64,000 bases of DNA from Mustelus asterias (Eukaryota). The translations under genes were made by a program, and so were the position numbers. Positions 1 to 64,000 of the stretch are shown piece after piece (position 1 is the stretch's first letter; each line of letters starts with the position of its first letter). The DNA lies in the NCBI RefSeq assembly GCF_964213995.1, contig NW_027590213.1, positions 496,001 to 560,000 on the forward strand, given 5' to 3'. Under the pieces are notes generated by a model. It searched no databases. It was given only the letters and a program-made list of their open reading frames with translations, and had not been told where the DNA came from.

Positions 1-904
1 GTGTTGCTTGTTTCCTCTGTTTCTCAGCTTTTATCTTTGACAACCTCATCTTTCTGGTTTTAAAATCTCTCTCAATTTTTCTCTCAGTCTTTCCGTCTCT
101 CTCTTCCTCTGTATCTTTCGCAGGCTCTGTGTGTTCCTATTTAATCGAGATGTTCAAAATCATGAAGGGTTTCTGATTGATTATAGAAGGAAAATCAGGG
201 AGAAAAGCAGAAAACCTCGGCAGGTCCGGCGGCATCTGTTCAGAGAGAAACAGTTAACATTTTGAGCCCATATGATTCTTCAGTTCAGGAAAAACGTGGG
301 TTTTTAGATCAGGGAATATGATGGGGAGATTTAATAGAGATGTTTAAAATGACAAATGATTTATGATAGTGTCAATGGAGGGGAACGGTTTCCCAGGAGC
401 AGGAGGATCTGTCAATGGAGAGAATCTATTTCCCAGGAGCAGGAGGGTCTGTAAGCAGAGGACAAAGAGATTTAACATAATTGACAGCCTAACTTTAGGG
501 CATGATAAGGAGATTGTTTTACACAATGATTTGATGTGATCTGGAATGCACAAACTGACAGGTGCTAGAAGCAGGTTTAATAGTAACTTTCAAAGGGAAT
601 GGGATAAATACTTGCAGAAGGTAAATTGGCAGAGTTATGATGAATGGGATTAATTGGACAGTTCACTCGTCTTTGTGACATTCTGAATATTTCTATTTGA
701 CTTTATGTGGAATTTGCACATTCTCTCCATGTCCACATGGAGAAGCAACGGGTTTTTATGACAATCCAGCAGCTTCATGGTGACTATTTCCTCCTGCTGG
801 CCCCAGAAATTACCAGATTCATTCAGCTCAATTTGACAACCTGCCTTTGTGTTGTTGTGGGTTCTCTCTCACTCCCTTTTTTCTGTTTTAAATCAATTTC
901 ACAG

Positions 905-1962
905 GGTTTTAGAAGGGGAGGATTTGCGGTCTGGTCTCAAACAAAACATCACATCAGGATCTGACGGAGTCACCCTTAATATCATAGCCTGAATATCACT
1001 GGACTTTGAACATGGAAGGAGAAAGCATTCGTCACAGTGGGGAGAAACCATACACGTGTTCTGTGTGTGGACGAGGCTTCAACCAATCATCTGATCTGTC
1101 AAAGCACGAATGCAGTCACAGCGGGGGGATGACTTGGAAATGTGAGGAATGTGCAGCAGTATTCAGCTCCTCAGCTGAGCTGGAAACTCACCAGTGTGCT
1201 CACACTGGGGAAAGACCAATCAGCTGCTCTGAGTGTGGGAAAGGATTCAGTCACTTATCCCAGCTAATGATACACCAGCGAGTTCACACTGGGGAGAGAC
1301 CATTCACCTGTTGAGTGTGGGAAGAAATTCACTCAGTCATCCAACTTACGGACACACCAGCGAGTTCACTCAGGGGAGAAACCATTTACCTGCTCCAGAT
1401 GTGGAAAGAAATTCCCTCATTTGTCTCATCTGCTGGCTCACCAGCAAGTTCACACTGACCAGAAACCTTTTAAATGTTCAGACTGCGGGAAATGTTTTAA
1501 AAGTTCCAGGGAACTGTTGTCCCATCAATGTGTTCACACTGATGAGAAACATTCAAGTGCTCTCACTGTGGGACTGGGTTCAGACATTCATCTCATCTCA
1601 CTGTACACCAGCGGGTTCACACTGGGGAGAGGCCGTTCACCTGCTCTGACTGTGGGAAGGGATTCACTCAGTTATCCAACCTGCTGACACACCAGCGAGG
1701 CCACACTGAAGAGAAACCGTTTACCTGTTCCCAATGTGGGAAGGGATTCACTCGATCATCTGACCTCCTGACACATCAGCTTGTTCACACTGGGGAGAGA
1801 CCGTTCACATGCTCCAAGTGTGGAAAGGGATTCACTACCTCATCGCACTTGCTGAGACACCAGCGAATTCACTCTGGCGAGAGGTGGTTCATCTGCTCCG
1901 AGTGTGGGAAGGGATTCACTCAGTCATCTGTCCTGCTGACCCACCAGCGAATTCATGAGTAA
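905..1962 (+). pseudogene. C2H2 zinc-finger array exon with frameshifts (about 10-11 finger positions)
   Basis: Polypyrimidine/CAG acceptor ending at 904, then leader and [16 protein letters not shown]. Fingers with TGE[RK]PF linkers are split over ORFs 1006-1314 and 1421-1687 and a third segment ending HQRIHE-TAA at 1960-1962. Confidence 0.85.
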
Positions 1963-2351
1963 CTACAATGATTAGATTTTGTGGTTAATCAAGTCAGGAA
2001 TGAACATTGCTGATCAGGGTCTATTTCTGCTGATGTTAATAAACTCCAGCCTACTTATAGATGTTAATATTCTAGATAAAAGTCAAATAAATCAGCTTTG
2101 TGTAAAATACCAATGTCTGAATCGTTTAACATCACAAACACAAGTTAGTTCCTTTTCAAAGGCTCCCTCAAGCTCGCTGCCCTCTCCAACACTCTCTCCT
2201 GGTTAAGGGTGATTGTTAAAATCTGCCTCTCCAATCAAGGTTTTGTCCATTTATCCGAATATTGTCCCATGTGACTCCGTGTCAGTTCTTTCTTTCTCAA
2301 ACTCCTCTGAAGCATAGTGGAATGTTTTGTTACATTAAACATGTTCTATAA

Positions 2352-2850
2352 AGACATAAGAACTAGGAGCAGGTGTAGGCCATCTGGCCCCTCGAGCCTG
2401 CTCCGCCATTCAATAAGATCATTGATCTTTTTGTGGACTCCGCTCCACTTACCCGCCCACTGACCATAACCCTTAATTCATTTACTGTTCAAACTTATCT
2501 ATCTGGCCTTAAAATCATTCAATGAGGTAGCCTCAACTGCTTCAGTTATTTTGAGGCCATGACCCCTAGTTCTAGTTTCACCTGCCAATGGAAACAACCT
2601 CCTTATTTCTATCTTATCCATTCCATTCATAATCTTATATGTTTCTATAAGATCTCCCCTCATTCTTCTGAATTCCAATGAGTATAGTCCTAGTCTACTT
2701 AGTCTTTCCCCATAAGCCAACCCTCTCAATTCCAGAATCAACCTCATGAATTTCCTCTGCACCCCCTCCAGTGTCAGGATATCCTTTCTCAAATAAGGAG
2801 ACCAAAACTGTACATAGTACTCCAGGTGTGGCCTCACCAACACCTTATAC
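2352..2850 (-). mobile_element. CR1-clade LINE 3' fragment
   Basis: ORF 2499-2897 contains VRPHLEYYVQFWSPY...LYSLEFRRMRGDLIETYKIM, typical of the CR1 ORF2 C-terminus, plus a CR1-like 3' tail near 2352. Confidence 0.85.
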
Positions 2851-3334
2851 ACGTTGTTACTGTTTCTCAAGTCAGTTTGTACACAGTAAGATTCCACGAA
2901 CAGCAGTCAGACCGATTAACCCATGGTGGTGTTATTTAAGACAGGAATGTTGATCCCGCTGCAGCAGGAGAACTCCCCTGTGGACAGTATGTGGAGTTGT
3001 TGAGCTCTCCTGAGCTGAGAGCTGATCGAGCTGTCAGGCCTGCAGTGGACCTTGAAGAACCGCTGTCTGGGATCTTTCCTCTCAATTCACTGATTCAAAT
3101 GTTTTTGGCCAACCAAATAAACTAACTTAAATTTCAATTCACTCACTCCCAGCTTAAGTTGTTCCTGATCAGTCACGTAATTAACTTTGAACATCAATCC
3201 CTATTTAACCTTTGGAGCAAAATCTACAAAATCAAAATCAGCTGTAAAAGAGAAAGAAAGTTCTTGTGTTCATTCAGAAACATTCACCCCCTCAGAGCAT
3301 CCCAGAGTGATTCACAGTGAATGATAGATTTTGG

Positions 3335-3960
3335 AAGGAAGGATGAGGAGAGGCAGAATAACCTAAATGGGACAATTTTAAACAGAGTGCAGGAATGCAG
3401 TGACTTGGGAATGGATGTACACAAATGCTTTACTGTGACAGGACAAGTTGATCAAGCTGTTTAACTATAAAACTAATAGGTCCTCCGTTTATTAATGGAG
3501 ACATGGAGCACAAAAGCAAGACAATTATAGTAAATCTTTATAAATCACTGATTAATCCCCAGCTGAAATATTGTGTTCAATGCTGAGCACCGCACTTTGG
3601 GAAAGATGTCAAGGTCTTGGAGAGGGGGCAGGGAAAATTTCCCAGAATAGTATCAGGGATGAGAGGTTTTAGTTCTGTGGAGAGACTGCAGCAGCTGGGA
3701 TTGTTCTTATTCAAGCTGAGAAGGTTAAGGAATGATTTAATAGAGGTGTGGATTTAAAAAAAACATTTTCCATCTCCATCGGGAGAAATTGTTTCCATTG
3801 TGGGGATGGTTGGTAACCACAGAACCCGGATTTAAAATAATTAGCAAAATATCCAGGATGGAGATGAGAGATTATTTTACTCAGTGAATTATGACGATCT
3901 GGAACACATTGTCTGAATGACTGGTGGAGATCCAACAGTAACTTTCAGAAGTGATTTAGA
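3335..3960 (+). mobile_element. Degenerate CR1 LINE ORF2 fragment
   Basis: Decayed PQLKYCVQCWAPHFGKDVKVLER-like sequence around 3555-3630. Confidence 0.7.
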
Positions 3961-4299
3961 CTGATCGCTCTGCTTGTGAGTCTTTGGCACATTCACAAAC
4001 CTACTCAGTAGCCATGGCAACAGACACTCGATTTCAGCAACTTGTGTGGAATTTCCATTTTAAAGTGTCATCATTCATTGTACATTAGGCCACATCTATA
4101 AACCTGTTTCTCACACCTCCAATGAAGAGGGACAAATGTGGATGGATGGATCACTTTGAGAAGTTCTTTGCTGTCTGATGTGATTTACCCTCTCAAAGGC
4201 CCATTTATAAACCTTATTTTTGGGGTCTTACATCAATCACTTATTCAATTGTCCATTAGTCAAGCACAGATAATCAAGGTAATCCCTCCTATTCCCATC

Positions 4300-5662
4300 G
4301 AATATTCATGAAGTCATTTTGTGGCTCATTGCTTGCTCGGACATCCGGCTTAATCGTTACTCAGACAGTTGGTTTCCACGTGGGTCATGACAACCCCCCA
4401 AGCCGATCAAGTTTGTCTTGTTTCAGGTTCTGTGCTACAGAAGTGTCTTTGGCAGAGACAACAGGTCCACACTGTCCTGTGTTTATCAACCCAGAAAGCT
4501 TTCCTGATAAGAAAAGGAGTGAGAGAGAGACCCCCATAATAGTCAATACATTTCCAAAGATTTATATAAGGTTATTGGTGATTTCTTAAAGATGTCCCCA
4601 CCAAGAGAGGGATTATCTTTATTGACATCTCAACTGATTTCAGACTAACCTCACCATTTTAAGCTGTTTCCAAGCTTGCTTTCCTAATTTCTGAATGACA
4701 TTCCCTGGATAACAGACTGAAGCTACTCGAATGATCAGAATCAGCCACACAAATCCATAAGCTGCCATCGAGAGTAAATGTCAAAACTTTTCCAGTAAGT
4801 GTGATAACTGTTGACTTAGATTCATCCTCCCCACCTGCAGATCATCTTTCACAATTCTAAATTATTGACATGCTGTAAATACATCTGGTTCAAACATAAG
4901 TTCATGCACGAACTTTAAAGATTCTCCAGGTCTCTGTTCACTTGCATCCACCTTGTGGATATTTTCTAACTGATTCTGGACCTCATCAATTTGTCCTTTC
5001 TGAACCGGTTTAGAAATCTTATTGAGGATATACTCGTAATCCGTGTCACCCTCTTCTCCAATCCACAGGATATCTCTCACCCCCGGTCTGTTTTCTCTGT
5101 TAGACTATCTATCAGTCATTCCCTGTAATGAGGCAGTGCCATTGTATAGTCCTGGCTTCACTTAGGAACTTCTCCATTCATGTTTAACGAAAACTGATCC
5201 CACTCCGAACACCACTTGTAAGATTTAGCTTCACAAATCACAGATTACCCAAAAAGGGTGTTGAGCTCAGAAGTGACTTAAAGTATTTCATTGAGGAACA
5301 ACAGTTTAAGTGTGATGCAGAAGCTAAATAAACAGGAAAAACCCACAAACTGACAGGTGAGAATGGTTTACCAGTCCCAGAGGACAAACAGGATGATACA
5401 GAGTGAGTGCTGGTCTCTGTAGCTGGTGGCTGCAGTCTCCTCTGAATGGTTAACTGTTGTGAGCCAGAGTGTGGGTATTGGGCTGAAGTCAGTACGGATC
5501 ACTTCAAAATTTCTTCACTCTCGAGAGCCTGTTTTAACCTTCACGCAGACAGTTAGATTACATGAGGGTCATGAGATTGAAGGCCTGTGCTGCAAACAGA
5601 GTTAACAGGTCTGTCCTGTGTTTGTCAGCCAGTAACCTGCTGTGGAAGCTTTCTTCATAACA
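4300..5662 (-). mobile_element. Probable Gypsy-type LTR retrotransposon remnant (LTR about 5217-5662, PBS 5197-5214, decayed gag-like sequence)
   Basis: On the minus strand a TGTTA...TACA-bounded segment is followed after 2 nt by TGGTGTTCGGAGTGGGAT (15/18 to a tRNA-Leu PBS, TGGTGTCAGAAGTGGGAT). Downstream ORF 4862-5080 has a gag-like QRPGESLKFVHEL. Confidence 0.45.
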
Positions 5663-6571
5663 CAGTGAGCTACTTCTATAATAATCCAGAAATTTCTTCA
5701 GATTTTATAGGGTTATCGGACAGAGATTTTTTTTTACAGCCTAGTACTTGGAGTGGAACTTGTGTGCACTCCCGAGCTGAGGGGAATACTTTTTTGATTT
5801 GATTTGATTTATTGTCACATGTATTAGTATACAGTGAAAAGTATTGTTTCTTGTGCGCTATACAGACAAGCATACTGTTCATAAAGAAGGAAACGAGAGT
5901 GCAGAATGTAGTGTTACAATCACGGCCAGTCATAGCTAGGGTGCAGAGAAGGATCAACTTAATGTGAGGTAGGTGCATTCAAAAGTCTGATGGCAGCAGG
6001 GAAGAAGCTGTTCTTGAGTCAGTTATGTGTGACCTCAAACTTTTGTATCTTTTTCCCCGAGGAAAGAAGGTGGAAGAAAGTATGTCTGGAGTGCATGGTG
6101 TCCTTATTTATGCTGGCTGCTTTGCCCAGGCAGCGGGAAGTGTAGACAGAGTCAATGGATGGGAGGCTGGTTTGCGTGATGGATTGGGCTACATTCACGA
6201 CCTTTTGTAGTTTCTTGCGTCTTGGGCAGAGCAGGAGCCATACCAAGCTGTGATACAACCAGAAAGAATGCTTTCTTTGGTGCATCCGTAAAAGTTGGTG
6301 AGAGTCGTAGTTGACATGCCAAATTTCCTTCGTCTTCTGAGAAAGTAGAGGCACTGGTGGGCTTTCTTAACTATAGTGTCGGTGTGAGGGGACCAGGACA
6401 GGTTGTTGGTGATCTGGATACCTAAAAATTTGAAGCACTCGACCCTTACTACTTCGTCTCTGTTGATGTAGACAGGATGTGGAGATGCCGGCGTTGGACT
6501 GGGGTAAACACAGTAAGAAGTTTAACAACACCAGGTTAAAGTCCAACAGGTTTATTTGGTAGCAAAAGCCA

Positions 6572-6608
6572 CACAAGCTTTCGAGGCTCTGAGCCCCTTC
6601 TTCAGGTG
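6572..6608 (-). ncRNA. Minimal type I hammerhead ribozyme motif in Penelope pLTR
   Basis: Reverse complement of the motif at 7215-7251. Confidence 0.7.
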
Positions 6609-7214
6609 AGTGGGAATTCTGTTCACAAACAGAACTTATAAAGACACAGACTCAATTTACATGAATAATGGTTGGAATGCGAATACTTACAACTAATCCA
6701 GTCTTTAAGAAACAAAACAATGGGAGTGGAGAGAGCATCAAGACAGGCTAAAAAGATGTGTATTGTCTCCAGACAAGACAGCCAGTGAAACTCTGCAGGT
6801 CCACGCAACTGTGGGAGTTACAAATAGTGTGACATAAACCCAATATCCCGGTTGAGGCCGTCCTTGTGTGTGCGGAACTTGGCTATCAGTTTCTGCTCAG
6901 CGACTCTGCGCTGTCGTGTGTTGCGAAGGCCGCCTTGGAGAACGCTTACCCGAATATCAGAGGCCGAATGCCCGTGACTGCTGAAGTGCTCCCCAACAGG
7001 AAGAGAACAGTCTTGCCTGGTGACCTGCAGAGTTTCACTGGCTGTCTTGTCTGGAGACAATACACATCTTTTTAGCCTGTCTTGATGCTCTCTCCACTCC
7101 CATTGTTTTGTTTCTTAAAGACTGGATTAGTTGTAAGTATTCGCATTCCAACCATTATTCATGTAAATTGAGTCTGTGTCTTTATAAGTTCTGTTTGTGA
7201 ACAGAATTCCCACT

Positions 7215-7251
7215 CACCTGAAGAAGGGGCTCAGAGCCTCGAAAGCTTGTG
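7215..7251 (+). ncRNA. Minimal type I hammerhead ribozyme motif in Penelope pLTR
   Basis: CAC-CUGAAGA-A-GGGGCU(CAG)AGCCUC-GAAA-GC-UU-GUG: core CUGANGA/GAAA, paired helix II, palindromic AGCU helix III, CAC/GUG helix I. Confidence 0.7.
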
Positions 7252-7382
7252 TGGCTTTTGCTACCAAATAAACCTGTTGGACTTTAACCTGGTGTTGTTA
7301 AACTTCTTACGATGTAGACAGGGGCATGTTCTCCTTTACGCTTCCTGAAGTCGATGACAATCTCCTTCGTTTTGTTGACATT

Positions 7383-7576
7383 AGAACATAGAACATAGAA
7401 CAGTATAGCACAGAACAGGCCCTTCAGACCTCAATGTTGTGCCGAGCTTTATCTGAAACCAAGATCAAGCTTTCCCACTCCCTATCATCCTGGTGTGCTC
7501 CATGTGCCTATCCAACAACCGCTTAAATGTTCCGAAAGTGGCTGACTCCACTATCACTGCAGGCAGTCCATTCCAC
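7383..7576 (-). mobile_element. Short CR1/HER1-like 3' end inserted in the Rex1-like element
   Basis: (AGAACAT)n tail, same sequence as 42732-42925, flanked by ACATT at 7378-7382 and 7577-7581. Confidence 0.85.
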
Positions 7577-8119
7577 ACATTGAGGGAGAGATTATTGTTG
7601 CCGCACCAGTTTACCAGATTCTCTATCTCATTCCTGTACTCTGTCCCGTCAGTGTTTGAGATCCGACCCACTATGGTGGTGTCATAAGCAAACTTGAAAA
7701 TCGAAATTCTGTACCCACAGGAGGGGTAAGATTTGGGAACTCACGATTCTCCATCAATTCTCATTCCCCTTCTTTCTGGTGGATAATGGAGGTGTCACTG
7801 TGTGTAATGTGCAGGTCAGTAAGAATTCTCAGCAAGGATTAATCAGCACTTTCTAATTGGAAATGTTCATCAGGAGAACCTCTCAGGCACTGAATTGTAG
7901 AGTTTGTACCAAAGATCAATTTAGGATTGAAGTAAAAGTTCAGAATCTTGTTGTAAACTAATTTCTGATGAGAGTTGCTGAGTTATGGGGAAAGATCAGA
8001 GGCAGCGGTTCTTAAAGGGAAGCTGCAGCCCTGAGAACACAATCAGCTCTAGATCTAGAATTTTAAACTTCAGCCCAGTTACAGGGATTATTAACATCAA
8101 CGAAACAAAATCCAAACCA

Positions 8120-8412
8120 GATAAAACTAGAACCAGAGGGCACAACCTCAGGCTAAAGGGACAATCCTTTAAAACAGAGATGAGGAGGAATTTCTTCAGC
8201 CAGGAAATGGTGAATCTGTGGAACTCTTTGCCACAGACGGCTGTGGAGGCCAGTCATTGAGTGTCTTTAAGACAGAGATAGATCAGGGATCAGGGGTTAT
8301 GGGGAAAAGGCAGGAGAATGGGATGAGAAAAAAAATCAGCCATGATTGAATGGCGGAGCAGACTCGATGGGCCGAGTGGCCTAATTCTGCTCCTATGTCT
8401 TATGGTCTTATG
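8120..8412 (+). mobile_element. CR1 LINE 3' fragment
   Basis: TRTRGHNLRLKGQSFKTEMRRNFFSQEMVNLWNSLP plus a GACTCGATGGGCCGA...(TCTTATG) tail. Confidence 0.85.
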
Positions 8413-8459
8413 AACTGTCAGTATTGAACTGCACTAACAGCAGAATCCAATCCCTGCAG

Positions 8460-9218
8460 TTAATTGTGAACTCGTTGGTGCCTCAGCAGGCTGCCAGACT
8501 GAGTGAATCCCTTCCCACACTCGGAGCAGGTGAATGGCCTCTCCCTTGTGTGAACATGCTGGTGTCTCCTCAGGTGCGATGAAGAAGTGAATTTGTTCCC
8601 ACACTCAGAGCAGGTGAATGGTCTCTCTCCAGTGTGTGTTCGCTGGTGTGTCTGCAGGTGAGATAACTGAGCAAATTTATTCCCACACTCAGAGCAGATG
8701 AATGGCTTCTCCCCAGTGTGAACTCGCTGGTGTACACTGAGCTGGGCTGAAGACCTGAATCTCTTTCCACAGGAAGTGCAGCTGAACAGCTTTTCCTCAG
8801 TGTGAATTCGCTGGTGACTTAGCAAATCAGAGGGCCCAGTGAATCCTTTCCCACATACAGGGCAGGTGAATGGTCTCTCCCCAATGTGAACTTGCTGGTG
8901 TTTCAGCAGATTGGATGACTGAATGAATCCTTTCCCACACTCAGAGCAGGTGAACTGTGTCTCTCCAGTGTGAACTCGCTGGTGTCTCCGCAGGTCAGAT
9001 AACTGAGTGAATCCCTTTCCACACTCCAAGCAGATGAATGGCCTCTCCCCAGTGTGAAACCGCTGGTGTGTTAGCAATTGGGATGACTGAGTGAATCCTT
9101 TCCCACACTCTGAGCAGATGAACGGCCTCTCCCCAGTGTGACTGCGCTGATGAATTTCCAGCAGGGATGGAGAATTGAATCCTTTCCCACACTCCCCACA
9201 TTTCCACGGTTTCTCCAT
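8460..9218 (-). CDS. KRAB-less C2H2 zinc-finger protein, 9 fingers, intact ORF
   Basis: 252-aa ORF MEKPWKC..., 9 canonical CxxC-12-HxxxH units, CACCATGG start. Exon acceptor at 9585-9586; candidate upstream donor at 11475. Confidence 0.85.
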
Positions 9219-9699
9219 GGTGTTGGTGTCCTTGTGTCCCTCCGGGTTGGATGATCAGTTGAAGCCTCATTCACACACAGAACACGTGGACAATTTCTCG
9301 TCACTGTGAACTGTGTGATGTTTTTTCAGGCTGTGTAACTGGTTCAAGCTCTTTCCACAGTCAGTTCACTGGAACACTCTCTCTCGGGTGTGTGTGTGTC
9401 TCGGTGCTTTTCCAGTCACACTGATATTTCAAACCTTTTCCCACGGGCAGAACAGACAATCATTTCTCCTTCCACATTCGAAGACTGACGATATTCAAAT
9501 CCTGATTAATCGAGTGACTCTGTCGGCTCTTTACGTGATACTTGGTTTGAGTTTCTCGTCTGCAAATCCTCCCGTTCTAATTCTCTGCAAAAAGAGTTTA
9601 CAAAGTCATCACCGGAAGAACAGGAAATACTAGTTCCTATGGAACACTTTGATCTCTTGATCCCCAAAGTTGCAAATTCCTGTCCCACTCATGTCTTTA

Positions 9700-9935
9700 G
9701 TTTAAAATTCTCCTCTTTGTGTTCAAATCTCTCCAGGGCTTCATCCCTCCCTATCTCTATATTATCCTCCAGCCCCGCAACCCGCTGAGATATCTGTGCT
9801 GCTCTCATTCTGGCCTCTTGTACATTCACTATTTAATTGCTCCACCATTTGAGACCATGCCTTCAGTCTCTCATCCCCAAACTCTGAAACCCTCCCCCTT
9901 CACCTCTCCCTCTAGCTGCTATATTTTTGTCCTTT
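9700..9935 (+). mobile_element. L2-like LINE 3' fragment
   Basis: FKILLFVFKSLQGFIPPYL..LQPRNPLRYL resembles the L2 ORF2 C-terminus. Confidence 0.55.
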
Positions 9936-9945
9936 AAGGCACTGG

Positions 9946-10340
9946 AGTATTGCTAAAAACCTTTTGTATCTTATACTCATCCGGACAGACACAAAAATAC
10001 CAAATTGTAAAGATTATCAGTTGGACTTGTGAAGTGTTTTACTTACACTTGCGAGAAGCTATATATAGTCAAACACAGGGAGCTGTCCTCTGCATGTAGA
10101 AGGAACATGTCCAAGCAATGGGCCTTTTCTGAAACTAAACAAAGGGAGGAGTGATAGTTCCCTGGTGCATTCTCCATGGCAACATCCTAACCAATCAGAA
10201 CTGACTGTCGAACCAGTCAATACATGTTCCTCATGCAGCAGCAATTGTTGTTTGCTTTGAAAAATGGTATTTCTGCATCTGTCTGGATGAGTGCAAGATG
10301 AAAAGCTTCAAAAACACATCTCTTTCAATCAGCAATACTT
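9946..10340. mobile_element. Old Penelope-like remnant with short diverged inverted arms
   Basis: 9946-10002 is an approximate reverse complement of 10265-10340; degenerate hammerhead-like CTGGATGAGTGCAAGATGAAAAGCTT near 10283-10308. Confidence 0.45.
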
Positions 10341-10454
10341 AAATTCCATACTACTGAGCGACCATGGGTTTACAATTCCATTGTTGCTGATCTGAAAGTC
10401 CCAGTGAACGCACATTTTATGAATGGCTCATTGCCACCTATAAAGATCATGCAT

Positions 10455-11270
10455 AAAAACAGAAAATGCTGGATAAACTCAGCAAGAATGGGAGCAATTG
10501 TGGAGAGAAACAAAGTTAATGTCTGAGTCCATGTGACCCTTCTACAGAACATAAAAAAGATATAAATGATAAACTTGAAGAGGGGTGGGGCAGAATGGAA
10601 AGCTAGTGATCGGTCAGAGTTAAGGAGAGATTGATAATGATGTCAGGGGCTTGAGAAAAAAGAGGGTGTTAATGGAATCATTAGGGATTGAAGAATGTTG
10701 ACTGTGGCAAAGGTTAGATACGGAATGTGTTAATGGAAGATCAGAGGTCAGTACTCAGTGGGAGCAAAACTGAACAACAAGGGACAGTGGCCATGCAGGG
10801 CAGTTGTGTTGGGATAAGCCAAGAGGAACTGAATAGCAGAAAACAAAAAAGGAGAGTGAAGATGGAAGGGAAAGTTCACATTCTAAAGATGTTGAATGCA
10901 ATGTTGAGTCCAGAAGACTGTAACTTGCCCAGTTGGAAGATGAGGTGTTTTTCATTCAGTTTGCATTGTGTATCACTGAATCATTGCAGCAGACCAAGGG
11001 TGGGCATGAGAGCAAGATGCTGAGTTGAAATGGTAAGTGACCGGAAGGTTGGGGTCAAGCTTGGGGCTGGAGTGAAAGATGTTTCCACAAAGCAGTCACC
11101 CAGTGTATGTTTAATATCCCCAATGTAGAGGAGACCACAAAGGGAGCAGTGAATATAATTCACCAAGTTGGAGGAAGTATAAGTGAAATGCTGCATCACC
11201 TGAAAGGAGTATTTCTCCTTGGGCAATGAGCAGGTAAAGAGGCAGATGTTGTACATTCTGCGATTGCATG
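10455..11270 (-). mobile_element. Degenerate Penelope-like element (GIY-YIG remnant plus 3' repeat)
   Basis: FTYTSSNLVNYIHCSLCGLLYIGDIKHTLGDCF in ORF 10981-11409; decayed hammerhead-like CTGTAGAAGGGTCACATGGACTCAGAC near 10520-10547. Confidence 0.7.
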
Positions 11271-11274
11271 GAGA

Positions 11275-11790
11275 TTGCGCATGCACTTGAGTGCACATTG
11301 CCCCGCATAAAGATGGCAGCAGCGCATGCGCTTTGGTGCAGATCGCCTCTATAAAGATGGTGGCCGGTATCTGGGGTCTCTCCTGGAGAAAGATCGCCGC
11401 GCCGAGCAAACGCGGGACCGAAAGCTTATTGAGGGTTTAGTGAAGCCGAGGGCTTATGAAGCCTCTCCAACTTACCTGCTGGCTCTATTTATGTTTACGG
11501 ATTTAATTTTGACTCTGGATCCACACTCGCCCTTTGCAAAACTCGCATTTTAAAACCTCTCGCTCGAGCTCTTGCCTTCCGTCTCTACCGACTGCGCATG
11601 TGCCAACACACAATGATTGACACCGATTCCGGACCAATCGGAGGAGGCGATGCTGGAGGTTAGAGTGTGAGCGGCTGATGCTCCGACCAATCGGACTGAA
11701 TGAGGGGCGGGGTCGGGCTGAGAGTGAAACATGCGCAGTGTCGGTGCGGTATCGGGATGAAGGCGATCGGATTCTCAATGCACCGCTGGG
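11275..11790. promoter_or_regulatory. CpG-island bidirectional promoter between divergent ZNF genes
   Basis: CpG-rich; NRF1 GCGCATGCGC 11322-11331; YY1-like AAGATGGTGGCC 11354-11365; CCAAT boxes; GC box near 11704; minus-strand donor CAG|GTAAGT at 11476/11475. Confidence 0.7.
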
Positions 11791-11812
11791 GACACAGAGA
11801 GACTCATCCAAA

Positions 11813-12020
11813 CACTGAACTGGGATCTCAGCCCAGGGAGGAGAGAGAGTGTGTGGGACCGGCATCTGAACAGGGATCTCAGCCCAGGGAGGAGGGAGAG
11901 TGTGTGGGACCGACATCTGAACAGGGATCTCAGCCCAGGGAGGAGGGAGAGTGTGTGGGAGCGGCATCTAAACTGGGACCCCAGCCCAGGGAGGAGGGAA
12001 AGTGTGTGGGACCGACATTT
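11813..12020 (+). repeat. 51-bp minisatellite, 4 copies
   Basis: GGGATCTCAGCCCAGGGAGGAGGGAGAGTGTGTGGGACC.. starts at 11822, 11873, 11924 and 11975. Confidence 0.95.
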
Positions 12021-12301
12021 AAAAGAGAGGAAAAAATGTTCCAGAGAAACTGGAATTGTCTGTTCAGAATTTCTATCCTGGACTGACGATGATTAAATTT
12101 GTAAACTTTTGCAGAATATTGGAAGTGAGGATTTACAGCCAAAAGTTCAAACCAAACATCACGTCAAGATCAAACAGAATGGCTCAATTCATCAGGATCT
12201 GAATATCATCAGATTTTAAATGTGGAAGGAGAAATGTTTGTTCTGATTTGACTTGGGTAGAGATTTGAAGAATTCGTGTGACTGGAAAAGCACCGAGTCT
12301 G

Positions 12302-12314
12302 TCTCTCTCTCTCA

Positions 12315-12351
<37 letters not shown>
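12302..12351 (+). repeat. (TC)n(CA)n microsatellite within decayed upstream zinc fingers
   Basis: Direct reading; it expands the GAGACACACAC motif seen in the paralogues. Confidence 0.95.
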
Positions 12352-12354
<3 letters not shown>

Positions 12355-12517
12355 TGAGAGTGTTCCAGTGAACTGACTGTGGAAAGAGCTTTAACCAGTT
12401 ACACAGTCTGAAAAAAACATCACATCATTCAGTGAGGAGAAACTGTACACGTATTCTGTGTGTGGACGAGATTTCAACTGATCATCCAACCTGGAGAGAC
12501 ACAAGGACCCTGATACC

Positions 12518-12934
12518 ATGGAGAAACCTCAGAAATGTGAGGACTGTGGGAAGGGATTCAATTACCCATCCCAGCTGGAAAAGCATCGACACAGTCACAC
12601 AGGAGAGAGACCATTCACCTGCTCCATGTGTGGGAAGGGATTTGCTGACTCATTCTGCCTCCAGTCACACTTGCAAGCTCACGCTGAGGTTAAGCTATTC
12701 TGCTGCACATCCTGTGGGAAAATGTTTAGGTATTCATCCAACCTCATTGTACATCAGCAAGTTCACACTAGGGAGAAACCATTTACCTGCACTGTGTGTA
12801 GGAGGGGATTCACTTGGTCATCCCACCTGCTGAGACACCATCGAGTTCACACTGGGGTGAGGCCTGTCACCTATTCTGTGTGTGGGAAGGGATTCATTCT
12901 GCCCAAGACCACAAGGAACTACAAAAGGTCGTGA
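12518..12934 (+). CDS. Short C2H2 ZNF ORF (4 fingers), truncated by a Rex1-like insertion; possibly a pseudogene
   Basis: MEKPQKC... four fingers; the fifth is cut at about 12897 and the ORF ends in LINE-derived LPKTTRNYKRS. Confidence 0.6.
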   Translation: MEKPQKCEDCGKGFNYPSQLEKHRHSHTGERPFTCSMCGKGFADSFCLQSHLQAHAEVKLFCCTSCGKMFRYSSNLIVHQQVHTREKPFTCTVCRRGFTWSSHLLRHHRVHTGVRPVTYSVCGKGFILPKTTRNYKRS

Positions 12935-13310
12935 ATGTAGCCCAATCCATCACACAACCTAGCCTCCCATCCATTGACTCTGTCTACACTTCCCTCTGCC
13001 TCGGCAAAGCAGCTAGCATAATTAAGGACCTCACGCACCCCAGACATACTCTCTTCTGTCGGGAAAAAGATACACAAGTCTGAGGTCAAGTACCAACTGA
13101 CTCAAGAACAGTTTCTTCCCTGCGGCCAACAGACTATTGAATGGTCTTGCATTGCATTAAGTTGATCTTTCTCTACACCTTACAATGACTGTAACACTAC
13201 GTTCTGCACCCTCTCCTTTCCTTCTCTATCAACGGTATGCTTTGTATAGCGCGCAAGAAACAATGCTTTTCACTGTATACTAATACACATAATAATAAAT
13301 CAAATCAGAA
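12897..13310 (+). mobile_element. Rex1/Babar-like LINE 3' fragment
   Basis: SAQDHKELQKVVNVAQSITQPSLPSIDSVYTS; AATAATAAATCAAATC tail; same family as 5795-6350. Confidence 0.8.
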
Positions 13311-13559
13311 TCACAGTCACACTTCATTATCCACCAGAAAAAAGGGAAATGGTCCTGTCTGGTACAGAAATACCGGGAATGGAGACGAGTCCAATTGAAG
13401 TAATGGACGAAATAAATTGCCCTCTAATCTCTTATAAAATCTTGAATTAAATATAAAGAAAGGGCTCGCTCTTGCTCTGTTATGAAGAAAGCTTCCACAG
13501 CAGCCTGCTGGCTGACAACACAGTACAGGCTTGTTATCTTTGCTCAGGTCATGTAGCCA

Positions 13560-14310
13560 GGGATCCCTGGCTGACCAGGGACATTGAGGCTCTGGTCAGG
13601 TAAAAGAAGGAAGCATACATTGGGTTTAGGCAATCAGGGACAAGTGAATCACTTGATGTGATTAAAAAGTGTAAGAGAACACTTCAGAGAGCAATCAGGA
13701 GGGCAGAAAGAGGGTATGATATAGATCTGACAGGTAAGGTTAAAGAAAATCCCAAGAGGCTCTATAGCTATATTAAGAATCGAAGTGTGGCTACAGACAG
13801 AATAGATCTTCTTAAAAATCAGCATAGCTGTCTGTGTGTGGAGCCACAGGAGATGGCTGAGATTTTTAATGAATATTTCTCCCCATGTTTACTGAGGAGA
13901 ATATCATGGGTGCTAAAGAAATAAGAGGCTATGTATTGGGCCACACACATATTACTTGGGTGGAAATATCTTCAGCCTTAATGCACTTTAAGGTGGATAA
14001 ATCCCCTGGGCCTGATCAAGTGTATTCTTGGATCTTTTGGGGGGCTAGGGAAGAAATTGCAGAGGCCCTTGCAGAGATATTTGCTTCTTCTCTTCCACTG
14101 GCAAAGTTCTGGAAGATTGAAGCGTGGCTCATGTTGTTCCGTTGTTTAAGACGAGTAGCAAAGAGAAGCCGGGTAATTGCAGGCTGCTGAGCCTGACATC
14201 AGTGCTGGATAAATGACTGGAGAGAATTCTGAGGAACAGGTTCAGTGGGTCGGCATGGACCAGTTGGGCCAAGGACCTGTTTCTGTGCTTTATTGCTCTA
14301 TGGCCAGTGC
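13560..14310 (+). mobile_element. CR1 LINE ORF2 fragments
   Basis: KVKENPKRLYSYIK, KVDKSPGPDQVY, EEIAEALAEIF; homologous to the ORF2 at 38435-41254. Confidence 0.85.
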
Positions 14311-14543
14311 TCCATTTGTTATCGGTCTTTATACTTCGAACAAGCTTTCTCTCATACTCAAAATTTTTCTCCCTTATCATTCTTTTCATCATTCTTGGCC
14401 ATTTTTAATATTCTGACCAGTTGTCTGACCTGCCAGTCATCATTGCACAATTGTATGTGTTAGAGTGGGCCAAGGCTGAGGCAGCTGTGTTATATATATT
14501 TTAAAAAGAGAATAGACCAACGTTTCAAGTGTGGATGACCCTT

Positions 14544-15220
14544 TTGTCGAGCGGTGTTCATTCATCCGTTGTCGCAGTGTCTGCATAGTTTCCCCAATGT
14601 ACCATGCCTCGGGACATCCTTTCTTGCAGCGAGATGTCCCGAGGCATGGTACATTGGGGAAACTATGCAGACGCTGCGACAACGGATGAATGAACACCGC
14701 TCGACAATCACCAGGCAAGACTGTTCTCTTCCTGTTGGGGAGCACTTCAGTGGTCACGGGCATTCGGCCTCTGATATTCGGGTAAGCGTTCTCCAAGGCG
14801 GCCTTCGTGACACACGACAGCGCAGAGTCGCTGAGCAGAAACTGATAGCCAAGTTCCGCACACACGAGGACGGCCTCAACCGGGATATTGGGTTCATGTC
14901 ACACTATTTGTAACTCCCACAATTGCGTGGACCTGCAGAGTTTCACTGGCTGTCTTGTCTGGAGACAATACACATCTTTTTAGCCTGTCTTGATGCTTTC
15001 TCCACTCACATTGTTTTGTTTCTTAAAGACTTGATTAGTTGTAAGTATTCGCATTCCAACCATTATTCATGTAAATTGAGTCTGTGTCTTTATAAGCTCT
15101 GTTTGTGAACAGAATTCCCACTCACCTGAAGAAGGGGCTTAGAGCTTCGAAAGCTTGTGTGGCTTTTGCTACCAAATAAACCTGTTGGACTTTAACCTGG
15201 TGTTGTTAAACTTCTTACTG
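14544..15220 (+). mobile_element. Penelope-like element 3' fragment with a 5' fold-back
   Basis: CPEAWYIGETMQTLRQRMNEHR..GLNRD (GIY-YIG); pLTR nearly identical to 7022-7310; 75-bp inverted arms 14544-14618 / 14633-14707. Confidence 0.9.
15123..15159 (+). ncRNA. Minimal hammerhead ribozyme motif in Penelope pLTR
   Basis: CAC-CUGAAGA-A-GGGGCU(UAG)AGCUUC-GAAA-GCUU-GUG; the helix II change keeps pairing through G-U. Confidence 0.65.
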
Positions 15221-15589
15221 CATTAAACTTGCCCAGCAGGGCCTCTCGTATCAGCAGACAGGCAGCTGCTTTGTAAGACAGCTACAAGTAGAGACAAAGT
15301 CAGAGATAAGAGTGTCCTGAGAAGAGAGATTCATTGTGAAGGCTCAAGGATGGTTGATGGATGTAGCAATTCTCATTCCCCAAAAGCTGTGAATCCCTAT
15401 CCCACACACTCTCCCTCCATTCTCACTCTGCTGTATCTAATATTCACCCTCCCAATTCTCCTGAAGATGCTGATTCAAGCTGAATGACAGATCCATGTCC
15501 TGGACACAGAGAGCTGGAAATCTCCATGCAGGCGGCCAGACAGATATATGTCTATCTGACTGGACTAACAATGTGTGGAATGTACAGAC

Positions 15590-16020
15590 TGGGGGAACAA
15601 TGGGTGGGGGCGGGGCTCCCGGGTCCGCGCGCCTGAACCCGGAGACGTCACCGCGGAGCAGAGTGAATCTATTGGCTGATTCAGGCAGGGCTCCATTGTG
15701 CGGTCACAATGACTCAGAGGGGCGTTCCCAGCACACAGTGTCCCATTGGCAGCAATATCACTGGTTACAGAAGCAGCACACTGCGGATTGGACACCAGCT
15801 CAGCGCGGCTGGCGGTCAAAGCCCCGCCCAAACCCACGTGGGCTCGGGTTCCGCCCCCACATTGTCTACATGCGGCAGATTGACCAATGGCAACCCGTGG
15901 AGGACCGGATGGGCGCTGGTCCTCCAGCCAATCAAAGTCCGGGACTTGTATGCAGCTTCCTCCATTCCGGCCCAGCTAAACTGCTCCTCTCTGAATGAAG
16001 ATTGAGCTTCAGACAGATTA
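15590..16020. promoter_or_regulatory. CpG-island promoter upstream of the 16.9-kb ZNF gene
   Basis: GC boxes, CRE-like GACGTCA, several CCAAT/ATTGG; modules homologous to 53700-53845 (inverted) and 54020-54186 (direct). Confidence 0.7.
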
Positions 16021-16947
16021 ATATTGTACTGTAGCGACCTTAGATATTTCCAGTCATTCGTCTCTTGCCTATTAGAGTCATTAGTGTTTGGATTTCTTTT
16101 CCACAGGGATGAGTGGAGGGTGAGAGTCATTGAATATATTCCAGGGTGAGTTAAACTGATTTTTGATTGATAAAGGCGTCAAGCGTTATGGGGAACAGGG
16201 AGAAAAAGGGAGAGAAAGTTAAGATAAGGAGGGATTTCCTCACTCAAGTATGTGCGTAGTTTTGGAATTATGCACCCCACGCTGAGGTAGATCGGCCAAT
16301 TCTCAATCAATGATTGAGGCAGTTCGATGGGCTGAATGGCCAACTGCAGCTCCTGTTTCTTATAATTTCTATGTGCTGGAGAGGAAGCAGTGAGCATGGA
16401 TCTGTCAATCAGCCTCAATCAGCACCTTCAGGAGAATTGGGAGGGTGAATACTAGATACAGCAGAGTGAGAATGGAGGGAGAGTGTGTGGGATGGAGATT
16501 TACAACTTTTGGGAAATGAGGGAGGAAATAATGTTCTATAGAAACTGGAATTGTGTCTTCTGAATTTCTATCCTGTTCCGACAGTGATGGCTTTAATAAA
16601 CTCATTTTACAGGATATTGAAAGAGGAATCGCATTCCGAAATCTCAAACGTCACGTCTAGATCTGACAGAGTCATATTCCTTGGGAGCTGAATATCATCA
16701 GCCTTTGAATCGAGAAGGAGAAATGATTTGAAAAGATTTCAAACATCAGTGTGACTGGAAAAGCACCAACACACTGCCACACTTGAGTGAGAGTGTTCCA
16801 GCGCACGGACTAAAGAGCTTTAACCAGTTACACAGCCTGAATAAATATCACATCATTCACAGCAGGGAGAGACTGTACTCGTGTTCTGTGTGTGGATGAG
16901 GCTTCAACTAATTGTCCACCCAAGAGAGAGGCAAGGACACCTGCACC

Positions 16948-17790
16948 ATGGAGAAACCATGGAAATGTGCGGACTGTGGGAAGAGATACAGAACCCCATC
17001 CCAGCTGGAAGCTCATCGGCGCAGCCACACTGGGGAGCGGCCATTCATCTGCTCTCACTGTAGAGAGGGATTCACTCGGTTATCCATCCTGAAGCAACAC
17101 CAGCGAGTTCACACTGGGGAGAGGCCGTTCACTTGCTCTAAGTGTGGGGAGGGATTCACTCAGGCATCCGCTCTGTGGAGACACAAGCAGGTTCACACTG
17201 GAGAGAAACCATTCACCTGCTCTCAGTGTGAGAAGGGATTCACTCGGTTATCCCAGCTGCAGACACACCAGCGAGTTCACACTGGGGAGAGGCCATTCAT
17301 CTGCTCTCAGTGTGGGGAGGGATTCACTGACTTATCCAGCCTACGGTCACACCAGAGAGTTCACACTGGGGAGAGGCCATTCACCTGCTCTCAGTGTGGG
17401 AAGGGATTCACTCAGTCATCCACCCTGCAGAAGCACCAGCGAGTTCACACTGGGGAGAAACCGTTCACCTGCTCTCAATGTGGGAAGGGATTCAGTCAGT
17501 CATCCAATCTGCAGATACACCAGCGGGTTCACACTGGGGGGAAACCGTTCACCTGCTCTCAGTGTGGGAAGGGATTCACTCTGTCATCCACCCTGCGGAG
17601 ACACCAGCGAGTTCACACTGGGGAGAGGCCATTCACCTGCTCTCAGTGTGGAAGGGGATTCACTCAGTCATCCAATCTGCAGACACACCAGCGAGTTCAC
17701 ACTGGGGAGAGACCGTTCACCTGCTCTCAGTGTGGGAAGGGTTTCAGAGTTTCATCCCAGCTGCTGAGACACCAACAGGTTCACGAGTGA
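16948..17790 (+). CDS. KRAB-less C2H2 zinc-finger protein, 10 fingers, intact ORF
   Basis: CACCATGG start; 280 aa = 10 x 28-aa fingers; acceptor at 16611-16612. Confidence 0.88.
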
Positions 17791-20700
17791 TTCCAGGGGT
17801 TGGATTCTGCTGTTATTGTTTCTGCTCTCAATTACATCCAGGACTGCATTTTGTTCATTCTCACAGTTGGTCAATGGGGAGGGTCGGGGGGTTTCTTTCT
17901 GCTGGACTGGCCGGTCTCACGACTTTGCCTCCAGTGGGCTGATGCTCTTTGAGTCTTGTTGTGAATATCTGGTTTCAGATTTCACAAGGATCACAGAGTG
18001 ACCGGGTGTGAGGAAGTTCAGAGATATTTAGTCAGCATTTCTGTTTGAAACTTCCCAAATCCCGTCCAATTTCCTTTGTAATTATTTATTGTCTCCACTT
18101 CCTCCACCCTCGTAGGCAGCGTGTTCCAGGTCATTACCATCCGCTGCACCAAAATATTCTTCCTCACAACCCTTGCATTTTTCACTATTGAATAACTGCG
18201 TAAGCTGTCTGTATCTGTGACTTGGAGCTGAGAGTTGTATTAGAATGTCTCTGTGATTACTGTATTAGAGAGCTTTGTCAGGGCTGTGACTTTGAGCTGT
18301 GAGAGCTGTATCACAGGAGGGTGCTCCTCCAGAGCTTTCTCTGGGGTTGTTCCCTCCAGGCGTGAATCATGAATAAACTATTGTAACATGTCCCTGGGTC
18401 TCCTGTGGTTAGTTGGAAGAAATACATCACAACAGGACAATAAGGGAATTGGAATAACTCACCTTGGGTGTGGTTGAGTGGAATATATCAATCTGGTATC
18501 CACCTACATTCTAGTGAAAGTCAGGAATGTGTAGATGGGATGAATAAGTTGATCACTTTCTCTGGGAGATATTTACATCCTTGTCCATGAACTTTGTTTT
18601 AAAGAAATCCACATTTGAAAGCCCGGCCACTCCATGAAACATCAGCACCATAACAAGGGGAGATAAGAAAGACAGGCACTCATTTTGAACTTTTCATCAA
18701 TACATCTGAGAGTTAAGAATGTGTGACATGATTTTGGGATACCGGAGTGAGTGCACAGATGTGATTTGTTACATGTGAAAAATAACAAGCCTAAATTCAT
18801 GGTGAGATGGAGTGAAGAGCGGGTCCCAAACACACACAGCTACTTGAGACACTGCAGGAGATGAAATGGTTAATGTGGCCAGGGGATTGTGACATCATTG
18901 TGACATCATCAAGGCATTGACACACACTCCAGAGAGAAACTGAGTTCAAAACAATCAGGGTCCAATTAAACACACTGCACATGCTCACAAAGTGAGTGAA
19001 ATTACAGTAAAATGGATCATATTATAGATTGGGACAATTGAGGTCTTGGGAGAAATAATACGGAGTAAGAACTGTCCACAGTTGGACAGGGGTAAGGAGA
19101 GAGCTGGAGAATCTTTTACATCCATGCTTGATCTGTTGATTGAAGGACCTGTCCTAACGTACAAGTAACCGAGAACTCACGGTGTTCCTTCAGGAGAAAA
19201 GTTTGATTAGATGTTACCCCAGGTGGGACCAGAATAGAACTCGAAAATAACGGAGTGAAATTGAGTGAGGGGTCAGAGAGAAAGTTCTCCTCCCCCTCAA
19301 GATGTGGACTGAAATAATCCTGGGGGACCCCCTACTTTGGGTTTTCTTGCTAATTAGTGAATATGATATTCGATTCTATAACTGGCTGTGCATTTATTTT
19401 GAATTTGATTGTTACACTTCTCCTGTTTTTATTCCTGTTGTGATTACGCTCTGGGTAAGGATGGTTGACAGGTGACAGGATGGGAAATTGTGGTTTGGGT
19501 CATTGACCAAATGTTTTATTGATCTGAAAGGTGTAAAAGGGGCCAAACTTCAGCAGAAATGCAGCAGAGCTGAGAACAGACAACTTGCTGTGTGGGAGCA
19601 GGGAGATAAACAGCTCCCAGAGGACAGAGAAACCAGGAGGGCCTTGAATCCTAGATGACCTGTGTGTCAAGGCCACCATGTTTTCACTGCTTGGCACGGG
19701 AATGCTGACTCCCTGTACCAGGGACGGAGCGTGGGAAGACAATTGTTTGAGAGTTTGATGTGGCTTGTGGGGGGGTACAGATGGTTCAGTGACAGGTTTT
19801 GTTATGTTAGCTGGGCAATGACTGGGTTAAGAAGGGATTCCCCGAGCACAGAGATTTGTCGAGGTTTTACATATTGCATTGACTGGTGCCATGGCATCTG
19901 GGGCAGAGCAGGGAGCATTTCCGTGGAGATGCTGCTTCTACCCAGAGTGTAATGGTAATGCTGCTGCACTTTGATACGACTGCTCAGACATTAGCCTGTG
20001 TCAGCTCTTATTGATACTGAATAAAATCTAACCACTGTCACCAATAAGGGTTATCACTGGGAATCATTTCAGAGTTTGGGAAAAGGGGAGAAAGGGTTAA
20101 TTGACTCCCTGAACCCCATTTTCTAACATCGCTGAGTCAAAAATAAAATCTCATCTCCCCCTCTGGCTCCTTTGCCAATTACCTTTAGAGGGACTCACTT
20201 TCTGTTAAAGAACCTACCAACCCCTCTCACCCTCTTTCCCTAAAGTTCATCAATCTCATCAGGAAAAGTCCAGAACAATCAAATATTTTTACTGATAAAA
20301 GTTTATTAATGAAACAGAACATGGTTAAAACAAACAGAAAATGACTTGAGGATCAAAGACAACCAGAGTAAAAGGATGTTCACAATGTTCTGGACACAAC
20401 TGGATTCTCTTCAGCTCCTCTGTCCCCTGTTCCTGTGACTCCCCGCTTTGGACACAGGGACACTGAACCCCGGGGGTCACGTCACCATCAGCCCTGGTCA
20501 CCTCCTCCGGTGCCCTGATTGGTTGGAGGCCCATTTCCCAGTCAGACCTCCAGCACCTTCCTGTCTCTCTGTTAGTGTGACGCCCATGGGGGGGCGATGC
20601 CCAACTGGGGCGCAGGCCTCGTTATTCTCAGCTAAATTCAGCCCTCAGCTCCGTCACCTGGCTGTCATTGACACGAGCAACAGAGACAGAAAGGAGCCCC

Positions 20701-21264
20701 GGGCTCAAATGGGAAGTCAAAACTTGTGTCTCTGAACCAACACTTCAACATTTGTCAGTCAAATCCATGTTATTTACACCGGGAGTTTTTATGATGAGAT
20801 TAATTGAAGTGTTCGGCTAGTCAGCAAGCTCGAGAAGCACTGATTCCAGATTGTTCAATACTTCTACCTTGAATCGCAAAAGCTTCTCACTTTATTCCCT
20901 TCCTGAACTGAGTTCCATCATCCTGAGCAGCTGTGGGTGTCGCCTCTCTGTGTAAACTCCTGCCCCTTTTTATAAGGCTCTCTCATTCCTTATTGTGGGT
21001 CAATTCTTTAATGGTTGAGGATCGCTCTGTGATGCAGTGAGTGTTTATCCGGTCAATCAATGTTTCTGATGTCAGTCGGAACGTCCATCGTTACTTTTCA
21101 TCTGTTTCTTACTCTGTGTTTTATAAAAATAAAGTTTATAAAATTTTACAGAATGGTCAGCTTTAAGGTTTCTGAAGTTCATGATGAGGTCATCCAAAGG
21201 TCAAATCCTCTCTTTTCTCCTTCCTGTTTAACTAAGGGGTTGTGTGGAATATTCCATTCAGGGG

Positions 21265-21645
21265 GAGGTGGTGGGAATGTCACTGGCCGAGTAATGCAGA
21301 GACCCAGCAAAGGATCTGGGGACAGGCAGCTGGTGGGATTTGAATTCAGTGAATCAATCTGGAATTATATAAAGTTAGTCTCAGAAACGGTGACCATGAA
21401 ACTATCGACTGTTGTAAAAACCTGTCCAGTTCACCCTATTAATGCTCCCTATCAGGGAGGGAAATCTGCCATCCTTACCCGGTCTGGCCTACATGTGAAT
21501 CCAGACCCACACAGCAATGTGGGTGACTCTTAACTGTCCCTCTGAAATGGCTGAGCAAGTCACTCCATTCAAGGGGAAATTAGGAGCTGAGCAACGTGTG
21601 CTGGGGCTTTGCCAGCAGTGTCCACATCCCAGGAAAGAATAAAGA
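21265..21645 (+). mobile_element. tRNA-derived SINE (family with GGTCTGGCCTACATGTGACTCCAG core), degenerate
   Basis: Similar to 26517-26908; mirrored at about 60550-60940. Confidence 0.65.
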
Positions 21646-22279
21646 ATATTCCACGGAAAGTGATGGGTGATTTGAAATGAATTGAAAGTAGGTCAGGAGG
21701 TGCTCGTATTGTCCAGAGCTGCTTTTCAATGGATCCTCCTGTTTAAAATAAAAACACATCAGTGTGCCCCTTTCCCAGACACACTGACCTTGGAATATCA
21801 CAATGCTGTTTTTAAACATTCCTATGTTAAAGAATCAGTCATTTAGAATTGTGAAACAGACAGAAATTAAATGTTCCGTTTTTCCTGGGATCCTCCTGTG
21901 CCTGGCACCGGTATCCTGAACAAGGTTATTAACATTCTCTGGGTTAAAGGTTCCTCCTGGTTCTTGCTGTCTGTTGTGTCCTTTGTCACAGTCGGTACCA
22001 GGACATTTCTATTGAAAGGTTGTTAAGAAATTCCAGTGAATTCCAGTCCCTTGTGTAACGTTCCATTTGGTGTGTGTCAGATTCAGAGATGTCCACGTGT
22101 GTGTGAAAAGGGTTCTGGGTCAGGGTTTTAACCCTTCTTTCCCCGTTAGTAACAATGAGCCCTGTATTCAATTCTAAAGTATAAAGTCCTCATTAGATAT
22201 CAATTCTACCTGTTATCTACATTTCACCAACCAGTCTATATTTTCATCACGGGACTGCAGTGGGAGCACCGTCAACATC

Positions 22280-23460
22280 TTACTAACTTGATCGATTTTA
22301 TCGAGGAGATGACGAAGGTGATCGATGAGGGTAGAGCAGTGGATGTTGTGAACATGGATTTTAGTGAGGCTTTCGACAAGTTCCCTCATGGTCGGCTCAT
22401 CCAGAAGATTAAGATGCATGGGATTCACGGTGACTTGGCCGCTTGGATTCAGAATTGACTTCCCATAGAAATCAGAGAGTAGTGGTGGAGGGTGTTTTTC
22501 TGACTGGAGGTCCATGACTCGTGGTGTTCTGCAGGGATCTGTACTGGGACCTGCGCTATTTGTGATATATATAAATGACTTGGATGAAAACGTGGATGGG
22601 TGGGTTAGTAAGTTTGCAGACGACACAAAACTAGATGGAGTTGTAGATAGTGTAGAAGGTTGTCAAAGGATACAGTGGGATGTAGATCAGCTACAGATAT
22701 GAGCGGAGAAATGGCAGATGGATTTTAATCCGGGCAAGTGTGAGGTGCTGCATTTTGGGAGATCAAATATTAAGGATAAGTATACAGTTAATGTACAGGG
22801 GGATCTTGGGGTTCAAGTCCATAGCTTCCTGAAATTAGCCACACAAATATTTAGTCGGTAAAGAAAGCATATGGCATGCTTGCCTTTATTGAGTACAAGA
22901 GTCAGCGTGCCATGTTGCAGCTTTATAAAACTTTGTTTGGGCCACACTTAGAATATTGTGTTCAATTCTGGTCGCCACATTACAGAAAGGATGCAGAGGT
23001 TTTGATGAAGATGCAGAAGAGGTTTCCCAGGATGCTGCCTGGATTGGAGGGTGTGAGCGACTGACAAACGAGGGTTGTTTTCTCGATAGCGGTGGAGGGT
23101 GAGGGGAGACCTGATAGCAGTCTACAAAATGAGACATAGAATCTTTTCCCCCAGAGTTGATATGTCTAATACCAGGGGACATGCACTTAAGGTGAGATGG
23201 GGAAAGTTCAAAGGAGATGTGAGAGGTAAGGTTTTTTACACAGAGAGTGGTAGGTGTCTGGAATGCGCTGCTAGGAGTGGTGGTGGAGGCAGATACGATA
23301 GGGACGTTTAAGGGGGTTTTAAATAAGCACATGAATATGTGAGGAATAGAGGAATATGGACCAAGGGCAGGCAGAAAGGAATAGTTTAATTTGGCATCAT
23401 GTTCGACACAACATGGTGGGCTGAAGGGTCTGTTCCTGTGCTGTACTGTTCTACGTTCTA
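22280..23460 (+). mobile_element. CR1 LINE 3' ~1.2 kb, decayed
   Basis: [50 protein letters not shown]-type tail. Confidence 0.9.
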
Positions 23461-23796
23461 TTTGTGATCTCCATTTAGAAAAAGGAAATAGAGGCACTGG
23501 AGAAGGGGCAAGAAAGATTCACAAGAATAATCCCAGAACTGTAATCACTTGTGAACTCACTGGTGTTTCACCAAGTTTGCTGACTGAGTGAATCCCTTCC
23601 CAGTCAGAGCAGGTGACCAGCCTCTGCCTGGTGTGAACTCACTGGTGGGACACGAGTCCCCGAGAGCTTTTGAAGCCACGCCCACATTTAAAGGGTCTCT
23701 CCTGGGTGTGATGATGTTGTGTCTGGGCAGGCTGGATAACCGAGTAAATCCTTTCGCACACACCGAGCAGGTGAATGGTTTCTCCCCGGTGTGAAC

Positions 23797-25215
23797 TCAC
23801 TGGTGTTTCAGCAGTGTTGATGATATTCTAAACCTCCCTGAACAGTGAGAGCAGCTGAACGGCCTCTCCCCGGTGTGAATGTGCTCGGGGATCATCAGTT
23901 CCTGACAGCTTCTGAAGCCGGCCTCTCGGGCAGAGCATTTAAAGGGTCTCTCCTTGGAGTGAGTGGCTTTGTGTTTCTGCAGGCTGGATGAAGTAGTGAA
24001 TCCCTTCCCACACACAGAGCAGGGGAATGGTCTCTCCCCAGTGTGAACTCGCTGATGTTCCCACAGGCTGGATGACCTTTTAAATCTCTTTGAGCAGTGA
24101 GAGCAGCTGAACGGTCTCTCCTCAGTGTGAATGCGCTGGTGGGACACCAGGTCCTGAGAGCTTTTGAATCCGCTCCCACAGTCAGAGCATTTAAACGGTC
24201 TCTCATTAGTGTGAGTGACTTTGTGTCTGCGCAGGTGGGATGAAGTTGTGAATCCCTTCCCACACACAGAGCAGGTGAATGGTCTCTCCCCGGTGTGAAC
24301 TCCCTGGTGTTGCCGCAGGTTGGTTGAAGTTCTAAATCTCTTTGAGCAGTGAGAGCAGCTGAACGGTCTCTCCTCAGTGTGAATGCGCTGGTGGGACACC
24401 AGATCCTGAGACCTTTTGAAGCCATTCCCACAGTCAGAGCATTTAAATGGTCTCTCATTGGTGTGAGTGGCTTTGTGTTTCTGCAGGCTGGATGACCGAG
24501 TGAATCCCTTCCCACACACAGAGCAGGTGAACGGTCTTTCCCCTGTGTGAACTCGCTGGTGAATCTGCAGGTTGGATGAAGTTCTAAATCTCATTGAGCA
24601 GTGAGAGCAGCTGAACGGTCTCTCCCCAGTGTGAATGTGCTGGTGGGATACCAGATCCTGAGAACTTCTGAATCCGCTCCCACAGTCAGAGCATTTAAAC
24701 GGTCTCTCATTGGTGTGAGTGAGATTGTGACTCAGCAGGCTGGATGAATGAGTGAATCCCTTCCCACACACAGAGCAGGTGAACGGTCTCTCCCCAGTGT
24801 GAACTCGCTGGTGTATCCGCAGGTCGGATGAAGTTCTAAATCTCTTTGAGCAGTGAGAGCAGCTGAACGGTCTCTCCTCAGTGTGAATGCGCTGGTGGGA
24901 CACCAGTTCCCCAGAGCTTTTGAAACCACTCCCACAGTCAGAGCATTTAAATAGTCTCTCATTGGTGTGAGTGAGATTGTGTTTCTGCAGGCTGGATAAC
25001 TGACTGAATCCCTTCCCACACACAGAGCAGGTGAATGGCCTCTCCCCAGTGTGAAGTCGTTGGTGTCTCTGCAGATTAGGTAAGTCAGTGAATCCCTTCC
25101 CACACACAGAGCAGGTGAACGGTCTCTCCCCAGTGTGACTGCGTCGATGAATTTCCAGCAGAGATGGGAACCTGAATCCCTTCCCACAGTTCCCACATTT
25201 CCATGGTTTCTCCAT
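23797..25215 (-). CDS. C2H2 zinc-finger protein, 15 canonical fingers plus 2 damaged; 3-finger higher-order repeat
   Basis: Open frame of 484 codons, ATG at 25215 (CACCATGG), ending at a CGA->TGA stop with decayed fingers beyond; acceptor 25566-25567. Confidence 0.85.
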   Translation of the reverse strand: MEKPWKCGNCGKGFRFPSLLEIHRRSHTGERPFTCSVCGKGFTDLPNLQRHQRLHTGERPFTCSVCGKGFSQLSSLQKHNLTHTNERLFKCSDCGSGFKSSGELVSHQRIHTEERPFSCSHCSKRFRTSSDLRIHQRVHTGERPFTCSVCGKGFTHSSSLLSHNLTHTNERPFKCSDCGSGFRSSQDLVSHQHIHTGERPFSCSHCSMRFRTSSNLQIHQRVHTGERPFTCSVCGKGFTRSSSLQKHKATHTNERPFKCSDCGNGFKRSQDLVSHQRIHTEERPFSCSHCSKRFRTSTNLRQHQGVHTGERPFTCSVCGKGFTTSSHLRRHKVTHTNERPFKCSDCGSGFKSSQDLVSHQRIHTEERPFSCSHCSKRFKRSSSLWEHQRVHTGERPFPCSVCGKGFTTSSSLQKHKATHSKERPFKCSAREAGFRSCQELMIPEHIHTGERPFSCSHCSGRFRISSTLLKHQ

Positions 25216-26516
25216 GGTGTGGGTGTCCTTGTGACTCTCCAGGTTAAACAATCAGTTAAATCTGACACAGAACACGGGTACAGTCTCTCCGCGCTGTGAA
25301 TGCTGCGATGTATTTTCAGGCTATGTAACTGGTTAAAGCTCTTTCCACACTCAGTGCACTGGAACACTCTCACTCGGGTGTGTGTATCTCAGTGCATTTC
25401 TAGTCACAGCGATGTTTACAATCTTTTGAAGCCAAGAGGCCAAACAAACATTTCTCCTGCTAGATTCAAAGGCCGATGATATTCAGGTCCCAAGAAATCG
25501 AGTCACTCTGTCAGATCTCGATGTGATGTTGGAGATTTCTGTCTGATTTCTCCTTGTCTAATATCCTGTAAGTCAATTTAGAAAAAAAAATATCGCAATT
25601 CAGAATATGATCGAAATTCAAATCTACATTTCTAGTTTCTATGGAGCATTCATTAAAGACACAGTCATGGAGCATTAAACTTGCCCAGCAGGGTGTGTAT
25701 CAGCACACAGGCAGCTGCTTTGTGAGACTGCCGGCAGTACAGACAAGTCAGAGATAAGGGTGTCCTCAGAAATGGGATTCATTGTGAAAGCTCAGGGACG
25801 GTTGATAAGATGCAGCAATTCTATGATTCTAATGAACATTCTTTCCTCTCTCATTCCCCAAAAGCCGTAAATCTCCATCCCACACACTCTCCCTCCATTC
25901 TCACTCTGCTGTATCTAATATTCACCCTCCCAATTCTCCTGAAGGTGCTGATTGAGGCTGATTGACAGATCCATGTTCACTGCTTCCTGTCCAGCACAGA
26001 AATCAGAACAAATAGGAGCTGCAGTCAGCATTCGGCCCATCGAGTCTGCTCAACCATTCATTGAGATTATTGGTTGATCTACCTCTGCATTATTTTCCCC
26101 ACACTGTCCCCCATATCCATCGATATCTTCAATATCTAGAAACCTATCAATCCCTCTCTTGAAAATTCTTGATGACTGAGGCTCTATAGTCCTCTGGGGT
26201 AGAGAATCCAAAACATCACCACATCCTTGAGTGAAGAAATCCTTCCTCATCTGAGCTTTCTCTCCATTTTCCAGCCTGTTCCCAATAATTATTGACTCCC
26301 TTATCATTCAAAAACTGTCTAACTCATCCTTGAATATATTCAATCCCTCCACTGGTCCCTATGGAAGAGAAATCTAGATACTAACAATTCTCTGAGGGAA
26401 GAGATTGTTGGAAATATATAATATAGCTGCAGTCCAAAATTACACAGCCAGATATAATAAGTGTATTTTATTACAGAGCTTTTAATAATATATCTAATCT
26501 GTACCATATAACAACA

Positions 26517-26908
26517 GGGGAGTTGGTAGCCTCGTGGTATTATCGCTAGACTATTAATCCAGAAACTGAGCTGATGTTCTGGGGACCCAGGTTTGAATCC
26601 TGCCACGGCAGATGGTGGAATTTGAATTTAAAAACAAAATCTGGAATTCAGAATCTACTGATGAACATGAAACCATTGTCGATTGACCAAAAAACCCATC
26701 TGGTTCATTAATGTGCTTTAGGGAAGGAAATCTGCCGTCCTTACCCAGTCTGGCCTACATGTGACTCCAGAGCCACAGCAATGTGGTTGACTCTCAACCA
26801 TCCTCTGAAATGGCCCAGCGAGCCACTCAGTTCAAGGGCAATTAGGGATGGGCAATAAATGCTGGCCCAGCCGGCAATGCCCGTGTCCCAAGGATGAATT
26901 AAAAAAAA
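26517..26908 (+). mobile_element. tRNA-derived SINE
   Basis: Box B-like GGTTTGAATCC, conserved core, GAATTAAAAAAA tail; copies at 27560-27992(-), 43494-43845(+) and 54830-55222(-). Confidence 0.75.
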
Positions 26909-27559
26909 CATCAGACACGTCTCTGTCCTATATTAGTTTACTGTCCCCTTTAATATATTTCAGAAATTAGATGGGCACGTGAAGGAAATAAACTTGCAGG
27001 GGAAAGGGAATATAGAAAGGGAATGGGACTGACTGGATTGTTCTACAGAGAGTCAGCATGGATTCGAGTTACTGAATGGACTCCTTCTGTGCTGTAATGA
27101 CTCGATGAGTGGAAATATATAACATAGCTTCAGTGCTCCATTACAAAACGAGAAATAATAATAAATGTACTTTGTTACAGAACCATAAATAATATATCAA
27201 ATCTACAATGTAACAACACAAGGCATATCTCTGCCCTATATTAATTTATTGTTCTTTTAAATGTCAGCCATCCCCTGGGGAAACCAGCCCTTTAATTGTG
27301 AACATTAGAAAAGGGACCTTTCAGCCAGACAAATCAATGTGTCAAGCTGAGGGAGCAAAGGATGTCGATGTCTTTAAGAGAAATTGCAGTGTTAAAATAA
27401 GCCTTACTTGTGACTAATAAATAAACTTTAATATACACCCACCCAATTCTCCTGAAGGTGCTAATTAATGCTGATTGACACTCACCATTTCATGTTCCTG
27501 ACAGATCATAAGAAATAGTTAGAAATTCAGCCCACCAAGCTGCTCAATTGAATTTGTTT

Positions 27560-27992
27560 CATTCATTCATGGGATATGGATGTTGCTGGCTGGCCAGCAT
27601 TTATTATCCATCCCTAGTTGCTCTTGGAGGGCAGTTGCAAGTCAACCACATTGTTGTGGCTTTGGAGTCACATGTTGGCCAGACCAGTTAAGGATGGCAG
27701 ATTTCATTCCCTGAAGGACATTAGTGAACCAGATAGGTTTTTCCGACAATCAAAAGGGTTTCATGGTCATCAGTAATTTCTTAATTCCAGATATTTTTTA
27801 TTGAATTCAAATTCCACCAAGCTGCTATGGGGTGGGATTGTTGTTGGTGCAGACTCGATGGGCTGAATGGCCTCCCTCTGTACTGTAGGATTTCTATGAT
27901 TCTATGGCAGGATTCAAACCCGGGTCCCCAGAACATTAGCTGAGTTTCTGATTAATAGTCCAGCAATAATACCACAAGGCCATCGTCTCCCC
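27560..27992 (-). mobile_element. tRNA-derived SINE with a nested HE1/HER1-type tail (about 27830-27906)
   Basis: Reverse complement of the 26517 family, interrupted by GGTGCAGACTCGATGGGCTGAATGGCC..(TTCTATGA)n. Confidence 0.7.
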
Positions 27993-28571
27993 ATCAAGAT
28001 CATGGCTGATTTGATGTTATCTTAACTCCACTTTTCTTCCTGTCACCCTTGACTCCCTTTTCGATCAAAAATCTCTCTGTATTTTGAGTATATTTAATGA
28101 TGCAGCCTCCACTGCTCTCTGGGGAAGAGAATTGCAAAGACTAACGGCCCTCTGAGGGAAGACATTTCTCCTCCTCACCATCAGAAATGGGGGACCCTTT
28201 ATTTTGACAATTTGCCGACTAATTCTGGAATCCCCAACATTGGAAACATCCTCTCTTCATCTATACTAATCACTACCTCACAATCTGATGTCAATACTAT
28301 GATCACCTCTAAACTCCAGTCAGTACAGGCCCAACCTTTCCTCACAAAACAATGCCTTCATCCCAGCTATCAGCCTGCAGATCCTTCTCTGAACTGACAA
28401 TGACAGAGAGGTGATCAGGGAGGGCAGGGGTGAAACAAAGCAATGGATGGACATGGATTCAGATCCAGAGTAACGGAGTCACACCAGCCCCAAAGACGTG
28501 GAACCAGAGTACAGATAACAGAGCACAGCAGGAAAATTCAAAATTATAGGTAAATGTTCAATAATACTCAC

Positions 28572-28675
28572 CTCTGAAACAATTTCACTGTTTTCTAATT
28601 TGAAACCTGCAGCTGGAAAGATGTCAGAAGCACTGGAATCAGAGAAAAATTGCAATCTTCAAATATTCTAACTCC
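28572..28675 (-). other. Candidate 104-bp internal 5' exon of the 23.8-25.2-kb ZNF gene
   Basis: Minus-strand acceptor CTCCTTTTGCAG| resembling the ZNF-exon acceptors, and a consensus donor GAG|GTGAGT. Confidence 0.5.
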
Positions 28676-28794
28676 CTGCAAAAGGAGATTACAAGAGTCA
28701 CGTGTTAATTGTGGCTTGAAATTAAGAGATACACATTTTTGGGGGGTTTGAGATTGCTTGAAAATCCTCTTCTTCTAACCAAGGAGATTCCAAA

Positions 28795-29138
28795 ATCACA
28801 GAATTTCTGCAGTGCTGAAGGAGGTCTTTTAGGTCATTGAGTCTGCATCAAGTTTCTAACAGACCCTTTACTCAGACCCTATCCCTGTAACCTGATGTAC
28901 GTACATCACTAATCCTCCCCTTTCCTCCCCCCTCATCTTGGGACACAGAGGGACAATTTAGCACTGTTGATCAACCTAACCTGCACATCTTTGGAGTGTG
29001 GGAGGAAACCAGAGCACCCGGAGGAAACCCACACAGACAGAGGGAGAGTGTGCAAACTCCATACAGACAATCACCCGAGGCTGGAATTGAACCGGGTCTC
29101 TGGCGCTATGAGACAGAACTGCTAACCACTGTGTCACC
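28795..29138 (-). mobile_element. HE1-like V-SINE
   Basis: Reverse complement of tRNA-like head + TGTGTGGAGTTTGCAC..GGGTTTCCTCCGGGTGCTC V-domain. Confidence 0.8.
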
Positions 29139-29199
29139 CCCAACAGTCATTTGTCAGTCCTGAATATAAATCCATAACATTCTCCCCTCCTGTTTTCTA

Positions 29200-29715
29200 G
29201 CATAAGATTTCTTAAGATGGAATATACTTACATTGGAAACAATTCAGACAAGGTTCACTCGCTGATTTTGGGCATGAAGGGGTCAGTTTTATGAGGAAAG
29301 GTTCGGCAGGGTGCATCTATGCTCGTTGGATTTTAGATAAATGAGATGTGATCTTACTGAAACATATGAGATTCTGAAGGTGCTTGACAGAGTGAATGCT
29401 GAAAGGGTTTACCCCTCAACACGGAATCTGGAACTGCGAGAACAATTTAAAAATAATGATCTAAGACAGAGATGAGGAGAAATTGCTTCTCTCAGAAGTT
29501 CAGTAAGCTGTGAAATTCTCTCCCTCATTGAACAATAGAGGCCGGCTCATTGAGTATATTCAAAGCTGTGTTATTTACAATTTTACCTACCAGGAGGTGA
29601 TGAGTTAGAGAGGTTGAGGCTGGAGGAAAATTGAGTTAAGCCATGTGTTTACTGAATGGCGGAGCAGCCTCGATGGGTCTAGATGCCCCCTCCTGCTCCT
29701 AATTTTGATCATGTT
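29200..29715 (+). mobile_element. Degenerate CR1 3' fragment
   Basis: Decayed MRCDLTETYEILKVLDRVNA and KTEMRRN.FSQ motifs plus tail. Confidence 0.7.
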
Positions 29716-29834
29716 TTTGTTCTGTTATTCGAATGGCCGCACATTCCCCCTGCAGCACCTTCCCCCGGGAAAGGCAGCATCCATGAACCCGGCCTGTCAG
29801 TCAATGACTCAAACATTGTCTCTCCTGGTCACCC

Positions 29835-30215
29835 AAATCCTGAAGCTCCGCCCACTGACCGCGCATGCGCTCTGCTCCCCGCTAAACAAAGATGGCGGCC
29901 ACGGCACTGGGCCTGATCCCAGATAAAATCCCCGGAGCTGCAAACCCGGGACCGGAAGGCTCTTATTCAGGCCTTGCGGCCTACAGCAGATGTTCATGAA
30001 GCCTCTGCTCCCTCCCCACCCCGACTCCATTCCTCCGGCCGCCCTACCGATTCTCACCCCTTGAAACAAGTGTCTCCCGCACTCGCAGGCCTCCGAGCAA
30101 AGTGACACTGCGCATGCCCCAGATACAGCGCTGCGCCTGCGCACTGGGCTCCTGTGGAGTGAGTAGGGCACTTTCACACCCGCAGCGAATGCTGGGTAAT
30201 AACCGCCATTGAAAC
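29835..30215. promoter_or_regulatory. CpG-island promoter cassette (GC box-NRF1-YY1...NRF1-ZNF143-like-YY1)
   Basis: GCGCATGCGC 29861-29870; AAGATGGCGGC 29889-29899; NRF1-like sites 30109-30143; TTACCCAGCATTCGC on minus at 30185-30199; minus donor GTGAGA at 30057. Confidence 0.7.
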
Positions 30216-30609
30216 CTCATACAATTAATTCATAATAACATTGTTCGCATTTGAGGTAAATTAATGAAATATTGAGAATTGGTGATCTCCTGTGCTCCAT
30301 TTCTCAAAGTTCTGCTGCAGGACCATGCAATGGTTTCAAAGCTTTCACACCGTTTCCCTCTCACTCCTCCCTTTATGGTGCTGATTCTGGCTGGGTTCAA
30401 TCGCACAGTCACTGGTTCTTCTCTCTGTCCCTGATACTGAATATTCACTGTTTTAGAGAATGATACAGCATAAATAGAAATCATTTGGCCCATTATGTCT
30501 CTGCTGGCTCTCTGGAAGATCTATCCAATTAATTCCACAGCCCAGCTGGTAGAGTCAGAACAATGCGGGAGGGTCGTGGGGATCCCAATCAGACCAAATC
30601 ATTTTATCA

Positions 30610-30788
30610 TAAAAGTGAAATACTGTGGATGCTGGAATCTGAAAAAAACCCAGAAAATGCTGGAAAATCTCAGCGGGTCTGATAGCATCTGTGGAGAGAG
30701 AATAGAGCCAATATTTCGAATCAAGATGTCCCTTCATAAGAGCTCTTACGAAGTGTCATTCAGACTCAAAACGTTGGCTCTATTCTCT
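30610..30788. mobile_element. Penelope-type pLTR remnant forming a 92-bp imperfect palindrome (30697-30788)
   Basis: Palindrome centred on TAAGAG|CTCTTA (30742/30743); each arm carries a decayed CTGANGAAG..GAAACGTT motif. Related pieces at about 200-287, 10455-10550, 14508-14543 and 34855-34965. Confidence 0.6.
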
Positions 30789-31649
30789 AATTATTTTATC
30801 AATATGTTTCTTGTTCTTAGTTTCCAAATGGCAGGTAAGAGACCTCTCCGGTCCCCACTTGAGCTCTGATTTTTCACTGACCATGCTTGGGTAGGATTAT
30901 AACCATTATAATCTACGCTCAGAGGTCCGCTTTTCAGTCCAGTGCTACTTGGAGTATACCGTCACCTCGCCGACTATCGGGTCACAAGTCCCTCACAGTT
31001 CTTATCACAAATTTATGATGAAATAATTTAAACAATGCCTGAGAACGCTTCTTCACTTCTTAACCGACTCCCTACCATGGTTTGTTGATTGGTCAGACCC
31101 TCTTTTTACAAATTCGGGTATATCAGCTGCTGAACACCAGCCGGTGTTTTGGAATAAGTTTAATTCTAACTCATTCTGAGTAAATATTCCCACCACGTCC
31201 TCTATCGGGGCCCTGCTAAGCAGCTTTAATGGTCCGTGATTGCAGAAACTGAGCAGCCACAGGAATGTGGTCAAGATAGTCCAGTCCCATAATGCCTCAT
31301 ATTCAATCTGCAGTCCTTCAATTATAACAGAATATGTGGCTGTATGTAGCTGCCTCGGCCGTGGTCAACCCCAACACTGCCTTCTTGAACTGCTACAATG
31401 CCTGAGGTGTAAGTACACCCACAGTCCTGTTAGGGAGGGTTTTCCAGCTACACATTCCATACTTTCACCAGAATGAAGGTGGATACCAGATTGTCTATTC
31501 CATTCAACCACACCCAAGGTGAGTTATTCAAATTCCTTGATTGTCCAGGACAATATATTCACAATATCTTTAAATCAGAAATTAAACATTCCCATTTGAT
31601 TTCAGGCATTAACATATTCTATTAGTTTGTTCCTTATTGTCAATGTCAG

Positions 31650-31900
31650 GCTGGGGTTCTCCTTGGAACAAAGGAGGTTGAGGGAGATTTGATAGAGGTG
31701 GACAAGATTCTGACAGGTTTAGATAAGGTGGACAAAGAAAAGCTGTTCCCATTAGCTGATGAGACAAGGACGAGGGGGACACAGATTTAAGGTTTTGGGT
31801 CAGAGATGCAGGGGGGGGAATGTGAGGGAGAATATTTTGATGCAGCGAATGGTAATGTTCTGGAAATCGCTGCCTACGAGGGTGGAGAAAGTGGAGACAA
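31650..31900 (+). mobile_element. CR1 3' fragment
   Basis: LGFSLEQRRLRGDLIEVDKILTGLDKVD-like sequence. Confidence 0.75.
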
Positions 31901-32191
31901 CAAACTATTGCAAAGGAAATTCGATTGGCATTCAGGCGGTGTTTCAATTAGAAATGCTGACTCAACATGTCTTAACTTCCGATCGCCCGGTCACTCTGTG
32001 ATCCATGTGAAATTTGAAACCAGGTATTCGTAACAAGACTCAGCCCACTGGAGGCAAAGTCGTGAGACCGGCCAGTCCAGCAGAAAGAACCCCTCCGACC
32101 CTCCCCATTGACCAACTGGGAAAATGAACAAAATGCAGTCCTGGATGTAACTGAGAGCAGAAACAATGACAGCAGAATCCAACCTCTGGAA

Positions 32192-32865
32192 TCACTTGTG
32201 AATTGGTTGGTGTCTCAGCAGGTGGGATGAAGTTCTGAAACTCTTCCCACACTGAGAGCAAATGAATGGCCTCCCCCAGTGTGAACTCGCTGGTGTCTCC
32301 GCAGGCTGGATGACTGAGTGAATCCCTTCCCACACTGAGAGCAGGTGAATGGTTTCTCCCCAGTGTGAACTCGCTGGTGTGTCTGCAGGTCGGATAATTG
32401 AGTGAATCCCTTTAAACACTGAGAGCAAGTGAACAGCTTCTCCCCAGTGTGAACTCGCTGGTGTCTCCGCAGGGCGGATGACTGAGTGAATCCGTCCCCA
32501 CACTGAGAGCAGGTGAATGGTCTCTCCCCAGTGTGAATTCGCTGGTGTCCCCGCAGGCTGGATAAGTCAGTGAATCCCTTCCCACACACAGAGCAGGTGA
32601 ACGGTCTCTCCCCAGTGTGAACTCGCTGGTGCGTTTGCAGGTGGGATGTCTGAGTGAATCTCTTCCCACACTGAGAGCAGGTGAACGGCCTCTCCCCAGT
32701 GTGAACTCGCTGGTGTGTCCGCAGATTCGATAACTGACCGAATCCCTTGCCACACACACAGCAAGTGAATGGTCTCTCCCCAGTGTGACTGCGTCGATGA
32801 GCTTCCAGCTGAGATGGGGAAATGAATCCCTTCCCACAGTCCCCACATTTCCACAGTTTCTCCAT
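32192..32865 (-). CDS. C2H2 ZNF, 7 in-frame fingers with a 1-nt frameshift before the 8th
   Basis: ATG at 32865 (CACCATGG); the linker reads ACTGGGGGAGGCC near 32270, putting the last finger in ORF 32192-32503; acceptor 33218-33219; candidate donor at 33969. Confidence 0.75.
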
Positions 32866-33734
32866 GGTGTGGGTGTCCTTGTGACTCTCCAGGTTAAACA
32901 AGCAGTTAAATCTCACACAGAACACAGGTACAGTCTCTCCCACTGTGAATGCTGCGATGTATTTTCAGGCAATGTAACTGGTTAAAGCTCTTTCCACACT
33001 CAGTGCACTGGAACACTCTCACTCAGCTGTGAATGTGTCTCGGTGCTTTTCAAGTCACACAAATGATTAAAGTTTTTGAAGCACAGAACAGAGAAACATT
33101 TCTCCTTTGAGAAACAAAGGTCGAAATATTCAGGTCCCGATGAATTGAGTGAGGATGTCAGATGTTGATGTGACGTTTGGTTTGAAATTTGTCTGTAAAT
33201 CCTCCCCTTCAAATATCCTGTAAAAAGAATTTACAAAAGTGATCAGTGTCAGCACAGGATAGAAATTCAGGACAATTCTAGTTTCTCTGGAACATTCTTT
33301 CCTCTCTCATTCCCCAAAAGCTGTGAATCTCCATCCCACACACTCTCCCTCCATTCTCACTCTGCTGTATCTAATATTCACCCTCCCAATTCTCCTGAAG
33401 GTGCTGATTGAGGCTGATTGACAGATCCATAGAACACAGAACATAGAACATTACAGCGCAGTACAGGCCCTTCGGCCCTCGAACAAAGAACAATACAGCA
33501 CAGGAACAGGCCCTTCGGCCCTTTATTCCCCGTGATGAATTCTCCCATTTCTAACATTTTGTCAATCATTTTCTCTTTATATATCTATAGAAACTTTTAC
33601 AGTCAGTTTTTATGTTCCTGCCAGCTTACTTTCATACTCCATGTTTCCCTGGGAGTGGGTGAAGCTGTTGAAAACCTGTTGCTCAGTTTGCGATGCTTTC
33701 CGGTCACGAGGACCCGGTTGGGAGCAGAAAACGC

Positions 33735-34155
33735 TGAAGCCCCGCCCACTCACTGTTGCGTCACCAAGACACCAGCGCATGCGCTCTGCTCCCTGCTGAA
33801 TCAAGATGGCGGCTGTTAACCTGAGTCTCATCTCGAGAAAAAGACCTGAAGCTGCAAACACGGGACTTGCGGATTACTATTAGAGGTTTGAGACCTTCAC
33901 CAGATATTTAGAAACCCTCTCCGTCCATCTGCCGGTTCCAATCCTCCCTCCATGTCTCCGCATCCTTACCGGTTGCTGATGAGACAGAGGAACGTCTCTC
34001 CCCATTGCCATCATCCACGCTGCACATGCGCCAAACACGGCCTGACTGCGCATGTGCACCTCTCTCCCGTGCTGTGGATAGGGAACATTCCCCACCGCGA
34101 GGAATGTTGGGTAAAGCGCACGCCATCGAAATTCCTCATTTAGGAACGGTGAGCT
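33735..34155. promoter_or_regulatory. CpG-island bidirectional promoter cassette, paralogue of 29835-30215
   Basis: NRF1 33775-33784; YY1 33803-33813; NRF1-like 34021-34058; ZNF143-like 34101-34114; minus donor CCG|GTAAGG at 33969; plus donor CG|GTGAGC at 34149. Confidence 0.72.
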
Positions 34156-34230
34156 TTTTCTGTTGCGATGTGAAAATTAGGGATACGGGTGCAGTCAATA
34201 ACATTAGGAATCAAATTATACTGTAACCTA

Positions 34231-34556
34231 TGCGGCACGGTAGCACAGTGGTTAGCACTGCTGCTTCACAGCTCCAAGGACCTGGGTTCGAATCCCGGAT
34301 CGGGTCACTGTCTGTGTGGAGTTTGCACATTCTCCTTGTGTCTGTGTGGGTTTCTTCCCACAGTCCAAAGATGTGCAGGTTAGGATGATTGGCCATTCTA
34401 AAAATTGCCCGTTAGTGTCCTGAGATGCGTAGGTTAGAGGGATTAGCGGGTAAAATATGTAGGAATATGGGGGTAGGGCCTGGGTAGGATTGTGGTTGGT
34501 GCAGACTCGATGGGCTGAATGGCCTCTTTCTGCACTGTAGGGTTTCTATGATTTCT
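34231..34556 (+). mobile_element. HE1-like V-SINE, near full length
   Basis: Box A GGTAGCACAGTGG, box B GGTTCGAATCC, V-domain, CR1/HER1-type 3' tail. Confidence 0.85.
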
Positions 34557-35097
34557 AAGTACTCAAGGCATTCATTATCCAACAGAAAGTAGGGGAATGG
34601 AAATTCTCAACCGAAGTATCTGAAATTGATACATAATGAGGGGGAAGTCGAACTGTATCTTTAATGAACATGAACACGCAAAAATGGAACTTGACAACTT
34701 TTAAACAGCGCATCCTCTTGACACAGAAATGTCATAATGGGAAATGTGTGTGATGGATAGAGTGGTTTCTGGGGCACATGGGATTGTAGGATCCATGGCC
34801 CCATTAAACAGCAGCTATTGGTCTGTGTTTTATTCGAGGAGCATCAGTGACTGCAACATTAATTCTGTTTCTGTCTCCATAGATGCTGTCTAACCTGATG
34901 AGTATTTACAACGTTTTCTCTTTTCATTTCAGATTTCCAGCAGCTGCAGTGTTTTGATTTTGTTTAGTTGAAGGCGTTGCTCATGGAACCGACTCGAGAA
35001 ACAAATGGACCATTTAAAGCTGTGTTTCAAGTAAGCAAAAAGTAGTTCTGTCAGGGATTTTCATTAAATTTACATTTAGAAAAATTTCAAATTTTTC

Positions 35098-35157
35098 AGT
35101 GTGTGGGAAGGGATTCAGTCGTTCATCCACACTGCTGAGGCACCAGCGAGTTCACAA
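35098..35157 (+). pseudogene. Isolated partial zinc finger
   Basis: [20 protein letters not shown] with no flanking array. Confidence 0.7.
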
Positions 35158-35398
35158 CTGGAACATGGACATGACTAGAATTACCAGCAATTGGCTAAAC
35201 CTCCTTTGACAGCACCTTCCAAAACTACAAACCTCTTCTCCAACATGGATAAGGGCAGTTTGTGCATGGAGACCCCATAACCTGCATTTACTCTTCAGAA
35301 TCACGCACTATTCTGACTTGGTAGTATACTGGTCTGCCTTCACAATCACTCGGCCAAAATCCTAAAACTTATTTCCGAGCAACGCAGTACAGTGGCAC

Positions 35399-35593
35399 AG
35401 GGTGGCACAGTGGTCAGCACTGCTGTCTCACAGCACCAGGGACCCGGGTTCGATTCCAGCTTTGGGTGACTGTCTGTGTGGAGTTTGCACGTTCTCTCTG
35501 TGACTGCATGAGTTTCCTTCAGGTGCTCCGGTTTCCTCCCACACCCCAAAGGTGTACAGGTTAGGTGGATTAGCTATGCTAAATTGCCCCTTA
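35399..35593 (+). mobile_element. HE1-like V-SINE 5' part
   Basis: GGTGGCACAGTGG..GGTTCGATTCC..GTGTGGAGTTTGCAC. Confidence 0.8.
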
Positions 35594-37051
35594 AATGCAG
35601 GAGGATACAGGTTACCTCAGGATTACAAGTTGTTTTGAGACTTGAGATTGAAAACGACATTTGGAGGTGAATTTTCCTGCATCCTTTGAGTTGGTGAAGG
35701 TTGTGGTTTGGCAGGTTCTGTCAGTTCTTGTCCAGTTGTAGATGTATAAAGTCCTTACCGTTCATTCCCTCCCTGTTTCATCTCTATCTTTCTCCTCCCA
35801 TTGAGGCTGAATTCTTGTGTCGATCTGGATGGGTGACAGGTTTCCTGCATTGAAGGACATTAACAAACCATTTGGGTTTTTAATCACAATCCAGCAGCTT
35901 CCGGAGTCACTTCTTCCTTGTGCCGGCTCCACAAATGAGCAGATTCATTCAGCTCAATTTCACAACCTGCCTTTGTGTTTATCACTGTTTTTTCCTCTTT
36001 AAATTGCAGCCTCGAGAAATCCGTGAGCCATGTACATATTCAGTGTGAGAGGTTGCAGCCCCTGAAGGAGCTGCTTCTCCACTTTTAGTTATACTTCTGT
36101 TCTGCCCCACGCTCCTGTTCGTTGGCTGCCCAGTGTGGAGGAGACTGGGGAGGTCAGAGGATCTTTTCCTGGACCTGTTCTTGGGGCTGGTTAAAACAGT
36201 AATTTGTAGTTCAGCAGAGGGTAACTTGGCTGTGGGCCCCTCTTCTGTGGTTTCACAGTAACTTCATTACAGTGTTACTGTCAGCCTTCCCTGTGACTAA
36301 TAAAAATAAACTTTAACTTTCTTGTCCGTGCTCGTGTGGTCCTGGAGAGGGAGCAGACAGTGTCGACTGGAACACTCGATATCTTCCACAACTCAGGGGA
36401 CAGAGTGTCTCACAAACACTGGAAACAAAGTTCTGGTTTAGTTCAGATGGAAGTTCGATTGGTTCACAAGATTTGGGGAAACAAGATTTGAAATAATATT
36501 CCGTGGAAACTAGAATTGTTTGTTGTGAATTTCTGTCCTGTGCTGGCAGCGATACTGACTCTGTCAATGTCTTTTACAAGGTCCACGAGGACGATGAATT
36601 GCAGATGGGAAACTGAAACCAAACATTACATCAAGATCTGACAGAGTCACTCAATTCATCAGAAACTGAATATCATCGACCTTTAAATGTGGAAGGAGAA
36701 ATGTTTGTCTGTTCTGGCGGTGGGGAACAATTTCAAACATGAGTGTGACTGGAAAAGCACCGAGACACAGACCTGAGTGAGAGTGAACTGACTGGAAAGA
36801 GCTTTGACCAGTTACACAGCCTGAAAAAAACATCACACCATTCACAGCAGAGAACAATAAGACCATGAGAACTAGGATCAGAATTAGGCCATTGGACTCA
36901 TCGAGTCTGCTCCTCCATTCAATGAGATCACGGCTGATATGATATGACAATCAAATTTTCTGCCTTGTCCCATAACCCTTAATAGCCTTACTTCGAAGCA
37001 ATACACATGTTGTGTGTGGACAAGGCTTGACCAGACAAGAACACCCGCACC

Positions 37052-38041
37052 ATGGAGAAACCATGGAAATGTGGGGACTGTGGGAAGGGATTCAGTTACC
37101 CATCGCTGCTGGAAATGCATCGGCGCAGTCACACTGGGGAGAGACCATTCACCTGCTCCATGTGCGGGAAAGGATTCATTCAGTCATCCCACCTGCTGAC
37201 CCACCAGCAAGTTCACATTGAAGAGAGGCTTTTTAACCATGCTGACGGTGATCCCAACTCTAAAAGCCCTGAGGACCTGGTCACGCACCAATCTATTCAC
37301 ACCGAGAAACAGTTCTGCTGCTCTTACTGTGGGAAGTTATTTAAGCGATCACAGAATCTCATTGAACACAAACGCACTCACACTGGGGAAAGGCCGTTCA
37401 CCTGCTCTGTGTGTGGGAAGGGATTTACACGATCATCCCACCTCGCTACACACCGACTGGTTCACACTGATAACAGACCTTTCAAATATTCCGAATGTGA
37501 GAAGAGTTATAAAACCACAAGTGATCTGCTGATACACTAGCGAGTTCACAACAAGGAGAGGCCATTCAGATGTACAGTGTGTGGGAAGGGATTCACTCTG
37601 TTATCCAGCCTCCAGAAACATCAGCGAGTTCACACTGGGGAGAGGTCATTCACTTGTTCCTTGTGTGGAAAAGGATTCATTTATTTAACCAGCCTCAGAT
37701 CACACCAACTTGTTCACTCAGATAAGAAACCTTTCAAATGTTCTGAATGTGAGAAGAGCTTTAAGGCCTCAAGTGTTCTGCTGAGACACCAGCAAGTTCA
37801 GACCAGGGAGAGACCGTTCACCTGCTCTGACTGTGGAAAGGGATTCACTCGCTCATCCAACCTGCGAACACACCAGCACATTCACACCGGGGAGAAACCG
37901 TTCACTTGCTCTGAGTGCGGGAAGGGATTTTCTCACTCATCCCACCTGCTGAGACACCAACACACTCACAATGGAGAGAGACCATTCACCTTCTCTGAGT
38001 GTGAGATGGGATTCACTCAGTCAACCCATCTTCTAAATTGA
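37052..38041 (+). pseudogene. C2H2 ZNF array with one in-frame stop (TAG 37538-37540) and several degenerate fingers
   Basis: ORFs 37052-37540 and 37577-38041 share a frame; acceptor near 36580; a CR1 tail is inserted at about 36852-36990 in the upstream decayed fingers. Confidence 0.75.
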
Positions 38042-38434
38042 CAAGTGTCTGCAGGGGTTGGATTCTGTTGTTATTGCGGCTGTTAATCACATCCAGGACT
38101 GAACCGTGTTCATTCTGACAGTTGGAGTTTGTTTTTGCTGATGTTAGTGATCGCTATAACTGGGCTTGAGTTTAATACTCTGGATAAATGTCAACTGAAC
38201 TAATATTGTTGAAGACACAAAGCCGGCATCTTCATTTCTCCAGGATAAGAACAGATTAATCAATGTCTTGTTGCATTTCTGTGGCCTTTTCTCCTTTCTA
38301 ACTCTATATTATTTCAGTTCTCAGACCTTCAGTTACTCTCCTAGAACATAAACATAGAACATTACAGCGCAGAACAGGCCCTTCGGCCCACGATGTTGCA
38401 CCGACCAGTTAAAAAAAAACTGTGACCCTCCAAC

Positions 38435-41254
38435 CTAAACCAATTTCTTTTCGTCCATGAACCTATCTACGGATCTCTTAAACGCCCCCAAACTAGGCGC
38501 ATTTACTACTGATGCTGGCAGGGCATTCCAATCCCTCACCACCCTCTGGGTAAAGAACCTACCCCTGACATCGGTTCTATAACTACCCCCCCTCAATTTA
38601 AAGCCATGCCCCCTCGTGCTGGATTTCTCCATCAGAGGAAAAAGGCTATCACTATCCACCCTATCTAAACCTCTAATCATCTTATATGTTTCAATAAGAT
38701 CCCCTCTTAGCCGCCGCCTTTCCAGCGAAAACAATCCCAAATCCCTCAGCCTCTCCTCATAGGATCTCCCCTCCATACCAGGCAACATCCTGGTAAACCT
38801 CCTCTGCACCCTCTCCAAAGCCTCCACATCCTTCCTGTAATGTGGGGACCAGAACTGCACACAGTACTCCAAGTGCGGCCGCACCAGAGTTGTGTACAGT
38901 TGCAACATAACGCTACGACTCCTAAATTCAATCCCCCTACCAATAAACGCCAAGACACCATATGCCTTCTTAACAACCTTATCTACTTGATTCCCAACTT
39001 TCAGGGATCTATGCACACATACACCTAGATCCCTCTGCTCCTCCACACTATTCAAAGTCCTCCCGTTAGCCCTATACTCAACACATCTGTTATTCCTACC
39101 AAAGTGAATTACCTCACACTTCTCCGCATTAAACTCCATCCGCCACCTCTCGGCCCAACTTTGCAACCTGTCTAAGTCTTCCTGCAAACTACGACACCCT
39201 TCCTCACTGTCTACCACACCACCGACTTTGGTGTCATCAGCAAATTTGCTAATCCACCCAACTATACCCTCATCCAGATCATTAATAAATATTACAAACA
39301 GCAGTGGCCCCAAAACAGATCCCTGAGGTACACCACTTGTAACCGCACTCCATGATGAATATTTACTATCAACCACCACCCTCTGTTTCCTATCCGCTAG
39401 CCAATTCCTGATCCAATTTCCTAGATCACCCCCAATCCCATACATCTGCATTTTCTGCAGAAGCCTACCATGGTGAACCTTATCAAACGCCTTACTAAAA
39501 TCCATATATACCACGTCCACTGCCTTGCCCCCATCCACCTCCTTGGTCACTTTCTCAAAAAACTCAATAAGGTTAGTAAGGCACGACCTACCTGCCACAA
39601 AACCATGCTGACTATCACCTATCAATTCATTACTCTCCAAATAACTATAAATCCTATCCCTTATAATTTTTTCCAACATCTTGCCGACAACAGAAGTGAG
39701 ACTCACCGGTCTATAATTCCCGGGGAAGTCTCTGTTCCCCTTCTTAAACAATGGGACAACATTCGCTAACCTCCAATCTTCTGGTACTATACCAGAGGCC
39801 AACGACGACCTGAAGATCAGAGCCAGAGGCTCTGCAATCACTTCTCTTGCCTCCCAGAGAATCCTTGGATAAATCCCATCCGGACCAGGGGATTTATCTA
39901 TTTTCAGACCCTCCAGAATATCCTGCACATCCTCCTTATCAACTGTAATACTGTCTATTCTACTCCCTTGCAACCCAGTGTCCTCCTCAGCTATATTCAT
40001 GTCCCCTTGCGTGAACACCGAAGAGAAATATTGGTTCAATGCTTCACCAATCTCCTCCGGTTCCACACATAACTTCCCTCTGCCATCTATAACTGGCCCT
40101 AAACTTGCCCTAACCAACCTTCTGTTCTTGACATACCTATAGAACGCCTTAGGATTCTCTTTAACCCTATCCGCCAAAGTCTTCTCATGTCCCCTTTTAG
40201 CCCTTCTAAGCTCGCTCTTCAACTCCCTCTTAGCCAATCTAAAGCTTTCTAGTGCACTACCCGAGTGCTCACGTCTCATCCGAACATAAGCCTCCTTTTT
40301 CTTTTTAACCAACAAAGAAACTTTTTTGGTGCACCACGGTTCCCTAGCCCTACCAATTCCTCCTTGCCTGACAGGGACATACCTATCACAGACTCGCAGT
40401 AGCTGCTCCTTGAAAAAACTCCACATGTCGGACGTTCCCAGTCCCTGTAATCTCCTAGTCCAACCTATGTTTCCTAATTCTCTCCTAATAGCCTCATAAT
40501 TACCCTTCCCCCAGCTAAAACCACTGGCCCGAGGTTCATGCCTATCCCTTTCCATCACTAAGGTGAACGTAACCGAATTGTGGTCACTATCACCAAAATG
40601 CACACCAACTTCCAAGTCTAGCACCTGGTCTGGCTCATTTCCCAGCACCAGATCCAATATAGCCTCACCTCTAGTTGGCCTGTCTACATACTGAGTCAAA
40701 AAACCTTCCTGCACGCTTTGAACAAAAACTGACCCCTCTAACGAGCTAGAGCTATAACAATTCCAGTCAATATTAGTCAAGTTAAAATCCCCCATAACAA
40801 TTGCCCTATTACTTTCACTCCTAAGCAGGATTGACTCCGCAATCCTTTCCTCAACCTCTCTAGAACTTTTAGGAGGTCTATAAAAGACTCCCAACAGGGT
40901 GACCTCTCCTCTCCTATTTCTAATCTCCGCCCATACTACCTCAACAGATAAGTCCTCATCAAACCTCCTCTCTGACACTGTGATACAATCTCTGACCAAT
41001 AATGCTACCCCTCCCCCTCTTCTACCTCCTTCCCTACTTCGACTAAAACATTTGAACCCCGGGACCTGCAGCATCCATTCCTGCCCCTGCTCTATCCATG
41101 TCTCTGAAATAGCCACAACATCGAAGTCCCAGGTACTGATCCACGCTGCAAGTTCACCCACTTTATTGCGAATACTCCTGGCATTGAAGTATACACATTT
41201 CAAACCCTGCTCCACCCCACCTCTGCAATGCCGTGCATTGCAGTCCCCATCCAT
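38435..41254 (-). CDS. CR1 ORF2: APE endonuclease + reverse transcriptase
   Basis: 939 aa; YFNARS, ISETW, GDFN, SDH (APE); NYRPVSLTS, PQGSVLGP, FADD (RT). Confidence 0.96.
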   Translation of the reverse strand: MDGDCNARHCRGGVEQGLKCVYFNARSIRNKVGELAAWISTWDFDVVAISETWIEQGQEWMLQVPGFKCFSRSREGGRRGGGVALLVRDCITVSERRFDEDLSVEVVWAEIRNRRGEVTLLGVFYRPPKSSREVEERIAESILLRSESNRAIVMGDFNLTNIDWNCYSSSSLEGSVFVQSVQEGFLTQYVDRPTRGEAILDLVLGNEPDQVLDLEVGVHFGDSDHNSVTFTLVMERDRHEPRASGFSWGKGNYEAIRRELGNIGWTRRLQGLGTSDMWSFFKEQLLRVCDRYVPVRQGGIGRAREPWCTKKVSLLVKKKKEAYVRMRREHSGSALESFRLAKRELKSELRRAKRGHEKTLADRVKENPKAFYRYVKNRRLVRASLGPVIDGRGKLCVEPEEIGEALNQYFSSVFTQGDMNIAEEDTGLQGSRIDSITVDKEDVQDILEGLKIDKSPGPDGIYPRILWEAREVIAEPLALIFRSSLASGIVPEDWRLANVVPLFKKGNRDFPGNYRPVSLTSVVGKMLEKIIRDRIYSYLESNELIGDSQHGFVAGRSCLTNLIEFFEKVTKEVDGGKAVDVVYMDFSKAFDKVHHGRLLQKMQMYGIGGDLGNWIRNWLADRKQRVVVDSKYSSWSAVTSGVPQGSVLGPLLFVIFINDLDEGIVGWISKFADDTKVGGVVDSEEGCRSLQEDLDRLQSWAERWRMEFNAEKCEVIHFGRNNRCVEYRANGRTLNSVEEQRDLGVCVHRSLKVGNQVDKVVKKAYGVLAFIGRGIEFRSRSVMLQLYTTLVRPHLEYCVQFWSPHYRKDVEALERVQRRFTRMLPGMEGRSYEERLRDLGLFSLERRRLRGDLIETYKMIRGLDRVDSDSLFPLMEKSSTRGHGFKLRGGSYRTDVRGRFFTQRVVRDWNALPASVVNAPSLGAFKRSVDRFMDEKKLV

Positions 41255-41305
41255 GCATCCCTCACTTTCAGCCCCACTACTCAGGATCCCTCCCCCCCCC
41301 CCGAA

Positions 41306-42235
41306 TCAGTTTAAACCTCCCTGCATGGCCTTAGCAAATTTACCCCCCAGGATATTGGTCCCCTTCTGATTAAGGTGTAGACCATCCTTCTCATAGAGGT
41401 CACACCTTCCCCAGTACGAGCCCCAATTGCTTAAGTACCTGAACCCCTCCCTCCTGCACCATCCCCTCAGCCATGAATTCAAACCTTCCCTCTCCCTATT
41501 CCTCTCTAAACTATCCCGTGGTACAGGCAAGAGTCCAGAGATAACCACTCTGTCAGTCTTGGCCTTTAGTTTCCACCCCAACTCCATAAATCCCTGCCTA
41601 ATATCCCCTTCCCCTATCCTCCCTATGTCGTGTGTCCCCACATGTACAATAACTTGTGGTTTATCTCCCTCCCCCCTAAGAGTCCTGAATACCCTGTCAG
41701 ACACATCCCGGACCCCAGCCCCTGGTAGGCAACACACCAACCCTGAGTCCCTACCTTTAGTTCCGACCCTCCTATCTGTCCCCTTAATTGTGGAGTCCCC
41801 AATCACAAGGCCCAGTCTTTTACAGCCCCTAACCACCTGAGCTTTCTCACTCGGCTCACCCCCAGAGATCTGCTCTCTATGCTCAGTTGATTCCTCCTCA
41901 ACTGTAGCCTCCAGCACCGAAAACCTATTATGGAGGGGAACCGCCCCAGGGGATTGTCTTCCCGCTTGCTTCTTACCCCTCCTCCTGGCATTGACCCAAG
42001 CCTCATTTCTAGGAGTTACTATTTCTCTATAACTCCTATCAACTTCCACCTCCGCCTCCCGAATTATGCGGAGTTCCTCTACCTCCCCCTCCAGCTCCTT
42101 TACACGCTCCTCCAGAAGCTGCAATCTAATGCACTTCTTACAACTAAAATCTCCTGAAACACTACTGGATTTCCTCACCACATACATCCCACAGGAGATG
42201 CAGCATACTGCCTGAACTGCCATCCCTGAAGCCAT
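41306..42235 (-). CDS. CR1 ORF1: N-terminal Cys motif/coiled coil + SGNH esterase-like domain
   Basis: MASGMAVQAVCCISCGM..CKKC, LLEERVKELEGEVEELR, VIGDS, HVGTHD, DGLHLN; start position approximate. Confidence 0.9.
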   Translation of the reverse strand: MASGMAVQAVCCISCGMYVVRKSSSVSGDFSCKKCIRLQLLEERVKELEGEVEELRIIREAEVEVDRSYREIVTPRNEAWVNARRRGKKQAGRQSPGAVPLHNRFSVLEATVEEESTEHREQISGGEPSEKAQVVRGCKRLGLVIGDSTIKGTDRRVGTKGRDSGLVCCLPGAGVRDVSDRVFRTLRGEGDKPQVIVHVGTHDIGRIGEGDIRQGFMELGWKLKAKTDRVVISGLLPVPRDSLERNREREGLNSWLRGWCRREGFRYLSNWGSYWGRCDLYEKDGLHLNQKGTNILGGKFAKAMQGGLN

Positions 42236-42731
42236 TACCAGCAAGAAAAAAAAGAAAACAAAAAACTTCCCCACACTTATAATTAGGTTAGAGGAGGATG
42301 GAAGGGCGGGATCCTCTACCAGTGTAGAGGATCGGGTATCTCCTCTGCACCAATTTATAGGGCTAGGGGCCCGAGAGAAAAAAAAAAAAACTACTACTGA
42401 GGGGGAACCACCCAGGTAACTGACTTTTAAAGTTAAAATAAAAACCCTTCCCAGACTCCTTTGCTGCCCACTTCTAGTTTTCACTTTAAACTTGAAAAAC
42501 TGCTGTTAAAGTAAAGGCCAAAAAAATACACACACTAGCTGACTAATTAAATAAATAAACAATTCAATTAATCCAATTAATCTCTTACCAGCACTGCTGC
42601 TTTTCAATCACCCCTCTCAGCTTGCTCCAGTGGATCAATGAGCTCCTGGGCAAGTCCCAGCTCCCCATACTTTCCAGAGCATCTTTCCTGGCATCGGAAT
42701 CCAGGGAAGGTATCAGTAACACATCCGCGAT

Positions 42732-43175
42732 AGAACATAGAACATAGAACAGTACAGCACAGAACAGGCCCTTCGGCCCACGATGTTGTGCCGAGCTTTA
42801 TCTGAAACCAAGATCAAGCTATCCCACTCCCTATCATCCTGGTGTGCTCCATGTGCCTATCCAATAACCGCTTAAATGTTTCTAAAGTGCCTGACTCCAC
42901 TATCACTGCAGGCAGTCCATTCCACACCCCAACCACTCTCTGCGTAAAGAACCTACCTCTGATATCCGTCCTGTATCTCCCACCACGAACCCTGTAGTTC
43001 TGCCCCCTTGTAATAGCTCCATCCACCCGAGGAAATAGTCTTTGAACGTTCACTCTATCTATCCCCTTCATCATTTTATACACCTCTATTAAGTCTCCCC
43101 TCAGCCTCCTCTGCTCCAGAGAGAACAGCCCTAGCTCCCTCAACCTTTCCTCATATGACCTACCCTCCAAACCAG
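42732..43175 (-). mobile_element. CR1 3' fragment, second subfamily
   Basis: ORF 42814-43170; (AGAACAT)n tail; GCGAT duplicated at 42727-42731 and 43176-43180. Confidence 0.9.
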
Positions 43176-43493
43176 GCGATCACAAAAGATAAATCACAGT
43201 TGTTTGCACTGATCCACTGTTGCCCCAATCATTGAGGATGGTGATATTTGTGGAGCTTTCTCTCTCTGTGATTTGTTTAATTGTCCCCCACCATTCACGA
43301 CTGGATGTGGGGGGACTGCAGCTTTGATCTGATCCGTTGTTTGTGGGATCGCTTGGCCCTGCCTGGAACATGCTGCTTCTGCTGTTTAGCATGTTTATAG
43401 TCTCATGTTACAGAGTAACCAGGTTGGAATCTCAGTTTTAGGGTGCCCAGTGCTGCTTCTGACTTGTTCTCCTACACTCCATGTTGAACTAGG

Positions 43494-43845
43494 GGAGGTG
43501 ATGACTGGTGGTATTATTGCTGAACTATTAATCCAGAAACTCAGCTAATGATTTGGGGACCGGGTTTCGAATCCTGCCACATCAGTTGGTGGAATTTGAA
43601 TTCAATAAAAAATCTGGAATTAAGAATTTATTGATGACCATAAAACCATTGTTGATTATCGTAAAAAACCCATCTGGTTCACTAATGCCCTTTAGGGAAG
43701 GAAATCTGCTCTCCTTACCCGGTCTGGCCTACATGTGACTCCCTCTGAAATGGCCTCGCAAGTCACTCAGTTCAAGGGCAACAAGGACTGGGCCATAAAT
43801 GCTGGCCATCCAGCAATGCCCATTTCCCACGAATGAATAAAAAAG
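43494..43845 (+). mobile_element. tRNA-derived SINE
   Basis: Same family as 26517-26908. Confidence 0.75.
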
Positions 43846-43934
43846 AATTTCAAGTTGAGGACTCCCAGGATGACTCACTTGCACTGTCCACCTCTGTGCT
43901 GCTCCCTCTACTCAGGTCTGAACTGCTGGTAGGA

Positions 43935-45085
43935 CAGCACATTTTGGCAGGAAGGATAAAAGGGAAGCAGATTATCTAAATGGTGAGAGATTGTAGAGCT
44001 CTGAGATGCAGAGGGATCTGGGTGTTCTAGAGATTGAATAAACTGGGATTGTTCTCCCTGGAAAGATGGAGGCTGAGGCACGACCTGATAGACGTTTATA
44101 AAATTATGAGGGGTGTGGATAGGGTGAACAGTTGGGAGCTTTTTCCCAGGGAAGAAATGACAATTACAAGGGGAACAAGTTCAAGATAAGGGGGAAAGGT
44201 TCAGTGGAGATGTTGGGGGAAGTCTTTTTACACAGAGGGTGGTGGAGGCCTGGAATGCACTGCCAAGTTAGGTGGTTGAGGCAGATACGTTAGCGACATT
44301 TAAGACTTATCTGGATAGACACATGAACAGACGGGGAATAGAGGGATATAAGTGGTTGGTCTCGATAGGACAATGTGATCAGCGTTGGCCGAAGGGCCTG
44401 TTCCTGTGCTGTTCTTTGTTTTTTGCATGAATCACAAAAAGCTAGTAAGCAGGTAAAGCAAGTAATTAGGAAAGTTATCATTTGTGAGGGGAATTGATTA
44501 CATAAATATGGAGGTTATGCTTCAGTTATCCAGAGCACCAGTGAGACCACATCTGGAGTACGGTGTACAGTATTGGTCATCTTGTTTAAGCAAGGATGTA
44601 AATACATTGGAAGCAGTCGATTGACCAGACTAATGCTGGAAATGTGTGGATTATGGGTAAAGCTTGGACAGGCTAGGTTTGTGTCTGCTGGAGTTTAGAA
44701 GAGTAAGATAAATTTGATCGAAACATAGAAGATCCTGAAGGTTCTTGACAGGTTGATGTGGAAAGGATGTTTCCTCTTCTGTGAGAATCTAGAGCTCGGG
44801 GTCCCTGTTTAAAAATAAGGGTTCACACATTTAAAACGGAGATGAAGTGAAATATTTTCTTTCAGAGGGTCGTGAACCTCTAGAACGCCTCTGAAAAGGC
44901 GGTGGAAGCAAAATCTTTGAAAATTTTTAAGGCAGATGTCGATAGATTCTTGGCAAGCAAGTGGGTGATAGATTACTGGGGGTAGGCAGGATGCAGATTT
45001 AAGGTTACTATCAGATCAGCCCTGATCTGATTAAATGGTGGAGCAGACTCAAGGGACCAAATAGCCGAATCCTGCTCCTTGTTCC
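43935..45085 (+). mobile_element. Nested decayed CR1 3' fragments
   Basis: A CR1 end at about 44030-44420 sits inside an older copy containing RPHLEYGVQYWS. Confidence 0.75.
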
Positions 45086-47245
45086 TGTGAGACATTGGCA
45101 GTAAGATATGATTCAAAGTATGACTGTGTCAGCCTGTTGCTTGACTGGACTGTTTGACTGTAGGAACGGTCATATTTAATAGTTTGTAGCTTAGTTATGT
45201 GTAATGATCAAGTAATTGAAGCTTATTAATCAATTAACCTGATATGATATTCTGCTTAATTATAATACATTCGTATCATGTAACTGGCTTTGTCTGTCGC
45301 TGCATCCTTATTTGACAAGTGAAATACATCACATGACCCGAGGTCGGTGTAAAGCTACACTTTTATACTTTAATTACAGAGTCCTGTGGATCCCATCAAA
45401 TCTGGATGAGCTGAGGTCTGGAACTGTTAACTCCTCAGCCATTGACAACAACAGTTATACTTGAATTAGAGGCCATATTGTGTGAAGAAACCAGCTGTGA
45501 AGTTTCAAACCTTCAGCATTGTGTCATAAATTAGTTTAATCTTTTAACTTGTAATATCTTAAAAGAAGCAATCACTTTCCTTCACACTATATAACTATCA
45601 TTGGTTTGAAAAATTAAAGGTTTCAGTTTAATTTTCATAGTGCAGTAGTTATTCTGACTCATTAGTTTTGAACATTTATCAATTGAATGTATCATACTGT
45701 ATTTGTGTTTCCTGCTATCTCACCTTTTACACACTGATTTGATGCCACTTTCTTTGGATTTCAGATCTGAAGTAACTTTGTAATTTATGTATTAGTTTAA
45801 GGCTGTGTGTCACTTTGTGTCCTTTTAATTAACTGTGTTCCAAGCTCTGGCAACCACTACAAAAACCAGCAAGCACTTTCTTTAACCAAAATATACTGAT
45901 AGTCACCTGCCCCAATGAGAACTCTACAGGATTTCTACACATCAATGAGACATTTGAGACAATGAACCCAAATGTTAACCATTAGGATCTGACACCATAA
46001 ACTTGCTTTTCTCAATTAAGTGACAAAGAAGATGTCTTTAGGCCTCCATTATCTCAGTACAAAGCCATAAAATTTAATGAAATCACAGAAAAGGCATGTG
46101 GGGCAAACTCTGAAAGTAACTGACACATTAGAGGGCCAGTCAGGAGATTGCAGGAAATGGTCAGTAGATGACCATCACCATTAAGAAACCAATCAGAAAC
46201 TGATTACACACTACCTAAATCAATCAGGGACTGATCATGGTGAACCAGAGTTCAGGAACACCATTGATCGTGTACAGGAGCTGTGTCTAGAAAGGGTTAA
46301 TAACCATCAGCTTGCAGCTGCCCAGTTCACAGCTCAGAGAAGCTGAGCAGGAAGAAGATAGACGACGTCAACAGAACAAGAAACAGCACCTCAGTCGGCT
46401 GGAAGTTGTGAGCCAGCGTTACAAAGTGAACTGACTGCTTCCACTGCCTTTGTTAAGTTTTGCATTTTGTACTTATGTGATTAACTTAGTAAATTCTGTA
46501 AAGCTTGTAACAAGATTTGCACCCAGTATGGTCCTGTAGCTAGTTGTAAATGAAAGTCCCTTTTAGATCAGCTCTCCCAACTAAACCCAACAATTGTAAT
46601 TGACTTTAAGTCTTACATTTAAGTTGAGGTGAACCCACATCTTTCAGAAAATCTCTGCCAACTTTGGCACAAGCCCCCAGCTGTTAGCCAGGAATTCTTT
46701 GCAGGATTAACTTGGGAACAGTGTGTGTTTATCATTTCTGGAACCTAGGTCAATGCGGGGGGGGGGGGGTCAGTCTGGTTTTATCATTGACTCTTCTGTA
46801 GCAATTTGACACAACTGAATAGCTTGCTCAGGATAGAGAGCTCTGAATCTAGGATATTACCTCTGTTCTGCAGAACAAGTAACTATACTCCGTCTATTAT
46901 TGCAGTGCTGTAATAAAGTCAGTTAAAGACAATCTGGTGTTGGGAGTTTGATTATCTGATGTATGAAACCACAAGATTCAATATTTAGAGTCAACAAGAT
47001 GAACAAGGAAACACATCAGGGCCCAAAACTCCAGCTGGATATTCACAGGAGAAAGTCTGTTACCCAACATCTTGAGTGGACAGAACAGAGAAAGGTCCCA
47101 ACTGTAAGAAACCCTCCAAACATTTGTAAATATATTTCAAATGTTGACAGGTCCCAACTCCCAGTTTCCATTCAATTGAAATCAATGAAAGATCTGAGAC
47201 AGACAGTTGGGTTGAAAGCAGTGCAGGGCCCACATGGACTGAGAA

Positions 47246-47347
47246 ACCAAATCCAGGGACCACTTCCACCAAGACACCAAATCCAGGGACCACTTACACC
47301 AAGACACCAAATCCAGGGACCACTTACACCAAGACACCAAATCCAGG
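47246..47347 (+). repeat. 30-bp tandem repeat, about 3.4 copies
   Basis: ACCAAATCCAGGGACCACTTACACCAAGAC repeated. Confidence 0.95.
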
Positions 47348-48107
47348 CAGCATTTGCACTTTGGAGTTGATTTATCAGGTAGAAGTTGTTTGCAATAAAT
47401 CCCCAATTTTAAATTAAATCTACAAGATTTAACTATCTGGCCAGAATGAAAATTCTAATTGGTAAATTCAGAAGATTTATTAACCATTAAAAGGTAGAAA
47501 GGTAACAAGTTAGAAAGATAAAAAGCAAAGTTTGAATCAACAGTGATTGACAGGAGGAGGAGAAAGCTCATCTTTAACAATGAAACAGACTTCTCACAAC
47601 TTTCCTCGGTTGATCAGGCCAAAGACGTGAAATGATCATCAGACATGGTGGATAACATGTTAACAGAATGGCGACTCAAAACCTTTATTTTTATCCCTTC
47701 AACTCACATTTGCTTAACTCAAATTAGCCACAGTATTGAACGATAATTGATTAACTTAATTGTCTGATTGGCCCCTGACACCTACTGGCATCTCCTGATG
47801 TCTGAGTACAAAGGTCTACTGAATAAATGAGACATCCTGAGTAAGGTCCCATTCATTCCCAACTTAACGTAACTTGTCAAAGCCATAAATGTTTTGTGAG
47901 CTCTACCTTATCTTTCTAGATTGGCTGGAAAACATAATTTGACAGTTCTCATGATTTATGAGCAGTGTACTTAAAATCATATTATTTATTATAATAAAAC
48001 ATTACAGACTTTGTGTTACAGGTTATATTACCAGTCTGACAAGTACAACTATTAAGTGCTGATTCTTCAATTGTCTCAGAATGAAGGTTCTTCACTTCAC
48101 TAATATG

Positions 48108-48500
48108 AGGATGTTAACCCGAGGGTCCCGTCTGCTCTCTCAGGCAGAGGTGAAAGATCACACGGCTTCTATTTGGAAGGAGAGGAGGGAGCTCGCCCTG
48201 CTGAGACCAATTTACCCCTCACCCAATCTCCCTAAAAACAGAACACTGCTCATTATTACATTGTTGATGTGGTTTACCCCGCTGAGACCAATATTACCCC
48301 TCACCCAATCTCCCTAAAAACAGAACACTGCTCATTATCACATTGTTGATGTGGTTTACCCTGCTGAGACCAATATTACCCCTCACCCGATCTCACTGAA
48401 AACAGGTCACTGCCCCGAACCACATTGTTGCTTGTGGAGGCTGACTGCGCACAGAGATGTCCTGAGGTTGTGAAAGGAGCTACACGAATGCAAATTCTGT
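48108..48500 (+). mobile_element. Deu-domain SINE (SacSINE1/AmnSINE-like) with an internal ~82-bp triplication (48196-48436)
   Basis: GATGTTAACCCGAGGGTCCCGTCTGCTCTCTCAGG..AAAGATCACACGGC..TATTTGGAAG Deu-like core; GTCCTGAGGTTGTGAAAGG tail. Confidence 0.65.
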
Positions 48501-48616
48501 CGACTCCAGCCCAGTTACTGTACTTTGCAGCAACATCATCAACACTTCCCCAATGTCATGATGAATAAGGTTCAGTCCTGAATCTGATGAACAACAGCAG
48601 AATCAGAGCAAAGCCG

Positions 48617-49486
48617 TCATCTGTGAACTCGCTGGTGTTTCACCAGATTGGATGATTCGGTAAATCTCTTCCCACACTCGGAGCAGGTGAACGGCCTCTC
48701 CCCAGTGTGAATGCGCTGGTGTGTCAGCAGGTGGGATGATCGTGCAAATCCCTTTCCACACTCGGAGCAGGTGAACGGCCTCACCTCAGTGTGAATTTGT
48801 TGGTGAGTCAGCAGGTTGGAGGACTGACTGAATCCCTTCCCACACTCAGAGCAGATGAATGGCTTCTCCCCAGTGTGAACTCGCTGATGTACAGTGAGAT
48901 GAGATGATCGCCTGAACCCAGTCCCACAGTGAAAGCACTTGAACGGTCTCTCCTCAGTGTGAACTCGCTGATGGGACATCAGTTCACCAGAGCTTTTAAA
49001 GCACTTCCCACACTCTGGACATTTAAAAGGTCTCTTGTCAGTGTGAACTCGTTGGTGTGTCTGAAGGTGGGTTGCTGTCCTGAAACTCTTCCCACACTGT
49101 GAGCAGCTGAACAGTGTGTACTCGGTGTGAATGCGCTGGTGCTCCCTCAGTCCGTGTGGGCTTTTAAAGCTCTTCTCACAATTGGAGCATTGAAACTCTC
49201 TCTTGTCAGTGTGAACTTGCTGGTGTTTCAGCAGGTGGGATGAGCGAGTGAATCCGTTTCCACACACCGAGCAGGTGAACGGCCTCTCCCCGGTGTGGAG
49301 TCGCTCATGCAGCTGAAGGCAGATGAACTGAGCGAATCGCTTTCCACATACGGAACAAATGAACGGCCTCTCGCCGGTGTGTCTGCGTCGATGGATTTCC
49401 AGCTCAGATGGGGATCTGAATCCCTTCCCACAGTCCACACATTTCCACGGTTTCTCCCTGGTGTGAACGGTGCTTTTTGCTTCCAT
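48617..49486 (-). CDS. C2H2 zinc-finger protein, 10 fingers, intact; frame open back to the acceptor at 49590
   Basis: 322-codon ORF; first ATG at 49486 (AACATGG); the leader SNQTSHQNLTESLDSSGLEYHRPLN is in frame. Confidence 0.88.
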   Translation of the reverse strand: MEAKSTVHTREKPWKCVDCGKGFRSPSELEIHRRRHTGERPFICSVCGKRFAQFICLQLHERLHTGERPFTCSVCGNGFTRSSHLLKHQQVHTDKREFQCSNCEKSFKSPHGLREHQRIHTEYTLFSCSQCGKSFRTATHLQTHQRVHTDKRPFKCPECGKCFKSSGELMSHQRVHTEERPFKCFHCGTGFRRSSHLTVHQRVHTGEKPFICSECGKGFSQSSNLLTHQQIHTEVRPFTCSECGKGFARSSHLLTHQRIHTGERPFTCSECGKRFTESSNLVKHQRVHR

Positions 49487-50049
49487 GTTCAAAGGCCGAT
49501 GATATTCAAGTCCTGATGAATCGAGTGACTCTGTCAGATTTTGATGTGATGTTTGGTTTGACTTTCCTGATCGTGAACATTTCAAATATTCTGTAAAATG
49601 AATTTAAGACAGAATCAAGGAAATATAAAAGAGAACCCACAAAAACACAAAGGTAGGTTGTGAAATTGAGCTAAATTCATCTTGTAATTTGTGGGGCCTA
49701 TGCTAGGAAAAAGTGACCCTGAAAACTGCTGGTTTCTCATAAAAACCCAACTGGTTCACTAATGTTCTTTAGGGAAGGGAACCTGCCAACCAGTCGGGGC
49801 TTACACAAGGCTCTGGCTTCTATGGGAGGAGAGAGAGATGTGAAGGAGGGTAAAAAAGATGAACTTCATAGATCCGTAATTGAATTAGAATTTTGAAAGA
49901 ATCTCCCAAACCCATAACTCCACCCACTGGAAAGACAAGAGCAGCCGGCGCCTGGGAAAACCATCACCTCCAAGACACACACCAGCGAGTTCAGACTGGG
50001 GAGAGACCAGACTCCTGCTCCACATGTGAGAAAGATAGAATCGATCATC

Positions 50050-50962
<913 letters not shown>

Positions 50963-51154
50963 CTGTGACACTGAATTTAAAAGAAAAAAAAAGTGAGAGA
51001 GAACCCACAAAAACACAAAGGCAGGTTGTGAAATTGAGCTGAATGAATCTGGTAATTTCTGGGGCCGGCACCAGGAAAAAGTGACCATGAAAATTGCTGG
51101 AGTGCCATAAAAACCCAAGCGATTCACTGATGTCCTGCAGGGAAGGGATTGAAT

Positions 51155-52190
51155 GTCACCCATTCAATAGGATCGTGGCTGATCTGACATTCCTCATGTC
51201 CACTTTCTTGCCCTTTTCCCGTAACTCTTGATTTCCTTACTGTTCAAAAATATACACAAGGGCTTTGCCCCCACAGCTCTCTGTGGCAAGGAGTTGCAAA
51301 GACTCTCAACCCTCTGGGAGAAGAAATTGCTCCTGATCTCAGTCTTAAATTGGCACCTTTTATTCTGAGACTGTGCCCTCTGGTCCTAGACTCTCCCATG
51401 AGAGGAAACATCCACTCAGCATTTACCTTGTCAAGTCCCTTAAGAATCCGATATGCTTCAATGAGATCACCTCTCATTCTTCTAAATTCCAATGAGGAGA
51501 GGCCCAACCTGTTTAACCTTTCCTCAAAAAACAATCCCTCCATAACGGGGATAATCCAAGTGAATCTACTGTGAACTGCCTCCAATGAAATAATATTTTT
51601 CCTGAAATAAGGAGACCAAAACTGCTCACAGTCCTCCAGATATGGTCTCGCCAGTACCTTGTACAGTTGCAGCAAGACTTCCCTACTCATATACTCCAAC
51701 CACGGTGGCACTGCAGTTAACACTGCTGCTTCACAGCGCCAGAGACTCGGGTTCAATTCCTGGCTTGGGTCACTGTCTGTGTGGAGTTTGCACATTCTCC
51801 CCGGTTCTGCGTGGGTTTCCTCCGGGTGCTCCGGTTTCCTCCCACAGTCCAAAGATGTGCAGGTTAGGTGAACTGGCCATGCTAAATTCTCCCTCAGTGT
51901 ACCTGAACAGGCGCCGGAGTGTGGCGACTGGTGGATTTTCACAGTAACATCATTGCATTGTTAATGTAAGCCTACTTGTGACAAATAAATAAACTTTACT
52001 TTACTTGAAATAAGGGCCAACATTCTATGAGGCTTCCTGATTACCAACTGCACCGGTGTGCTGGGTTTCTGTGTTTTGTGCAGAAGTCCCCCAAGTCCTG
52101 TTGTGTTGCAGCTTTACAGTCTTTTCCTCATTTAAATAATACTCCCCTGCTCTCCCTTCCAAAATGAACTGTTTCACATTTTCCAACATT
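51155..52190 (-). mobile_element. CR1 3' fragment interrupted by a V-SINE
   Basis: LLQLYKVLARPYLEDCEQFWSPY..RRMRGDLIEAYRILKG; continues at 52005-52190. Confidence 0.85.
51700..52006 (+). mobile_element. V-SINE with a TAAACTTTACTTTAC tail
   Basis: tRNA-like head and V-domain; 3' tail differs from that of 34231-34556. Confidence 0.8.
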
Positions 52191-52430
52191 ATCATAGAGT
52201 CCCTACAGTGCAGAAGGAGGACATTCAACCCATGGGTCGCACCAATTCTCTCACATAGTATCTTACCCAGAGCCTCTCTCCCACCCTATCCCCATACCCT
52301 CACACATTTACCATGGCTAATCCATCTAACCTACATGTCTTGGGACACTAAGGGAAATGGCTAACCCACTTAATCTGCACATCTCTGGACTGTGGGAGAA
52401 AACCTGAGCACCTGGAGGAAACCCACACAG
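52190..52430 (-). mobile_element. HE1-like SINE 3' half
   Basis: Reverse complement of V-domain and CTTCTGCACTGTAGGGA tail. Confidence 0.7.
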
Positions 52431-52739
52431 AGGAAAGCTGCTGGATTATCATAAAAACCCAAGTGTTATGCTGATGTCTGTCAAGAAAGGAAATCTGGCA
52501 CCTGGTCTCAAGTGGAGACAGAGAGAAGTAGAAGGGGCCGGGGTGAAGGAGAGGGATTTTATACATCTAGAACTCAATGGGAACTTTGACAGAATCTCCC
52601 AAATCCTCAACCTCCACCACCTAGAAGGACCGAGGTAGCAGGTAGATGTGAACGCCATCACCTCCGAGTTTCTCCCCCCACAACTCGCACACAATCGTGA
52701 CTTGTCTGAAATCCAGTACTAAAAGAACTGAAACTTCTT

Positions 52740-52995
52740 TCATATAAACACTGGGAAGACTGAACCCATTGTCTTCAGTCCCCACTACAAACTCCACTCC
52801 CTCACCAGCAACTCTACCTTCCTGGTAACTGTCTGAGGCTGAACCAAACTGTTCACAACAATGGTGAAATATTTCATCCCAAGATGAGCTTCCAACCACA
52901 TATCCACAACATCATCAAAATCGCCTATTCCCATCTCAGTGACATTGCCCGACTCCACCCCAGTCTCACTTCATCTGGAACTCTCATCCATTCCA
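52740..52995 (+). mobile_element. L2-like LINE fragment
   Basis: INTGKTEPIVF..RLNQTVHN..IFHPKMSFQPHIHNIIKIAYSHLSDIARL-like decayed sequence. Confidence 0.55.
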
Positions 52996-53048
52996 ATGTG
53001 ACGTGGAGCTCAAGGGAATGGAACTGACCAAATTGCTCCACAGAGAGT

Positions 53049-53220
53049 ACAGTAAGTCTCACAACACTAGGTTAAAGTCCAACAGGTTTATTTGGAATCA
53101 CGAGCTTTTGGAGCACTGCTCCTTCCTCAGGTCACTCACCTGATGGACTTTAACCTGGTGTTGTGAGACTTCTTACTATGCCCAACCCAGTCCAATGCCG
53201 GCATCTCCATATCATGGCTA
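53049..53220. mobile_element. Miniature Penelope pLTR insertion with inverted ends and a mutated hammerhead (53099-53133, minus)
   Basis: Related to 6477-6610; minus-strand CTGAGGAAGGAGCAGTGCTCCAAAAGCTCGTG; 11-bp TSD CCAC(A/G)GAGAGT at 53038-53048 and 53221-53231. Confidence 0.8.
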
Positions 53221-53659
53221 CCACGGAGAGTTAGCATGGATTTAAGTTGCCAAATGCATTTCCTTCTATGTTGTAATCTCTGCATCACTGGAAATTGACA
53301 AAGCAGCCACACTGCTGTATATTTCAAGACAAAAAATATGGGACCATAAATAACATATCTCTCTCCCATACAAATTTACAGTTCATTTAAATGTTAGCCC
53401 TCTTCTGGGAAAACTGAATTGTGAACATTGGGTAAGAGGTTACCCTATTAGCCAGATAAACTGAGGGAACTAAAAGATGTCAATGTCTTTGAGAGAGAAA
53501 CAAAAATATACCTGGGCCTAGTCCTGTTCCTGAATCCGGTCTTCATCTGTAACCTTTCCAGAGTCTGCAGCCTCCCTGGATTCACTTCCTTTCCCTTCAG
53601 TTGCTGCAAGTCCCCAATTTCCCCCAGAATGAGAAAAGAAATGGAAAGGGGGAAACATT

Positions 53660-54230
53660 GATTTCCTCCCAGATGTTGCCCAGAGGAGGGAGTTTGGACA
53701 ACTTCCGCATTGTGACGTCCATAATAGAGCTCTGCCTAAATCAGCCAATAGGAATCATTCTGCTCCGCGATGACGTCTCCGGGTTCCAGTGCTCAGGCCC
53801 GGGCGCGCGGACCCGGGAGCCCCGCCCCCACCCATTGTTCCCCCTCCCCCTTCACCTCTTCCAGCCACGGTTTCCAATCAACCGGCTGACGGCTCCGGCC
53901 AGAGCGAGAAGCCGCGTAGTGATCGCCCCCTCCCTCGGCCCGGGACTGCGCATGTCCAAGGGAGAGGGGAAGATGCGCATGTGCGGGGGAGCCAACCATT
54001 TGACCTGTATGCTGAGGTGTTGGCCAATGGAAAGTTGGAGGACCGGAAGTTCTCTGGTCCTCCAGCCAATCAGAGCTCCCCCATTGTCTGAATGCGGAAG
54101 TGGACAATGAGCTTGTTCGGCTGTTCATTCCTGCCCAGCAAAGCTGCTGCTGCTCTCACTCTGAATGAAGATTGAGCTTCAGACAGACTCAAACTTCCTT
54201 CTGTCTTCAACATCTGTGAGTAAAACACTT
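53660..54230. promoter_or_regulatory. CpG-island bidirectional promoter flanked by long inverted arms
   Basis: TGACGTC x2, several CCAAT, GC box, NRF1-like TGCGCATGT x2, ETS CCGGAAGT/GCGGAAGT; plus donor CT|GTGAGT at 54216. Confidence 0.75.
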
Positions 54231-56523
54231 TCTTTTCTCTCCCTTTCCAGTTCTTTTCTCATTCTGGGGGAAATTGGGGACTTGCAGCAACTGAAGGGAA
54301 ACGGAGTGAATCCAGGGAGGCTGCAGACTCTGGAAAGGTTGGCCCAGGTTTCTCTTTCTCTTAAAGACATTGACATCCTTTGCTCCCTCAGCTTGACTCA
54401 TTGATTTGTCTGGCTAAAAGGTCCCTTTCCTAATGTTCACAATTAAAGAGCTGGTTTCCCCAGGTGATGGCTGGCATTTAAAAGGACAATAAATTAATAT
54501 AGGACAGAGATATGCCTTGTGTTGTTATATTGTAGATTTGGTATAATATTTATGGTTCTGTAACAAAGTACGTTTATTATTAATTCTCGTTTTATAATGT
54601 AGCACTGAAGCTATGTTATATATTTTCACTCATTGAGTCATTACGGCGCAGAAGGAGTCCATTCAGTAACTCGAATCCATGCCGACTCTCTGTAGAACAA
54701 TCCAGTCAGTCCCATTCCCTTTCTATATTCCCTTTCCCCTGCAACTTTATTTCCTTCATGTGCCCATCTAATTTCTGAAATATATTAAAGGGGACAGTAA
54801 ACTAATATCGGACAGAGACGTGTCTGATGTTTTTTTTATTCATCCTTGGGACACGGGCATTGCCGGCTGGGCCAGCATTTATTGCCCATCCCTAATTGCC
54901 CTTGAACTGAATGGCTCGCTCGGCCATTTCAGAAGCTGTTTGAGAGTCAACCACATTGCTGTGGCTCTGGAGTCACATGTAGGCCAGACTGGGTAAGGAT
55001 GGCAGATTTCCTTCCCTAAAGCACATTAATGAACCAGATGGGTTTTTTGGTCAATCGACAATGGTTTCATGGTCATCAGTAGATTCTTAATTCTAGATTT
55101 TGTATTTAAATTCAAATTCCACCATCTGCTGTGGCAGGATTCAAACCCGGGTCCCCAGAACATCAGCTATGTTTCTGGATTAATAGTCTGGTGATTAATA
55201 CCACAAGGCTATCAGCTCCCCTGTTGTTATATGGTACAGATTAGATATATTATTTATAGCTCTGTAATAAAATACACTTATTATATCTGGCTGTGTAATT
55301 TTGGACTGCAGCTATATTATATATTTCCAACAATCTCTTCCCTCAGAGAATTGTTAGTGTCTAGATTTCTCTTCCATAGGGACCAGTGGAGGGATTGAAT
55401 ATATTCAAGGATGAGTTGGACAGTTTTTGAATGACAAGGGAGTCAATAATTATTGGGAACAGGCTGAAAAATGGAGAGAAAGCTCAGATGAGGAAGGATT
55501 TCTTCACTCAAGGACGTGGTGATGTTTTGGATTCTCTACCCCAGAGGACTACAGAGCCTCAGTCATCAAGAATTTTCAAGAGAGGGATTGATAGGTTTCT
55601 GGATATTGAAGATATCGATGGATATGGGGGACAGTGTGGGGAAAATAATGCAGAGGTTGATCAACCAATAATCTGAATGAATGGTTGAGCAGACTCGATG
55701 GGCCGAATGCTGACTGCAGCTCCTATTTGTTCTGATTTCTGTGCTGGACAGGAAGCAGTGAGCATGGATCTGTCAATCAGCCTCAATCAGCACCTTCAGG
55801 AGAATTGGGAGGGTGAATATTAGATACAGCAGAGTGAGAATGGAGGGAGAGTGTGTGGGATGGAGATTTACAGCTTTTGGGGAATGGGAGAGGAAAGAAC
55901 ATTCATTAGAATCATAGAATTCCTACATCTTATCAACCGTCCCTGAGCTTTCACAATGAATCCCACTTCTGAGGACACCCTTATCTCTGACTTGTCTGTA
56001 CTGCTGGCAGTCTCACAAAGCAGCTGCCTGTGTGCTGATACGGGAGGCCCTGCTCGGCAAGTTTAATGCTCCATGACTGTGTCTTTAATGAATGCTCCAT
56101 AGAAACTAGAAATGTCAATTTGAATTTTGATCGTATTCTGAATTGTGATGTTTTTTTTCTAAATTGACTCACAGGATATTAGACAAGGAGAAATCAGACA
56201 GAAATCTCCAACATCACATCTAGATCTGACAGATTGACTCGATTTCTTGGGACCTGAATATCATTGGCCTTTGAACCTGGCAGGAGAATTGTTCGTCTGG
56301 CCTCTTGGCTTCAAAAGATTGTAAACATCGCTGTTACTAGAAATGCACTGAGATACACACACCCGAGTGAGAGTGTTCCAGTGCACTGAGTGTGGAAAGA
56401 GCTTTAACCAGTTACACAGCCTGAAAATACATTGCAGCATTCATAGCGGGAGAGACTGTACCCGTGTTCTGTGTGAGATTTAACTGATTGTTTAACCTGG
56501 AGAGTCACAAGGACACCCGCATC

Positions 56524-57261
56524 ATGGAGAAACCGTGGAAATGTGGGGACTGTGGGAAGAGATACAGAATCCCATCTGAGCTGGAAATTCATCAACGCAG
56601 TCACACTGGGGAGAGACCATTCATCTGCTCTGTCTGTGGGAAGGGATTCAGTCAGTTATCCTACCTGCTGAAGCACAAAGTCACTCACACCCAGGAGAGA
56701 CCCTTTAAATGCTCTGACTGTGGGAGTGGTTTCAAAAGCTCTCAGTATCTGGTGTCCCACCAGCGAATTCACACTGAGGACAGACCGTTCACCTGCTCTC
56801 ATTGCACAAAGAGGTTTAGAACATCATTCAACCTGCGGAGACACCAGCGAGTTCACACTGGGGAGAGACCGTTCACCTGCTCGGTGTGTGGGAAGGGATT
56901 CACTCATTCATCCCACCTCAGCAGACACAATCTCACTCACACCAATGAGAGACCCTTTAAATGCTCTGACTGTGGGAGTGGTTTCAAAAGCTCTGGAGAA
57001 CTGGTGTCCCACCAGCGCATTCACACTGAGGACAGACCGTTCAGCTGCTCTCACTGCTCAAAGAGGTTTAGAACATCATACAACCTGCAGACACACCAGC
57101 GAGTTCACACTGGGGAGAGACCGTTCACCTGCTCTCAGTGTGGGAAGGGATTCACTCAATTATCTAGTCTGCTGAAACACAATCTCACTCACACCCAGGA
57201 GAGACCCTTTAAATGTGGGCGTGGCTTCAAAAGTTCTCGGGAACTCATGTCCCACCAGTGA
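56524..57261 (+). CDS. C2H2 zinc-finger protein, 8 complete fingers, paralogue of the 23.8-25.2-kb gene
   Basis: ATCATGG MEKPWKC start; 3-finger repeat; ends at CAG-TGA; acceptor 56173-56174. Confidence 0.8.
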   Translation: MEKPWKCGDCGKRYRIPSELEIHQRSHTGERPFICSVCGKGFSQLSYLLKHKVTHTQERPFKCSDCGSGFKSSQYLVSHQRIHTEDRPFTCSHCTKRFRTSFNLRRHQRVHTGERPFTCSVCGKGFTHSSHLSRHNLTHTNERPFKCSDCGSGFKSSGELVSHQRIHTEDRPFSCSHCSKRFRTSYNLQTHQRVHTGERPFTCSQCGKGFTQLSSLLKHNLTHTQERPFKCGRGFKSSRELMSHQ

Positions 57262-57874
57262 GTTCACACCAGGCAGAGGCTGGTCACCTGCTCTGACTGG
57301 GAAAGGATTCACTCAGTCAGCAAACTTGGTGAAACACCAGTGAGTTCACAAGTGATTACAGTTCTGGGAGTATTCTTTGAATCTTTCTTGCCCCATCTCC
57401 AGTGTCTCTGTTTCCTTTTTCTCAATGGAGATCACAAATAGAACGTAGAACAGCACAGCACAGGAACAGACCCTTCAGCCCACCATGTTGTGTCGAACAT
57501 GATGCCAAATTAAACTCTTCCTTTCTGCCTGCCCTTGGTCCATATTCCTCTATTCCTTGCATATTCATGTGCTTATTTAAAACCCCCTTAAATGCTCCTA
57601 TTGTATCTGCCTCCACCACCACTCCGAGCAGCGTGTTCCAGACACCTACCACTCTCTATGTAAAAAAACTTGCCCGGATTAAAATCCATCTGCCATTTCT
57701 CCGCTCATATCTGCAGCTGAACTACATCCCACTGTATCCTTTGACAACCTTCTACACTATCTACAACTCCAACTAGCTTTGTGTTGTCTGCAAGCTTGCT
57801 AACCCACCCATCCACATTTTAATCCAAGTCATTTATATGTATCCCAAAGAGCAGAGGTCCCAGTACTTCATGCA

Positions 57875-58650
57875 ACCTGCAGATACACCAGCGAGTTCAC
57901 ACTGGGGAGAGGCCGTTCACCTACTCTGTGTGTGGGAAGAGATTCACTCAATTATCCAGCCTGCTGAAACACAAAGTCACTCACACCAATGAGAGACCCT
58001 TTAAATGCTCTGACTGTGGGAGCGGATTCAAAAGCTCTCAGGGACTGGTGTCCCACCAGCGCATTCACACTGAGGAGAGACCGTTCAGCTGCTCTCACTG
58101 CTCAAAGAGGTTTAAAACGTCATCCAACCTGCAGGAACACCAGCGAGTTCACACTGGGGAGAGACCGTTCACCTGCTCTGTGTGTGGGAAGGGATTCACT
58201 CAGTCATCCAGCATGCTGAGACACAAAGCCACTCACTCCAAGGAGAGCCCCTTTAAATGCTCTGCCTGAGAGGCCGGCTTCAGAAGCTCTCAGGAACTGA
58301 TGATCCCCGAGCACATTCACACCGGGGAGAGGCCGTTCAGCTGCTCTCACTGTTCAAGGAGGTTTAGAATATCACCAACACTGCTGAAACACCAGTGAGT
58401 TCACACCGGGGAGAAACCATTCACCTGCTTGGTGTGTGCGAAAGGATTTACTCAGTTATCCAGCCTGCCGAGACACAACATCATCACACCCAGGAGAGAC
58501 CCTTTAAATGTGGGCGTGGCTTCAAAAGCTCTCGGGAACTAATGTCCCACCAGTGAGTTCACACCAGGCAGAGGCTGGTCACCTGCTCTGACTGGGAAGG
58601 GATTCACTCAGTCAGCAAACTTGGTGAAACACCATTGAGTTCACAAGTGA
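57875..58650 (+). pseudogene. Second, 5'-truncated copy of the ZNF array 3' end
   Basis: Re-enters mid-finger after CR1 pieces; ORF 57928-58269 then stops; tail 58490-58960 repeats 57195-57665. Confidence 0.85.
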
Positions 58651-58734
58651 TGACAGTTCTGGGATTATTCTTGTGAATCTTTCTTGCCCCTTCTCCAGTG
58701 CCTCTGTTTCCTTTTTCTAAATGGAGATCACAAA

Positions 58735-59915
58735 TAGAACGTAGAACAGTACAGCACAGGAACAGACCCTTCAGCCCACCATGTTGTGTCGAACATGATG
58801 TCAAATTAAACTATTCCTTTCTGCCTGCCCTTGGTCCATATTCCTCTATTCCTTGCATATTCATGTGCTTATTTAAAACCCCCTTAAACGCCCCTATCGT
58901 ATCTGCCTCCAGCACCATCCCTGGCAGCGTGTTCCAGACACCTACCACTCTCTGTGTAAAAAACCTTACCTCTCACATCTCCTTTGAACTTTCCCCGTTT
59001 CACCTTCAGTGCATGCTCCCTGGTATTAGACATATCAACTCTGGGGGAAAAGATTCTATGTCTCTCATTTTATAGACTGCTATCAGGTCTCCCCTCACCC
59101 TCCACCGCTATCGAGAAAACAACCCTCGTTTGTCAGTCGCTCACACCCTTCAATCCAGGCAGCATCCTGGGAAACCTCTTCTGCACCCTCATCAAAGCCT
59201 CTGCATCCTCTCTGTAATGTGGTGACCAGAATTGAACGCAATATTCTAAGTGCAGCCCAAACAAAGTTTTATAAAGCTGCAACATGGCATGCTGACTCTT
59301 GTACTCAATAAAGGCAAGCATGCCATATGCCTTCTTTACCGACTAAATATTTGTGTGGCTAATTTCAGGAAGCTGTGGACTTGAACCCCAAGATCCGTCT
59401 GTACATTAACTGTATAGTTATCCTTAATATTTGATCTCCCAAGTGCAGCACCTCACACTTGCCCGGATTAAAATCCATCTGCCATTTCTCCGCTCATATC
59501 TACAGCTGATCCACATCCCACTGTATCCTTTGACAACCTTCTACACTATCGACAACTCCATCTAGCTTTGTGTCGTCTGCAAGCTTACTAACCCACCCAT
59601 CCACGTTTTCATCCAAGTCATTGATATATATCACAAATAGCGCAGGTCCCAGTACGGATCCCTGCAGAACACCACTAGTCATGGACCTCCAGTCAGAAAA
59701 ACACCCTCCACCACTATTCTCTGACTTCTAGGGGCAAGTCAATTCTGAATCCAAGTGGCCAAGTCACCGTGAATCCCATGCATCTTAATCTTCTGGATGA
59801 GCCGACCATGAGGGACCTTGTCGAAAGCCTTACTAAAATCCATGTACACAACATCCACTGCTCTACCCTCATCGATCACCTTCGTCATCTGCTCGATAAA
59901 ATCGATCACGTCAGT
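58735..59915 (-). mobile_element. CR1 3' ~1.2 kb (duplicate of 22280-23460)
   Basis: ORFs 59133-59321 and 59500-59682 match 22876 and 22514. Confidence 0.9.
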
Positions 59916-62900
59916 AAGATGTTGACGGTGCTCCCACTGCAGTCCTGTGATGAAAATATAGACTGGTTGGTGAAATGTAGGTAACAGGTAGAATTGATAT
60001 CTAATGAGGACTTTATACTTTAGAATTGAATACAGGGTTCATTGTTACTAACGGGGAAAGAAGGGTTAAAACCCTGACCCAGAACCCTTTTCACACACAC
60101 GTGGACATCTCTGAATCTGACACACACCAAATGGAACGTTACACAAGGGGCTGGAATTCACTGGAATTTCTTAACAACCTTTCAATAGAAATGTCCTGGT
60201 ACCGACTGTGACAAAGGACACAACAGACAGCAAGAACCAGGAGGAACCTTTAACACAGAGAATGTTAATAACCTTGTTCAGGACACCGGTGCCAGGCACA
60301 GGAGGATCCCAGGAAAAACGGAACATTTAATTTCTGTGTTTCACAATTCTAAATGACTGATTCTTTAACATAGGAATGTTTAAAAACAGCATTGTGATAT
60401 TCCAAGGTCAACTGTGTCTGGGAAAGGGGCACACTGATGTGTTTTTATTTTAAACAGGAGGATCCATTGAAAAGCAGCTCTGGACGATATGAGCACCTCC
60501 TGACCTACTTTCAATTCATTTCAAATCATCCATCACTTTCCGTGGAATATTCTTTATTCTTTCCTGGGATGTGGACACTGCTGGCAAAGCCCCAGCACAC
60601 GTTGCTCATCTCCTAATTGCCCTTGAACGGAGTGACTTGCTCGGCCATTTCAGAGGGACAGTTAAGATTCACCCACATCGCTGTGTGGGTCTGGATTCAC
60701 ATGTCGGCCAGACCGGGTAAGGATGGCAGATTTCCCTCCCTAATAGGGAGCATGAAGAGGGTGAACTGGATGGGTTTTTACAACAGTCGATAGTATCATG
60801 GTTACCGTTTCTGAGACTAACTTTATATAATTCCAGATTGATTCACTGAATTGAAATCCCACCAGCTGCCTGTCCCCAGATCCTTTGCTGGGTCTCTGCA
60901 TTACTCGGCCAGAGACATTCCCACTATCCCACCACCTCCCACTGAATGGAATATTCCACACAACCCCTTAGTTAAACAGGAAGTAGAAAAGAGAAAGGCT
61001 TTGACCTTTGGATGACCTCATCACCAACTACAGAAACCTTACAGCTGACCATTCTGTAAAAGTTTATAAACTTTATTTTTATAAAACACAGAGTAAGAAA
61101 CAGGTGAAAAGTAACGATGGACGTTGTGACTGACATCAGAAACATTGATTGACCGGATAAACACTCACTACATCACAGAGCGATCCTCAACCATTAAAGA
61201 ATTGACCCACAATAAGGAATGAGAGAGCCTTATAAAAAGGGGCAGGAGTTTACACAGAGAGGTGACACCCACAGCTGCTCAGGATGATGGAATTCAGTTC
61301 AGGAAGGGGATAAAGTGAGAAGCTTTTGTGATTCAAGGCAGAAGTATTGAACAATCTGGAATCAGTGCTTCTCGAGTTTGCTGACGAGCCGAACACTTCA
61401 ATTAATCTCATCATAAAAACCCCCAGTGTAAATAACATGGATTTGACTGACAAATGTTGAAGTGTTGGTTTAGAGCCACAAGTTTCAACTTCCCATTTGA
61501 GCCTGGGGTACCTTTTTGTCTCTCTATTGCTCGTGTCAATGACAGCCAGGCGACGGAGCTGAGGGCAGCATTTAGCTGAGAATAATGGGGCCTGCGCCCC
61601 AGTTGGGAAACTGCCCTGGGCGTCGCACTAATAGAGAGACAGGAAGGTGCTGGAGAACTGACTGGGAAATGGGCCTCCAACCAATCAGGGCACCGGAGGA
61701 GGTGACCAGGGCTGATGGTGACCCCCCAGGGTTCAGTGTCCCTGTGTCCAAAGCGGGGTGTCACAGGAACAGGGGACAGAGGAGCTGAAGAAACACGATT
61801 TGTGTCCAGAACATTGTGAACATCCCTTTACTCTGGTTGTCTTTGATCCTCAAGTCATTTTCTGTTTGTTTTAACCATGTTCTGTTTCATTAATAAACTT
61901 TTATCAGTAAAAATATTTGATTGTTCTGGACTTTTCCTGATGAGATTGATGCACTTTAGGGAAAGCGGGTGAGAGGGGTTGGCAGGCTCTTTAACAGAAA
62001 GTGAGTCCCTCTAAGGTAATTGGCAAAGGAGCCAGAGGGGGAGATGGGATTTTATTTTTGACACAGCGATGTTAGAAAATGGGGTTCAGGGAGTCAATTA
62101 ACCCTTTCTCCCCTTTTCCCAAACTCTGAAATGATTCCCAGTGATAACCCTTATTGGTGACAGTGGTTAGATTTTATTCAGGATCAATAAGAGCTGACAC
62201 AGGCTAATGTCTGAGCAGTCGTATCAAAGTGCAGCAGCATTACCATTACACTCTGGGTAGAAGCAGCATCTCCACGGAAATGCTCCCTGCTTTGCCCCAG
62301 ATGCCATGGCACCAGTCAATGCAATATGTAAAACCTCGACAAATCTCTGTGCTCGGGGAATCCCTTCTTATACTTTTTTACATCACAAAGACGATGGAGA
62401 CTGATTTTACCCAATCATTGCCCGGCTAACATTTGAACGGACCAATTACAAAACGTGTCATTGAACCATCTGTACCCGCACAAGCCACGTCAAACTCTCA
62501 AACAATTGTCTTCCCACGCTCCGTCCCTGGTACAGGGAGTCAGCATTCCCATGGCAAGCAGTGAAAACATGGTGGCCTTGACACCCAGGTGTCATCCAGG
62601 ATTCAAGGCCCTCCTGTTTTCTCTGTCCTCTGGGAGCTGTTTATCTCCCTGCTCCCACACAGCAAGTCGTCTGTTCTCAGCTCTGCTGGATTTCTGCTGA
62701 AGTTTGGCCCCTTTTACACCTTTCAGATCAATAAAACATTTGGTTAATGACCCAAACCACAATTTCCCATCCTGTCACCTGTCAACCATCCTTACCCAGA
62801 GCGTAATCACAACAGGAATAAAAACAGGAGAAGTGTAACAATCAAATTCAAAATCAATGCACAGCCAGTCACAGAATTTAACCTAATGTTCACTAATTAG

Positions 62901-63935
62901 CAAGAAAACCCAAAGTAGGGGGTCCCCCAGGATTCTTATAGTCCACACCTTGAGGGGGGAGAACTCTCTCTCTGATCCCTCACTCAATTTCACTCTGTTA
63001 TTTTCCAGTTCTGTTCTGGCCCCGCCTGGGGTAACATCTAATCGATCTTTCCTACTACTGAAGGAGCACCGTGAGTTCTAGGTTACTTGTACATAAGGAC
63101 AGATGCTTCAAGCAACAGATCAAGCATGGATGTAAAAGATTCTCCAGCTCTCTCTTTACCCCTGTCCAAATTGTGGACAGTTCTTATTCAGTATTATTTC
63201 TTCCAAGCCCTTAATTGTCCCAATCTATAATATTATCCATTTTACTTTAACTTTCCTCACTTTGTGTCCCTGTGCAGTGTGTTTAATTGGATCCTGATTG
63301 TTTTGAACTCAGTTTCTCTCTGGAGTGTGTGTCAATGCCTTGATGATGTCACAATGTTGTCTCAATCCCCTGGCCACATTCACCATTTCATCTCCTGCTG
63401 TGTCTCAAGTAGCTGTGTGTGTTTGGGACCCGCTCTTCACTCCATCTCACCATGAATTTAGGCTTGCTATTTTTCACATGTAACAAATCACATCTGTACA
63501 CTCACTCCGGTATCCCAAAATCATGTCACACATTCTTAACTCTCAGATGTGTTGATGAAAAGATCAATGTATCTGTCTTTCTTATCTCCTCCTGTTATAG
63601 TGCTGATATTTCATATAATGGCTGGGCTTTCAAATGTGGATTTCTTTTTAACAGAGTTCATGGACAATGATAAAAGTTCCAAGAGAAAGTGATCCACCTC
63701 TTCATCCCATCTCACGTTTTAGAGGTGTTGATGGAAAGGAGGTCATTGATATTGTGAAATATCATAAGAATAAAAAATCTACCAATTCAGACAATACTGA
63801 GATGTCAATCATTAAGCAGGTTATTGATTGTGGAGTAAAACCATTGACATATTTGCAACCGGTCTTTTCAAACTGGGCTATTTCCCTGTAAAATGAAAAT
63901 ATACTAAGTTACTCCATGGTTTAAAGCTGGTGGTA

Positions 63936-64000
63936 AACATAGAAGAAACCCTACAGTGCAGAAAGAGGCCATTCGGCCCATCGAGTCTGCACTGACCACA
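63936..64000 (-). mobile_element. HE1/HER1-type 3' tail, running off the window
   Basis: Reverse complement of 34495-34550. Confidence 0.75.

Follow-up and report, generated by a model that had tools for sequence, protein, structure and literature searches.

Ten zinc-finger (ZNF) exons in a 64-kb stretch of shark DNA (hereafter the window, meaning the whole of the stretch analysed) begin with the same block of sequence, which raises the question of whether this leader is a protein module. The initial annotation of the locus took it for a possible shark counterpart of the effector domains that head other ZNF families. Tetrapod KRAB-ZNF genes lie in birth-and-death clusters with head-to-head pairs, a short first exon and a single finger exon behind a spacer; insect ZAD-ZNF genes form another lineage-specific expansion, in which ZAD is a folded coding domain. 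In cyprinids, according to the sections of Wells et al. (2023, PMC10547256) drawn on here, FiNZ is a 28-aa conserved domain encoded by an upstream exon of its own, the fingers of FiNZ-ZNF genes are positively selected and their role in TE repression is backed by knockdown. The supplement of the same paper tabulates ZNF ORF counts for elasmobranchs (Scyliorhinus canicula, 3,586; Carcharodon carcharias, 1,851; Amblyraja radiata, 1,223), and its main text, so far as covered, leaves sharks out. In the part of PMC8455134 covered, cartilaginous fishes are mentioned only for loss of KRAB-box families. A search by title and start of abstract, with the subscription literature mostly outside its range, found no description of elasmobranch ZNF gene structure. 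Large ZNF counts are already on record.

Results

A leader block at the front of each zinc-finger exon

The ten exons lie five to a strand, with AG acceptors at 904, 12114, 16612, 36580 and 56174 on the plus strand and at 9585, 25566, 33218, 49591 and 50963 on the minus strand, and the leader occupies the first 105-120 bases of each (Table 1). Used as a BLASTN query, the leader at 49591 matched all nine other copies (E 4e-11 to 6e-53), and a DNA profile search of the window returned the same ten. These searches and a direct check of the sequence confirm the acceptors where they had first been placed, each followed by the block, and the three leader peptides originally quoted match the sequence as written. 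In 934 kb sampled from the genome (window included) the profile found 97 leader copies, 78 of which have at least three same-strand fingers no further than 1.5 kb away; of the 81 arrays with at least three fingers, 71 have a leader no more than 1.2 kb upstream. Counted as exact patterns over the 3.68-Gb genome, the MEKPWK start site (see below) occurs 2,293 times and a leader 22-mer 713 times, against zero for the reversed controls. Annotated protein records make the block recognisable across shark genera: ten proteins containing it were looked up, and the eight with organism names all came from sharks.

A single frame carries the majority consensus from the acceptor to the intact array, across the leader, whose peptide has an acidic start, and three degenerate fingers; two TGA codons, both in the degenerate fingers, interrupt it. 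It is because the consensus keeps one frame from acceptor into array that the leader looks like peptide. Read-through of the TGA codons, or their decoding as selenocysteine, was ruled out since the frames shift as well. Two classes of exon can be told apart. Class B, with seven of the ten window copies, has two or three decayed fingers between leader and intact array and a Kozak-type ATG (ACC-ATG-G) at the position of the glycine of the TGEKP linker, giving MEKPWKC; this ATG is retained in 36 of 38 dereplicated class-B copies. In class A two of the fossil fingers are missing and the start lies where the leader ends (AAC-ATG-G), giving MEG or MEA (MEGK/MEAK). ORFs of 3-15 fingers begin at such in-exon ATGs in nine of the ten window copies, the copy at 50963 being broken and devoid of a finger ORF.

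Table 1. Leaders, promoters and intronic blocks located in the window
Feature	Positions	Strand	Remarks
Leader, class A	905..1011	+	ATG 1012 at end; ORF 1012-1314, 3 fingers; array broken beyond
Leader, class B	9464..9584	-	Fossil fingers to 9219; ORF 9218-8460, 9 fingers
Leader, class B	12115..12233	+	ORF 12518-12934, 4 fingers
Displaced, more diverged copy of 118-nt block (94%)	15392..15497	-	No leader close behind
P1 promoter/exon 1, donor end replaced by other sequence	15880..16017	+	
118-nt block	16383..16500	+	Near-invariant; TGATTGACAG on opposite strand
Leader, class B	16613..16722	+	ORF 16948-17790, 10 fingers; relatives' contigs join exon-1 sequence to 16613
Class-B fossil-finger 5'UTR, example	16723..16947	+	Decayed C2H2 fingers: stops, frameshifts, short upstream ORF
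Leader, class B, end approximate	25452..25565	-	ORF 25215-23797, 15 fingers
118-nt block copy	25870..25987	-	
Leader, class B	33100..33217	-	ORF 32865-32215, 7 fingers
118-nt block copy, 5'-truncated	33326..33430	-	
P2 promoter	33775..33910	+	GCGCATGCGC then AAGATGGCGG; others near 11322-11460, 29861-30000
Leader, class B	36581..36700	+	ORF 37052-37540, 4 fingers; more fingers past a stop
Leader, class A, open into fingers, without purifying selection	49487..49590	-	ORF from ATG 49486 to 48617, 10 fingers
Leader of broken copy, end approximate	50855..50962	-	No finger ORF
Mirror P1 arm	53581..53860	-	Non-canonical GG donor near 53670; second near-invariant intron block, ~73-90 nt
P1 promoter and candidate exon 1	54000..54215	+	GTGAGT donor, intron from 54216; end like the letters joined to acceptor
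118-nt block copy	55751..55868	+	
Leader, class B, end approximate	56175..56288	+	ORF 56524-57261, 8 fingers; further fingers ~58.0-58.4 kb

The leader evolves like non-coding DNA

The 934-kb sample holds 72 full-length leaders, 66 of them with a finger array. Four of the 66 are open from acceptor to fingers, in two different frames; in large contigs none of 27 further arrays was open from the acceptor, at loci picked by the MEKPWK pattern and hence biased towards class B. Within the window the copy at 48617-49590 is, as first noted, the one leader open into its fingers; it carries a small deletion close to the 5' end, and its first residues are read in a frame other than that of the family consensus. 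For the estimation of dN/dS, copies more than 93% identical were collapsed (45 to 38 in class B, 16 to 13 in class A), and 11 of the 72 full leaders, matching neither class, were excluded. Of the 38 class-B leaders left by dereplication, 31 carry a frameshift and two lack both frameshift and stop; none of the 13 class-A leaders is free of both. Codon models gave leader omega values of 0.76 (class B) and 0.95 (class A), with 0.83-1.01 for the fossil fingers, and 0.49 and 0.47 for the respective finger ORFs. The likelihood-ratio statistic against omega = 1 was 4.7 (B) and 0.1 (A) for the leader and 68.8 and 39.2 for the finger ORF. The class-B leader value is thus nominally below 1, which counts against an untranslated reading, but short non-coding intron controls scatter from 0.54 to 2.17. 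Distinct leader indels of a length divisible by three number 7 of 34 (B) and 0 of 12 (A); such indels are also a minority in the coding region (4 of 10 and 5 of 15), because the sample includes pseudogenes.

Two subfamilies with open leaders were looked at separately. The 49591 gene belongs to a young subfamily in which 24 of 24 close paralogs are open. Compared with four distant paralogs, its leader shows one synonymous to 8-11 non-synonymous differences in all four cases; after the ATG the synonymous to non-synonymous counts are 8:11 and 9:10 for the two paralogs still in register. In the second subfamily, found via protein match P0026, one frame runs through a P2 exon 1, the leader and the fingers. 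Here 25 of 30 leaders are open, yet leader omega is 1.17, and the ATG motif, phase and open frame are all kept in exon 1 of 12 of the 30. The leader is without purifying selection in both open subfamilies tested, and the common frame of the second is probably the ancestral one, under no present selection. Some proteins may nonetheless carry the leader peptide as an extension, given the open consensus frame and the 25 of 30 open copies in one subfamily.

Protein searches agree with this picture. None of eight leader peptides matched any Pfam family. A HMMER protein search with the leader gave 34 matches, and the 30 that were fetched have unrelated, heterogeneous N-termini, several of them translated intron, with no common upstream coding exon. 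A word-index search of proteins using only the leader returned no candidate and was insensitive, given the 34 HMMER matches; the best ESM Atlas score, 0.77, was uninformative. The leader, then, is not a protein module. The initial annotation had named a count of open in-frame copies, the leader dN/dS and a Pfam search as checks on its N-terminal effector, and would have given the idea up at a dN/dS near 1 with random frame, which is what the leaders show; the broken frames, the omega values and the Pfam result all go against it.

Conservation of the leader as a probable untranslated sequence

The alternative first offered, a conserved 5'UTR or splicing element, holds in one part. The leader fits a 5'UTR, but it is not detectably conserved beyond its surroundings, leader and adjacent intron matching their consensus equally well (0.84 vs 0.84 per column). 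The block is shared by all ten exons, as described, and to no greater degree than paralogy accounts for. The 38 class-B copies have partly preserved a short upstream ORF within the first fossil finger: its ATG is present in 24-25 and a TGA 15 codons further on, in the fossil fingers and outside the leader block, in 37, with ORF lengths varying from 2 to 42 codons. Since this ORF is partly kept and the sawshark protein record P0002 terminates at the same FQTSV position, the truncation appears to be old. An RNA stem considered in the fossil fingers was discarded, seven correctly registered pairs showing no compensatory change. RNA structure in the short intron was unremarkable (z -0.16 to -0.52 in four of four), and the window gave no Rfam match.

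Promoters and probable splicing to the leader

Two promoter types recur upstream. P1 carries motifs that we take to be CCAAT boxes and a CCGGAAG site, and its exon ends in ACATCT directly before GTGAGT; P2 has GCGCATGCGC followed by AAGATGGCGG, presumably NRF1/YY1-like elements. Sequencing runs from relatives, presumed to be RNA, yielded contigs joining the exon-1 end to base 16613 in two of four cases. There was one such contig each from runs X1 and X6 (two relatives), of depth 3 and 9 and representing paralogs in other species; in both, a stretch of 28-33 letters resembling the 54188-54215 exon end runs directly into 16613, the first base past the acceptor. For those two molecules, this fits a short P1 exon 1 spliced straight to the leader, without an intervening domain exon.

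A nearly invariant block in the intron

Of the whole cassette, the most conserved piece is a block of 118 nt that sits in the intron, some 110 nt upstream of the acceptor. It is 98% identical in 19 paralogs chosen by a 12-mer of the block itself, whose exons average 79%, and 98.4% identical in the 60 most distant pairs; diverged copies (73-78%) make up four of 36 BLAST matches. A 34-mer of the block occurs exactly 1,208 times in the genome. Intron 1 has another such block at its 5' end, with 22 of 23 matches at 94-100%. The 118-nt block contains, on the opposite strand, an exact TALE DECA motif, TGATTGACAG, as in the DECA elements of the portions covered of 10.1101/720102 and 10.64898/2026.02.16.706105; the canonical 11-bp DECA-CCAAT spacing is missing and the site is predicted from sequence. 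A single DECA motif is too little to account for 118 almost unchanging bases. The invariance could stem from gene conversion or from selection acting on a control element that the copies share. A mini coding exon within the block is disfavoured: it is absent among the 15 joints shown out of 67, and conservation passes its candidate donor.

Evolution of the finger arrays

Omega at DNA-contact residues, pooled over 40-56 codons without site models, was 0.07 (the 49591 family), 0.90, 0.72 and 0.72 in four subfamilies, exceeding that at other sites in two of them. Outside the contact sites it was 0.33-0.51 in three of the four, indicating purifying selection on the ORFs; one subfamily gave 0.71-0.84 over its ORF. 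Truncated arrays are common, 12 of 29 and 16 of 30 copies in two subfamilies having six fingers or fewer. KRAB (PF01352) had no match among 76 candidates in the genome, a search whose positive control likewise went unmatched. The initial annotation's picture of a very large tandem ZNF family of shark type, grown by duplication of a single exon cassette, is upheld, with no KRAB match from a search whose control was uninformative, and the family is apparently effector-less. Transposon control by it is possible but unsupported here, contact-residue omega being above 1 in none of the four subfamilies.

Discussion

The leader is most probably a 5' untranslated relic left from a spacer that coded for protein in the ancestor, fronting genes that likely make bare finger arrays from an ATG within the exon. 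From the observed copy number, broken frames, neutral-like evolution and in-exon ATGs we infer a course of splicing, scanning and initiation. One zinc-finger exon, shared by duplication among thousands of shark genes, carries the leader at its front. Transcripts from a P1 or P2 promoter would have a short exon 1 spliced to the acceptor, and ribosomes would scan the leader and, in class B, the fossil fingers with their short upstream ORFs. Initiation would take place at the former linker glycine in class B and at the leader's end in class A, and the predicted products would be DNA-binding proteins lacking any fused effector.

A translated N-terminal effector, counterpart of KRAB, ZAD or FiNZ, is very improbable. 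Its appeal lies in a consensus frame that is open and in step with the fingers, the acidic start, the presence of the leader in annotated shark proteins, and P0026, where exon 1, leader and fingers stand in one frame; that protein is near-identical to paralogs here and so not independent. Frame and dN/dS have already largely refuted it, with 4 of 66 leaders open, 31 of 38 frameshifted, omega at 0.76-1.17 and no upstream coding exon shared among the matches. An extremely improbable origin is a transposable-element fragment trapped at the exon front: 713 exact 22-mers make for a high copy number, but 78 of 97 matches are tied to finger arrays, the consensus is in frame with the fingers and the window has no Rfam match.

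It is unlikely that the untranslated leader is selected as RNA or DNA, whether to enhance splicing, to serve as an upstream-ORF platform or to tune ZNF output through its structure. The kept upstream ATG, the TGA 15 codons on in 37 of 38 copies, the matching stop of the sawshark record and the block's recognisability across genera are what such selection would leave; against this stand the equal identity of leader and intron, upstream ORFs of any length from 2 to 42 codons, the stem lacking compensatory change and the location of the conserved TGA outside the leader. A reading in which most family members are a segmental repeat, amplified passively and largely without function, seems quite unlikely. 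Truncated arrays and the subfamily at 0.71-0.84 would suit it, but the ORFs of three of the four subfamilies are under purifying selection outside contact sites, contact-site omega is 0.07 in the 49591 family, and the intronic block is near-invariant.

With the leader read as an untranslated relic, the family resembles and departs from known systems as follows. It shares with KRAB-ZNF genes the clusters, head-to-head pairs, short exon 1 and spacer-fronted finger exon, but has no KRAB match, its spacer is decayed and its ORF begins inside the finger exon. The lineage-specific expansion recalls ZAD-ZNF genes, but no folded coding domain was found, the leader peptides matching no Pfam family, ZAD (zf-AD) included. 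Like cyprinid FiNZ-ZNF genes, as presented in the sections of PMC10547256 drawn on, it is a lineage-specific, clustered tandem C2H2 expansion without KRAB, its fingers in one exon, as seen here. It differs in that the shark block is non-coding and lies within the finger exon, and contact-site omega does not exceed 1; a FiNZ-type translated domain in a separate exon was not found, the candidate coding exon 1 being intact in 12 of 30 copies.

A wider reading, tentative and on the doubtful side, is that thousands of effector-less arrays serve as transposon surveillance in sharks: the N-terminus would have been discarded in favour of a restart at a linker, the genes co-activated via the 118-base element with its TALE site, and silencing exerted by the fingers themselves or a partner in trans. 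Once the shared block is seen to be no domain, a false lead drops away; annotated N-termini containing the leader are likely artefacts. The 118-nt intronic block offers a handle for experiments on the whole family, and the question becomes a sharper one: can a vertebrate ZNF expansion persist, perhaps controlling transposons, without a fused effector?

Intronic blocks and first exons

Ahead of the finger-exon acceptors lies a near-invariant 118-nt intronic block, which contains TGATTGACAG and is 98% identical between paralogs despite their diverged exons. A 34-mer from this block is found in 1,208 exact copies. Another near-invariant block lies at the 5' end of intron 1 and recurs in each arm of a mirrored P1 promoter; P1 and P2 are the two promoter types upstream of the ZNF genes. 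In one arm GG replaces the GT donor, as it also does in several paralogs.

Near-invariant intronic blocks in the window
Block	Position	Remark
118-nt block	16383-16500	
118-nt block	25870-25987	
118-nt block	33326-33430	5'-truncated
118-nt block	55751-55868	
Intron 1, 5' end	53581-53670	one arm of mirrored P1
Intron 1, 5' end	54238-54310	other arm of mirrored P1

Several paralogs (G000, genome segments) carry an unrelated, repeat-like insert directly ahead of the ACATCT that ends exon 1. Donor-like sites at 11478, 30060 and 33969 lie on the minus strand, opposite to the P2 motif strand, suggesting that first exons at P2 promoters may overlap head-to-head.

Elsewhere in the window, the minus strand carries long ORFs of 956 and 399 aa (38435-42505) that resemble ORF2 and ORF1 of a CR1-type LINE. 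A ~5.8-kb inverted duplication (18533-24333 versus 57862-63712; 93.5% identity) takes in the fingers at the 3' ends of two genes, 25566 and 56174, and approximately four 51-nt tandem repeats (11815-12018) derive from the purine-rich intron portion ahead of the 12114 acceptor.

Gene subfamilies

DNA-contact residues are strongly conserved (dN/dS 0.07) in the 10-finger subfamily of the 49591 gene (48617-49486 and paralogs L001-L024), which suggests a putative fixed target. In a second subfamily with open leaders (L231-L290; L102:6200-6420 and L102:8640-8860, outside the window), a single reading frame can run through P2 exon 1 (MAAVNL...), the leader and the fingers; this subfamily is likely a relic of the ancestral gene structure.
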